Assembly: GCF_004010195.1 (NCBI RefSeq)
Contig: NC_057720.1
Location: 43,399,736-43,463,735 of the forward strand
DNA from: Chiloscyllium plagiosum
Taxonomy: Eukaryota
Length of the DNA: 64,000 nucleotides
Direction: 5' to 3'
A model generated the notes under the pieces. It saw only the letters and a list, made by a program, of their open reading frames with translations. It did no database searches and was not told the DNA's origin. Position numbers and translations under genes: made by a program. How positions within the stretch are numbered: the first letter of the stretch is position 1; every line of letters begins with the position of its first letter. Shown here piece after piece: positions 1-64,000 of this stretch.

Positions 1-3000
1 TGCTAAAGGGGCTTGGTTTACCCAAAGACTCTTTATAATTCAATTCTTTAAAATTGGAAATTAACATTGCTGCTCTTCTCTGCATGGCTTCCAGGATTTG
101 AATATATCCCTTGTGTCTTAGTGACCAAAGGTTTCAAAGCAATATTATTATTGATGAGCATTGACCTCACAGCCAAAAAAAATTACTTTACATAATTACT
201 TTAATGTACTAAAGATTTTCAAGGTGTTTTTGAGTGCGTTATCCGAGGCCTAAATTTTATGAATATGAACAAAAAATGAATAAAATCTATTAAGTGAACG
301 CTGGCAGGACCTCCTGATACCATTAGCTGCCATTAGATACTTGTGACATAAGGGGGCGCTCAAGCACAAAAGAAGCAGAAAGAGGGAGGCGCTTTGAATT
401 CAGTGCTTAATTTTTCTTTATAAATCCGGCACAAATTAATATTCAACAGTTATTTGTGGTGGATTTAGAATGAAACATCGTTTCAACATCATGATTTGTG
501 GAAAACATGAAATGAATACAACCCTCATTGCAGTTGTACTGTGACAAAATTGCTTTGTCATTAAATGTATGCACTAATTAATTTAGCTAAAGAGCACGTA
601 TTTTAAAAGTTATGCTTTAAATTTACACTTTTAAAAAATAAAACAAACAGGTTATATATCTTTACAGGTTGTTCTGCTTTTAATTCTACCATCAAAATTT
701 TTGAATAAGTACTTTAATAATCGCATTCGGGAGCACATTTATGGTTTTACGAACTGTTTATGTCGACAGTAATATGAAAGTATGCAAAGACAAAAATGAA
801 AGGAAAATACGCGCAGATAACGTCTGAGTCGTCAAAATAACGGATACTCTTACCTGACACTAACGCACTTTTCAGGTATAAAGCCTGTAGATTATTCCTG
901 AAATTAAAAAAAATGCAATCACTCTATGAACAGCTCAACTCCATTAATCTCCTCTAAATGATTTGCTGCAAATGGAACTCACCCAGTGCGGCCAGCAAAC
1001 TTGTCATTTTACTTTTTCTGCATCACGCTGTATCAAAGACAGGTTGGTGATATTTGCGTCATTAGTTTCCAGGCACCTGCGAGATTTAACACTCGACATT
1101 TCACCAAAAAGACAAATGAATTACATTATTCAACATGTCAGTAATATTTGTGACTTCGTGACTTTAGCAGTGAATTTAGATTGTGAAGTTTTTTTTTAAA
1201 TCGCGGGCACACTAAATAGTCGAAACTAAACCGCTAGCTGTCCTAATCGAGACCTGAATAGTAAGCGGACAACGGGAACTGTATTACCTTCCAAATATTC
1301 AGTGAAAAGCTCGCTTTTTAGTCGATACTACTTTGTGAGTAACTAGGCCTTAATTTTTTTCTTAGCTGAAGGGTCTCGTATAAAACTCAGTAAACTCTTT
1401 TTTTAAAAATGGAAAACCGATTCTAAGTGATTTTTGTAGGAAAACAAACCTAAATAGGTATATTGCTCACAATGATGCCAAATCGCCAGGAATTTCATCT
1501 GAAAGGCAATGAGTTAGTATTGTATGCAACTGCCTTGGGCATTTAGAAACTTCTTTTCCTGTTTGTTCCTAGATCTTCTCTGAGCAAATATGCAGTCGCA
1601 CATTTCAGTTCTATCCAGTGACTTTGCCTGACCTGTTAGGAAACCGAACACTTTGTGTGAAATTTGTTTCTAGTTGTCGGTTTCGTCGATTCAAATGCTT
1701 AATATTGACTCATAATCCAGGACATCCAAATATTTCATCAGCCGCTTTCGGGTCAGTCTGCGTTTTATCACGAGTTACTACCCAAATTATTAAATAATTT
1801 AAATAACCATGATTTTAAAATGCTAAAACTTTTTGATTGGTTATTGTTACAAAATTTGCTATTTAATTAAATGCGAACAATGTAACGCGAGTCTTCGAGG
1901 GAAGCAAAAGAGATATGTATTGTATAAGGCAAAGGTTTATCGGCCATCTAAATTTATAAAGTGTTTTCTTCTACAAGTGACGGCATTGCTAATACTCTGT
2001 TCAGACCATCTCCTCTTTAAACTCTAGAGTCAGTCAACTGGCTTTATATTTGCCTCGGAATTATTTAATATTGATATTGTACTTGTAATTATAATTTTTC
2101 AGCGCATTCTCCAAATACGCATCAAGAAGTTAAATATATTTCAAGGAATAAGTCCCTTCAAATGACATTTATATCCCTTCTACACGCGTTGATGAAATGG
2201 AGACAATCAGTTTTGTTCCGATTTTCACTGAATATTAAACATTTATGAATAATAAATGTCCTAACCTTTAATAGCTTACGCTTTTCTTAATCTTTAAAAC
2301 TACTGAACAAGTAACTACATTGTGGCTCCTAACTATTTTAAGGCTTGACGTTAAATGACTTATCATTTGAACCCATCTTTCTAAGCAATTTTGATGACGT
2401 AAAACACTAGCTTTACATGTCTGCGAGATACTTGGGCGGAAGGCCCGGATTGTCGCGCTTGTAAGTATTTCTGGAATATATCGAGTCGATATTCCCACAA
2501 TTTTACGTTTAGTAATGCCTCGTTTATCGATGTAAATATGTTTGTAATTAATTAAACAAAGTGGCATCAAAAAGATTGAAGGTTTGTTCATTCCAGAGCA
2601 GGATGTGGTGAAAATCACATTCATATCAACGTTCGGGTTTTAAGTAGGTGAAACCTTCAGTGCTGTCTGTAATAACCTGCAGTCTGAGAGAGACCTAACG
2701 AAAAACCAAATGTTGTGACCTTACATAACCGCGGTGGCAGTCCTGTTTATCCTAACGCCCATGGTAGTAATCCCAGATATACAAACTCATCCTGAACAAA
2801 TTCAGCTGTGAAGGTTTGCTCAGATGTTGGCCACTTTCCTGGTACAGACATACTGCTACCATCTTAAATTCAGTTTTTTTTTCAATTAAAGTGGAATTAG
2901 GCAGCCCAATCAAATTAACTTGTTATTAAAGCTCCGTTTATTAAATCATTGTATTGTAGCCATATTATGTTTCACTGCCTGAAAGATCTGGACAAACTTT

Positions 3001-3751
3001 TGTCATATTGCCTGCAAAAATGTGGATTGGATGAAATGACGGGATTATTATGGAGTCTAGTAAAATGGCGCAGAATGTGCTGCATTTTTTAAAACAACAT
3101 AAACAGCGATATTTGTCTGAAACTATATAAACTGGACATTAAAAAAATGAGGCAGAAATTAATCCGTGCAGTTTATAGAAATTTTCCTGTTTGAACAAGT
3201 TTCATCTGTCCCTTTCTGGGTATCAGTATATGAGCGGTATGTGCAATTTGAACATTGTCCTTTTAGACATCATGTTTACCCAGTTATACTTGATGCAAGA
3301 AAGTAAATAGATCAACTCAGCCAGAGTGCCGTTTAGCAGGATTAGGTTGCCATGGTTACGAGTTTGATGAGTTATGCAATCTTAATTCAATGCAGCGAGC
3401 CATTCTTGATCGTACGTAGACGGTCATAAAGTTTTAATGTCACTGGGATGTATTCTTCGGTCTGAGTTACAAACGTCAGACATTTCACGGGTCCTTTTCT
3501 CTTCACTAGTTTTGTAAACAATTCTTAATACTCCTGAAAAGCCAACACCTCACCAATTTTATGTATTGGCTGAAATCAGAAATTTACTGCAATGTTTTTT
3601 TCGACTCTGGAGTTTCGATGACCATAACTAAATATTTCAGATTTCTTCTCATCGACAAGAACGGTGTAATTTCGAAATATTATTGTGCTGTCAGCTTTGG
3701 TTAAATATTTAAATCAAAATGCGTGTCCAGGAATTTGTTTACAAAATAACT

Positions 3752-3757
3752 TTTATT
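3752..3757 (-). terminator. Likely dmrta2 polyadenylation signal (AATAAA)
   Basis: TTTATT on the + strand ~620 nt past the stop, ending an AT-rich 3' UTR-like stretch. More proximal AATAAA copies at 4235-4240 and 4252-4257. Confidence 0.55.
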
Positions 3758-4376
3758 TCTATCAAATGCAAACACATAACTTTGACTGTTTACATGAAAA
3801 TAAATGCTAGAATCAACACAGACTAGTACCAAGCTTCTATATACAATGTAAATAGATGACTGAACATTATACTACCGTCTGCTGTAGCCTTTGCCTACGT
3901 ACAATTACAAATGCAGTTAGTTACCCTTACGTTTGATATATACACATTTGCCAAAGTCTACTTGAAAGAAACAGTCGCAAAGCAAGTCCCAGCTCAAAAA
4001 GTCTATAATATATTTAATCTGCACCTTTACAAAGGTACGTAAGAGCGCTTCCGCTGTTCCATGTGAATAACTTTTTTCTACATATTACATTAATAATTTA
4101 GAATTAAGTCAGTTTTCCTTATAGACATTACACTCGTATCTACGTACACAATAATCAAAAAGGAATTTCGTGAGTATGGCTATGAATTACAATACCAGCG
4201 AAGTATACCGTTAACAAAATTGCACGTCAGCACTTTTATTGTACAATCATGTTTATTATTAAATATTTAACTTTCTCCAATGCATGTTCTATAATAATCA
4301 CGTAGGCACGGGACAGTTTCGAACAATTCGGCCAGTGCTTTGTCAAATTTTAAGACGCCTGAGAGAGTGTTGCAAC

Positions 4377-5248
4377 TTACTGTTTATCCGGGTTATTATT
4401 TACAACTGATCCGTAAAGTCCATTAGTGTACACTTGATCTTTGTGCAAGTTGGACCTATCTCGCATGAGGTCGCTGAAGGCGTAATCCATTGGTGGACGA
4501 AAGCCCAGTGTTGGGACAAGGCCCGTTGTTGAATAAGGTGTCATGAAAGCAAGTCCCCGACTATGGGCCGAATACGCTAAGCGAAGAGGATTGAGTCCTA
4601 GATGTGGTCCAATGGCATAGGCGTTGGGATCTGTAGTAAAATGGGCCGCGTTAGGTTGTAGTGGTGAAAAAGCAGACCTGTTGCCCAGCGTCCCAATGGC
4701 AGGCGGCACCGCCCCAGCTACCAGAGGTCGATGTGATGTAGGTCCTTGGACAGCCTGATGAGTCCTATCACGGTGCCAAGTTTCTTCGGAAACCTTTTCT
4801 TGCTCTCTATTGTTTAGAATCTGCTCGATGGCTTGGACAACGTCCCCTCCGCAACCTTGCAGGACTAGCTCTAGGACACTTCTCTTGTGTGAGGGGAAAA
4901 CCCTGGTTAGAATTTCAATTGGAGTCCTCTGACGGGCACCTGTGGAGGGGGTACCGTCTCTCTCATCCTTTTCTGTCTCTGACCCAGAGTCAGAGCCCAG
5001 TGGCGTGATGGTCCTTGGGCTATCCTGTCCTTCTTTAAGAACTTTACAGATGGGAGAACTAAGAAATGATTCTCCATCTCCGTTCTCTGATCCAGATCCA
5101 TGGCGAACGTCTGGCGACGAGGTCCCAGGTACACTACCTGCTCCAGGCTCACTGTCACCCGGTATCGGCTTCACTAAGGACTGCTGAGGAGTACCAGCTC
5201 GCGGCATCAAACTCTTTTGAAATAATTCATACTTCTGGAGTTTAGTTT
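4377..5248 (-). CDS. dmrta2: DMRTA2 coding exon 2 (DMA domain and C-terminus)
   Basis: Acceptor TTGCAG|AA at 5250-5249. The spliced frame reads [14 protein letters not shown] (human EAKLQKFDLFPKTL), then [22 protein letters not shown] and the DMA domain [44 protein letters not shown] at 4379-4377. 424+872 nt = 431 aa plus stop. Confidence 0.96.
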
Positions 5249-6554
5249 CTGCAAATCAAGAGATTTAAAAGATCTTAAACTATGATAATGCAAATTGAAG
5301 GGTTTTTTAAAATGAAATCATTGTTGAACAGTTATAATTAGTTATAAATGCATTCAATAACAAAAACATTCCGGTTGAAAATAAGGATAACGAAGAGACA
5401 ATGGAATTTTGGAAATTTCTGGTGGCGTGCACGAGTCGATACTTGACAACCAACAATTTGGCACCAGGAAATGTATTTGACATGTGACCACATCAGAATA
5501 TTATAGTTTAATGTTATATATCCAAAACACGTCTGAACGCTGAAACTGTTCCTCAGTTTCGTTTAAACGTTTTTTTATAGTATGTTAATTATTTTGCTGC
5601 TTAATCGTTACTTTCAATTGAATAAAACTTTTTAATTCTAAGGGTCTCATAAGTGACTTCTCTGGTTAAACAAAAGGCAAACAAACAAATCTGAAGAGCA
5701 GAGACCAGACAGAAGTTTGGTGGGGTCACAATTTGTTGTATCAATTATTGCTAAATAAGCCAATTCCCCAATAATATGACAGTATAATTGTTTGCTAAAT
5801 TGTGTTTCGTGGAATTGTTTAGTGATAGTGTTTTCTTGTTATCAATTTTAAAATAAACAAACGTTGTTAAATTGTCCTTGAATATCGCCATCATTTGATA
5901 CATGTTGGTTATTTAAATAAGCACTAGAATCGCATTATTCCCATTCTATTTCCATGATTATATAATGGAACAAACAATCGTGATCTGTATGCGAGAAATT
6001 GAATGCTTTCTGAAGTAAAGACAACCGCAATCCGAAAAAAGTGTAATTCTCCAAAACAGTCACATACCAGTTTTCACAGAAGACTTCTTTTCTCTAAATC
6101 GTCAGTGGGTGAAGGTTTACATTCTAAAACTGCGTTTCCTAATCCAGGTTTTACATCTAGCTACCTACACTGTGTGTCTGAGGCCTGGAGAATTCCACTG
6201 CGGCTCAGGGATGCCGAGGCCAGGACACTGTGGAGTTACCCATATCTTCAAATGAAACGTTCTTCCGAGCAGCATTGTATATGTAAGTTTGACTTTAACG
6301 GTTACTATTTAATTATTTGGAAAATATGTAATTGTACGCGGCGCGCGGGTTAATTGTGAATATATTGTTACCACGATCTGAAGTGAACAAGGTTTTGCGG
6401 CAGAAACCTTCCCACAAATGCGGGTTCATTCTCGAATTTATCGATCGACCTTACTAAGTTGAACAGAGCTACACGAACTACTGTAAACATGAGCAAGGAG
6501 CTTACAGTGGGCGAAATAAAAAAAAGTTTTACAAACTCTGGGAGAAGGTGTTAC
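5249..6554 (-). other. dmrta2: dmrta2 intron (1306 nt, GT-AG, phase 1)
   Basis: Canonical GT/AG ends that join the two exons in frame. Confidence 0.9.
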
Positions 6555-6978
6555 CTGTGTTACCCTCGGAACAGACCGAGCCAAACACATCGTAAGAAGA
6601 TCGGGATGGGATCATGCCGTTGGCAGCTGCAATGGCCAATCCTTCCGCCGTCCCGTACAAAAGTTGCAGCTCCCGGGCTTCGTTTTCTTCCTGCGCCTGT
6701 TGCCTTCTCAGGGCTACCTGAGCCGCCATCACTCTCTGCCTTTCAGCGATCAGGGTACACTTCGCGCACATGCAATCCTTCCAGCGACAGTAGCGTTTGT
6801 GGCCCTTCAGAGCGGAGACGACCCCATGGTTTCTACAGCGGGCGCACTTGGGAGTCCTGGGATACTTTTCGGTGGCACGTAGGAGCAGAGGCGGAGCACG
6901 GAGTAGAGTCCCCGACACTGAAACAGGTATTGCTGTCGGAGTAGTCTGGCTAGTCGAGAGCTCCGTGCGCAATTCCAT
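6555..6978 (-). CDS. dmrta2: Doublesex- and mab-3-related transcription factor A2 (DMRT5), coding exon 1 with the DM zinc-binding domain
   Basis: ATG at 6978. MELRTEL...[87 protein letters not shown] matches vertebrate DMRTA2 (MELRSEL start, [18 protein letters not shown] after the DM domain). Ends at a phase-1 donor CAG|GTAACA. Confidence 0.96.
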
Positions 6979-7179
6979 TACTTAAGAATAGATTGCTGCT
7001 AAATGTCAATTTCTTGTCTTAATTTTCAATCTCAAACTACTGTGCTGGAAACTGTTGCAACAACCACGTATTAATGCGCAGGGAAGATTAGGAGAGGCGC
7101 TAAGATCGGTGTGGGAGAAGGCGATGATATGGACGGTATTAGCATTAATGCTGCTGGATACAGAGGTTCAATGAGTCCA

Positions 7180-7300
7180 CTCCCGCGCTCTCTCTATTGT
7201 TGCTCGTTACGTTTTCATTAGATTGAAATTGACAACATGTGGCGCCTGCGATTGGCCGAATGGCACGCGGCTGAAAGCACACTCCTGATTGGCTCTGGTT
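7180..7300 (-). promoter_or_regulatory. dmrta2 proximal promoter candidate with two CCAAT boxes
   Basis: ATTGG (CCAAT on minus) at 7251-7255 and 7288-7292 in CpG-rich sequence ~270-310 nt upstream of the ATG. Confidence 0.6.
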
Positions 7301-10300
7301 ACTGTTACCTAGTGTCCACCTGAACCTTCCAAAATAACCAAGTGCAAACTACAACAGTATCTTACAGGTACAACTGAGACCCAAACTAAACTTAAACAGC
7401 AACTTCATTCTTTAGTTTACACCGGGCGTTGTTTGGAGATGTTGGTGTAGTTAACAACAGTAACTAAAGGTGAAATTCCACTTTCTTTTGCAGGCAGTCG
7501 TGATCATGATGATGTAATTACTGAGTAACTCCGACGTTGAATTCTGGGTAAGTAACACTTTATTAATTATTTCCACTGGTAATTGCAATGGGTTTTAAAA
7601 TAGTCTGTCGGCAACAGATACAGTTTTCAAAAGAGAGATTATACTTCTGTTTGTACGTTCGAGACCTGTCTTGGGCAAACCAGCTTTTTCACTTTTCCCA
7701 TTTTCGAATCGATAAAATATAACTTGTTATCCGTTTGGGAGCGTAAAGGAGGGTGGGCAACAAATGATTGAAAATGTGGTAAATTAAATAATAGCTTTAA
7801 ATTGTACATGAAAATTTTGATAAAGTTGGACAGCAGGTTTTAAAAATAAACAACAGTCGTTATTCACACATTATGGGGGAGTGAAGGTAAAGCTGTCGAC
7901 CCGAGCAGTAAAAAGCAAGAGAATTCTTCAGCGCCTTGAAGGTTCGCCTACATTTTGCTTATCAAGTTTTGAGTACGCCCTATCTGCTCCAAGCAATTGC
8001 AATATAAACTGTACCGTTTACATAATGTTTAAGAAGATGCTTTGTATTCCAAATAGCACTCCCACCCCACCAAATCTATATAAATAAACCGTAATGGTAA
8101 GCTCCACCTTAGCCAGCATAATTCATTTCAGGCAATCTTCTGTTTCCTCTTTCCAAAACAAAATCCTACAACATCGGGTGGAAGAGCAACGCGCAACTGG
8201 CGAGTGGGGCAACAATAATGCGATTCATACAGCCGCAGAACTATGTTCCGGAAATGGCGGTGGATATTAACTGTTGCTCCTATCCCAACGCAGACTTTGT
8301 TTATGATTAAAATATATAACTTAATTTTATTATTCCTGCTCTCGTTGTTCTGCATTACTTGTATAACTGAAGACATGGGGGAACAGAGAACGCCTTATGG
8401 ACAACTTAAAATTACAGTGGAAGAGCGAAGTTTCAGCTGTCTACTATATGACCTGTACCGTTCAAATAGAAAAAATCAAATTTTAATTTAATGCTGAAAC
8501 AACGGAGAAGCTCCGTATTGGTTGCAGCATTTCTGTTAAAACCTCTGTGAAAAATGTGTGTGATGTCTGACTATGTATGTGAAGGCAGTTTCTAAGACTG
8601 ATCGATGTTTATTAAAGCCACAAATGTGCCTTCAGAACAACAGTGTACTCAGTTAAACATTCGAGTGTGATTTATTTTGTTTCTGTAATTGGTGATAATT
8701 AAGATTAATTGACAAAACAGGCACAGCTATCCAATTGATTAATTAATTGTCCCTGCGTTGCGCGTTTGCAACACAACAGAGTATATCTAAATAGCACAAG
8801 GTTATTTGAAACAATAGGTTAAACAGTTTAGACCAAGTGTATATTATATTGGCGTAATCAACAAAAATACACTAAATTTACAAAGGTCCTGCCGAGTTGC
8901 CATTCTTCAAACTAACATCAATCAATCAGCTGCCAAACAGCTCCTCCCTGATGAGAGCACTCGGGGTAATTTAACTGGTAATTTCATCCACTGTTCGCGT
9001 TTATTCACTGCAAGATGCATCGTTTAACCTGAATCGACTAGATTCTTTGGAGTAAATTTCGCGCCTCGATACCAAAGAATTGCGGGACGCGGTTTTAATT
9101 AAGAGAAAGACCTGAATTTCAGGTCTATGTGGTAGTCATTCACGTGATGTGGACTGCTAATTGGATATGTGAAATCATAAAGTTTTGGCTGAAGAAATAT
9201 AATGTTGATTTTTAGTTTTATTAAATCGAATGTAATGTGGAGAATTCAAGCAGATTAATTTATCAATCCAGCTATTTGATGCTGGAAATGTACAGGTTGC
9301 CTATCTCATTGCATTTTCTATTTTGAACATTCCGAAGTATTTCTTAATACCTATCGCAATTAAGAACAGAAAATATGAAATACACAGTCGATCAGTCAGC
9401 ATCTGAGAAGAGAAATACAAGCAATAAATATTATCAGACTGATTTGTTTTTTAACCAATCATTTTCAGCCCTTGAGCGATTCTAAGCACTGAACGCAATC
9501 GTTTCACAAAATCACACTTTGTTTCAGATTTGCACAATTTTTTAGCGATGCGGATACAATCAGAACAATTACAAAAATCAATGGACATGGGTCGGTCAAT
9601 TTGAAAACAGTAGCATTCAAGACACAATCTCTTTCTCTTGAACAGAATGTGATGCCACGATTAGGTGCCAAGATTTTACGTGAAATCAAGCAACGATTGA
9701 GTTGCATACCCGAGAAAGTTAAATGCATCTTAATCAATGCATGGATTTAAGTACGTTTGATAACAAAATGACGGGAGTGAAATAATAATGTCGGTGCAAG
9801 TACCAAGTGTGTACATTTTTGGAGCCATAAAACAGTTTGGCATTGTAGGTTTGGCTATGGTTAGAAAAGCGTATTTTGCCTATAAGAAGGAAACGTCACT
9901 ACTGTATATTTTACTAAGTCATAAACGTAACCTCTTTTCAATTAATGCTCTATTTGGTTAAAACATCTAAATATTCAACGTCAATTGATTCGTACCGAAT
10001 GTATCGAAACAAAAGGCTTCGCTCCACTGATATTCTGCACAATTAACCAAACTACTTGGAATTTGTGTGACCACTGTGTGCGCATGGAAGAAAAATGCGA
10101 TTGCCAGCGCTTCTCCCTGTAACGGACCTGATCTGGAATGTTCCAAAAATGTTTTTTTTAAAGTACAGAAAATAGAAGTCCATCTACCTTCATCCCTATT
10201 TATTCAAATGAACTTATCCGCTTTAAAAGCGAACAGCATAGATTAATATAGCACTCCATTCAAAAAAACAATGCTTATCTAGTTTTAACTAAATACGTTG

Positions 10301-13300
10301 TGTCGTCTTTTTTAAAAATACATGAGCAATCATATATGGACACTGTATTGTCCTCTCCGAAGCATGTGCAACATTGGAGGCCGGTTTCTTTCTAACAAAT
10401 GAAAATAAATGTGGTTATTAAATAACTTGTTCTATTAATGCGTGACCGGCTATTCTTTTCTATTATTTCGACAATGGTTTTGTGAAAACCACAGTTCAAT
10501 ATCTTTAGTTGTGTAATTAATTATAAAAACTTTTTCAAACATACTGCAAGTACAATGTTTGAATTTAACTAAATTATTTATATATCCATTGAAAAGTTAT
10601 CACAGCGCTATTATTCGGTAAATATTCTCACTACTGGCTGTCAATTAAGTAACAAAACTGACCAATATTAATGCTTATGTAAGTAGTCTTTTTTTTCCGC
10701 TGGAATTATCCGTAAGTGTTTATTATCTGTTCTCTTTCCCTTTCATAGATGACAGTCCTCATGTACCTGCTAATGTAAGTGGTCTTTAAGGTTTCATTTG
10801 TTCCAGGGCTGTTCCATTGACTTTTTCATTGTTTACTGAATGAATCAGTGTAAGTAAATGCCATCTGTTTCCCGCTGGTTTAATCTGCACCTTTAATTAC
10901 CCAGCCAAGAGTCTAATAGAGATGATATTAAACTAAATCTTTTTGACATTAAAAGTAATTATCTCAGGACGAATCTTACACCAATGAAAATTACCTCGAA
11001 GACATCCGATTTTGATGCTCGCTTTCGCAAACGTCACTCAAGCAGATTTACACAATATTAAAGTTTTTGCACCCTGATATCACCGCGCAGTTGATGTCAA
11101 TGGTGTTGATTACCATGTTTCGTACGGTTCGAATTACAACATAAGCTACTTTTCAAAAAGAAACCCTAATGATTCCCAGCGTTCTAGATGTTATATACAT
11201 TTACAAAGGACGAAAATAAAACATATATTTCCTACTACAAGATCATGAAACTATCGTGTTTCATGCAGGTCTGTCGGGCAATACTTTTAAGAAATGCTTT
11301 TTTTAATGCGCAATGTCATATTAGAAAGTAAACAAATTGCTGGTCTCAGTATAGATGTATTCATGCGGTTTAATATAGCATGAAAAGGATAGAGTTATAT
11401 AAGCAAATGAAGTACACATATCCCTTATATATGCACACAAACGAAACGTGTGCACACATCATCCAAATTCATTAGTACACACGCTAACGAACTGTCAAAC
11501 TTCATCTTGTTAAATGGGTTAGCCTTTAAAAGGCTGTAAATTGTAAATGTGGTTTGATATTTGGTTAACCCGTATTTATTATGGTCTGGTTTAAATCGAA
11601 TCATAGTTTCACTGTGACTGAGTCACTTGTTTTTCCTTCAAACAATTCACCTTTGAACAAGCGAGTCTTTATAAACTATTCTGGAGCAAATCCAGGAACA
11701 TTTTCTTAAAACCCATAGACGATTGAGTTTTTTCCAGGTTTTTAAATTTTCACAAAGGAAAAGATTGACCCAACATATGTAGCAGCATGTTGCTGACCCG
11801 AGCTCCCTAGTGCGGCATTCTCACGGCTTGCTGGCTACTGCTGTCCCACCTGAAGGTTGCCCGGTCCCCGATTGCCATTGAGCCGCTCCCCGGAGCGGGA
11901 GCTGAAACAATTAGGTTACTACAAGGTTAGAGTAGCACATCTAACATCAGATAAGCTTTGGGAAACCCAGCACTTATGCACGCTTCGTCTCCTAACTAAG
12001 TGTTCATTAGGTTGTTAACCTCTTTGAAAAGCAAAGGGCATGTGATAATGTCCTCTTCACAAATGCAATCTTTCCCTTAAGGCAGTTCACAAAACCTAAA
12101 ATACCTGTAGAATACAAAACTGAACTGTACAATTTCTACTTTTCAATATTTCCCTTGTTATGCAAATAATTAAATGTTAATTATACATGTTCATTTGTGT
12201 GCTGTGCTGTTAATTAATACGTCGTTTAATAGTAACGTGCTCGTTATGTTCTCCCTTTTTAAAAAGCTAATCTGTTTTTGTTGTATTTATATTTTTATGA
12301 TCCCGCTGGTCTAGAATACGTTTACAGTAGAAAATACACGCTTAATCTAAGTTGTAATTCCAGCATGTTTGTGTGTTGATATTGCATTGATGAACTATTA
12401 TACACGTTATTATTTTCTCCATATTACTTTCAAGCAATTGCCAGTGAATGCAAATCAATATTCTCAACAAAACTCCATTTGAGGCGATTTTACCATAAAA
12501 ACGTACAAAATCGATCATTCGCGCATGTTTGTGTGTAATAAATGCGCAAGGGTGTAGGGTTTTGTACGAATTGATGATGTAATTTAAGATCGTAATTTGA
12601 TTTACCTAAATTTCTTAAAATATGGCACCTCGCATAACAAAGGTTACACATTGTTCTTTATCGGAGTTGGGTTAAAGGCAATATCTGACAGAAAGCTATC
12701 CATGGCCAATTCATTCTGTTTAATCGCCTTCAAGAATCGCTGCTGGCAGCGTGTCGGACCTCTTCAAGTTTAGAAAGTGAATGGCTTTTTAAGCAAACAG
12801 CCTCACCTTTAAAGAAATCCGCTAGTTCCGTTTAATAATGCTCTTATTTCTAATTGATGGATTTCCAAGGAAGAGCCCGAAATGAGTAACTCTGACCAGA
12901 TTCCCACAGCTATTGTGTGGGTTTTTGGTTCTTTTAGGACCATTTCTGCCTCTTTATTTTCCAACCCCTCGGGCATGGATTAAAGCGTCAGACAATTTTA
13001 TCTTCGCACCTCTGCGCCGGTTAAAGGCACTTTGAGGTAATGTGAATAGAGGGCTTTAAGAGAAAAAAAGTTGCATGTTATTATAACTGCACCACTGATC
13101 ATTCTGAAAGGGGCTACGGCAACTGTAGGAACAAACATCTACAAAGTACTAATTGATCACTTAAAACGGCGGTCTGTGCACCACATCTTTGGGAGACGAG
13201 CTTCAAAACTGTTTACAAAGGAGACGCGTTGGTTTAATGGGAAACTGCCAACAGCAATAGCAATAGCACGTGTCTTTTTATGCAACTAAAAATAAGTTTA

Positions 13301-16300
13301 TTTTAGGGTTAAGCAAAAATAGTACTGATTACTGCAATGAAAAAGATCCTAATGAGATAATAATGCATAGGAATATTTAATCTGGTCGACCAAAATCATT
13401 AAATATGATTCGCTTCAAATGGTATTAGAATAGTCGATTAAAATTTATATAATCTCAATACAAGTTAAATATTAAGGATACTTATTTGGTCTCTTCAACA
13501 TGAAAACGGTTTTCATTTCTTGTGCACCAGGTATGCGCTGTAATTAAAATTCAAACCCCGTAACATACATCTGCTTCGTCTTTGCCAAATGAATTGAAGA
13601 GGAAAAAAGATTGCATTTAGATCACAGATGGGTGCAGGTTTTGGAAGAAATTTGAGAAACACCATTGTCCGAAATCAAAACTCAATGTGTTCGCTGAAAG
13701 GAGTATTCTTTAGCCTTCGGAGTTGTATTAGACTTGTTTTTTAAACTTGAAGTGTTCCACACAATTACTCCGGTCCTAAATGTCACAACCATTCTGATTC
13801 CAAGCGTGGCTGATTCTAAATGTTATAAAAAGCTAAAGAAAAAGAGTACAATTATGAAGCAATAATTATGCTACTTTGTTCGCACGCCAAAGCTTCCAAG
13901 GAAGCCGTTTCTTGCAGCATAGACGTTCACCGTTCCAGCCAGCTCCTTTTAAAAGGAGACGGTAGATGTAGTTGCCAAGTAGCTTATCAGATTTACAGCT
14001 CCAGTAGGTGGGTTATAGTAAAGACAAAGGGTTATAGTAAAGACAATTCCTGACAACAAAACTTGAAGTTAATTATCTGGAGTTCAATGTAAAGAACATG
14101 AAATAATATACACTAAAGTAGCCAGTAACTCAAACAATGTGCAATTTTCAATAATTAGGTCCACGAGTAAAACAAAGAAATAGCTGTATATTACAAAACT
14201 CCGGATTCCCTTTATACAAAAAAGGTCTGAAGACGATAAACTTAAATTAACACGTGGACAGAAGACTAATAGCTTAGCTTTGATTTATTCCGAATGAATT
14301 TTCATTCGGATTTGTATACGCTACCATAAGATTTTACGTTGTTTAACGCATGTTATATTTTATATAAACATTCATGAAGGTAATGTATTTAACAACCAGT
14401 GGATTGAAAATACCTTATTTCCAATCATAGTCAAACTAGGAATACAATTATAAATGCCAATATGTCCAGAAATGCTCCGCCTGTTTTCCTTTATATGTAG
14501 ATTTAATTACATCAATATTAGCGCATGGATGTGAATATAAACTTTTCTTTTCATTAAGATGTTAGCTTCAGTTGGGAGATCAGTAACTGTTCATTCGAAA
14601 TGAAAAAAAAATAGGATTCGATACCCTAGCGTGTTGTCTTGTCCAGTATTTAATTAAAATGCATCAATTTCTTGGTAATTAATTAGATGAGGTACAAACA
14701 GAGGTAAACAGTGTACAATTTTACTGTTAAATATTAACAGTTGAAAAATGACAGCAAATAGAAATATAAACTTCACTCACTGTTAGAAAGATGATGCAAT
14801 TAACATTACTGTGACAGAGGCCGGGAGGTTTAGAAGTTCCTGTTCTATTGTGTCAATATCAATATCTATTGATTAGTTTTTAATAAATAAGCAAGCTAGC
14901 GTTTTAATTGTGTGTTTGACATAGTCAAGCCTGACTTACAAACAACATTCCTCTTCCTGAAGAAAAACAAGTGCAAGAGAATGACATTGCCATTGTTTGA
15001 ACCACAGCATTTACATCAAAACATGTTCAAGTCTACCTCACTTTAAATGAGAGACTGATTTCCATCCAGCCCTGACATATTCTCATCAGGCTTTACCTTT
15101 GATACGGAGGATTGTACAGCTGGCTGTTATTTAGTCTGGACAAGTCTGAAAGGAGTCGTGTGTTGAAAATAAAATGGCAAAAAGACCAGATTTGACCACA
15201 GTACAGAACAGTTCTGAATTTGTAGCGTGGCAACCGGACTCAAGAGGACCTGTTCTTTTAAAGGCATATTTCATGTTTAAGAAAATCTGACACTTCATTT
15301 GAATGATCAGTACCTTTACCTGAGAAGTTTTGAAAGGTTAGATTCCTTGCTAATATACAAAAAGGCAATTAGTTGCGTGATTTGCGCCAAAAAGCGTAGA
15401 TTCGCTTCGAGTTATTAACTGTGTCAACCCTAATGTGCTAATTTTAAAAACCAATTGAAAACACTTCGTATAATTCATTCCTCTCTTACATAACCATGAA
15501 CGACAGCCTTATAGGAACAATATTTTTAAACCTAAGCAATTCCAAAAATATAATAATATATACAAATAAACATCAACATTTTGAATGTGAAGATCAGGCG
15601 AGATCAGCAGTATCGCTTATTACTGGCGATGTCAACTTATTCAATCAACTTAACATACATACTTTACAAATCAATTTGTTTTTCTCAAAATTTAAAAATT
15701 ATCCAGAAATTTTCAGCAGAGCATTGTTTGTATTTAAAACATAATGTAGCTGTCAATGCATACTGAGACGACGCGGCACTTTTACAACTTGCCACTACTT
15801 AAAGTATAAATAGTGGAAACGCGTTATATTAAAAATACACTGATATGATTATATTCGAGCAGGAATATTTTCAAAGAACAAAGCAAAAGTAATTTTAGGT
15901 AGAGGCATGGCACACACGCTTCAGGAACTACTTTGATTGTTAAGGCCACCAATATATGCTAAAGTAAGTATTCTGTACAAAAAGGCCCTAAGTACTTAAC
16001 ATTGCAAAGTTATTGGAGCTTGCGTTTTCATTTAATACAACAAATTTATAGTTTCCTTGCTGAACAACTCCATTAGTCACCACTGGAGTGTGATATTACT
16101 CTCGACAAATTCGTGTTTAACACGGACTAGCTGTGATGCAGCAATTTATTTGCAGAAAGATAAGCTCACTAAACTATATCTTGTGGTTAAGTTACCATTA
16201 TTTGTCATGTAAGATACACTTGTTAAATTACGTCCCGTTTTCTCATAGTTAAAATGTTCAGTATTTAGCTGCGCTGCTGTCAATAATCGCCCCTTCCCAG

Positions 16301-17499
16301 CGAATCATTTACTAACGTCCAAATATCAAGAGTGATTACATCAAGTAAATGTTAACTATGTGATTTATAAAGACTGGATGATGGCTGCGTGCGGCTTTTA
16401 AAGATATTTGATTAATCCTTCATCTCCTCCAAAATGGTTTTCGGACCTCAGTCATGGTTTTAAAAACACATGCGTGCGAATGAAAGAAATGCCATGGTTG
16501 TTTTTTTTAAACTGAAAGATCTTGCAACAGACCTAAAATTGCCTGGAGCAACTCGTTAAAACTACGCGATAACCATTTTTGTCAAATCTGTTGCCTGCGT
16601 TTATTCACTTGGAAATATTAATCCATGAGTGCAGCTCACAAAGCCATTGCAAATTCCAGGCTGTGATCTTTACGGTGCTAAAAGACTGACAGGCATCAAA
16701 GCAAAAACTTTCAGACTTTAGTTACAGCACGTGTACAGATGGCAGGGGTTGTCTTTCAGTAACTTCACAGATTTTGATGAGCAAAGATCGTGGCTGTGTA
16801 AAGTAGACAATGAACTATAGGCTCCGATCTATCGACCCTTTTGATTAAAACTGCATGGGAAATGTATACACACAGCAGGGCCAATGCACAAAATGTACTT
16901 ACGAAACTTAATTCCAAGCGTGAGTAATCATTTGTTGCAGGGCATTTGACCAAGATAAGGTAACAGTTCAATACATTTTGCACTTGGTATTTATTTAAAA
17001 TGACATTTTAAAAAAATATATTTATACATCATATAATCACGGAGAGATTAATGCTAGATTCCATTCTATGAGACCAGAGGCCAACTTTCAAGTATACATT
17101 AATAAACAGAGATCAGTTGCCTTACTTTTGTGATAGGAGTCTCATTATTTAACACAGTACAATTGAGAAGACATCACTAATCAATGGTATTTTGTTTACC
17201 GCTGCACTCACATACATTCTTAGTTGGAGCAACTCAACTGGTTCATAATCCAGTATTTCTGTCCAACAGTCTACCTTCCACGTCCCTGAGGGAAAAAAGG
17301 CGTCGTAGGGAAAAAGGTGTTGCATTTAATTTCAGAATAAGAGAATGGACTTCAAGATATTTTCCTGTATGTTCATGGCACAATAGATGCCGTTCCCTAT
17401 TTATAACTCAAAAAGATTACAATTCAATTGTATAGGCACCCTCATATTTTTAAAATTATTCCATGACAAACAACACAATCCAACTAAATTAAACCACAG

Positions 17500-17725
17500 T
17501 ACTCTGCAGATGCTGTACATCTGAAATATAAACAGAAAGAACTGGGAGAAAAAAACTCAGTAGATCTGGCAGCTTCAGCACAGAACGAAACCAACTTAAC
17601 ATTTTGAACCTAATCTGGTTTCTTCAGGATGTCAGGATTCTCTGACTCAAAATGTTAAACTCCGGTTCCTCTCTCCATAGAAGCTGCCAGACCTGCTAAG
17701 TTTCTCTATGATTTTGTTCTTATTA
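17500..17725. mobile_element. Old Penelope-like terminal repeat pair in inverted orientation
   Basis: CTCAGTAGATCTGGCAGCTTC...TTAACATTTTGA is mirrored by TCAAAATGTTAA...GAAGCTGCCAGACCTGCTAAG; same family as 23101 and 63650. Confidence 0.7.
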
Positions 17726-18229
17726 AAATCCATTAAACTCCAACTTATTATGAACCAGTCCATATTCAAATTGATCACCAAACTTTACAAACAACATGAA
17801 TCATTCTCTGTTGTTATTCCAATTTAGTGGTCATAGAGCAAATCTAAAGGTACCTTTTGGAGAATCTTCCGAAAGCCACATCACCAATGTTAGCCCATAA
17901 CAAGGTGGAAAGAGGCAAAAAGTATGGTGCTGCAATTGGCATTTGGCTCCTTACTCCCATGTGGAGAAGACCCTAAGTCCCACTGCCCCAAGTAGCTGCC
18001 TGATAACGGCCAAGCCCCTGGAGTGGTATTGAAAGCTGCACTTAATTTTCTCTGCTGGGACCTTCTGATTGAAGGATGTCTCCCTTGGCATGACTGAACA
18101 GTACTCCCCTCAACATGGCGATTTAATTGAAGCACATGCAATGACTTGTTGCATCAGTTATTGGCACAAGTGGAGCATGGTTAACTACAGCAACATGTCC
18201 ACCCTATGACAAGCTAGGAGAAAATAGAG

Positions 18230-18670
18230 AGTTGGGTGCTGGAAAAGCGCAGAAGGTCAGGCAGCATCCGAGGAGCAGGAGAATCGACATTTCAGGCAAG
18301 AGCCCTTCATCAGGAATGAGATTTGTGAGCCGAAGGGGTGGAGAGATAAATGAGAGGCGTGGTAGGTGATGGGTCAGAGAGGAGGGTGGAGAGGATAGAT
18401 GCGAAGGAAGAATGACAGGTAGGACAGGTCATGAGGGCGGTGCCGCATTGGAAGGTTGGAATTGGGATAAGGTGGGGGAGGGGAAGTGAGGAAACTGGTG
18501 AAATTCACATCGATACCCTGGGGTTGGAGGGTCCCAAGGCAGAAGATGAGGCAGTCTTCCTCCAGGCATGGGGAGGTAAGGGAGTGGCGATGGAGGAGGA
18601 CCAGGACCCGCCATGTCCTTGGCTGAGTGGGAGAGGGAATGGTCTTTACAGGAGGAGGACAGCGGAGAGG
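18230..18670 (-). mobile_element. Penelope-like element 3' fragment (GIY-YIG C-terminus plus terminal repeat)
   Basis: Minus frame LEEDCLIFCLGTLQPQGIDVNFTSF matches the end of the Penelope endonuclease, followed by a C-rich UTR and the hammerhead-bearing repeat. Confidence 0.85.
18281..18317 (-). ncRNA. Minimal hammerhead ribozyme motif (CpG-decayed copy)
   Basis: ATTC-CTGATGA-A-GGGC-TCTT-GCCT-GAAA-TGTC-GATTC on the minus strand. Confidence 0.55.
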
Positions 18671-20311
18671 AGGGAAATATATGTCTTGACAAGCTGTTTG
18701 GCTCTGTGTCAGTACAGACACAAATTCATGACCAGTTTTGCCTATTGTGAACCTATGGGTAGGCACTAAGTGAGCGAGCATCCGAAATTGAGTAGTCCTG
18801 AAATGCCTGGTCCAATCCATGAGTTGAGTGCCTCTGTATAGGCACAAAGCATCTTTGCAGCAGTACTGGAATGAGAACTGCTAGAGGGCTCCTATACGTG
18901 GCATTGAAGTGTACTATCAGGAGATCAGAGATATGATGTTGAAGACAGGCTGATGCCAATGTCCATGGCAAGGGTGGAGGTGGTCACTGCTCATATAACA
19001 TGTCCAGAGATGTTGGTGACTGTTTTTTAAGATGGAGATCCAGAAGAGCCAGCAGTGATCTGAATTTGCCAGGTCTGTGCTTTAACTTTAGTGTTGGAAA
19101 TTCTTGTGCCCCAGTTTCTATCAAGTGCATGGTACAATAGGAACCTGCCTATTAATGAGGAGAAATTTGATGTAAATGAGATTAATAATGAGCAACAATT
19201 CCTGTTAATAGATATCTTAATGCTCACAACTGAGAATCACATCTCAACACCCTGAAATCTTTGGAATTTGTTCCAATTTGTTCAGTGATTTGTTCTCCCA
19301 ACATTGGAAAAGGCATCCCTGGACTTCTCACATGATCCTAACAGATTTCTTTTCATAGCCAATGTCATTCAAGGCCTTAAGATTTTTAAAATTTAAATTA
19401 AATTAAAAGATTAAGGTTCAACTCAATTGTGTTTAAGTGGCATGGTAACAAAACATATTTCGTAACTGTGAATGATCCATTATTGAAAATTGAGAAATTA
19501 TGTTGAATTAAATGCAAATAACTCACATTCAAATAATTACATTTATAGCCATTTAAGTTACTATATATGCTGCATATTTCATTAATTATCAAAGTTCCAG
19601 TGGACATTTATGGGTAAAGAAAGTAAATGTAAGAGTTGAATTAGAAGCTCCATGAATAGGTGACTTAGAGCTTACAAGGTGCTTAATCCAAGTAGAAGTC
19701 AATAAACATATTTAGTGCTCATGTTTATACAAACATTTTTCTTGTAGGTTTCAAACCTTGATGAATATTTTTTAATCTGACAATGAACAACAGAGGTATC
19801 CAATCTTTAAGTGGCAAATTAACTCCAGAAAATTGGGCTGTAAGAATTTGGATAACTTAATTGCATTGCTAGGATAGACATATTCAGGTCTCACTTTATG
19901 CTTTTGCACAATACATTTAATCTGTTCATTGTGTGTTTTGCACTACTATATTGGGCCAATTATAAACCAACATTTGATGTTTATTCACTGCCATGCACAA
20001 GTTAATGTGGTTGAGGTTAAACATTGAATTGTGATGCATGAAATATTATTTACTGGAAAGTGCATGAGAACAGATATATTTTCTTGTTGCCAGATGTGAT
20101 AATAGATACCATGTTGCTAGCACACTATGCACAAGATAGCTAGCCTTATTTATTTACAGGTAAAACTACATATAAACATGAAAAGAGACAAAATGTGTTC
20201 AAGGAAAAATAATCAATCATGCAATGATATGAACAGGATGTATTGTCTTTAAACAATGACAGTACTCATAATTCCTGCAATTTCTATCAGTATGTCCATT
20301 GAAGCAGTTTC

Positions 20312-20494
20312 TGTAGGCTAGCTTGGATAGATGGTTTGTAATACAGAGTGATGCCAAGTTGTGTGCTCAATTCTCATATCCACTGAAGTCACTATGAAGG
20401 CCTGACCTTCTCAACCTCACCTGAGGCATGACGACCCTCAGGTTAAACTAATTGCATGTCTCTGTCTAACAAGATAGCAGACAATGGCAACTTT
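20312..20494 (+). mobile_element. Degenerate tRNA-derived SINE
   Basis: Decayed A/B-box head followed by CCTTCTCAACCTCACCTGAGG...CCCTCAGGTTAAAC, resembling a shark SINE family; recognised by eye only. Confidence 0.45.
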
Positions 20495-23100
20495 CACAAC
20501 ATTCACTTTCACAATGAACATGCTATGAAATAATATCCTATCATTTTTACATTTTTTCTATTAATCCAAAAGATGTTGGGAAATAGTCAATGATCCAGCA
20601 TTATAAGGATATGTCTCACTTGATGTGGTAGTAGTGAAGAGAATTTTCAAATTTCTACTTGGGTCAAATGTTTGATCTCAAAGACAAAGTATACAGTGCT
20701 TAAATAGGACATGAACATTTTTCCTTTTGTCAGCTACAAAATTCCATCTGGATTCCCTAGGAGCCACATAAATTTTATTTGATCTTGTTGAATCTGAATT
20801 TCAGCTTTCAGATATGCTGGTATCATGACAGTCTCAACACTATTTACCCAAGAATTGCAGAGTTAGTCACCAATGCCTAGACTCTGGTCATACTGAAAAT
20901 TAAACCATTGATTGCAAATGCTGTCTTTGAGCAATGACTTACTTCTCCACAGAAGGTTGATTCCAAATTCAATGCATAATTAAACAAGCAGTTTATACCT
21001 TGCTTCAAAATTACTCTTCTGTTCAACAACTTAATACAGAATCCTAATGCAACCTGAGAAATGTAATACAACTATTATTCTTGTGGTGCCTCAATTTTTT
21101 TCTGTGTCCAGCTTCTTGAACGAAGACTCCAGTCATGGATATCTTTTGCCATGATCTGAAAAACTTTTCCTGATGCATCTCCAGCAAGACAAGTTAATTT
21201 AATTGATTTTAAACTTAATACAATGTTGAAACAACGTACACTATATCACTCCCTGTTATTGCTGTTTCAATGTATATGCTTTCCTTTGATCAGAATTTCC
21301 TGTTTTAATTAAAGGTCATTAAGGTGAAATGTTTCTGTCTTCATAGACTTGCTGATTTTTCCAGCACCTGCAGTATTTTGCTTTTGTATTTTTACAATGT
21401 TAGCTGCCTGTAACATCTGAATATTGCTAAAAAGTGATACAAAATAAAAACTTTTCTTCTTATGCTCACGAAGATTAACTCACAAGAAACCAAACTCGGA
21501 GAGGGAAATATGCAACCAACTTGTACAATTTAAAAAGAGGGTATTTTCAAACCTCACAATACATATCCAACATTAGTTGTGATTCAGTTATTAGACAACA
21601 TGGACTAAGTATTACCATTTGTGCTAAGAATTGCATTGGAAACACTGTTGGACCTGCAGTGCAATGTATATACGAGTTACATGCATCAACACAAAGGATC
21701 CCATTCTATGTATGGAAAATAATTTAATTTATTTGCAATTTTTTCTATTAAGGGACAGGAAACTGCCAGTGCATGCTATATTCCCCATGTCAAAACCCTA
21801 AAAATCTAAACCATCTGCCTGATCTAAGATGCCAGCAGAACTGTGATTATACAGTGGGAGGGATTTGTCCCGGAAGTTATCAAAATTGAGTTTGGAGCCA
21901 TGAACAATGGCTTTGGAAACCTTGAAGTCTCGTGGCATCAGGGTCAAATATGGGCAAGGGAAAGGAAACCACCTTCTGATAACCATGAATTGTCTTCCCT
22001 TGGTTATGGTTTTTCATGCTAAACAACATTTGGAGGAAGTATTGAGGGTGGCAAGGATGCAGGATGTTGTCTGGTTCAGGGATGTCAATACCTGTGACCA
22101 GTATTGGCTCAGCAGTAGCAGCAGCAGCAGCACTACTGATTGAGACATAAAGGGCATTGCTTCTAAACCAGGTTTGAGGCAGGGAGTGAGGGAAGCAACA
22201 AGAGGGAAAAACATATGTGACCTCATCCTCACCAATCCGCCTGCACAGATGCATCTGTCCATGACAATTTTGGTAAGAATTAACATTGAACAATGCTTGT
22301 GGATATGAAGTCCCATCTTCATGTTGAGAGTGCCCTCCTTTGTGTGGTGTGGCACTACCACCATACTGGATGCAACAGACACTCTAGCAACTCAAGACTG
22401 AGCATCCATGAGGCGCTGTGGACCATCAACAGCGGCAGAATTCTACTCTAACAAAATCTGTGACCCTATAGCCCAGCATATCCCCCAATCAACCATTACC
22501 ATTAAGCCAGACAATCACCCTTACTTTGCTGAAGAGTGCAGCAAGATATACTAGGAGCAGCACCTGGCATACCTAAACACAAAACGTCAATCTGATGAAG
22601 TTACAAACATACTACTTGCATGCCAAACAATATAAACAGAGCTAAGAGATCCCACAAACAATGGATCAGAACTGAGTTCTGCAGTCCTCTATCATAAAGT
22701 CAAATGTGGGGATGTTCACTGGTGATTCCACAATGTTTAGCACCATTTGTGACTTTTCAGATACTGAAACAGACCATGTCCAAATACAGCAAAAAGTGGA
22801 TAATATCCAGACTTGGGCTGAAATTGATAACATTCACACCACACCAATGTCAAGCAGTGAGTATCTTCAATAAGAGACAATCTAAACACCACTCCTTGAC
22901 ATTCAATAGTGTTGCTATAACTGAATGCTCGACTATACTTTGGTTACCATGGACCAGTGTTGAAGAGGGATTTTAAAGAGAAGACCTGAGTCGTGTTCAG
23001 CAGCATAAATTGATCTTTCTTTGGAGCTCCATACCAATGGAGTGTGGGAGAGGCCTGGAGAGACAAATTCCAAGACACTTTAACTCTCCCAATAAACCTA

Positions 23101-23235
23101 TTCTGAAGAAGAGTCACTAGACTTGAAACATTAACTCTGGATTCTCTCCACAGGTGCTGCCAGACCTCCTGACATTTTCCAGCAAATTCTTTTTGTGTTT
23201 CTGATTTCCAGCATCCATAGTTCTTTTGGTTTCAT
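23101..23235 (+). mobile_element. Penelope-like solo terminal repeat (second family) with a hammerhead-like core
   Basis: CTGAAGA-A-GAGTC-ACTA-GACTT-GAAA-CATT-AACTC followed by CTCTCCACAGGTGCTGCCAGACC...TTCCAGCATCC. Confidence 0.7.
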
Positions 23236-23246
23236 TTTTTTTTTTA

Positions 23247-23514
23247 AGGTTAGATTCCCTACAGTGTGGAAACAGGCCCTTTAGCCCAACAAGTCCACAC
23301 TGACTCTCCGAAGAGCACCCAACCTGACTAATGCACCTAACACTATGGGCAATTTAGCATGGCCAATTCACCTGACCTGCACATCTTTGGACTGTGGGAT
23401 GAAACCGGAGCACCCGGAGCAAACTCTACACAGACAGTTGCCTGAGGCGGGAATTGAACCCGGGTCCCTGGCACTGTGAGGCAGCAGTGCTAACCACTGA
23501 GCCACCATGCCACC
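23247..23514 (-). mobile_element. HE1-type V-SINE (internally deleted)
   Basis: tRNA head with A box TGGCTCAGTGG and B box GGTTCAATTCC on minus, partial V-domain, CR1-like tail GGGCCTGTTTCCACACTGTAG. Confidence 0.88.
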
Positions 23515-24382
23515 CCCAAGTCCAGTTTCTCCCGTTCTATCCAAACTAAATAATATGTTTAAATCAGCTTGTTACAAGGCTGCTATCCAAGCTTCCCTTA
23601 TCAAAAATGTCTGATACTTACATGACTAAGATTTACTTGGTGTCCCACTAAGATTTCTTATAAGGCACTTCCTTATCTTAAAGGCTATGATTCCTGCAGT
23701 GGAATCTGCTGTGTTCAACCAACAATTCTCTTCAGCCACCCCATTATGGTATCTAAACACCACAGGCAGCCATTATATGTTTCCTTCAGCTAATGGCAGC
23801 TCCAACACCAGATACTAAACTGGATTTGTTGTTTCAATAAAGTGGCTACAATAGCAGATCAGATGCTAGAAATACTGCAGTGGGTGACTCACCTCCTGAC
23901 TCTCCACCATCGACAAGGTTCACGTGATATGCGTGATGAAATACTCCCCAACTGCCTGAATGAGTGCAGCTCTAACAATAATCAGGAAGCTTGATACCAA
24001 CCAGAATAAAGCAATCTGCTTGATTGGCACCACCTCCACAAACATCCATTCCCTCCACTACCAATGCCTTGAAGCAGCAGTATGTATTATCTACAAAATG
24101 CATTGCAGAAATTCACCAAAAATCCTTAGACACTACCTTCCACACCCACAACCACTACCATCTAGAAGGACAAGGGCAGCAGATATTTCAGAACTCTATC
24201 ACCTGCAAGTTCCCATCCAAACCACTCGTCATCCTGACTTAGAAATATATCACAGTTCCTTCAGTGTTGCTGAGTCAAAATCCTGGAGTTCCCTCCCTCA
24301 GTGGTATTGTGGGTCGACCTACACCACTTTAGTGGTTCAAGAAGGCAGCTCGCCACCACTTTCTGAAGGCCAACTAGGAATG

Positions 24383-25092
24383 TGTTATGAAGATGTGGGT
24401 GAACTATACATTTTAAGAGAGTTAAAAGCAAGCAGTGACAGCACCATAATATTCTCAATAAGACACAATGAACATGTGCTCCAGCTACTGGAGTAGCTGG
24501 ATGCTTGGAAACGACAAAAAACAAATGCAAATTTGGCCAATCAGTTTAAATTATTCCCTGAAAAAATACCAATTTCCAATCAAGTTTGAATTGAGTATAT
24601 TGCCAATCTTAAAGTCAATGATGGAATCCGATGCTCTAGAGTATAAGACAGGGGAAAAATTGAACAGTTGGGAGGAGAACTACCAAGCCCCAGCAGGTAA
24701 AAGACTGCCTTAAAAATAGCTCTATTAAAGGACCTTTTTTGATCAGTAACCAATGAAGCAAAATCCCTAAGAAGAGAAGACAACACAGGAAGGTTCAAAT
24801 AGAAGAACTGAAAGCTGCCTGGTTTTGAGATAAGAAGTGTTGTTTTGTAAATCTGAATTTGGAGTTTTATTGGACTAGTATTATAGAAGGGAAGGTAAAA
24901 ATACATTTGAGGAAGGAATTGTATATAGTTGTTCGTTAATTATTCTCTGTTATATTTTAAGAAATAAAATTGTTAATTTTTACTTTAAGTAGTTCTTGGC
25001 CACTTGAATTTTTACAAATTACTGCACGGGAGAAATCTTTTCTGTATTGCTAGTGATAAATTAAGCAGGAGGGTTTACCCCGTGTCGTAAGA
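24383..25092 (+). mobile_element. Solo LTR (~710 bp)
   Basis: Begins TGTTATGA, ends TCGTAAGA (imperfect terminal inverted repeat), internal AATAAA near 24963, flanked by AATG/GATG, and splits a LINE 3' tail. Confidence 0.65.
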
Positions 25093-25469
25093 GATGCATA
25101 TGTTCCATGAGTCAATAAAAGCCAGAGTCTAACCAAACAGAACCCACTTCTCATGCTATATACATTTTGAGTTCTCTTTCCAGATACGGTTTCCTGCTGT
25201 CAGTTCTGGTGTATGCCAGATGAAAATCTTCAACTTCATGTCTCTTTTTAACAGTGTTTAGATTCTGTATTGCCAAGCAAACATGTGAAGAAATATGGAA
25301 ATACATGCATCAACTTAGTGTTTTGCTACATTTCTAAACCCTTCATCTACAGTGAATTACACTTGAAATTTAATGATTTATTAAGCAGAAAAAGCATACC
25401 AAGCATTTTTACATGCAGCATTAACTTATATTGAGATGATTCCAGATAGCTAATAATTTTGGATTGATG

Positions 25470-25670
25470 CTGGAAGGAGGAATATTACACAGCCAATAGG
25501 ATAATTGTTCCTTATGTTTGAATACTCCTTGAGATCCCTGGTATCCTTCTGAACACTAGAACTGGCAAATTGCCACCTATAGTTTCCTGCATCATTCTAA
25601 GAATACAACTTCTGATATTGCAGTTTTTTTCCTGCATTGAATTGCCAGCTTAGATTATGCAGTCAAGCTT
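25470..25670 (-). mobile_element. Ancient SINE fragment (Deu/L2-tail type, tentative)
   Basis: Decayed GAAGGAGGAATATT...GCCAGCTTAGATTATGCAGTCAAG pattern. The tail of the same kind of SINE appears at 41577-41666. Confidence 0.35.
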
Positions 25671-26401
25671 GAAATACTTCTTAAAAGTAGTCACTATGGA
25701 CAATTATGTTTTGAAGTATTAGGCAATGGCACACATCCAGAGCAGGAATTAGTATTTGAATTGAATAAATGGTAAAAATTGTTGGTTCAGGATGGGTGCA
25801 CACACAGCTTAGGAAAACTTTGGAACTGCTCCCATTTTCCTTTTTTTCTGAAATATGGCACAATTAAACTTTCAGCAAATTAACAAAAGTGGCCCACAAA
25901 AAGTCTCAGTGACTTTTCCCACTTTATCCTTATTTCAGGAATTAAGTAAATTTTTTGAAATGTAATCTTTTATGCTAAATACTGATCATAACCTGAAGCT
26001 TCGGAGTAGCCACTTGCATCTCTCCTTCCTTTTCTTTCCCTTATACTTCATGGCCAATCCAAACATCATTTCAGCCCTACTCTATGAAACTTCCTCCCTA
26101 AATATTTCTGCTCACTATTTTCATCTTACAACACCATCTCTCAATCCATCTCTCCCATTTACTTCATGGTTACTTTTCCTAGCTTTCCTCACCAGTGTTA
26201 GGCATTCAGTACCTTATCTATTCTTTTCTCTGCACAATTTCAAATGATATGTGTATTGTAATAGGACCAGTTCTATTACAATCAGACATAGTGTCTACTC
26301 AGGAAGGGAATTTCCACTCTATGTTTATTGGAATCCACTTGCAGTAGCAGGAGTGAAATTTCAGGGATGAATGTAGGCATTTGAAATGTTGAATTTTTTT
26401 T

Positions 26402-26712
26402 TAGATTAGATTACTTACAGTGTGGAAACAGGCCCTTCGTCCCAACAAGTCCACACCAACCCTCCGAAGAGCAACCCACCCAGACCCATTCCTCTACATT
26501 TATCCCTTCGCCTAACACTACGGGCAATTTGGCATGGCCAATTCACTTAACCTGCACATCTTTGGACTGTGGGAGGAAACCGGAGCACCCGGAGGAAACC
26601 CACGCAGACATGGGGAGAATGTGCAAACTCCACACAGACAGTTGCCCGAGGTGGGACTTGAACCTGGGTCTCTGAGAGGCAACAGTGCTAACCACTGTGC
26701 CACCGTGCCACC
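26402..26712 (-). mobile_element. HE1-type V-SINE, near full length
   Basis: A/B boxes, V-domain TGTGTGGAGTTTGCACATTCTCCCCATGTCTGCGTGGGTTTCCTCCGGGTGCTCCGG, and (TCTAA)n tail. Confidence 0.92.
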
Positions 26713-26839
26713 CCATAATTGCATGTAGCTTTTAGCATGGACTAGTTAGACTCCATTAAATATTTATAATTTACTTCATTTTCTTAAAAGTAACCTTTAA
26801 CACATATCTAAATACATATGACTTCTTTATATTTAAGAG

Positions 26840-27235
26840 TAATACGTAGAACATTCAGTCCATTGAGTCTTTGTCAGCTCTTTATAAAATAATCTACTCA
26901 GTCCCATTCCTCTGATCCATCCCCCTGCAAGTTTATTTCTCCCAAGTGATCATCCAATTTCCTTTGAAACTATTTGTCAACTATGCTTCCACTATATAGC
27001 CTGAGTTACAGATCTTTACCACTTAGTTCATAAACATTTTTTCTTTCATATCCCCTCTTGACCAAAATCTTAAATATGTCTCCTCTGGATCTTTTTAATG
27101 GCTTTTCAAAAATTACCCAAACCTGTCATAATCACATAGACCTCAGTAAGATACAACCTCAAACTCATTGCTTCAAGCAGTAAAGCCCCTGCCCGGCACT
27201 TTAAAGGATTTTCACATCCTTTCCAAGGTTTGGGA
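26840..27235 (-). mobile_element. Old CR1-like 3' fragment
   Basis: Decayed CR1 3' UTR/ORF2-end pattern (CATTCAGTCCATTGAGTC...CATCCAATTTCCTTTGAA). Confidence 0.45.
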
Positions 27236-28050
27236 GATAAAACAACAAGAAATTGAGAGTCATAGGAGTGAGATTTTAGGAAACAACATAGTGAGAATTC
27301 ACAATATGAAGCAGAAAAAGGTTAGGAGCCAAAGCAGTGACTGTTCAATGGGTGAAGCAGCGAGCATTTGGAAGACAAAGCAGTAAAGATAAATGGAATA
27401 AAGCAGTGAGAGATTGAGGGATAAAATAGAGACCATTCAGGAGTTGAAGCAGTGAGCATTCAGAAGCTATTACAGGTGCTTTCAGGGGCTGAAGCAGGGG
27501 ACAAAACAGAAAATTTGGGGAATAAATTCACAATTTGTGGGAATTGAGAGTTTGGGGGAATAAAGCAGTAAATATTCATTGATTAAAGCAGCTAGTGTTT
27601 GGTGGAAAATAGAATGAGTGTTTGGGGGAACAAAGTAGCAGGTGTTTGAGAGATAAATCTATGTGGTTTTAGGGGACACAACAGCAAGTATTTGGAGGAC
27701 AAACCATCAGGCATTGGAGGAAAAACAACAAATATTTGTGGTATAAAGTAGTGAGGTGGGGACAAACCAATGAGCACTCAGGCAATAACAATCATTCAAG
27801 GGATAAAGTGCAAAGTGTTTGGTGGATAAAGCAGTGTGTGTTCAGGTAACAAAGCAGCAAGCAATTGGGGTAAGGCAATGAATGTTCGGGAGATAGTACA
27901 GTAACTATTCAGGTTAAAGCAGCAAGCATTCAGGAAATAAAGCAATGAGAGGTTGGAGATACAGAGGTGTGTAATGGAGTAATAACAGTTTGTGATGGGG
28001 TAAAAACATAACGTATGATGGCATAATAACAGTGTGTGATGGAGTATTAT
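27230..28050. repeat. Degenerate purine-rich minisatellite (~24-26 bp unit)
   Basis: Recurring GGGATAAAGCAGTGAG(C/A)ATT(C/T)-like units over ~800 bp. Confidence 0.75.
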
Positions 28051-28129
28051 GCAAGGAGAAAGAGCTCATTAATAATCCCAGTACAAAGAAACCTTTAGGG
28101 AGAAGTGACTATAATATGGTAGGATTTTA

Positions 28130-29600
28130 CATTAAATTTAAAAAAGTGATGCTGTTCAATCCACAACCAGAGACTTCTAAATCTAAGCACAGGAAACCTA
28201 TGTAGATATGATAGGCAAATAGCTTTGGTAGATGGAAATCTACATTAAAAGATATGATGTCACAAATGTAGTGGCTAGATTTGAGAGAAGTAACATCTGA
28301 TCTATAACGAACGTGCATTCATTTATGGCAAAATATCCAAAAGGCAAAGTGATCCAAATGTAGTTAACAAGAGAAACTAACATTTTTAATTACATGAAAG
28401 AAAGACGCTTACAAGTTGCCGAAAGAAAGTTGTAAGATTAGGAGTATTTGAGGGTTGATCACGCAAGTGTCCAGTGGCCTCTTGGACCAGCCAGTTGCAT
28501 AAAAATAGGTGCAGCTTGATGGCCACTGGGATAGAATGCCCACCAAACCCTTTAGTTAATAAGTTCTACTCCAGCAATAAGAAAAATTTTGTAATAGTGT
28601 CCTATGACATCATCAGTCTGCAGTGACATTGTGCATCTTTCATCCTGGAGGAAATGGCATTGAGGATAATAGACTCTGGGCCTCCTGTATCTCCTCCATA
28701 TCCTGAGTGGATAATAATCCTTTATGTCTGTTTTCAAGGAGGAAGATACAAAGAAACCTTTATTAGAAAATAAAAGTGAGGAATTGAAAAAAATGAGTGC
28801 CAATGTAAAAATTAGTACTGGCAAAATTATTGGGATTCGAAGCTGCTAAATCCCCTGGATCTGATGATCTACATTCCAGAGTGTTAAAAGGGATGGCTGT
28901 ACGGATAATGGACATATTGGTGATCACCTTCCAAATGGAATAATTTCTTGAACAGCCCAACAGATTGCAGTGCAGCAAACGTAAACCAACTATTTAAAAA
29001 AGCAGAGGAGAGAGAAAATTGAGAAGTACAGACCTGTCAGTCCAACATTGGAAGGAGTAAAAATGCTGTAATATATTATAGAAAGATATGATAACTGGAT
29101 GTTTAGAAAATAAAGGTGGAATTAGACAGAGCCAGCATAGAGTTATAAAAAGGAAATCATATATGATGAAACAGTTTTTTTAAAAATTAAGTAATTTGCA
29201 GAATAAGGGGGATCAAGTGTATGTGGTGCATTTGGATTATCAGAAGGCTTCAGATAAGGTCCTACAAAAGAGGTTAGTTAATGAAATCAGGGTATGAGAG
29301 ATTGAGGGTGATATAGGGGCATGGGTTGAGAATTGGTTCATGGATAGAAAACAGACAATAGGAATAAAGTGGTCTTTCACAGATTGGCAAGCTGTGACTA
29401 GTACGGTACTCTAAGGATCAATGCATAGGCCCCAGCTATTCACAATATATATTAATGACTGGGATGTGGGAACCAAATATAATATTTTCAAGTTTGTTAA
29501 TGTCACAAGGCTAGGTGGAACTGTCAGTTGTGAGGAGGTTGAAGAAGATTTGAAAGGGTTTTAAGTGGGCTATGTGAATAGGTAAAAATATGGCAAATTG
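28130..29600 (+). mobile_element. Old CR1 LINE ORF2 remnant
   Basis: KSPGSDDLHSRVLK, DYQKASDKV and QLFTIYIND motifs with many stops; interrupted at ~28445-28740. Confidence 0.8.
28460..28700 (-). mobile_element. PIF/Harbinger (HARBI1-like) transposase N-terminal remnant
   Basis: Broken minus frames give RRYRRPRVY...QCHFLQ...QCHCRL...GFGGHSIPVAIKL...FYATG, matching the HARBI1 N-terminal pattern. Confidence 0.65.
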
Positions 29601-29689
29601 TAGAAAAGGTATTCCTTCTACCAGAATTTTCTGCATCACATTCAGTCAGCTATTTATATGCCATTTCGCTAGCCTATTTAGTTTTGCAG

Positions 29690-31580
29690 TGATGAATGTC
29701 ACCATCACTGCCTATCACACCAAATTTTGCTCTGTGATTTCCAATGTGTATAAAACAATAAACTTGGGGACATCATTGACAATGAGCCTCCGTTCTGACA
29801 AACAACCGTTGAGATAACTTACTGTTTTCTATGCTTAAGCAAATGTAAACAATTTCATTTTAGCAAGGTTAAAGTGATTTTTGAAAATGTATCTAATCAA
29901 AATTTCTGCTTACATGAAAGTGACATTCAAAAATGATTTCAAACTAACAGACTTTCTTTCTTTAGAAACACATTTCTTGTGTCTGGACAGGACAGCAAGC
30001 AGTTTATATACTACATAAGTAAATTTGGAACTCTTAAACTGTAATGGACTATTATGATCTTTACAATTTGTCTGCTGGAAAGATTGACCCTTCACCCCAC
30101 ATACCAGTGTGAGTAATATATTGTTGAAATGGAGAATGCCAACATGGATATTGGAGGCATCATGCACTTCTTCAGGAAGCCCTGCCTGTAGCCACAAGAC
30201 TGAAGGGTGGTGATTGCTGGTAATCAGCAGGAGGTTTCCTTGCCCATGTTTGACCTGATGCCATTAGGCTTAATGAGATCCAAAGTTTATGTTGAGAACT
30301 CACAGGATAATCCACTCCAACTATATACCCCTGCGATGTCATCTCTGGTAGGTCTGCTCCTGTCAGTGGGACAGAACATATCCAGGATGGTGATGGTGTT
30401 GTCTGCAACATTGTGTGTCAGGTATAATTCAATGAGTAGGATTGTGTCGGAATGTTATTTGACCAGTAAGTAGGACAGGACGCCCAATTTTAGCAGAAGT
30501 CCCGAGGTGTTGAAAAGCTGGGCTTTGCAGAGTCAATAGGGTTGTGTTTGTTGTTGCTGGTGCCTTTGTCAATGCCAGGAAGATTATCCAGTTGATCTAG
30601 TCATTCCTTTTATCAGGCTTTGTAGCTGATAGACACAACTGAGAAGCTTGCTAGGTCATTTAAGTGTCAACCACAATGCTGTGGATCTGGAGTCACATAT
30701 GGACCAGAGCAGGTGAGGATGGCAGATTTTCCTCAACTAAAAACCATTAAGGAACCACATTGGATTTTGTGACAATCATTTGTAGGAAATCATTTGAGGA
30801 ATAGAGAAAGTGAGAAACCTTGGTATGGACATGCATCCCTCATTGAGTGGGCCATCAAATACAAAAACAGGGATAATAATGTTAGATCTACATAAGACAC
30901 TGGTTGGTCCACAAATAGAGTTTTGTCTACAGTTCTGGCCATCACCTTATAGCAGGGACATAAAATGACAGAGACCACAGAGGAGACTTATGAGAATGTT
31001 GTCATGGCTTGAAAATTGCAGCAATGAGGAAAAGTAGCAGCAGGCTTGCATATTTTAAAAATTGGAACATAGGAGGAGGGATTGAGTAATTGATGTGTAC
31101 ACAATAATGAGGGCCTTGACAGAGTGGATAAGGAAGACCTGTTTCTCGTATTGGAGAGATCAATTACCAGGGCTATAAATTTAAAGTGATTGATGGAGAT
31201 TTAGAGGGGATGTGAGCAAAAGCTTTTTCACCCAGAGGATGAAAGATGTCTGGAATTGACTGTCCAGTTGGCAATTGAGTGAGAAACCCTCAACTCATTT
31301 AAAAAGGACAATGGATCTGCACAGTAACCAGCATGGCTAGAGATCAGGTGACAGGAAGTGGAATTAGAATGGGCAGTTAGTTTATTCAGCCAGCACAGAC
31401 ATGATGGACTGAATAGCCTCCTCTTGTATGTAATTTTTCTATGGTTTTATGGTCACTATTAAGCGGGCTTTTCATTCATCTGCATTGAGGAATCTCAATC
31501 CATATTCCCCCAGATCATTAACATGGGTCTCTGGATTATGAGTCTTGTTTCAATAACACTGTGTCATCATCTGCTCCCTC
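29690..31580 (-). mobile_element. LINE with tRNA-like 5' head running into an AP-endonuclease region; split by a CR1 insertion
   Basis: Head at ~31580-31455 and ~30780-30620. Then DTILLIELYL...TITI/GYVLSH...RPTR...GVYSW endonuclease motifs at ~30470-30310. Confidence 0.7.
30785..31452 (+). mobile_element. CR1 3' fragment
   Basis: CR1 ORF2-end pattern (YKTLVGPQIEFCLQFW; FFTQR...VWN) and a tail ending TTTTCTATGGTTTTATG. Confidence 0.8.
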
Positions 31581-32257
31581 CATTGTTAAAAGATACAATT
31601 CACCATGAATCATTACAAAATAGAGATGACATGTCTCTTGACATATACTTCACAAAAAATTCACAAAATCAATCAGCTAATTTAATGTTATTAGCTACTT
31701 GCAATTGCACTATGGTTTCATATAAATTCCACTCATAGCTGAAGGGATATTGAAGCCATCTCTGTGTTTTTAATTAAAACTCAATGCCTAGTTCTTTGAG
31801 AAATCAGTGCAGATTGCAGCATAGCAGTTACATATTCACAATCACTCAAAAGGTGGTATCATACATTATTAAATGAACGTTTTGATGAAATATTGTAGAA
31901 ATTATGTGGGAGAAATTTGCAATCTCATTATCTTATTCATAACAAAATATGACAAATATAACAAAAAATTTAAGCGTGTGCTGTGGTCTGAATTTACTTA
32001 GGAAATATACTTGCATTTTATTGTAGTAGTTTTGAGTATTTTCAGTTCTTAAGGTTCACGATGGACTCTAGGTAATCCAACCCAGTTGATTCAACATGTA
32101 CCCCAGGAGCAGTCAGTAGAACTCAAAGTTGAAGTATTTAGAAGTTACAAAAGTTTTTAAAAGCAATATTCTGAACTGAAAATAGAGCCCAATCTATTGG
32201 TTTCATGTTTTAACCATTTTCCTAATCCCAGTTATAATCTCTCCCATCCCTATCTGT

Positions 32258-33061
32258 AAGGTAGAAGACAGGGTGGTGGTGGACGGTGGTTTTTCAGACT
32301 GGAGGCCTGTGACCAGTGGAGTGCCACAAGGGTCGGTGCTGGGCCCTCTACTTTTTGTCATTTACATAAATGATTTGGATGCGAACATAAGAGGTACAGT
32401 TAGTAAGTTTGCAGAAGACACCAAAATTGGAGGTGTAGTGGACAGCGAAGAGGATTACCTCAGATTGCAACAGGATCTTGACCAGATGGGCCAGTGGGCT
32501 GAGAAGTGGCAGATGGAGTTTAATTCAGATAAATGCGAGGTGCTGCATTTTGGGAAAGCAAATCTTAGCAGGACTTATACACTTAATGGTAAGGTCCTAG
32601 GGAGTGTTGCNNNNNNNNNNNNNNNNNNNNNNNNNNNNNNNNNNNNNNNNNNNNNNNNNNNNNNNNNNNNNNNNNNNNNNNNNNNNNNNNNNNNNNNNNN
32701 NNNNNNNNNNNNNNNNNNNNNNNNNNNNNNNNNNNNNNNNNNNNNNNNNNNNNNNNNNNNNNNNNNNNNNNNNNNNNNNNNNNNNNNNNNNNNNNNNNNN
32801 NNNNNNNNNNNNNNNNNNNNNNNNNNNNNNNNNNNNNNNNNNNNNNNNNNNNNNNNNNNNNNNNNNNTGCCAGAGGATGTGGTGGAGGCTGGTACAATTG
32901 TAACATTTAAGAGGCATCTGGATGGGTATATGAATAGGAAGGGTTGGAGGGATATGGGCCGGGTGCTGGCAGGTGGGACTAGATTGGGTTGGGATATCTG
33001 GTCGGCATGGACGGGTTGGACCGAAGGGTCTGTTTCCATGCTGTACATCTCTATGAGTCTA
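32258..33061 (+). mobile_element. Young CR1 (HER1-like) LINE, 5'-truncated, spanning an assembly gap
   Basis: SGVPQGSVLGPLLFVIYINDLD...KFAEDTK; tail GACCGAAGGGTCTGTTTCCATGCTGTACATCTCTATGA; near-identical to 48418-49429. Confidence 0.93.
32611..32867. other. Assembly gap (257 N)
   Basis: Run of N inside the CR1 copy. Confidence 1.
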
Positions 33062-33399
33062 TTAATTTTAAGTACTTGTTAAAAGCAGGTTTTTAAAATA
33101 TTTCCTCCTGAATTACTTTGATTCTAGTTTTAATCAATTGCTTGGTCATCCTTTACAGGTTTTTAAAATGTTTTGAATTCTCAGGGTTGCTACTCTCTGG
33201 CAAAACAGTAAACTGCACTCTTAAATTCAATAACGTTTTCACCACCTCTAGTTGTCTATAGCTGTTTTAAATTTTCTTTATTAATGGAGGTTTTATTCTT
33301 AAAGTATCTTCATGAAGATACATTAATTTAGAAAGAATGTTTGCGAGTTTTTGATTTATAGACATCATTTACTTCAGAGTTTAAATTTTGAACTGAATG

Positions 33400-34929
33400 G
33401 CAAATGGATTTTGCTCTCTGTGAGAGAGGGGTACAGGTATTTAACTTGTCAGTCTTTCTTGAGCCATGATTTTTAAATGAGCATGTGTGAGGGAACAGCT
33501 CTTGGAGTGATAATCAGAATTTGTTTGCATGTGAGAGTTTTAAGTTGAAAGGAGTAAACATTAGAAAATATTAGCTTGCTTTCAGTTTAGAAGCAGGGAT
33601 TTTTTTGTGCTTGGGATTACCCACAGATGGTAAATTGTGTGGTTTCAGAAGATCCAGCTGATGGCAGGTATAAGAATGGTTTCTCTTGAACAAAGGAGTC
33701 GTCAAAACAATTTGGTAGTAGGTTACTTCAGTGTAAACATTTTACGTTAAAAATTCCAGACCAAAGGTGTTTGGTTAAAAACTTCAAGGAGTGATTTGAA
33801 ACTAAGAATATCTAATTTCAGTTCTGACAAATTAACGTAAATGCCAAATGCTCAAGATAGAGAACTGAAACAGTTAATTCAAACCTATAGCTGAAGAAAG
33901 AAGGGAATTATCTCTGGCATTTGAGTACTATGAACTGATCGTGTTGGGATTGAATGGATTTTATTTTAATGTTTTGAAATTTTATAAATTGTGTTATATA
34001 TAAATAGCTTGGTTTGTTTTATTTTATAAGACCTTAAGACATTGGAGCAGAAATTAGGCCATTCAGCCCGAGTCTCCTCCACCATTCAATCATGACTGAA
34101 GTTTTCCAACCCCACTCTTCCACTTTCTCCCTGTAACCCTTGATCCTCAAAAACCCATTTATCTCCATCTTAAATATACTCAATGACCTGGTCTCCACTG
34201 CCTTCTGTGGCAGTGAATTCCATAGATTCTCCACACTCTGGCTGAAGACGTTAAACCTTATTTCCATTTTAAAAGGTCTTCTCTTCATGTGAAGGCTGTG
34301 CCTTCAGTTCCTACCAATGGAAACATCTTCCCAACATTCGCTCTGTCCAAGCCATTCAATTCTGTATGTTTCAATTAGATTCCTCCTCATCCTTCTAAAC
34401 TCCATCAAGTATAGATTCAGAGTCCTCAAACGTTCCTCATGTTAAACTTTTCATTCCTGGTACCATTGTCATGAATCTCCTTTGAACACAGTATAAGGCC
34501 ACGACAACCTTCCTGAGATATCAGGCCCAAAATTGCACACAATACTCCAAATGTGGTCTGACATGAGCCTTATTGAGGTTCAGAAGTACATCCCTGCTTT
34601 TATATTCAAGTCGTCTCAAAATAAATGCCAACATTGCATTTGCCTTCCTAACTACTGACTCAACCTGCAAGTTTACCTTGAGAGAATCCTGGACTAGAAC
34701 TCCCAAGTCTCTTTGCAGTTTAGACTTCTGAATTTTCTTCCCATTTAGAAAATAGTCCATGTCTCTATTCATTTATTTTACATAATATATTTTATAAAAA
34801 CTAAAACTGCAACATTGTGTGTACATGTTTCAGTGCAAGATCACCACATTAATAAATAAATGATTGATTAAGCCAGATTTCAGCCTGGGATCGGACTTGT
34901 CCAGCAGTAACATCAGCTTGGATCACAAC
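33400..34929 (+). mobile_element. LTR-like element (same family as 62959-63959), split by a CR1; left end uncertain
   Basis: Its 3' end AAGCCAGATTTCAG...GACTTGTCCAGCAGTAAC...GATCACAAC aligns by eye with 63902-63959. Confidence 0.5.
34032..34770 (-). mobile_element. CR1 3' fragment
   Basis: QRDLGVLVQDSLKV...[12 protein letters not shown] and FSQSVENLWNSLPQKAVE on minus, plus CR1 tail. Confidence 0.92.
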
Positions 34930-35254
34930 TGTTTTGATTGTTCAAGTTTTTTGCTCATTATTTTTGAGTACTGTTCCATTCTTTTTCTTCATTGAATTGA
35001 TTTATTTCCAGAAGGCAGGTATAAGAATGGTTTCTCTTGAACAAAGGAGTAGTCAAAACAGTTTCCATTTTGTTGTGTCTTCTTTTTGCTTGACAAGATT
35101 TTTGTTGCAATTTTCTTACCAATTTATGCATTTCTATTTACTTGTCAGGCTCTGTGCACTAAATTTGTACTTATGTTTTGACTGTTCTATTTCATATATA
35201 TTATGGCTTTTTTTTCTCTCTTGTATATTTCAATTAAAATTATTTATCATTATG

Positions 35255-35590
35255 AGGTTACATGTTAATAGAATATTTCCTCTCCTGTAGGAATCTAGAA
35301 CTTCGGAGCACAGCTTCAAAATAAGGGGTGTCCTATTCAAGGCTAACATGAGGATTATTTTCTCTCTGAGGCCCATTACTGTTTTAAATTCTCTTCCCAG
35401 TGAGCAATGTAGTTCATTGAATATATCTAAGGTTGAGTATGATAAATATTTGGTTAACAAAGGATTCAACAGTAATCAGGATAGGCAGGAAAGTTGAGTT
35501 AAGGACACTTCAGAGTAGCCATGATATTACAGATTGGTGAAGCAGGTTCGATAGCAGTGAATGGCCTACTCCTACTCCAATTTCTTATCT
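35255..35590 (+). mobile_element. CR1 3' fragment
   Basis: ESRTSEHSFKIRG ORF2 end and tail GAATGGCCTACTCCTACTCCAATTTCTTAT. Confidence 0.8.
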
Positions 35591-35859
35591 TCAGTTTCAC
35601 CTGTAATTGATCTTTTCTTGTTCCACTTGTGGTTTCCTTGCCTGCTGCCTTCCATATATTCCACGATCTTCTGTCTGATCTCCTGTCTTCTTCCAAAATT
35701 TTATTTCTTGGAAGTGCTAATCTGAAAGCCTTTTTCTAATTTGGTATTTTGCATCAGTTCAACAATACACCTAACTGAGCAATTAAACATGAAACTACCC
35801 ATTATTTTGTTGGTGATTTTGTAATTTCCTTTCAGAGATTTGAACTATTTTTAGGTGAG

Positions 35860-36081
35860 TTGACGAGTGTGGTGCTGGAAAAGCACAGCTGGACAGGCAG
35901 CATCCAAGGACCAGGTGAATCAACGTTTTGAGCATAAGCTCTTTATCAGAAACTCCTGATGAAGAGCTTATAGTCCAAACATTGATTCTCCTACTCCTCA
36001 AATGCTCCCTGACCAGCTGTGTTTTACCAGCGCCACGTTCTTCGACTCCGATCTCCAGCATCTGCAGTCCTCACTTTCTCC
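35860..36081. mobile_element. Penelope-like inverted terminal repeat pair with two decayed hammerhead motifs
   Basis: ~90-bp arms mirror each other around 35950. Degenerate TSD CTATTTTTAGGTGAG (35845-35859) / CTATTTTTGCATGAG (36082-36096). Confidence 0.85.
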
Positions 36082-39000
36082 CTATTTTTGCATGAGCCCT
36101 AGTGACCAGAATAAAGTAATATTTCATCACTTGCAAGGTATTAGGATCTTAGATGCAACGTTGGAATGAACCTGTCTAGGATTTACATTTGTTTATATGT
36201 AAGCAAATATGGTATGACACACTTAGGAGCATAAAATTAATATGTTCCTTTTCAAACAGAAATCAATCTCCTAGATGATTCCTAGAAAAAAAATCTAAAC
36301 AATGCTTTAAATAGACAAAATATATTTTTACTGTAAAAAGACACATGTAGCTGATGTATGTTTAAAAAAAACCTACCTGTTAGCATACCACAAATAGTGC
36401 CATCTACTGCACACCTGTGCTCCTTTGTAATGCTTACTTTTAAACAGAACATAAATTGCAATTCTGACAACACTATAAATTTAGCTAAGTTAACCAATTT
36501 AGAAACACAAGATGTGGTACAAAGTCAATTTAGTACTGCAGTGAAATCTGAAGGCTGAGGGTTAACTGATCTTGGGTGGCTTACATGAAGTGTTTTCCCT
36601 TTGCTTGTACCTAAGTGACCGTAAAATGTAATCCATCACTGACAAGATGAACAAACTCCCAAACCATTCCCAGGCATTTTACACCTGAAAACTATAGACT
36701 GTGCCAATTTAGAAGAATTTTATTTGCTAGAATATCACAGGGTTGTGCACTAAGTGCCAAAGGTCTAATATTGAGGCTCAGCTGTGGAGCTGCAAATACA
36801 GGCATTCCATTCAACAATTTGTTCTCCTTCTTTCCCCAAGACAAAGTGCAGTGATTGCAAATTTTCATTACATGGTCAAACAGGTGACAATAATGAAGGT
36901 CTGGGTTGAGAAAAGCCTTGATGAGGCTTTCTGAGGATTTCACTATTGCGCTGCATCTAGAAATATTCAACACATTGTAAAAAACAAAATTATTTCTATA
37001 GTTTGTAGGTAAATACAACAAATGAGGCCATAAGGAGCATGAATGCTATACTGTTTAAGAAAATCACCAGGACAGATCCATCACAGATGGCCCAGTCAGG
37101 AGTGACCCTCGGAATCTACAATATTGGCTCCAGATTCCATTTACCCTAATGCATCAATGGGTAAGGAAACCCACCTCTGAACAGGTTACTGAGTGAAATA
37201 TGTCAAAAAAAAAAGGAAGAGTACAGACCAGACTGCTGCCTTATGAGCACAGATAAAACTGGTCATCCTTGAGGGGCTGTGGGCCACCATCAGCATAATT
37301 GTGCTTAACCATAATTTGACAACTAATGGCCATTGTGCACCATGTACAAGATACGCCACAGAAACTTACCAAGGCTTAACAGCACCTTCCAAATCTGGAG
37401 GACATAGGCAACAGATGCATGGAAACACCCACGTCCTCAAGTACTGTACTCCCATTCACAAATATCCTGCCATCTTTAAATGAAAACTGTTGCCCCAAAA
37501 TTCCCTTTCTTTGAACTTGCTCCCATGTTTCAAGTTTATATTCATTTTTCCCAAAATTTCATTTTTATGTCTGCTGGTTTTGGTACCAGCCAGAGCACCA
37601 AAAATATCTCCAAGTCATAAACAACATCTGTTATCCTGACTCTAGTGTTATTAGCTTTGCTTTGATCCACATTAGTAACTTTATCAATACCTGACTAGTT
37701 GCAATTCCAGCCTGAATTTCTGCACCTTTCCTCCTTCAAGGTTCTCCTAAAAACCTCACTGACAGAGCTTTGAGTTACACTTCCTAATATCATTATTTGG
37801 CTTGTAATCTCTTTATTGTTTTCAAGTTTGGGATATTGATATTGTTTAAGCAATGAAGGTGATATTGAATTTAGGTAAGAAATAAAGAAAAACAAATCAG
37901 CGTAAAAAAGAAAAAAAGTGAATTTAAATATCTCAAGCAGGTCTGCAGACAGTAAAAAAAGTTTAAAAACAGATTTGTAGTACGCTATATAAGCATACTT
38001 GAATCCAATTATTCTTACAAGTTCAAATGAAGGCTTAAGACAAATATACAGAATTATATTTATTATAAAAACTTTTAACGATTGCAATGTACTTTCAATT
38101 GAAATGTTTATTCTTAATGTCTATCAAAATTATGTCATTGGATACTTATGTTCCCTACATGCAGGTTTCACACTATTTTAAAAGCTAAAACATAAATCTG
38201 AATCGCAAAAATTACTGCAAGTGCTACTTTTTTTTATACGACACTTAGGTACAATAAAGGAACCTGCATGCTTTGCCAAATAACCTGTAAAGTAGTACAA
38301 GGCCAGTTGTACTGGGCAACTTATGAAGCTGTAGACAAAGGTTAAAGAATATATAATGGTAATGACTTTTACTGGTTAAAGGAAAACCAGTATGGTTTTA
38401 AAAGTTGAATGTTTTTCATTAATGTTCAAGATGCAAGCATTGTTTATCATTGGTTAACTTTCATCAACTGGTTTTACTGCATACCAATGCTAAGACTAGC
38501 ACAAGTTACATTTGATATAAGGAAATTCATATGACAAACTGCAATGTTAGATAGCATTTTAAGTTTAGGATTTAAGCAAATTTTCTAATTACAGTTAATT
38601 TTGACATCTCAGTGATAGCAATATAAAAATAACGGATAGTTAGCTTTAAAAATAATGCAAAAAGTTTGGTAGAATTTGTCTAAATTTTACATTTCAAATA
38701 TTGAATACTTCATTTGGTAAGTGGACCAAACATTGTATCACTCTGAATACGGTATTTAGAATTTTATCCAAAACGATAATGTTCCAATAATCCTCTCTAA
38801 ATAAGATGTAGTTCACACAATGCACATCCATAGTTAACATATACATGTAAAACCTCCTTAAAATCTCCTACATCTTTTGCACCAATGTAACCATGAACAA
38901 GATTCAGATATAAATACATAATCAATATCATTCTTAATAATGAACCTCCACATTTTTGCATGCCAAGAAGAAATCTCTACACCCGCTGTATTTCTGCTGC

Positions 39001-39169
39001 ATTCAGGAGAATATCAGTTCTCATCTTACTTCAACAACTGTAAAATTTAAGTTCCCAATTGAAAAACCCTAGATATTTTATAGCCTTTGCTTGGGAATTA
39101 TTTTTACTGAGTTAATCATCAGTCTGCTGTCAAATAATTAACTGGTTAAAATTAAATTTCTTATTTTTA

Positions 39170-39286
39170 AAGCATTTTTCTTTATCAACTTGTTTGGGCA
39201 TGTTTTGACACACATAACTGGCCATCAAAGATGGACTTGAACCCAGATCTTCTGACCCAGAGAAGAACACAAACACTGCACCACAT
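39170..39286 (-). mobile_element. tRNA-derived SINE head
   Basis: TGTGGTGCAGTGT (A box) and GGGTTCAAGTCC (B box) on minus; no intact cloverleaf. Confidence 0.6.
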
Positions 39287-40004
39287 CTGTCCCGTAAATG
39301 GGTACTTTGATATTCAATGCCAGTTTGATCAAAGAAGGCTACCATTGCCAACAGTGACCAACTGATTTCATTTGTTTGTGAATGTAATAGTCATTTCATA
39401 CAAAAAGGGAACTGAAACACAACAAAAATTGCTGGTGCTAACCTCTAGAATATCCTATCAAATACAGTTAGTCCTCTAGCAATGCTTATTGTTAGAAGTT
39501 TAACTAAGACTTAACAATGGAAAGAACAGACTTTTGAATATTCCCAGCATGGTTTTCTACAGCTTGTCCAGAAAGTCACATTAGTCAATTACTCAAGCAG
39601 CAGTCTAATTGGCAAGATAGCAATACAAAGTATATTATTACATTCAATGAGCACCCCAGTGCGAAACACGAGATTAATCTTCACTAACAGTTCCTCATAA
39701 CTAATACATTTCATCTCTGGCATCTGTTTTTACAGTTACCTGTATTTCTACTGATAAAACCTTGACTTGCATTGATTCCTCGCAATACATTTTTAGTGAC
39801 AATTTGTTTGAAACCATATCTCAAACAGGTATCACCTCGAATTTTTGTTTTGTGTGAAGCCCATAAAAACCAATTTTGTGGAAAGTCACATATGTAGCAT
39901 TTATATCCACCGTGTTATATTATAGAACTTCTTCAAGATTAGATTGTGGTGATTTGTGTAGTATATAAGTATATTACAAGCATTACTCAGATAAACCGAC
40001 AAGA

Positions 40005-40420
40005 TGTGGTTGCATATTGATCACGTTAATAGTCTAATAATCCAGAAGTCTGAACTAATAACCTGGAGACACATGTTCAAACTCCACAATGGCTCTGGTA
40101 AATTTAAATTCAACAAGTTAATAAATTGAGAATAAAAAACAAGTATTAGTAGTGGTGATCATGAAACTACTGGATTGGCATAAAAACCCATATGGTTCAC
40201 TCATGTCCTTTGGGAAAGAAAATCTGTATGCCTTTACCTTTCTGAGCAAATCCAGCCCATAGCAAAGCAGTTGACTCTTAGCTGCCATCTGAAATGGCTT
40301 AGCATGCCACTCTATTGTGTTTATGAAAGAAGATCACCAGCACCTTTGAGGGCAATTAGGGATAGACAATAAATTCTGGTATTGCCAGCAATGCCCATAT
40401 CTCATGAATGAGCAAAAATA
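40005..40420 (+). mobile_element. Short non-autonomous element: tRNA-like head fused to the LINE 3' tail
   Basis: B-box-like GTTCAAACTCC at 40075-40085. The head matches 45090-45370; the tail GGGCAATTAGGGATAGACAATAAATTCTGG matches 58636-58700. Confidence 0.75.
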
Positions 40421-41964
40421 ACTTTCGACATTTACTAAAAAAGATTTCGGGTATTAAAAGAGTTCTCAAAATCATGAAAGCAAAATCAATTCCCACGAAC
40501 TAAACCCAAAAATAACCATGATAATTTTACATTAAAGACCTTTGATTAATGAGAATACTCCACATAAAAATATTCTCATAAGGTCTGATGTACATAGAAG
40601 ACCAAAAAGGTTTTTGGGTGGAGCAGTTTAGAAGACATAAAAATTCTTTCCAAGCTGAAAAACATTGAAATTTACCATGGCACAGAACAGCATTTGAAAC
40701 ATTACCAAGCCTTCTGTTGAGCAGATGTTTCAGAAAGTTAGTACTTAATTGTTCTTGGTTGAACTGAATATAGACCATTCTTGGAGCTTCACTTTACAGT
40801 TACATCTTCCTGTATTCTTTCCAAACAATGATCATTTCTCTCCTTCAAGTTGTCGACAGTTCTTGCTAAATTTGGAGTCGATTGCCATTTCCTAGCAAAG
40901 CATTCAATATTTTGTTCATTCTTTTCTTGAAAACTAAGATAAATTAAAGTCAAAATATTTAAGATCATGACCTCTCATTTTGATTTTACCAATTGATGGA
41001 AATAATCTGCTTATGCCTCAATTCCTTTTACCATTTTGCACATATCTATTACATTCTTCTGACGTAGGGAACACAATATTGATCTTCACTAACAGTTCCT
41101 CATAAGTAATGCACTTCATCTCTGGTATTTGTTTTTGGGATTATTCATTTCATGCATGAAGGGCTAAAAACTGCTATATGGTACTTCAAACATGACTGAC
41201 CCATCATACAGCACAGGCTCATTACCTCTATTTCTACTGATAAAATTTTGACTTGATCATCACCCAGATCCCTTTGCTTAATAATCGACTGAGAAACTTA
41301 CCAATTGGGATTCTTATGCCATTTTCATTCCTGATTTGCATATTAAATACCATCTGTCACTTACCTGCTATTCTCTTAGATTGTTTATGCTTTCCAGTAA
41401 TCTCCTCCCTTCTTCTTGGCAGTTCATTATTTTCTGTAGATTTCTATTTTAAGCACACTTTGGTCAATCCACCAATTATTTCTCAGTAAGTGATGTAATT
41501 TTCTTTTCTATATGAAGCTGAAATGTGTGTAACCTTGGTTTGTTGATATGCATTTCACAAATAAGAATTAACAAACTTACATTTATATCATACTTCCATG
41601 ACTTGAGGGCATCTCAAGTAGTGGACAGCCACTGAAGTACTTTTATATGTAGTCACTGTTGTAACGCAAGATTTAATGCAATGTAATGCTTTCTTGAGGC
41701 CTTGCTTCAGGTAAATAGCTTATATAATTTGTTAAATTAACAAGCTGTAGCAAAAGCTGCTTTAGTTACATCTAAATTGACTTGCTTAACTTATTAAAAA
41801 TATTATGTTATGAGGAAGATTATATCATTACTGTTGAAAATGAAAGCTGTGAGATCTAGGAGACCAATATACATACATAGAAAATAACGAGAAAATTGGC
41901 AAAAGATAACTCCATGTCAATGTGTTTGGGCATAATAGTCTTGACTAGTTTCTCTCGACATCAA

Positions 41965-41970
41965 TTTATT
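41965..41970 (-). terminator. Likely faf1 polyadenylation signal (AATAAA)
   Basis: TTTATT on + ~730 nt downstream of the faf1 stop, after a repeat-free UTR-like stretch. Confidence 0.5.
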
Positions 41971-42696
41971 CCTGTATAATATATACCAACAATTAGTTAC
42001 TTCTCCGACTCCCTAAAGAAGAAAGAAGCAGCACTGAGCATGTGGAATAGGTTCAACAAGAAATAAGGCTGCAAATGAAAGTTTATATCCTTACACTTTA
42101 CCAAAGCTGAAAACCAAATAGGAAAATCACATGGTATAAAAATGATACACTTTCCAAATAATACTGTAAATCTCCACGGCCAAGAATGACCCCATACCGA
42201 CTGTGAAATCATAAATTAGGCTTTATGTAGAAATCCAGACATGGAATTATGCACATTTATGAGCATAGTCTCAAGTATGTATTGAATTAAAACAAATACA
42301 GAATTTTAAATCAAAGCACTTGCTTCAAAAATTGGGTGAATTGTAATACAGGGTTTGTGGTTGAATGGGTACAAAGAAACCAATTCTAAACTAAGATAAT
42401 TCTCTTCACCTTTGAATAGTGCATCGATGAATAAACATAGGCTAGAATAGTGTGAAGGGTGGAAGTCAGTGTTCATCACAGATCGCTATCCTCCTATATA
42501 TCTTTGTAAACATCTACAATTCTTGAGAGGTTGGCAGCATACAGGCATTTTACAATGATGATGTTGATTTAAGAGTTCTGGAAGAGGCAGATAGTTGTGG
42601 CATGTGGCTGGACAAAACAAAGAAGGATCTTGAATCTTTCAGACATAAGCTGAGCTTTTATCAACTATTTGAGAAGTCAGAGTCCCATGGATGAAT

Positions 42697-42780
42697 TCAT
42701 TCCTTTGCTTCCAGGAAGAGTGTTTCCTGAGGATAGAGTTTCACCTCCATTAATGTTTCAGTTGGATCAAACTGAGATAC
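42697..42780 (-). CDS. faf1: FAS-associated factor 1, terminal coding exon (end of the UBX domain)
   Basis: Pyrimidine tract and acceptor TTTCTTTCCAACAG| then VSQFDPTETLMEVKLYPQETLFLEAKE-TGA; the human FAF1 C-terminus is VTQLDPNKSLLEVKLFPQETLFLEAKE. Same strand and upstream of dmrta2, as in human. Confidence 0.93.
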   Translation of the reverse strand, partial: VSQFDPTETLMEVKLYPQETLFLEAKE

Positions 42781-44814
42781 CTGTTGGAAAGAAAAAGAGT
42801 ACATTAGACAGTAGTTCAGTATAAAAATTCTAATTTTGACACGTTGACATTTAATTAGCTTACTGTTTCACTGGCAGAAAAGTGGATTAAACAATAGTTG
42901 TCCTCATTTTCCCCACACAGTAGACTTGATACCTTTTAATAAGAAACATGTGGAAGAACAAACTGTTCATTGCTCGTTTAACCTGGAATCTAAAGATCTT
43001 TGCATTTAGTCAGTTCTCTTCTTTGTTACATACACTTCATCTTGGACCATTTTAGCTCTATTAGAAACATTGTCCTCTCCTGAACATCGAACTCTGTTGC
43101 CAACATGACCTGAATCTTGGACACAGGAGCTTAGGTCTTCCATTAAAGTGGAACTGGGGCATGATTTCAGTATAGCAGGACCTCTTTTTATTTTTCTACC
43201 TTGGTTTAATTAATCTTTGTAAACTTCTTGGCATCCATGCTGAGTTCATGTAGAAGGGAGGGTAGCAAATATCTAAGAGAGAAACTTTGGAGGCCAGTTC
43301 CTACCAGTAGCTTCAATAATGCGATGATAAGGTGTACAATAAATATTTAGCTTTACCAAATTTAGCATCAAACGCTATGCAATTATTTTTTAATATCATT
43401 ATCCACAGAAATGGTAATCCCATGAAAACAAGAATTAGGAGGAGGAGTAATCCCTTGAAGCTACTCACCATTCAAAAAGGCTCTGACTGACCTAACTTTG
43501 GCACAGATCGCCAGCAGTCAGTTATGGCATCTGTAATCAGTGGGTAAGAACTGAGGTCTCTATCTCAGATTATGGAAATATTCAGGATAACAATTGGCTC
43601 TATTTATGTTGCTTCACAATACAACTGCTTTACATAGCCAACATATTATACTTCATCACATATACCCATCAGAAAATCCAAGAAAGAGCAAGGATGAGTG
43701 AAAAGTTGCCAGATAAAACTTCTGCTATACTTCCTATCTTCCTTTCTTCCACTGAAAATGTGCACAAAGAGGGCAGACGGTCCTCATTGGAATAATTACT
43801 GACAATAGAAGTCAAAAATAGTACAGGCATGGGAGAAATAAATATTCGTCATGCAAAAATGTATAGTGTGAAGATATACATGAACAAATCTGTCATTTTT
43901 CAGAGTTCAATTTTATATGATTATCCTTCACAGTATATTAGTAGAGATCAGAAAAAGAATAATTACGTTTGTGACATTCTATTAAGAATTCACATTCAAG
44001 TCTATAAAGTTGTAAAAGAATCATCTGTTAAGTAACAAATGAAAGTAACATTTAAACACTGCTTCACAACAACTAGAGCATAGTGCCCTTCCAGGAACTA
44101 TTGTGCAAGTGCAGTGAGGTGGTAACAAGGTCATTGTGGTTCATTAGAAGAAAAATTCCTGCAATTCAGCATTCAAACAGGTGGGATGTTGAAAGTATTA
44201 ATTTATGCTGAAAAGTATGAATAATCACCATTCACAATCTGTTCAAGTAATTAAATACTTTTCAACTGTAATCAATAATGTTAAGGCTTATTTTTTAAAC
44301 TACATTTAATTCAAAATTTTAGTAGTTTGGACAAAGCACCTACAATGCCAAATTCTCATTTTAGTCAGCTGGTTGACTAGTTTATAAAAGATGGAGTTTG
44401 TAAGAACACAATATAACTAAAAAAAGAGAAAAGTGTTTGTAATGGTATGAACTTTAAAAAGAAACAATGGCCTCAATTTACACCTGTTACTCATATCAAA
44501 CTTTTAACACTTTTGAGAGATCATGTGATATAAAAGTTAGCTATCACACTGGAAAACAAAGTTTAAAAATGATTGTGCACCTCTGTTAATTGCGATGAGG
44601 CAGTACACACTGACACTTCATGCTACCAGCTCATTTCAGTGATTTTAGCTTTCAGCTAGCACCAACCACATTGACTGTGGGGCTTATTAGGAGCAAGGTA
44701 TCATAAGTAGCTAGCACCATTTCATACTAGACTGCACCTCAAAGGAGAGGTGCACTAAGGTAGTAAATACTCACAGGTGTGAAGGTAATAGCTTTCATTT
44801 GGGGAATGCAAAAA

Positions 44815-45020
44815 TATGGCAAAACATGGAGGAATCAGAGTTCCTAGATCTTTAAGGCTTCAATGCAAGGCCTGCTGCAAGGATTTAGAGGCCACCAAGA
44901 AAAGCACATAAAGGACGATGACAGCAGATAGTTACGGAGGTCAATGTCAGAAGTCTAGCTCCAAGATCCTGACCAAATACTGTAATTTGTTCAAAGATCT
45001 AACAAACGTTTAAGGTCAGT
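44815..45020 (+). mobile_element. Harbinger-type Myb/SANT ORF remnant (tentative)
   Basis: MAKHGGIRVPR...EVNVRSLAPRS*...FKDL then AAGGTCAGT, resembling the Harbinger DNA-binding ORF helix pattern. Confidence 0.45.
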
Positions 45021-45089
45021 GATTTTCAAATGTTTTTTTTTTAAATCAACTGTGTTAACTGAACTAAGACACTGCACGATTCATCATAC

Positions 45090-45820
45090 CCAGTGTGGCT
45101 GGACTAGTAATCTAGAGACCCAGATAATGCTTTCAGGACCTGCATTTGAATTCCAATCTGAATTTTTTAAAAAAGGTGGAATTAAAAGCTTAATAATGGT
45201 TACGAAACCATTACTGTTTGTTCTAAAAACCCATCTAGTTCACTCCTGTCTTTTAGGAAAGGAAAACGATCATTATTACCTCATCTGGTCTTCATGCAAT
45301 CCTAGGTCTACAACAATGTAGGTGAGTTTCAACTGCCCTCTGAAATGACCAAAATACTCAGTTGTATCGAGCCAGTAAAAAGTTTCAGAAAAAAAGGAAC
45401 TGGACAGACCACTTGGCATTGATGTAGGCACCAAAACGATAATGGCAAATCTCAGGCTCCTCCTGATATCCCCAGCAGATCGCATGTCAGTTTTCAGTCA
45501 ATTCGATTCATACCAAGTTGAGATAAAGAAATGGCTGATGACATTGGATACTGCAATACTATGCATTCTGACAACATTCCAGCAATAGTATTGAAGACTA
45601 GTTATGGAGAATTTTGCATGCTCCAAGCCAAGCTGTTCCAGTACAGCGACAGCACTGGCATCTACCCAACATTATGGAAAATTGCCCAGGAATGTACTGT
45701 GCACAAAAAAGGCACTAAATCCAACCTGGCCAATAACATCAGTCTGTCTTGATCATCAACAGAGTGATATAAGGGGTCATCAATAGTACTATCAAGCAGC
45801 AGTTGCTTAGCAATAATTTG
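45090..45820 (+). mobile_element. Internally deleted LINE with tRNA-like head and RT N-terminal region
   Basis: Head shared with 40005, then KLFQYSDSTGIYPTLWKIAQECTVHKKGTKSNLAN (RT domain 0/1). Confidence 0.75.
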
Positions 45821-45929
45821 AGTTTTACATGGGCTGTGGAGTAGGACGTTACAGTTGGTGCTCATCTGCTCTTTCTGTTTATTTCCCATTTTCTTCTTTA
45901 TTTATCCTCCTTGTTCTCCCCTGAGGTAG

Positions 45930-46735
45930 GCTGGAGGCATTGAGCAGAGTGCTCTGGAGGCCCAAGGGGCGGGAACAGCCAGTGGGCTGGAGGCCTGAGC
46001 AGAGTGGGGATGGCTAGTGGGCTGGAGTGTCACATGGAGGGAGGATGGCTAGCAGGTTGGAAGCCCGAGCACAGTGGGGATGGCCAGAGGGCTGGAGACC
46101 AGAGTAGAGTGGACATGGCCAGTGGGCTGGAGGCTCACAGCGAGCGGGGACAAGCAGCACGCTGGAGGCTCACAGGGAGCGGAGATGGCCTGTGGGCTGG
46201 AGAGCGGAGCAGGGTCAGCCAGTGGGCTGGAGGTCTGAGCAGAGTGGGGAGCGGAGCAGGGTTGGCTAGCAGGCTAGAGGCTCACGGGGAGGGAGGATGA
46301 CAAGCATGCTGGAGGCCCGAGCAGAGCAGGGATGGCCAGCAGGCTGGAGGCCTGATCGGAGTGCAGAGCGAAGCAGCGGGCTGGAGAGCGGATCAGGGTC
46401 AGCCAACAGGCTGGAGCCTCACAGGGAGTGGGGATGGCCAGTGGTCTGGAGGCCTGAGCAGAGTTTGGAGCAGAGCAGGGTCGGCCAGCAGGCTCACAGG
46501 GAGGGAGGATGACCAGCATGCTGGAGGCCCGAGCAGGGCAGGGTCGGCCAGCGGGCTGGAGGCTCACAGTGAGGGAGGATGACCAGCGGGCTGGAGAACT
46601 GAGGGGAGTGTGATGGCCAGCAGGCTGGAGGCCTGAGCGGAGTGGAGGCGGCTAGCGGGCTGGAGGCCTGAGCGGAGCAGGGTTGGCCAGTGGGCTGGAA
46701 GCTCACAGTGAGGGAAGATGACCAGCAGGCAGAAG
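45930..46735. repeat. GC-rich complex minisatellite built on GCTGGAGG
   Basis: Roughly 30-35 bp variant units of the form GGCCAG(C/T)GGGCTGGAGGC(CTGAGC/TCACAG)... Confidence 0.85.
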
Positions 46736-47175
46736 GCATGAGTGATATGGGACAGATATTGGACTGGGGATCAGTGCAGCAGGAGAAGGGCCACTTGCAA
46801 ACCTGCAATTTACTCAAATAAATTGAGTTTTCCTGAATATCTCCCTCTGTTTCCTGATTTATTGCTCTGTCTAGGATGTTACTTCTATCCTTTATAGTGA
46901 AGATTGATGCAAAATATCTGTTGAATTAATCTATCATCTCTATTTTCCATTATCAATTCTCCAGATTCACTTTCTATAGAACCAAAATCCACTTAGTTAA
47001 CTTGTTTCATTTTAAAATACTTGTAGAAACATTTTACTATTTGTTATTATATTTTTGGCTAGAATTCTTTTGTAATCTTAATCATTTCCTCCATATTAAT
47101 GTTTAATTATTTGCTGGTCATTTACATTCTTACAACTCTCCTGGTGTCACCTGTGTTTGTAGAATTATAGATTCT

Positions 47176-49429
47176 TTCTTCTGATTCAGTATGTGGATGT
47201 ACCTACTAGAGAAGTTGCAAACCTTGACCTACTCTTGGGAAATAAGTCAGGGCAGGTGACTGAGGTGTCTGTGTGGGAGCGCTTTGGGGCCAGTGACCAT
47301 AATTCTATTAGATTTAAAATAATGGTGGAAAAGGATAGACCAGATCTAAAAGTTGAAGTTCTAAACTGGCGAAAGGCCAATTTTAACGGTATTAGGCAAG
47401 AACTTTCGAAAGCTGATCGGGGGCAGATGTCCGCAAGTAAAGGGACGGCTGGAAAATGGGAAGCCTTCAGAAATGAGATATCGGGAATCCAGCGAAAGTA
47501 TATTCCTGTTAGGGTGAAAGGAAAGGCTGGTAGGTATAGGGAATACTGGATGACTAAAGAAATTGAGGGTTTGGTTAAGAAAAAGAAGGAAGCATATGTA
47601 AGGTATAGACAGGATATATTTAAAAGGGAAATCAGGAGGGCAAAAAGGGGACATGAGATAGCTTTGGCAAATAGAATTAAGGAGAATCCAAAGAGTTTTT
47701 ACAAATACATTAAGGACAAAAGGGTAACTAGGGAGAGAATAGGGCCCCTCAAAAATCATCAAGCCGGCCTTTGTGTGGAGCCGCAGAAAATGGGGGAGAT
47801 ACTAAATGAGCATTTTGCATCAGTATTTACTGTGGAAAAGGATACGGAAGATATAGGCTGTAGGGAAATAGATGGTGACATCTTACAGAGGAAGAAGTGC
47901 TGGATGTCTTGAAACGCATAAAGGTGGATAAATCCCCAGGATCTGATCAGGTGTACCCTACAACTCTGTGGGAAGCTAGAGAAGTGATTGCTGGGCCTCT
48001 TGCTGAAATATTTGTATCATCAATAGTCACAGGTGAGGTGCTAGAAGACTGGAGGTTGGCTAACGTAGTGCCACTGCTTGAACAAGGTGGTAAGGACAAT
48101 CTGGGAACTATAAACCAGTGAGCCTGATGTCAGTGGTAGGCAAGTCGTTGGAGGGAATCCAATCATGTATTATGAAAGGCAAGGACTGATTAGGGATAGT
48201 CAACATGGCTTTGTGCGTTGGAAATCATGTCTCACACACTTGATTGAGTTTTTTGAGGAAGTAACAAAGAGGATTGATGAGGGCAGAGCGGTAGATGTGA
48301 TTTATGTGGACTTCAGTAAGACGTTCGACAAGGTTTCCCATGGGAGACTGATTAGCAAGGTTAGATCTCATGGAACACTGGGAGAACTAGCCATTTGGAT
48401 ACAGAACTGGCTCAAAAGTAGAAGACAGAGGGTGGTGGTGGAGGATTGTTTTTCAGACTGGAGGCCTGTGACCAGTGGAGTGCTACAAGGATCGGTGCTG
48501 GGCCCTCTACTTTTTGTCATTTACATAAATGGTTTGGATGCGAGCATAAGAGGTACAGTTAGTAAGTTTGCAGATGACACCAAAATTGGAGGTGTAGTGG
48601 ACAGCGAAGAGGGTTACCTAGATTACAACAGGATCTTGACCAGATGGGCCAATGGGCAAATGGAGTTTAATTCAGATAAATGCGAGGTGCTGCAATTTGG
48701 GAAAGCAAATCTTAGCAGGACTTATACACTTAATGGTAAGGTCCTAGGGAGAGTTGCTGAACAAAGAGACCGTGGAAAGTTGCATGTAGATAGGATAGTG
48801 AAGGAGACATTTGGTATGCTTTTGTTTATTGGTCAGCGTATTGAATACAGGAGTTGGGATGTCATGTTGCAGCTGTACAGGACATTGGCTAAGCCACTGT
48901 TGGAATATCGCATGTAATTCTGGTCTCCTTCCTATCGGAAAGATGTTGTGAAACTTGAAAGGGTTCAGAAAAGATTTACAAGGATGTTGCCAGGGTAGGA
49001 GGATTTGAGCTATAGGGAGAGGCTGAACAGGCTGGGGCTATTTTCCCTTGAGTGTCGGAGGCTGAGAGGTTTACAAAATTATGAGGGGCATGGATACGGT
49101 AAATAGACAAAGTCTTTTCCCTGGGGTTGGAGAGTCCAGAACTAGAGGACATAGGATTCGGGTAAGAGGGGAAAGATATAAAAGACCTACGGGGCAACAT
49201 TTTCACACAGAGGGTGGTAAGTGTATGGAATGAGCTGCCAGAGGAAGTGGTGGAGCTGGTACAATTGCAACATTTAAGAGGCATTTAGATGGGTATATGA
49301 ATAAGAAGGGTTTGGAGGGATATGGGCTGGGTGCTGGCACGTGGGCCTAGATTGGGTTGGGATATCTGGTCGGCATGGACAGGTTGGACCGAAGGGTCTG
49401 TTTCCATGCTGTACATCTCTATGACTCTA
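47176..49429 (+). mobile_element. Young CR1 (HER1-like) LINE, 5'-truncated, ORF2 frameshifted
   Basis: LDLLLGN...SDHNSI, QHGF, DFSKTFDKV, GVLQGSVLGPLLF and FADD; intact 3' tail. Confidence 0.95.
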
Positions 49430-50055
49430 AGTCTGGTACAATTTTTAACTTTTCTAGTTAACCATGGATGGTAGGTCCAATCTCTTGAAAAATACTGTGC
49501 ATTCTGAAAGTTATAAGTTTGCCACTGTATCTGTATTCCTGTATTTTAATCTCATTTGTTTAATCATTCTGCATTCATGCCCGCATAACTGCATTTATTT
49601 AAGTTGAAAAAAGATGTCGGACCCATTCCCCTCTCCCTCAATCTGATTGTGAAATTCAATCATACTATGATTGTTGCCACGTAGGGGTGCCTTCATTGTT
49701 AGATCATTCATTATTCCATTGCACAATACCAAATCTAGTCTGCTCTCTTGTTCAAAACATGCTGTTATAAGAAATTATCCCAAAATAATTCTATGAAGTC
49801 CTCATCTAGACTACCTTTGGCCATCTGACTTTGGCACTGTCTATACCTATATTTAAATTTCCAATTATTATTGCTGTGTTTTCTTGAAAAGTTCCCATTA
49901 TTTCTTACTTTACGGTCCATGCACTAAAGATGCATCAGCCTATAGGGTACCCTGGAACTGTCTGAGAAGAAGGGAAATGAGCTGTTCTTTTACCTGCCAG
50001 TACCATCTCTGTTCTTGAAAGGCTTATGCCAGCCATCACTGTGGGAAATAAACAT

Positions 50056-50361
50056 GGGCGGCACGGTGGCACAGTGGTTAGCACTGCTGCCTCATAGCGC
50101 CAGAGACCCGGGTTCAATTCCCGCCTCAGGCGACTAACTGTGTGGAGTTTGCATGTTCTCCCCATGTCTGCGTGGGTTTCCTCCGGGTGCTCTGGTTTCC
50201 TCCCACAGTCCAAAGATGTGCAGCTCAGGTGAATTGGCCATGCTAAATTGCCCGTAGTGTTAGGTAAGGGGTAAACGTAAGGTGGGTTGCACTTCGGCGG
50301 GTCGGTGTGGACTTGTTGGGCCAAAGGGCCTGTTTCCACACTGTAAGTAATCTAATCTAAT
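50056..50361 (+). mobile_element. HE1-type V-SINE, full length
   Basis: GGGCGGCACGGTGGCACAGTGG (A box), GGTTCAATTCC (B box), V-domain, CR1-like tail and TAATCTAATCTAA end. Confidence 0.94.
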
Positions 50362-51723
50362 AAAAAGTAGGTACCTATGCAGATTGCTAATTTCAGCAAC
50401 AAAGATGTTTACTTCTATCCAAGATTTCACATAGGTGTCTTTACACCTACCCTTGATTCCATCTGTGGACGAACTGCAAGAGACACCTCTAACCTCATTT
50501 TAAGGATGGACATTGGCAAGTTGGATGAGACCTAGAAGAGGTTGCTGATTCCCATTCTCACCAGGTGTGTGCGTGATTTATATAAATCAATATCAATTTT
50601 AAACTAGCGTCACATAGATGTTAGTCTACTTATGTGAAGGGGTTTAATAAATAATAAGGTCAGTCTTTTCAGCACCATGATTTTAAACCAGTATGTGCCA
50701 TACAGCAGATAACTGAAAGCTTCTTGAAATATTAATGTAAGTTTTTTTAAAATATATTAAAGGGATTTATAAGAAGGAATAGAAATCATCAAAAGACATA
50801 AGCTTGTTTCTGGTTTAGAATAATCAAGGAATGACTTTAGTTGAGAAAAACCAAGAGATTGAAAAGACTTTGGGCAGTTCAAAGACCACCTGAATGGATG
50901 TCAGATATCAGTACAGTATCTCTCCTAGAAAAGGAGATTATTCAGAGTAGTTAAGGAAATTGGTTACCCCAGTGAAATAATTTAGTTTCTGAAAATTCCA
51001 GACCAGGAATATTTGGTTAGAATTTGGTTATTCAAAGCTGAGAAAGTCTTAAGATCTCAGTTAAGTGAGGATTCAAGGGAAAGATGTTAATGCTCACAGG
51101 ATAGGAATTACCACTGGTACCTTCAGGCACATGAAAGCTTTTGGTGACCTGTATTTTCAGTCTCTCCTTATGTATCTACATAATATATTCATTTACAACT
51201 TGACATTTGAAGAGACTCTTGAAAGACGAGACATCGTCTTAGCTTGCTTGTTGCAGTTTAATATGAAAGTTAAACCAGAAAAGTGCCAACTTTCCCAGAC
51301 AAAAGTGTAGTACCTTGGGCACTTTGTTACAAAAGGAAGGAGTTACTCCTGACAAGAGAAAATCTGAGCAGTGGGGGAGTGTCCCTAACCTAAGACAGGG
51401 AGGGTACTGCATGGGTTCTTTGGTCTCGATGGATACTCGAGGCTATGACATTTGGCCGCTCCACTCCATGATTTGCTGAAGAAATTGGAAAATTCTGAAG
51501 GACTGGTTGGGGAAGGATATATGAGGCACACAAAATGTCAGAGTTGGACCCCAGCATGAAGAATCCTTTTGGGTGCTCAAGCAAAAACTTGTCTCATAAC
51601 TTGTCCTTGACCACAAAAATTTCCATCTCCATCTCATATTAGGAAGCAATACCTGCTTTCTTGGATTAGAAGTGTTGCGGTCAGAGATCCAAAAGCAGGA
51701 AAATGGTTATTGCTTATACCAGA

Positions 51724-51820
51724 GCTGAAAATGTGTTGCTGGAAAAGCGCAGCAGGTCAGGCAGCATCCAAGGAACAAGAGAATCGACGTTTCGGGCATA
51801 AGCCCTTCTTCAGGAATCTT
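51724..51820 (-). mobile_element. Penelope-like solo terminal repeat inserted into the Gypsy RNase H region
   Basis: Flanked by TTGCTTATACCAGA (51710-51723) and TTGCTATACCAGA (51821-51833); CpGs intact, so a young insertion. Confidence 0.88.
51781..51818 (-). ncRNA. Minimal type I hammerhead ribozyme motif, apparently intact
   Basis: GATTC-CTGAAGA-A-GGGC-TTAT-GCCC-GAAA-CGTC-GATTC: core CUGANGA, perfect 4-bp stem II, GAAA, palindromic ACGU in place of stem III, GUC triplet. Confidence 0.72.
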
Positions 51821-54800
51821 TTGCTATACCAGACAGGGTCAGAAGCCAAACAAGACAAAAATGGAGAATTACTCCAGTATGAACTGCTAGCTTTGATGTT
51901 GGCTATTTCACAAACGTTCAGAGACACTCTGGTGCAGAGTTTGAAGCATTTACAGACAACAACCCATCAGTTACTTTCAAATGTTCAAACATCTTGTAAC
52001 AACAGAATAGCCAGTGAACTCAGTCAGTTTCAATTCCAGATCTGGTACCAGTCAGGCAAAAGTAATGCAAATGCTGATGCCCTCAGTTGAAAGATGGGCA
52101 CAGGAGGGAAATCACCTCTACCGAGCTGAAGGGGGTCGATGGCTGATGCCTTGTCCCAAGTCAAAGGCAAAGTTTTGACCTTGATTCCCCATGACATTTT
52201 GCCTGAGATTCAGCACAGTGTCACCAATGGACCTAAGAATAAAATCCAGTCAAGTAGAGTCAGGTTTGGTTTCATTTTTGCAACTACCTTGAAACATGAC
52301 CTCAGACAGCTTCAACTGCACTAGTACTGGAAGACCCAATATCCACCAACCCAGTGCTGGCTGATGAAGAGGTCCAAACAGGCATAGAAAATGTTGAGGT
52401 GATGAATGGAGGAGGATGAAGTCATCAACTGCTTCATGACAGGGAAAGAGGGGTGAAGCAACACATCCTTCCTGATAGCCTCAAGGTCACGTGATCGTAA
52501 TAGTTCAAAATCAAGCATGACATCAAACGGTGCAAAACATAATTGCTCTGATCAGAAAGCAGTGTTACTGTCCCTGGATACTTATTAATATTGATGACTA
52601 CTGTCAAGTCTGTGAAAGGTATAATTTGGTGAAAGTGACCTCACTGCAGCATGGGATTCCAGGTCACCAAGAGACCTCTAGTGGTCCTTGCAATAGCTTT
52701 TATGGTCCTTGACTCCAGCAGTAATCAGACTGAGCATGTTCCCATAGTTAATGCAGGCCATTCTCACTTGTGGCCGTAAGTTCTCAACTATAATCAATGT
52801 GCCAGCACATGATTTGTTTATCTGTTCTGGTGTTCCATATCAGACTTTCAGTGAGCAGGAGTTCAAATGAACTTTGGAAGGCCTGTAGCATTGTTAAGAG
52901 TTGCATTACCCTCTATCATCCATAGGATACAGACAGTGCTAACAATTCAAACCAAACTCTACATGAGCATCTGAGAGAAAACAAAAGTGGTCCTAGTACC
53001 TTCTGGAATTGGTTTATGCTTAAAATAGCATCCCACTTATCTGCAGACTATTTTCCACACACTCTGTCCTCAATCCTTACCGTGGATGATCTCCTTGGGC
53101 TCACCACACTTTCTGAAGATGATGTCTGGTCAATGCATGGGCAGCATCACATGATACTAAACCAGGCATTTGTGATGATGCCCAAGAGGACGGAGAGAGA
53201 AGCACTGAGAAGAAAAACATGAAATGGTCTCAAGGATATAGACTGACCTTTCAACTGAGGCAAGAATTTTACAGAATCAGAATATCAGGGGTCAGAAATA
53301 GGAGACAGGATCCTGAACCCTGTAGAGTCATCAAGTGGCTGGACATAATTGGTCACACCTATGTTGCTGAACTAATAGTTGGAGGGCAGCCTCATAAAAT
53401 GGTTCATGGAAAGAAGCAACTTGAGGCCATAATCTGGTGGATTATGTGGAGACAAGAAGCTCACTCAGAGGTGTTGCAGAATGTGAAGTGTTGGATCTTA
53501 TTGGCTCAAGTGAAAGTCGAATTGGATAATGGTAAGGAACTCTTTAACGACTTGTGTATTGTGACACCATGAGGCACATCCACATTAGAGAGGCCTTATC
53601 TCACCCTGGCCAACAGCACAGGGATAACCTGTTGGAGTGGAAACTGCACCTAACCTATGATTCCTGGACATCTGACTGGCCTCGACTTCAATATGGGCAA
53701 TCATCCACAGAGCCTGGATCCCTTGGAAAATACCAGTACAGATGAGAGGCTGAGAAGGTCCTTGAGGAAATGCTGGATATCACCTCAACCTTCATCATTT
53801 ATTCAGATTGATGATGCAAAAATAGAATGCTGCTACTGATGTGGACATGTAGATTCTAGCCATCATGGCACAACTGAACCCTGCTTTATGAGCTTTGAAC
53901 CTTCCATGTGTTCAAATCCCTTGCTGCAGTATTAACACCTTTCTCTTTTGTATTGTCTCCACTCTTTGATTTATCACATCTTCCCAAATTTGATCTCTTG
54001 ACCCCACTGTTCAATTTAAATTCCTCTCTACTTCTTTAGTTATGTGGCTCACAAGAACACTAGCCCAAGTACAGTTCAGGTGGAGAGTGGAACCTGTACA
54101 ATCAGGGCACTTTCCCTGATTCTGGTACAACTGCCACATGAATCAGAGCTCACTTCTCCCAAATCAGTCTTTAAGGCATGCATTCATCCCTCTAATTTGA
54201 TTTGCCCTATACCAATTTGCACATGGATCAGGAAAGAATCCAAAGACTCTGAGCTTGAGGTTCTGCTTCTTAATTTGGTGCCTAGATTCTCATACTGAAT
54301 ATGCAGAACCTCTTTCTTTGTTCTGTCAATGACATTTGTACCTACATGGACCATAATGACAGGATTCTCCCCCACTCACTGCAAGTTCATTGCAGCTGAG
54401 GAGATGTTTTGATCCCTGGAACTGCACAGACAACACTACCCCCTCAGGACTTATATTTTTTGATGCAATGAACGGTGTCCATTCCTCATCTACTGCTATG
54501 TTTTTTTTGTTCTCCCCTCTATGACTCTATTTGAATAATTTTGTGTAGAGTAGTCAGTCCACTCTGTAGCCCTCACCCTTATTCAAACAAGCTTGAAGAA
54601 CCTTGAACCTGTCAAATAACTGTAAACGTTAGGACTCCTATGGCTCCTGAGCTATTGATTTCTTAACCAGTCTCAGTTGCAGTCACACTAATGACTGAAT
54701 GCAGTCCTTTAACAAATCAGAAGACCCTATTATAAGAGGTGTGATTATCTCTTGATACAAAGATTCCAAATAACTTTCCCTCTGCCTGAGGTATTGCAAT

Positions 54801-55259
54801 GTCTGTAGTTCAGCCTACAGTTCACACTAGCTGAGCAAAAGCTGCATAAACCTCAAATGCTTACAGCAGAATTGTTTGACCTCGATCACAGGGGCATTTT
54901 GGAGCTCTCAGATGCTACAGCTTAATCAACTTTATGTAACTGCTTAATTATTTTATTCAATTTTTTACTTTTATAATATTTCAATAATTTTATCAGTAAA
55001 TGCTACACAATTAGGAATGGATTCCACCTTAGACAATTAACAGATAGTTATCAAATAGCTAGCTAGTTCTCATGTACTACAATAAGAACTAATTCTTGGG
55101 GGCTGTAAAGTTATAAAAACCCAAAACAAAGGAGCACTTCTTTTCTGTCCTTTCTAACTCCCTTAATCATCAACATTCAGCACTCTATAATAAGTTGAAG
55201 TGCAAAATTGCACAAAATTGGCTAGTTTATATGTTCCTAACACAAAAGGCCTAGCTGCC

Positions 55260-57303
55260 CAATAGACAATAGGTGCAGGAGTAGGTCATTCGGCCCTTTG
55301 AGCCGGCACCACCATTTATTATGATCATGGCTGATCATCCACAATCAGTTTCCTGTTCCTGCCTTATCCCCATAACTCTGATTCCACTATCTTTAAGAGC
55401 TCTATCCATCTCTTTCTTGAAAGTATCCAGAGACTTGGCCTCCACTGCCTTCTGGGGCAGAGCATTCCATATATCCACCACTCTCTGGGTGAAGAAGTTC
55501 CTCATCAATGCTGTTCTAAATGGCCTACCCCTTATTTTTAAACTGTGTCCTCTGGTTCTGGACTCACCCATCAGCAGAAACATGCTTCCTACCTCCAGAG
55601 TGTCCAATCCTTTAATAATTTTATACATCTCAATCAGACTCCCTCTCATCTTTCTAAACTCAAGTGTATACATGCCCAGTCGCTCCAATCTTTCAACATA
55701 TTATAGTCCTGCCATTCTGGAAATTGACCTAGTGAACCTACGCTGCACTCCCTCAATAGCCAGAATGTCCTTCCTCAAAAGCCAGAATGTCCTTCCTCAA
55801 ATTTGGAGACCAAAACTGCACACAATACTCCAGGTGCAGTCTCACCAGGGCCCTGTACAGCTGCAGAAGGACTTATTTGCTCCTATGCTCAATTCCTCTT
55901 GTTATGAAGGCCAGCATGCCATTAGCTTTCTTCACTGCCTACTGTACCTACATGCTTGTTTTCATTGACTGTTGTACAAGAACAGCTCGATCTCGTTGTA
56001 CTTCCCCTTAACTTAGCTCCATTTAGATAGTAATCTGCCTGCCTGTTCTTGCCACACACTTATCCACATTAAACTGCATTTGCCATGCATCTGTCCACTC
56101 ACCTAGCCTGTTTAAGTCACCCTGTATTCTCATAACATCCTCCTCACATTTCACCCTGCCACCCAGCTTTATGTCATCAGCAAATTTGCTAATATTACTT
56201 TTAAAGCCTTCATCTATATCATTAATGTATATTGTAAACAGCTGCGGTCCCAGCACCGAACATTGTGGTACCCCACTGGTCACCGCCTGCCATTCTGTAA
56301 GGAACCCGTCTATCACTACTCTTTGCTTCCTGTAAGTCAGCCAAGTTTCAATCCAAGTCCGTATATTGCCCCCAGTACCATGTGCCCTAGTTTTGCTCAC
56401 TAATCTCCTCTGTGGACTTTCAGGAAGCCTTTGATAAAGTCCAAGTACACTACATCCACTGGCTCTCTCTTGTCCATCTTCATAGTTACATCCTCAAAGA
56501 AATTCCAGAAGATTAGTCAAGCATAATTTCCCCTTCGTAAATCCATGTTGACTCTGACCTATCCTGTTACAGCTATCCAGATAAGTCATAATTTCATCGT
56601 TTATAATTGACTCCAACATCTTTCCCACCACTGACGTCAGGTTAACCAGTCTATAATTCTCTGTTTTCTCTTTCTCCCTCCCTTCTTGAAAAGTGGGACA
56701 TTAGACACCCTCCAATCCACAGGAACGGATCCTGAATCTTTAGAACATTAGAAAATGATTACCAATGCGCCCATGATTTCTAGAGCCATCTCCTTAAGCA
56801 CCCTGGGATGTAGACCATCAGGTTCCAGGGACTTATCAGCCTTCAGACCTAACAGTCTATCCAACACCATTTCCTGCCTAATATAAATTCCCTTCAGTTC
56901 ATCCATTACCCTAGATCCTTCAGCCACTATTACATCTGGGAGATTGCTTGTGTCTTCCCCAGTGAAGACAGATCCAAAGTACCTATTCAACTCTTCTGCC
57001 ATTTCCTTGTTCCCCATAATAAATTCACCCGTTTCAGTCTTAAAAGACCCAATTTTAGTCTTAACCATTTTTTTTCTTTTCACATACCTAAAAAATCTTT
57101 TACTATCCACCTTTATATTTTTGGCCTGTTTGCCTGCGTACCGCATTTTATTCTCCACATATTACCTTTTTAGTTATCCTCTATTGTTTTTTTAAAAGTT
57201 TCCCAGTCCTCCGGCTTCTCGTTCATCTTTGCTATGTTATACTTCTTCTCTTTTATCTTTATATAGTCCTTAACTTCCCTCGTCAGCCATGGCTGCCCCT
57301 GCC
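55260..57303 (-). mobile_element. CR1 LINE, 5'-truncated (different subfamily from 47176)
   Basis: SGVPQCSVLGPQLFTIYIND, KFADD, FFTQRVVDIWNALPQ; tail ending CTATTGTCTATTG on minus. Confidence 0.95.
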
Positions 57304-57849
57304 CAGCACATAGAAGATCCATTTCACCTGCTTCATTATATAACTAAGCCCAATCACTCTTCCACTGAAGACTTTGTTAAGACTGTTTAAAGCTGACAAC
57401 TTTAGAATTTAAACTGTACATTTCAAAACAAAATTAGCTATGTATGACAGATCTTGCCTTCGTCTCGAGGTCTTGCTGACTCCATGGTGTCCTCCTCTTA
57501 ACTTTTTCCTCTAGAAGATGGTGCAGTTCTGCAGCATGAAGCAGAACACCATGAATCTTGACACAGGCACTAAACACTCCAGTAACGTTCCCTTTACTTT
57601 TTCCACTGGACATCCTCACCAATTATTTGCTCCTTATCCCCCTTTATCAACAATGTAAAATAAATTCCCAGCAATTTCAGTTGTAAAAATGAGTCACTAA
57701 ACTTGAAATGTTATCTGTTTTTCTCTCTCTCTCTCTCCAGAGATGCCAAATTTATGTAGTACTTTGTTTCTTTTTCAGATCTTCAGTACTTCGCTTTTAT
57801 ATTATTACACAAGTTCATTATATTGGTGTCCTATATCCAACCATCTTCA

Positions 57850-58700
57850 GCTGCTTCATCCTCACAACGTTCAGCATATTTGCGAATCCTCAGATACTGA
57901 AGCAACCTCTTTTCATATACAACATCTGGTCTACATCCAAGCACGATCTGATGATTGGTAAGTAACATTCACCCCATTCAACTTCCAGGCAATGACCATC
58001 TCGATCAGGGCAGAATCCAACCATTTCTCCAGAATCTTAATAGCAAGATCATCTCTGAATCCCCCATTACTAACATTCTGAGATTACCACTGATCAAAAA
58101 CTGAACTGTACGGGCCATATAAGAACAGTGGAGAAAAGAGCATGAGGCCAGGAAGTTTGCAGTGACTAACTTACCTCCTGACTCCACAGTATCCATCTAC
58201 CATCTACAATGCACAATCCAGGAATATGATTGAATGTTCTCCACGTGTCTGGATGGATGCATCTCCAATAACACCATCCAGAAACAAAGTATCCCGTTCA
58301 ACCCACACCCCATCTACGATCTTCATCTTTGATGTACAGTGGCAGCAGTGTGTTCTATCCACAAGATGTACTGCATAACTCACTATGGCTCCTTAACAGC
58401 AAACCTGTGACATTTACTATCTATAAGGACAAGAGCAGCAGATGCATGGGAACACCAACACCTGCAAGCTCCCCTCCAAGTCACATAGCCTCCTGACTTG
58501 GAACTGTAGCACTGATCCTTCACTGGTGCTGAATCAAAATCCTGGAACTCTCTTCCTAATAGCACTCTGGGTGTACCTATGCCCCCAGGGCAGCAGCAGC
58601 AGCAGTTCAAGATTGCAGATCAACATGACCTTCCCAGGGCAACTTCAGATCTCAATAGATGCTGGCCTACCCAGCAATACCCACATTTCAAAAACAAATA
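57850..58700 (+). mobile_element. 3' part of the tRNA-headed LINE family
   Basis: Aligns by eye with 22760-22950 and 23810-24382; ends ATGCTGGCCTACCCAGCAATACCCACATT...AAATAATAAA. Confidence 0.7.
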
Positions 58701-59340
58701 ATAAAGGGTGTACTGACAGGATCAACTCTACTTATCACCAGTCTCTCTCTCTATATTGTTAAGTTATTAGACTGCTTATGTGACATCCAGTATTCGATAA
58801 ACAGAAATGTATACAAATTAAATACTAGGAAAACTGTAGCTTTTTTACTCCACTACTTCAAACTCCATTTTGTAACAAATGATTCTCTCTCCAAGTAAAC
58901 CACACTGTTTTAACCTTGATATCATATTTGAACTTGAGATGAGCTTCTGATCATGTATTCCACGATCACAAAGAGAGCCTACTTTTACCTCCTGCAGTTA
59001 CCTGACTTTATCCCTGTCTCAGTTCATCACCCATTGAAACTTTCATTGGTTTGAACCTTGAACTTGCCTACTCCAGTACAGTTCTGGCTCCTCTCCCACA
59101 TGCATGCTTTGTAAACTTGAGGTCATCCAAAACCTCTGCCCATGTCTTAATTTGCAATCAATTCCATTCACATACCATCTTTGAGTAGTAACCTATATTA
59201 ACTACTGGTCAATCAACACCTTAATTTTAAAATTCTCATTCTTATTTTCAAATCTCTCCAGAGCATTGCCCCTCTCTATTTCTGTAATTTCCTGCAACCT
59301 TCTGAGATATTTGAGGTCATCTAATTCTAGCTTTCTGAGC

Positions 59341-60121
59341 ACAAAGGGCAGGACAGTTGATGTTTCAGGCATAAGCACTTCATCAGGAATGTGGAGGGGG
59401 AAGGGGGCTGACAGATAAATAAGGGGTGGGGTGGGACAGGGAAAGATAGATGGAATGGTGATAGGTGGATGCAGGTAGGAGGTGACTGTGATAGGTTGGT
59501 TAGGAGGGAGGAGCGGATAGATGGGTAAGAAGATGGACAGGTAGGTCAGGTCAGGAGGGCAATGCTAAGTTGGATCTGAGATGAAGTGGTGGGTGGGGAG
59601 ATTTGGAAACTGGTGAAATCAATGATGATGCCATGTGGTTGTAGGGTCCTGAGGCAGAAGGTGACATGCTCTTTCTCCAGTCAGTAGGTGCCTTTGATTT
59701 GGCAGTGGAGACAGGGAGTTGAAGTGGTTGGCTACAGGGCTGTGGGGTTGGTTGGACCAGAGATATTCCCTCAACCTCTCCATGAGTTGGCGCTCGGTCT
59801 CCCCAGTGTAGAGGAGGCCACATTGAGGGCAATGGATGCTGTAAATGAGGATCTATCTGTCCATCTTCCTCCCCACCTATCCGCCCCACCCTCCCCACCG
59901 ACCTATCAGAATCACCTACCTGCTTCCACCTACTGTCATCCCACCTACCTTTCCCCCTATTTATCTCTCGGTCCCCTTGCCCCTCCACATTCCTGATGAA
60001 GGGCTTATGCCTGAAATGTAGAATCTCCTGCTCCTCAGATGCTGCCTGACCTGCTGTGCTTTTTCCAGCACTACACTTTTCAACTGGACTCTCTCGCACC
60101 TGCAGTGCTCACTTTCACCTG
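59341..60121. mobile_element. Penelope-like insertion with inverted structure and GIY-YIG remnant
   Basis: Minus frame LIYSIHCPQCGLLYTGETERQLMERLREYL (~59850-59760) is the GIY-YIG motif. ~190-bp inverted arms; exact 11-bp TSD GCTTTCTGAGC at 59330-59340 and 60122-60132. Confidence 0.92.
59989..60024 (+). ncRNA. Minimal hammerhead ribozyme motif
   Basis: ATTC-CTGATGA-A-GGGC-TTAT-GCCT-GAAA-TGTA-GAAT: 4-bp stem I (ATTC/GAAT) and a GUA triplet. Confidence 0.6.
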
Positions 60122-60469
60122 GCTTTCTGAGCTTCCCTGACTTTAAACACTTGCCCACGCGTGGATGTGACTTCAGTAGCCTAGGCCCTAAATTTTGGAT
60201 TCCCTGCCTGAATCTCTTCACCTCTCCACCTAATTTTCCTCCTTTAAGTAATTCCTTGATAACACTTTGATCTAACTTTTGTTCTTCTGATCTACCACTT
60301 CCTTATGTGGTTTAGTGTCACATTTGTTTTTTTATTACTCTGACAATGTTGCATTACATTAACGCTTCTACATACATAGTAGTTATTGCTGTTGATGCAA
60401 TTACAATCATGCTCTGATTAGATCATGTCTAAGTGGACAGAAAGGGGCTGTCTAGAGTGCTACAGGCCT

Positions 60470-61440
60470 GGCTTTATCTAATTTGTGTCCCCCTTATGAT
60501 TCTGTTCATCAGTTGCTCACAGTATAGCAGATGTGTAAGTATTATCCCCTTCAGGTTGGTGTAGTTCTGTAGCATGAGGCAAAACATGAATCTTGACACC
60601 AACTCAAAGGACTCCAGGGGTCCTCCAGAACAATCCAGGCAGGAGAAACAATGTTTCAGGATACCAGTCTTGATCAATCTTTGTGCACAAGGACATGAGT
60701 TGTGCACGATCCGCCATGTTATTATTGGATTACACACTCTTTAGTTTACTGTGGTGGCTCAAGGATGACTAGAGACAAGCATTAATGCTGGCCAGCCTGC
60801 GAAGCCAACGTTCCACAAGAGAATGAATAAATAAATAAAGTTTTAATAACTGCTTCAGGTTACTGGGCATTGCCCTGCATCGTCTTTTGCTACTGATTAC
60901 ACACAGTCTGGGTATGGAATTCTTTTCAGTTTTGACATGGGCATGGTTAAAATCCAGCACCAGTCAAGAGACATGCGTGCAAGCAATGATACCTTACGTC
61001 ATAGGGAAATGTAATATGTTCAATCCACCTGGCAAGAGAATAAAACAGATCTTTTTACTGAATAAGCAACCTTGTGAACCAGTGAACAGAAAGATGCAAG
61101 ATGTTATGAACAGCTAGATAGATTAGTTCATTGGCATGGTCACCTTCAAGAGCATTTGACAAGGTTGTCTTTGCCTTGCTCTGAAGTAGCAGTTGTGGCT
61201 GCAGTAGGCAGAAGATTCCAGTGATAATATCTTTACTGAGGCAGAGACATCTCACACTTTATTTATTACATGCTGAGATTAAGGTGAAGAAATGTTTGTT
61301 TGTAGCCCTAGCCGATGTGGCCTCTCACTGCTCTTCAACCTATTCCTCATCTCCCTTTTCCAGCAGCTTGGTTTGTTCCGCATGGTCTCTCCTGACTGTC
61401 CAAGTCATAATATATTTCAAGGACAATGTCTGCTTGTACA
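60470..61440 (-). mobile_element. PIF/Harbinger (HARBI1-like) transposase remnant, interrupted by a LINE tail (60765-60840)
   Basis: Collinear broken motifs RCLCLSKDIITGIFCLLQPQL...KVT, FPMT*GIIACTHV (cf. FPxVxGAIDCTHV) and GILKHCFSCLDCSGGPL (cf. GxLKxRFRCLDxSGGxL). A related C-terminal scrap lies at ~57500-57590. Confidence 0.75.
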
Positions 61441-61569
61441 CAAATCAAAACATCAAAATAGGGCAGGAAAACTTGAAAGTCAAAATCTCAAAGCTACAAA
61501 AATACAAATGGTCAAAAACTGTGCGCTTTAAAAGCATTACACAATCAATTTTCCAAATTACTCCGATTT

Positions 61570-62478
61570 GTGTCAAAGATTGTGGAGTGGCAGAAAGCAT
61601 AAGGGACTGTCAGAGAATACAGGAAGATATACATAGCCTGCGAGTTGGGCGGAAAAGTGGCAGATGGCTTTCAATCCAGACAAATGCGAGGTGATGCATT
61701 TAGGCAAGTCGAATTCTAAGGTGAATTATACAATGAACGGAAGAGCCTTGGGAAAAGTTGATGGGCAGAGAGATCTGGGAGTGCAGGTCCATTGTACCCT
61801 CTAGGTTGCTGCACAGGTGGAGTGGTCAAGAAGGCATATAGTATGCTTGCCTTCATTGGACGGAGTATTGAGTACAAGAGCTAGCAAGTCATCTTAAAAT
61901 TGTCCAAGACATTGGTTCGGCCGCATTTAGAATACTGTGCACAGTTTTGGTCGCCACAATATCAAAAGAATGTGGACGCTTTGGAGAGGGTGCAGAGAAG
62001 GTTTACGAGGATGTTGCCTGGTATGGAAGGTGCTAGCTATGAAGAGAGGTTGAGTAGGTTAGGTTTATTTTCACTAGAAAAAAAAAGGAGATTGAGGGGG
62101 GACCTGATTGAGATTTACAAAATCATGAAGGGTACAGACCGGGTGGATAGAGACAAGTTTTTCCCAGGGTGAAGGATTCAATAATGAGAAGTCATGCTTT
62201 CAAAGTGAGAGGTGGAAAGTTTAAGGGGGATACACGCGGTAAGTACTTCACACAGAGGGTAGTGGGCGTTTGGAACGCGTTGGCAGCAGAGGTGGTAGAG
62301 GCAGGTACAGTAGGTTAATTTAAGATGCATCTGGACAGATGCATGAGTAGGTGGGGAGCAGAGGGATACAGATGCTTAGGAATTGACCGACAGTTTTAGA
62401 CAGTACATTTGGATCAGCTCAGGCTTGGAGGGCCGAAGGGCTTGTTCCTGGGCCATAAATTTTCTTTGTTCTCTTTGT
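61570..62478 (+). mobile_element. CR1 3' fragment
   Basis: KTLVRPHLEYCAQFWSPQYQKNVDALERVQRRFTRMLPG; tail GGGCCGAAGGGCTTGTTCC...TTCTTTGTTCT. Confidence 0.93.
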
Positions 62479-62958
62479 CAAACTTCTCATCTAATATCCA
62501 TCATCAGATGATAAGAAATTACCTGAAATCAATCTTGGAGAAAATCAGTGTCATTGGTAGAGACTGAAGACAAATTCATTCCTGAGCCAGCAACTCTACT
62601 TCTCTGCCTAGTCATTGTCTAAACTGAACCAGATCATTGGTGACCTAACTGACCCTGAACTGTGCTTCTGACCCCATATCCTCATCATAACTATATGCAT
62701 TTATCTCCCTAATACTATTCACCTCATCCCATCAGCTGCTGAAACTCGGATCTGTCTTTATTACTTCTTAAGTTTATAATCCCAATGGTCAATTTCCCTT
62801 GATAAACTTGAATTCATCTAATGTTCTGCATCTCATATCCTAACTCCAGGCTTGCTTCCCAATCAGCCATTTTTGCTGACCTACATTGACAATGCCTTAA
62901 TTTTAACGATTACATTACTGTTTAAAATGCCTCTGTGACTTTGCCTCTTCCTATCTCT

Positions 62959-63959
62959 TGTGATGGAAGGTGTGTGAAAAACATTATCATGTTTAGTATT
63001 TAAATTGTTTTTGTAAAAAAATGAATGGATGTCAGTTAGTGTTGCAGAAGAGTTTTCAAAAGGCCAGAAATTCATTCTGGAACAGTGAGCTAAATGTACC
63101 AGTTGAAGAAAACACCTGATTGTCAATAAGGGTTTGGGAGAACCCTCAAGTCAGAACCTCTGGAATGTTAACAGATTAACGTTTTTATGCAGTGTAAATG
63201 TTTGAAGTAATTAACCTTGTATTGAATTCAGTTCAAAAAACATCAAAGTTTTATTTGGGAAGAATAAAGAGTGGAGTTCAGAAGAAAGTTTTAGTTTCTT
63301 TATGAGCAGATTTTGGTTCAGAAGTAACCAGTCACTGCAACAGCAGTGTTTTTCTATTTATGATGTTTCCAAGCAAAGAGAAATTGGGACTGAAATTTTA
63401 AGATTGTTAAGAGTGGAAAAACACCAGGCCATCAGAATTATGAAAAATTGATACCATCATAAAGTTCTCTCTTTTGCTCAAGAGAAAGAAACTGAAAGGA
63501 ATCAGTTAATTAGAAGCTTAAAGAGTTGAAATAGGAGTATAAATTCTCTGGGCACGAGTCTCTGTAATGAATAGTGTTTGGAAACAAGTTGATACTTTAT
63601 TTTAATGTTTATATTAAGATCTTTCTAACTCTTAAAATATATAACTTGATTCTGAGGAAGGGTCATCAAACCCCAAACGTTAACTTTGATTTCTCTTCAC
63701 CGATGCTGCCAAATCTGCTAAGTTTTTCCACCAACGTTTGTTTTCGTTTCTTGATTTACAGCATCCACAGTTCTTTTGGTTTTTATTGCTCGATTTGTTT
63801 GTGTAATAACAAATACTTGTTAGAAAGTACCTGCAGTCTCATGTGAATATATTTCAGTGACCAACCACCATATTAATGATAAAAAAAACACATGATGAAT
63901 CAAGCCAGATTTCATTCTTAGATTTGACTTGTCCAGTAGTACCAGCAAGGACCATAACA
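62959..63959 (+). mobile_element. Solo LTR with 4-bp target-site duplication
   Basis: TGTGATGG...CCATAACA termini (7/8 inverted match), CTCT on both sides; removing it restores an L2-type sequence CCTATCTCTGCAATC. Confidence 0.8.
63650..63787 (+). mobile_element. Penelope-like solo terminal repeat (second family) inside the solo LTR
   Basis: CTGAGGA-A-GGGTC-ATCA-AACCC-CAAA-CGTT-AAC...GATGCTGCC...CAGCATCCACAGTTCTTTTGG; same family as 23101. Confidence 0.75.
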
Positions 63960-64000
63960 CTCTGCAATCCTGACCCCCTTGTGTATCCTCTATCCGCCCT

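Follow-up and report, generated by a model that had tools for sequence, protein, structure and literature searches.

The window, a 64,000-nt stretch of Chiloscyllium plagiosum DNA, contains ten hammerhead arms, the remains of seven insertions that belong to two families, A and B, of Penelope-like elements (PLEs). Located by core base C3, the family A arms lie at 18313(-), 35949(-), 35956(+), 51813(-), 59386(-) and 59993(+), and the family B arms at 17627(-), 23103(+) and 63652(+), with a further B arm at 17643(+) that lacks CUGA. The original prediction had placed motifs at nine coordinates, all of which we recovered. The motifs are no chance matches: profile HMM E-values for the arms ranged from 1e-39 to 1e-9, and reversed sequence gave no HMM match. 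An Rfam scan of the whole window at E-values up to 1 returned no match, which puts the motifs outside all models of that library.

Head-to-head pairs occur at 17.5 kb, 35.9 kb and 59-60 kb. The left half of the first (17504..17630, minus strand; C3 at 17627; family B HMM E-value 2e-13) is a decayed B hammerhead with broken stem II and GAAA, and the right half (17643..17735, plus strand) is a B arm truncated at its 5' side within stem II; a candidate 9-nt target-site duplication lies at 17477/17737. The second pair, flanked by a 9-nt duplication (35844/36081), consists of an A arm with stem II GAGC/GCUC and mutations in core G8 and G12 (35860..35953, minus; C3 at 35949) and a tailed A arm in which GAAA has become CAAA (35954..36085, plus; C3 at 35956). 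In the third, a long inverted pair, an A arm with a GIY-YIG C-terminal fragment, 3' UTR and decayed hammerhead (59342..59800, minus; C3 at 59386) faces an A arm with 3' UTR, hammerhead and tail (59830..60120, plus; C3 at 59993; C17 changed to A), with a 15-nt duplication at 59326/60118.

The A copy at 18228..18620 (minus; C3 at 18313; predicted cut after 18286) comprises a GIY-YIG C-terminal fragment (~18469-18620), 3' UTR and hammerhead. The fragment gave 57% in tblastn against the family A endonuclease and was also recognised in translation; the hammerhead has G-U wobbles from two CpG changes and passes only the relaxed structural descriptor. A young, tailless copy of subfamily A1 (51722..51817, minus; C3 at 51813; predicted GUC cut after 51786; ~9-nt duplication at 51714/51824) begins at -4, has relatives of 97-100% identity across the genome and alone in the window keeps a strictly intact hammerhead; two further motifs there pass the relaxed descriptor. 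Two short B copies complete the set: a tailed one with stem II GAGUC/GACUU and a broken palindrome, ACAU (23099..23236, plus; C3 at 23103; HMM E-value 5e-39), and one with stem II GGGUC, one broken pair and GAAA changed to CAAA (63648..63785, plus; C3 at 63652; HMM E-value 1e-29). The HMM also found a B fragment from downstream of the hammerhead that the original prediction lacked (9354..9416, minus) and a weak B-like fragment (57678..57746, plus), both with an E-value of 3e-5.

Linkage to RT and/or GIY-YIG and a Neptune-type linker identify both families as Penelope-like elements, in line with the original prediction. Upstream of an A motif, L201 carries RT and GIY-YIG domains whose Pfam scores are both just under the curated cut-offs (RVT_1, 1.3e-6; GIY-YIG, 0.0035), and the family A endonuclease has CxxC ahead of YIG and two visible histidines. 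Family B is tied to a PLE protein, in decayed pieces, in L044, L048 and L055; the protein identity of 35-41% confirms that A and B are distinct families. The RT-EN linker (CX4CxxC) reads CNCKKCKTC in A and CNHRRCNTC or CNDRRCNTC in B, and a CX2-5CxxC linker is described as a clade trait (PMC8557442). By these sequence features the elements are likely to be Neptune clade PLEs. We favor Neptune over Nematis because of the host range, vertebrate PLEs being Neptune or Poseidon in a 2026 preprint. The order of RT then GIY-YIG, the CxxC between motifs, the two histidines, the linker, 5' truncation, the inverted arm and the 30-40 nt tail on one end all resemble Neptune/Nematis-type EN+ PLEs as described by Craig et al. 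2021 (PMC8557442). The A hammerhead lies ~190 nt past the GIY-YIG end and precedes the ORF in L242-L266. We rejected an ORF that would start at an AUG at +46 and cross the pLTR: it came from a single copy (L224), and L259 has a stop in that frame.

The motifs are genuine minimal hammerhead sequences, and the PLE copies that they head are short and for the most part decayed. All subfamily consensuses have CUGANGA, GAAA, UH and a helix II of at least 4 bp. Of the 80 descriptor matches in the genome sample, 79 have one additional base separating positions 9 and 10.1, and pair 10.1-11.1 is G-C or CpG-decayed G-U in 126/138 A copies and 35/61 B copies. Helix III has no loop, and positions 15.2-16.2 are self-complementary, reading ACGU in families A, B, D and E and AGCU in C. 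Helix I has 4 bp in B, E and A2; A1 and A3 form three of the four pairs and have a U-U mismatch, which the youngest A subfamily carries. The conservation of CTGANGA, the extra A, GAAA and ACGT that had been proposed holds for the family consensus, but only one window copy is strictly intact. Likewise, the tails quoted for A (GAAACGTCGATTC) and B (GAAACGTTAACT) stand at the consensus level but occur exactly in one of six A arms and none of four B arms.

Covariation was found within each family. The compensatory G-C to A-U swap predicted for stem II is real at pair 10.2:11.2 both in A (112/4/5/5; Fisher p 1e-4) and in B (16/6/3/24; Fisher p 1e-5), and helix I shows double changes at all four pairs. 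Double-changed cells numbered 81, compared with 30.3 after shuffling (0/500 shuffles as high) and 8-25 in slid controls. In the MI ranking, stem pairs placed well without leading (ranks 11 and 15 of 4471), because subfamily structure drives many column pairs. Each family HMM detects the other family, so A and B are homologous lineages rather than independent witnesses for the structure. Selection acted on the master elements and not on the copies in the window, and the covariation records the masters only.

Two of the stem II sequences assigned to family B reflect decay. In the B subfamilies, stem II is GGGUC/GACCC or GAGUC/GACUC; AACCC, proposed as the partner of GGGTC, is a decayed form (the copy at 63652 has a broken pair), and GACTT, proposed as the partner of GAGTC, results from CpG decay. 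In the core, CpG sites mutated ~3.7-fold faster (0.256 vs 0.069). CpG transitions made up 47% of the substitutions in the core (138 of 293) and 26% of those across the whole motif (199 of 776), so that CpG decay, held to cause most of the damage, accounts for about half at best.

Genome-wide counts were extrapolated from a 1.16-Mb genome sample, in which the structural descriptor found 80 motifs, compared with 0, 0 and 1 in three Markov controls. The extrapolated totals are ~1.3 million arms and 170,000-250,000 intact motifs, or ~47-69 intact motifs per Mb, in five families, one of which (C) carries AGCU instead of ACGU. The very large copy number proposed from the window holds by this extrapolation; if anything, the earlier estimate was low. 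PLE expansion in introns features in a whale-shark preprint.

The motifs match the min-HHRs of Cervera and de la Peña 2014 (PMC4209133). Shared with the metazoan PLE min-HHRs of that paper are the type I core, the missing helix III loop, the extra base between 9 and 10.1, G10.1-C11.1, the palindromic 15.2-16.2, a helix I of 4-5 bp, the pLTR location, the presence of several covarying families per genome, the predominance of single truncated copies and the close opposite-strand pairs. Helix II is 4-5 bp in Chiloscyllium, in contrast to 7-8 bp in Schistosoma. With its own descriptor, PMC4209133 counted ~4,000 motifs in coelacanth and ~9,000 in Xenopus; our estimate is 170,000-250,000. Two of its supplement files do not mention shark, Callorhinchus or skate.

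We mapped copy ends against arm-free references, since inverted arms that copies have in common mimicked homology upstream. The counts omit four self-duplicate short references, whose removal left A and C unchanged and lowered the B peak from 27 to 25, as well as rows with an N or stretch edge at the junction or an end before +40 (A 23/213, B 0/101, C 0/70); there was no family E reference. The 5' ends fell at -10..-1 in 68 of 190 A copies, 25 of 101 B copies and 29 of 70 C copies, compared with 12, 4 and 4 ends, respectively, in the 50 nt upstream. Within 2 nt of the cut site we detected no excess of 5' ends (A 8, B 5, C 0; p 0.07, 0.70 and 1.0), the A bin being at twice the neighbouring rate. 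Among 25 gap-free copies that continue into the ORF, nine begin at -8..0, three further up and none at the cut site. Reads from a related organism exit the element at the same points, -4, +85/+90 and +124. Single-cell poly(A) data from a related organism (X21), a library unsuited to mapping starts or cleavage, showed no pile-up of starts or ends; 93-94% of its raw RNA reads continue into unlike flanks, and both strands are covered. At the other end, the 3' ends show two peaks, near +90 and +126. One long and one short arm make up 25 of 35 inverted pair rows (one L050 row appearing twice), and the flank shared by pairs is mostly 11-18 nt.

An initiator-like match sits at -4 in 53/62 long A copies and 9/10 long B copies. 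TATA[AT]A was found upstream in 3/10 B, 9/11 C and 9/13 D copies and in none of 62 long A copies. A splice acceptor at -4 was ruled out, as AG is absent there in A and C. The 5' ends thus lie just ahead of the core, on an initiator-like motif and not at the cut site, which makes uncut RNA the likely template. The pile-up at -4 could instead mark a processing point, from an endonuclease cut in new DNA or a polymerase stall at the folded hammerhead, a reading that we consider unlikely but the strongest of the alternatives. It agrees with the preference of the Anolis PLE endonuclease for ATT (PMC11167929), which family A has at -4, with the palindromic fold-back form of many junctions, attributed by Arkhipova et al. 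(PMC3846280) to self-priming on an antisense template, and with the lack of a clean TATA box in A. Yet B (AGTT) and C (CCAC) have no ATT and pile up at the same edge; the ~30-nt TATA spacing in B and C agrees with the observed 5' ends; a stall would be expected 3' of a structure rather than 5' of it; and copies without an inverted arm peak there too (A 23/86, B 18/76).

We therefore favor, with a probability of roughly 0.8, the reading that the terminal repeats of two related PLE families, likely Neptune, carry minimal type I hammerheads, which were amplified because the ribozyme, probably within the first 32 bases of the RNA, is copied each time reverse transcription begins just downstream. 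In the proposed cycle, transcription would begin at the initiator-like TCA(+1)NTYC, whose A is the first helix I base, 4 nt ahead of CUGA. Reverse transcription would begin at either of two internal sites, ~+90 or ~+124, as the genomic ends indicate; the mechanism of internal copying starts is taken from PMC11167929. On reaching the 5' end of the uncut RNA, copying would yield units of 95-130 nt, often joined head to head with a tail on one only, within a ~14-nt duplication. On master transcripts, to judge from related ribozymes (the dimer result of Lunse et al. 2017, as given in the review PMC6765202), two motifs may pair via ACGU and exchange helix I strands, with a predicted cut after GUC in A or GUU in B, probably protein-assisted, and loss of the capped leader ahead of the ORF. 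After insertion, copies decay, fastest at CpG.

This scheme resembles PAc, a Poseidon element from Anolis carolinensis and thus of another clade (Frangieh et al. 2024, PMC11167929), in which the tail is set by two internal start sites for RT, the pLTR-ORF junction holds the HHR and uncut RNA is the template. The PAc ORF starts inside the HHR, unlike the long A frame in L259, where Met lies ~160 nt past the motif. In the passages of that paper that we consulted, we did not find a genomic 5'-end pile-up at helix I described for PAc.

The motif might also be kept as a protein-binding or promoter element that cuts rarely or never in vivo, which we regard as rather improbable. The missing excess of copy starts at the cut site would fit, as would the helix I mismatch tolerated in the most successful A subfamily, the poor cutting by related min-HHRs, and the Anolis HHR, which is dispensable for in vitro insertion and depends on protein for cutting, and whose cut site has no RNA-seq ends. 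However, the catalytic core bases, the NUH triplet and the self-complementary 15.2-16.2 are conserved over five families while the stems covary, and with the swap of ACGU to AGCU in C, the whole pattern fits selection for catalysis in dimers.

It is very improbable that the short units form a family of their own, a non-autonomous one like retrozymes or SINEs, replicating from its own short or circular RNAs: most copies are indeed ~100-130 nt with little else, and animal retrozymes derive from PLE pLTRs (bioRxiv 10.64898/2026.07.22.740005), but lengths grade continuously into ORF-bearing copies, long copies with RT/EN have identical ends, the upstream promoter is absent from short copies, and the window has no tandem head-to-tail HHR units. 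The non-LTR retrozymes of Li et al. (2026 preprint) likewise have type I HHRs on short PLE-derived vertebrate units, but they are defined by tandem HHR-bearing units, whereas the copies here are dispersed singles or head-to-head pairs. Among the 80 motifs of the genome sample, 22 have another on the same strand at a distance of 0.24-4.5 kb, and these are separate insertions rather than retrozyme tandems.

Several results speak against the favored reading of a ribozyme at the start of the RNA: helix I is barely formed in cis (p 0.04 or less) and has the U-U mismatch in the youngest A subfamily, family A lacks TATA[AT]A, its cut-site bin is at twice the neighbouring rate, the stem pairs do not lead the MI ranking and the L201 Pfam scores fall short of the cut-offs. 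A/B heterodimers had been proposed on the basis of the common ACGU, which is not enough, because a double hammerhead also swaps helix I: B cutting A is predicted to pair, but the other direction does not fit. When short consensus pairs were cofolded, the state of lowest energy was not the double hammerhead, and we therefore do not use energies as support. Single-strand folding of five window copies, which was no better than shuffles (z 0.3-0.9), also counts against the favored reading. A more specific version is possible, although we lean against it: promoter and ribozyme would overlap, with the initiator +1 as the first helix I base and the RNA beginning with the hammerhead; dimer cleavage would decap the RNA through loss of a 32-nt leader; insertion of uncut RNA would account for the ~200,000 intact motifs; and helices I and III would act as a partner code that makes C (AGCU) and D orthogonal and lets B and E cleave A in trans but not A cleave B.

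Elements of this kind were already known; what is worth noting is their probable number, in the hundreds of thousands, and the likely start of the RNA at the ribozyme edge. The results place a cartilaginous fish among the genomes that carry PLE hammerheads, and the estimated density is clearly higher than the counts published for vertebrates. Thousands of young copies provide a cheap read-out, whose 5' ends indicate that uncut RNA is inserted and predict the transcription start. The five families that share this genome differ in their helix I and III strands and offer a ready matrix for trans dimer cleavage between families and, if the partner code were true, older families could police the youngest.

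The window's two Penelope-like element (PLE) families with a minimal hammerhead, A and B, carried the motif at all nine coordinates named in the original prediction (9/9). Profile HMMs matched six A arms and four B arms, plus two weak B fragments; the A copies were mostly on the minus strand. Since 17.5 kb, 35.9 kb and 59–60 kb each hold a head-to-head pair with flanking duplications, the ten arms represent seven insertions. Against Rfam, the window gave no match (E up to 1). The proposed sequence strings held as consensus and failed as literal copies: only 51813(-) passed the strict structural descriptor, with 18313(-) and 59993(+) additionally passing the relaxed one, which admits wobbles. 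Copies 63652 and 35956 lack the G of GAAA.

Genome-wide, we found copies 97–100% identical to 51813, and the longer of these copies extended back into a GIY-YIG domain, whose C-terminus was present in the window copies at 18.3 kb (57% identity) and 59.4 kb (64%). At genomic locus L201, RT, GIY-YIG and the A motif follow one another in this order (Pfam: RT, 1.3e-6; GIY-YIG, 0.0035; each a little short of its cut-off). The closest genomic relatives of B showed just 84–87% identity, indicating that B is older. The PLE protein linked to B at three loci (L044, L048 and L055) was 35–41% identical to that of A. Both families have a CX4CxxC linker, a type given for Neptune and Nematis and not for Penelope/Poseidon by Craig et al. 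(PMC8557442). The A and B HMMs each detected the other family, so the two are related lineages. Every feature listed in the original prediction already appears in Cervera and de la Pena 2014 (PMC4209133), and the window motifs belong to this described kind of PLE hammerhead.

We clustered copies by the sequence 3′ of the ribozyme only. The consensus stem II of A was GGGC/GCCC in all seven clusters, with a minor GAGC/GCUC group; that of B, before CpG decay, was GAGUC/GACUC in two clusters and GGGUC/GACCC in two. The predicted compensatory G-C/A-U swap was observed at pair 10.2:11.2 within both families, with GC/GU/AC/AU counts of 112/4/5/5 (p 1e-4) for A and 16/6/3/24 (p 1e-5) for B; because it was significant in each, we infer at least two origins. 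A double-change test on 81 of 208 A, B and E copies (at most seven per cluster, chosen by downstream sequence) gave 81 double-changed cells in helices I and II versus 30.3 after shuffling (0/500 as high) and 8–25 in a slid-partner control, although these covariation tests leave the relatedness of copies in and independent events are few. Stem pairs ranked 11th and 15th of 4471 by MI. Two B strands offered as stem variants were reassigned, AACCC to a mismatch and GACTT to CpG decay. Core CpG sites did mutate faster (0.256 versus 0.069), but the view that most damage is CpG decay was too broad, as CpG accounted for 47% of the substitutions in the core and 26% of those across the motif.

From the 3.56-Gb assembly, probably that of a cartilaginous fish, we sampled 10-kb stretches, 120 in all, placed at round coordinates along the large contigs (1,158,029 non-N bases, unplaced contigs left out). 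The descriptor picked out 80 intact motifs (Markov controls: 0, 0 and 1), and the HMMs detected 422 arms (A, 213; B, 104; and three more families, C, 72; D, 17; E, 16) in 111 of the 120 stretches, 295 of them covering the core; reversed sequence yielded no arms. Bootstrap extrapolation gave 1.30 million arms (1.13–1.47), 246,000 relaxed motifs (194,000–298,000) and 166,000 strict motifs (122,000–210,000) genome-wide. Comparison with the ~4,000 motifs in coelacanth and ~9,000 in Xenopus given by Cervera and de la Pena is rough, since another descriptor was used there.

Family C (L073:2609(-), L096, L149, L198), absent from the window, has stem II GGAGC/GCUCC and a hammerhead exposing the palindrome AGCU instead of ACGU, with a predicted cut after CUA or CUU; its RT is ~30% identical to that of A, and a clear TATAAA lies ~30 nt ahead of its 5′ ends. 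At L198, an inserted A element interrupts the ORF of a C element, with other A and C pairs lying no more than 8 kb away. Family D (L088, L137, L142, L168) has a 7-bp stem II, mismatched internally in one subgroup; unlike A–C, its copies (13 scored) mostly reach >120 nt upstream without a helix I pile-up. Stem II of E is GGGU/ACCC. Subfamily A2 (L075, L081, L087, L107, L165) is very young, diverging 4% from its consensus; its loop is CUGU and its helix I pairs throughout, with U-A at the position of the U-U mismatch in the larger A1.

Elsewhere in the window, LINE fragments that we take to be CR1-like lie at 32186–33082, 47163–49429 and 55285–57161. Pfam placed RVT_1 at 48114–48917 and a DMRT5/DMRTA-type gene at 4377–6981(-), with a DM domain exon (6529–6981) and a DMA plus DMRT5_DMB exon (4377–5255). 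A SINE-like repeat of ~300 nt occurs at 23238–23515, 26394–26713 and 50056–50366, one of which directly adjoins the B copy at 23.1 kb on its 3′ side. A tandem array of 35-nt G-rich units (45927–46749) is unrelated to the hammerheads.

The 3′ ends of copies clustered near +90 and +126, counted from the core cytosine C3. Young head-to-head pairs combined one long and one short arm in 25 of 35 pair rows, a tally in which one row occurs twice and which pools sampled loci with others found by targeted searches, and the flanks shared around pairs were mostly 11–18 nt. This arm difference is the PLE tail, attributed to two internal RT start sites by Frangieh et al. (PMC11167929). Downstream of the ribozyme, a block at ~+45 to +80 (A1 alignment columns 64–72; GATGCTGCC...TTTTCCAGC) equalled the core in its conservation among A, B and E; it may serve as a signal for protein binding or for the RT start, or may be a short upstream ORF.

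At the other end, 5′ ends fell at -10 to -1 in 68/190 A, 25/101 B and 29/70 C arms, against 12, 4 and 4, respectively, in the 50 nt upstream, and solo copies showed the same peak. The cut site had no significant excess of 5′ ends (A, 8, p 0.07; B, 5, p 0.70; C, 0, p 1.0). Among 25 gap-free copies reaching into the ORF (29 scored, four removed for N gaps; L260 left unscored), nine started at -8 to 0; of the others, three began farther upstream and 13 farther downstream, with no start at the cut site. In 53/62 long A and 9/10 long B copies, the sequence matched an initiator whose A falls at -4, and family C showed no such match at this position; upstream TATA[AT]A was present in 0/62 A, 3/10 B, 9/11 C and 9/13 D copies. 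Transcription is inferred to start at -4, with uncut RNA as the template. TATA plus initiator has been proposed for a rotifer PLE terminal repeat (pLTR; PMC3846280), whereas Drosophila Penelope is described as TATA-less (PMC2377424). In raw RNA reads from a related organism, the element was left at the same points as the genomic ends, with 140 loose ends at -4 and no start or end pile-up; 93–94% continued past it into dissimilar flanking sequence, from either strand, the pattern that read-through would give.

Dimer cleavage of hammerheads is covered in a review (PMC6765202). On structural grounds, a double hammerhead should pair the GAAA of one RNA to the UH of its partner, which would make helix I intermolecular as well. 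In consensus cross-pairing, an A enzyme strand and a B substrate were mismatched at half of the four pairs of helix I, one of them adjoining the cut; a B enzyme kept all four with an A1 substrate, two as wobbles, and E formed four with A1. Pairing with C failed at helix III, and with D at helix I. Cutting between families is predicted to follow this pattern. In RNA folding, the active form was not the favoured one. An antisense arm lay within 300 nt of 40 of the 80 intact motifs and would fold back on the motif, which makes it likely that the majority of copies in the genome are inert. Our literature search, with Lunse 2017 and most supplements outside it, turned up no account of PLE hammerheads in sharks, of pLTR starts at helix I or of heterodimers. 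The testable additions are the putative overlap of the start site with the ribozyme and a predicted one-way partner code.

Follow-up and report, generated by a model that had tools for sequence, protein, structure and literature searches.

A complete minimal-hammerhead motif in the last intron of faf1 in Chiloscyllium plagiosum is, with high probability, part of a 99-bp solo insertion of a Penelope-like element (PLE). Its core recurs identically about 35,000 times in the genome, and the copy probably has no effect on the faf1 pre-mRNA. The window analysed is a stretch of 64,000 nt (NCBI RefSeq assembly GCF_004010195.1, contig NC_057720.1, forward-strand positions 43,399,736 to 43,463,735), and positions below are those of the window unless they are given in extended numbering. 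Papers cited by PMC or bioRxiv number are drawn on in part, and statements resting on them hold for those parts.

The original prediction had described an apparently intact minimal hammerhead here, and the minus strand from 51819 to 51780 does read as it was written, with all core bases present. The type I motif (51780..51819, minus strand), delimited by sequence reading and a structural descriptor, comprises the 5' strand of stem I (51819-51814), the core CUGAAGA (51813-51807, with C3 at 51813), an unpaired A (51806), stem II (51805-51794), GAAA (51793-51790), a palindrome completed to U16.1 at 51787, and C17 at 51786, with cleavage predicted between 51786 and 51785. The four of four pairs in stem II and the palindrome ACGU were both confirmed in this copy. 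Stem I has the five of six pairs claimed for it, but pairs 5 and 6 (G51818 and A51819) are foreign to the native element, in which stem I consists of three pairs and a U.U mismatch; the 5/6 is thus partly accidental, since these two bases come from the insertion junction and the flank. Once more host flank is counted, stem I of the faf1-intron copy reaches 8/10 pairs, and this longer stem (against 3/4 in the native repeat) would favour a dimer if a partner were present. The structural descriptor found two sites in the window (51813 on the minus and 59993 on the plus strand), compared with a mean of 0.03 and a maximum of 1 in 200 dinucleotide shuffles of the window. Rfam gave no hammerhead match in the window at E<=10. 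The 44-nt monomer fold was without unusual stability (z -1.18).

The insertion that carries the motif (51720..51818, minus strand) consists of the pLTR end and a short tail of a PLE of the UUAU-loop subfamily. Its homology to the element begins at A51817, and the preceding G51818 is non-native. It is flanked by an imperfect target-site duplication of about 15 bp, the upstream copy of which (51819..51833, minus strand) happens to supply the bases for pair 6 and for the outer pairs of stem I, while the downstream copy (51708..51723, minus strand), with one indel and one mismatch, overlaps the 3' end of the element by 4 nt. A natural sister copy matches the insertion at 98% over 98 nt, on which ground we call the insertion young. 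The tail is shared at least partly by all 30 sampled copies, ending mostly ~60-66 or ~98 nt past the cut; shared element body beyond the tail was seen in 5/30 long-tail copies, and head-to-head inverted pairs are common among the copies.

The assignment of the motif to the Penelope-type, minimal, dimer-type hammerheads is supported by its sequence features and by the element context. A copy of the same subfamily with a longer 5' part (L078) reads into the C-terminus of a GIY-YIG domain (E 2e-25), and a sister subfamily sits downstream of RT and GIY-YIG ORF pieces, whose Pfam scores lie below the curated cut-offs and whose homologues carry RVT_1 and GIY-YIG. Two of these pieces (L174, L181) contain a CX4CX2C linker, which agrees, for the linker only, with the linker (CX2-5CxxC) that separates the RT from a C-terminal GIY-YIG in the Neptune clade. 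No full-length intact element of the UUAU subfamily was found in 10 candidate stretches from 151 protein matches. Both the inverted head-to-head arrangement and the occurrence of two tail lengths have been described for PLEs (PMC8557442), and the structural features of the family are those of PLEs (PMC8557442, PMC3846280).

The intactness of this copy is not special: with N7 left free, the exact 28-nt core has 34,833 matches genome-wide (0 in the control), and the copy is young. The descriptor matched 202 times in 1.26 Mb of pattern-selected, overlapping stretches, which do not amount to a census, and the matches fall into at least four families. Conservation of the core and covariation of the stems, on which the original prediction had staked the structure, were borne out across families. 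In a pair table anchored on the core (8 natural copies from 4 families), pair 2.1-1.1 varies as C-G, U-A or A-U across the four families, the inner pairs of stem II vary among families, and the palindrome is ACGU or AGCU depending on the family. Because stems I and II and the palindrome covary, we infer that the structure was under selection in the master elements.

Several of these families can be characterised further. Family 2, with a 5-bp stem II and a perfect 4-bp stem I, has 219 exact cores genome-wide and is represented in the window by decayed copies at 23063-23228 and 63649-63778 (both on the plus strand). The third min-HHR family combines the AGCU palindrome with a GUA triplet and a stem II of 5 bp (L120:2612-2660 on the minus strand, L205, L212, L222 and L258), and in a fourth, min-HHR-like family stem II is longer and the unpaired base is U (L250:340-393 on the plus strand, L026, L151, L155 and L243). 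There is also a subfamily with U-A instead of U.U in stem I, and therefore a perfect 4-bp stem I (L194:9720-9767 on the minus strand, with five similar copies in 478 kb), which is a better candidate for assays than the native UUAU subfamily.

The placement of the motif, in sense orientation in the last intron of faf1, holds, as exon positions, splice sites and the minus strand agree. The last coding exon (42697..42780, minus strand), with the end of the UBX domain and the stop, lies behind a canonical AG and is 100% identical to shark FAF1, the nearest proteins being from carpet sharks. Beyond the window, on the minus strand at 73819-73604 in extended numbering, comes the penultimate exon, with a GT donor. 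The last intron, of 30.8 kb on the minus strand, occupies 42781..64000 of the window and reaches 73603 in extended numbering, and the gene spans ~42,700-457,200 (extended numbering). Sense orientation does not distinguish the copy either: among 102 copies in 414 kb of faf1 introns 50 are sense and 52 antisense, and the intact ones comprise 6 sense and 4 antisense, a test of 10 copies in one gene with which moderate depletion is still compatible. The next intact sense copy lies 137.7 kb upstream, in another faf1 intron.

These observations bear on the idea that the motif has been domesticated as an intronic ribozyme and controls the splicing of faf1 or the formation of its 3' end, like the conserved intronic hammerheads of amniotes. 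Its sense orientation, intactness and position in the last intron would suit such a role, for which domesticated cases are known (PMC6155905), but we consider it highly improbable, given a young copy with a visible target duplication in a family of 35,000 members, the presence in the same gene of five more intact sense and four intact antisense copies, and the lack of a monomer-competent stem III (only 2 nt lie between A15.1 and U16.1).

Head-to-head inverted copies were observed at 35868-36081 of the window and at 189383-189618 and 199780-199999 in extended numbering; within faf1 introns such inverted copies would give pre-mRNA hairpins of ~100 bp, possible substrates for editing. Outside faf1, the window contains a decayed 3' end of a PLE with a hammerhead relic (18237-18880, minus strand), upstream of a DM-domain gene of two exons (4377-6981, minus strand; Pfam DM) that we take to be dmrta2 because of its synteny with faf1. 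RT-like ORF relics at 32186-33082, 47163-48917 and 55335-57161 presumably resemble CR1-type LINEs, and an assembly gap of 257 N is located at 32611-32867.

Since stem III is reduced to the palindrome, cutting requires a partner copy. The partner that had been proposed, a second sense copy at ~59355-59390, exists as a decayed copy (59349-59395, minus strand) but is predicted to be unable to form an active dimer: its stem II, palindrome and 3' strand of stem I are broken, the palindrome reading ACAU and stem I not matching that of the faf1-intron copy. It is preceded by the relic of a Penelope-like ORF, the end of its GIY-YIG endonuclease (59664..59849, minus strand; tblastn E 3.6e-9), and an antisense copy with a long tail (59984..60119, plus strand) is inverted relative to this 59349-59849 piece. 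In nearest-neighbour estimates, made without tertiary contacts, the active heterodimer with the decayed copy is predicted at +9.6 to +12.1 kcal/mol versus -19.7 to -21.5 kcal/mol for the homodimer, which itself gains nothing over two separately folded monomers (2 x -11.3 = -22.6 kcal/mol). Cleavage of the last intron by these two copies, dimerised in cis on the same pre-mRNA, therefore deserves hardly any weight: both are sense and in the same intron, and the partner retains CUGAUGA and GAAA, but they lie 7.6 kb apart, the partner keeps only 3/4 pairs in stem II, 3/4 in the palindrome and 3-4/6 in stem I, and the active heterodimer is energetically unfavourable. With no competent partner on the same strand for 137 kb, splicing of the intron likely proceeds without a cut.

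Partners may also be supplied in trans. In one sample of poly(A) RNA, 240 reads of the family were found, on both strands and continuous across the predicted cut, with no pile-up of read ends there; no read of this sample falls on the unique flanks of the faf1-intron copy, so that the reads speak for the family and not for this locus, and a second RNA run contained no family reads. Family RNA is present in cells, so that trans partners exist, and when the element is expressed (e.g., in the germline) the faf1-intron copy might cut a small fraction of the pre-mRNA together with family RNA, possibly chaperoned by protein, an effect that would be accidental and unselected. Neither its core nor its palindrome has a defect, its stem I is lengthened by junction and flank, a heterodimer with the native repeat is predicted at -15.1 kcal/mol in the same nearest-neighbour terms, and protein-assisted cleavage has been shown for an anole PLE (PMC11167929). 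We nevertheless consider trans cutting unlikely, because two RNAs would have to meet and be held together by helices of 4 bp, the reads do not end preferentially at the cut, sense copies are not depleted in faf1, and other folds are of greater stability (MFE dimer -25.7). For the min-HHR class, no cleavage of monomers and low cleavage of dimers have been reported (PMC4209133), and the anole ribozyme requires the element protein, the main template being uncut RNA (PMC11167929).

The ends of the insertions may provide a record of the RNAs that were copied. Relative to C3, 30 tail-selected copies start at -9..-1 (16 copies), at +1..+10 (8), at +20..+23 (2) or far upstream (4), and none starts at the cut; in an unselected 478 kb, the starts of 37 of the 75 copies lie at -10..+2 and those of 4 close to the cut. 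Initiator promoters inside the element are known from PLEs (PMC2377424, PMC3846280). Upstream of the core, native copies read TCATTC in the UUAU-loop family and TCAGTT in family 2, and both sequences presumably match the initiator consensus. Among exact copies, the start A is preceded by C 14,275 times, by G 3,230 times and by A or T 2,129 times; for G this is a 4.8-fold excess over the 679 expected from the background. Family 2, counted by eye, has G in 62 of 100 first purine cases versus a background of 38%, and at the internal cut position (also by eye) G is found in 37/100, without excess. An extra G at 5' junctions is a mark of cap copying in LINEs. That the G is a subfamily allele was ruled out, as homology is lost at -4 in 29 of the 30 G-start copies. 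A general preference of junctions for G did not show up at internal junctions. The G also lies within the duplicated target in 8 of 11 non-inverted G-start copies; this may reflect annealing of a cap-derived C to the target but also fits a preference for such targets, so that a cap origin of the G is a candidate explanation.

A purine precedes the cut in 497 of 48,490 tail copies, and 16 of 30 that were checked are real junctions, which leaves ~265; the control position 4 nt downstream of the cut gave 278 copies, 17/30 of them real (~158). A fossil signature of cleavage was rejected, because the excess at the cut is only 1.7-fold and several cases are explained by microhomology in inverted arms. 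About 1% of the tail copies start at the cut, and from this scarcity it follows that nearly all copied RNAs were uncut, in agreement with the anole element (PMC11167929). Taken together, the starts at the 5' edge of the ribozyme, the excess of G and the lack of starts at the cut among the 30 copies suggest that the solo copies are likely run-off cDNAs of uncut, capped RNA. On balance, we lean towards the view that the hammerhead of shark PLEs is located at the capped 5' end of the RNA. In two divergent families the initiator would then also serve as the 5' strand of stem I, and the solo copies of ~100-130 bp, tens of thousands in number, would be tail-to-cap run-off cDNAs of uncut RNA.

The steps would be as follows. 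The element RNA likely begins ~4 nt ahead of the catalytic core, at the initiator-like TCATTC, and the reverse transcriptase of the element is probably primed internally at the tail, ~95 nt downstream; internal tail priming has been shown for the anole element (PMC11167929). The uncut RNA would then be copied up to its capped 5' end and the short cDNA presumably integrated at a staggered nick. Cutting would need two copies that pair via ACGU, likely aided by the element protein; two-copy pairing is documented for the min-HHR class (PMC4209133) and is predicted here.

The single locus in faf1 matters little, and the value lies in the family. Its ~35,000 intact cores allow a well-powered test of whether dimer-type hammerheads harm host pre-mRNAs, and the ends of the insertions bear on the open question of the role of PLE hammerheads in transposition. 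Nearly all-uncut templates would extend the in vitro result for one lizard element to the natural record, and if the start-site reading is true, the genome holds a fossil record, at nucleotide resolution, of the start site, of cap copying and of the silence of the ribozyme.

Our literature search returned nothing specific on shark PLE hammerheads or on the start-site and cap reading, and Lünse et al. 2017 may catalogue the former. Conserved amniote intronic hammerheads are single-copy and have a full stem III. The identity of the faf1-intron motif with a domesticated hammerhead of this kind was rejected, as it lacks a monomer-competent helix III. Both are sense motifs in an intron of a vertebrate gene, but the amniote ones (RECK and others; PMC6155905) are conserved across lineages, whereas the shark copy is young and belongs to a huge repeat family. 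With animal non-LTR retrozymes (bioRxiv 10.64898/2026.07.22.740005; PMC7229834), which have been reported in one chondrichthyan (bioRxiv 10.64898/2026.07.22.740005), the insertion shares its non-autonomous, hammerhead-bearing and pLTR-derived nature. Retrozymes, however, are arranged in tandem, head to tail, with a mean unit of 363 bp in the chondrichthyan, whereas the faf1-intron copy is a monomer of 99 bp that has no other copy on its strand within 7.5 kb, and an identity as a tandem retrozyme was rejected for lack of head-to-tail units.

Compared with PAc Poseidon of the green anole (Frangieh et al. 2024, PMC11167929), the shark elements have the hammerhead at the same pLTR-ORF junction, and both show two 3' ends that define the tail, an uncut template and no RNA ends at the cut site. 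The CX4CX2C linker of the shark ORF relics, described for Neptune/Nematis (PMC8557442), differs from the anole Poseidon element, and the part of PMC11167929 that is covered here does not report, for PAc, that genomic 5' ends gather at the edge of the ribozyme together with an extra G. The closest match is the min-HHR class of PLEs (Cervera & de la Peña 2014; PMC4209133), the covered main text and supplement of which name no shark, although the rest of the supplement or the bioRxiv tables may list them. The mostly solo copies from truncated elements are common to both, and helix II is 4 bp in the shark copy versus 6-8 bp in the class. The 34,833 copies of a single exact shark core exceed the totals reported for Xenopus (~9,000) and the coelacanth (~4,000). 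Judged by sequence, the faf1-intron motif has all features of the class: the core C3UGANGA9, G12AAA15.1 and U16.1H17; a G10.1-C11.1 pair in helix II, with one unpaired base between 9 and 10.1; a palindromic 15.2-16.2 in place of helix III (ACGU here and AGCU in family 3); a short helix I (three pairs and U.U in the native repeat, 5/6 in this copy); and the same location in the pLTR, the terminal repeat of an element with RT and GIY-YIG.
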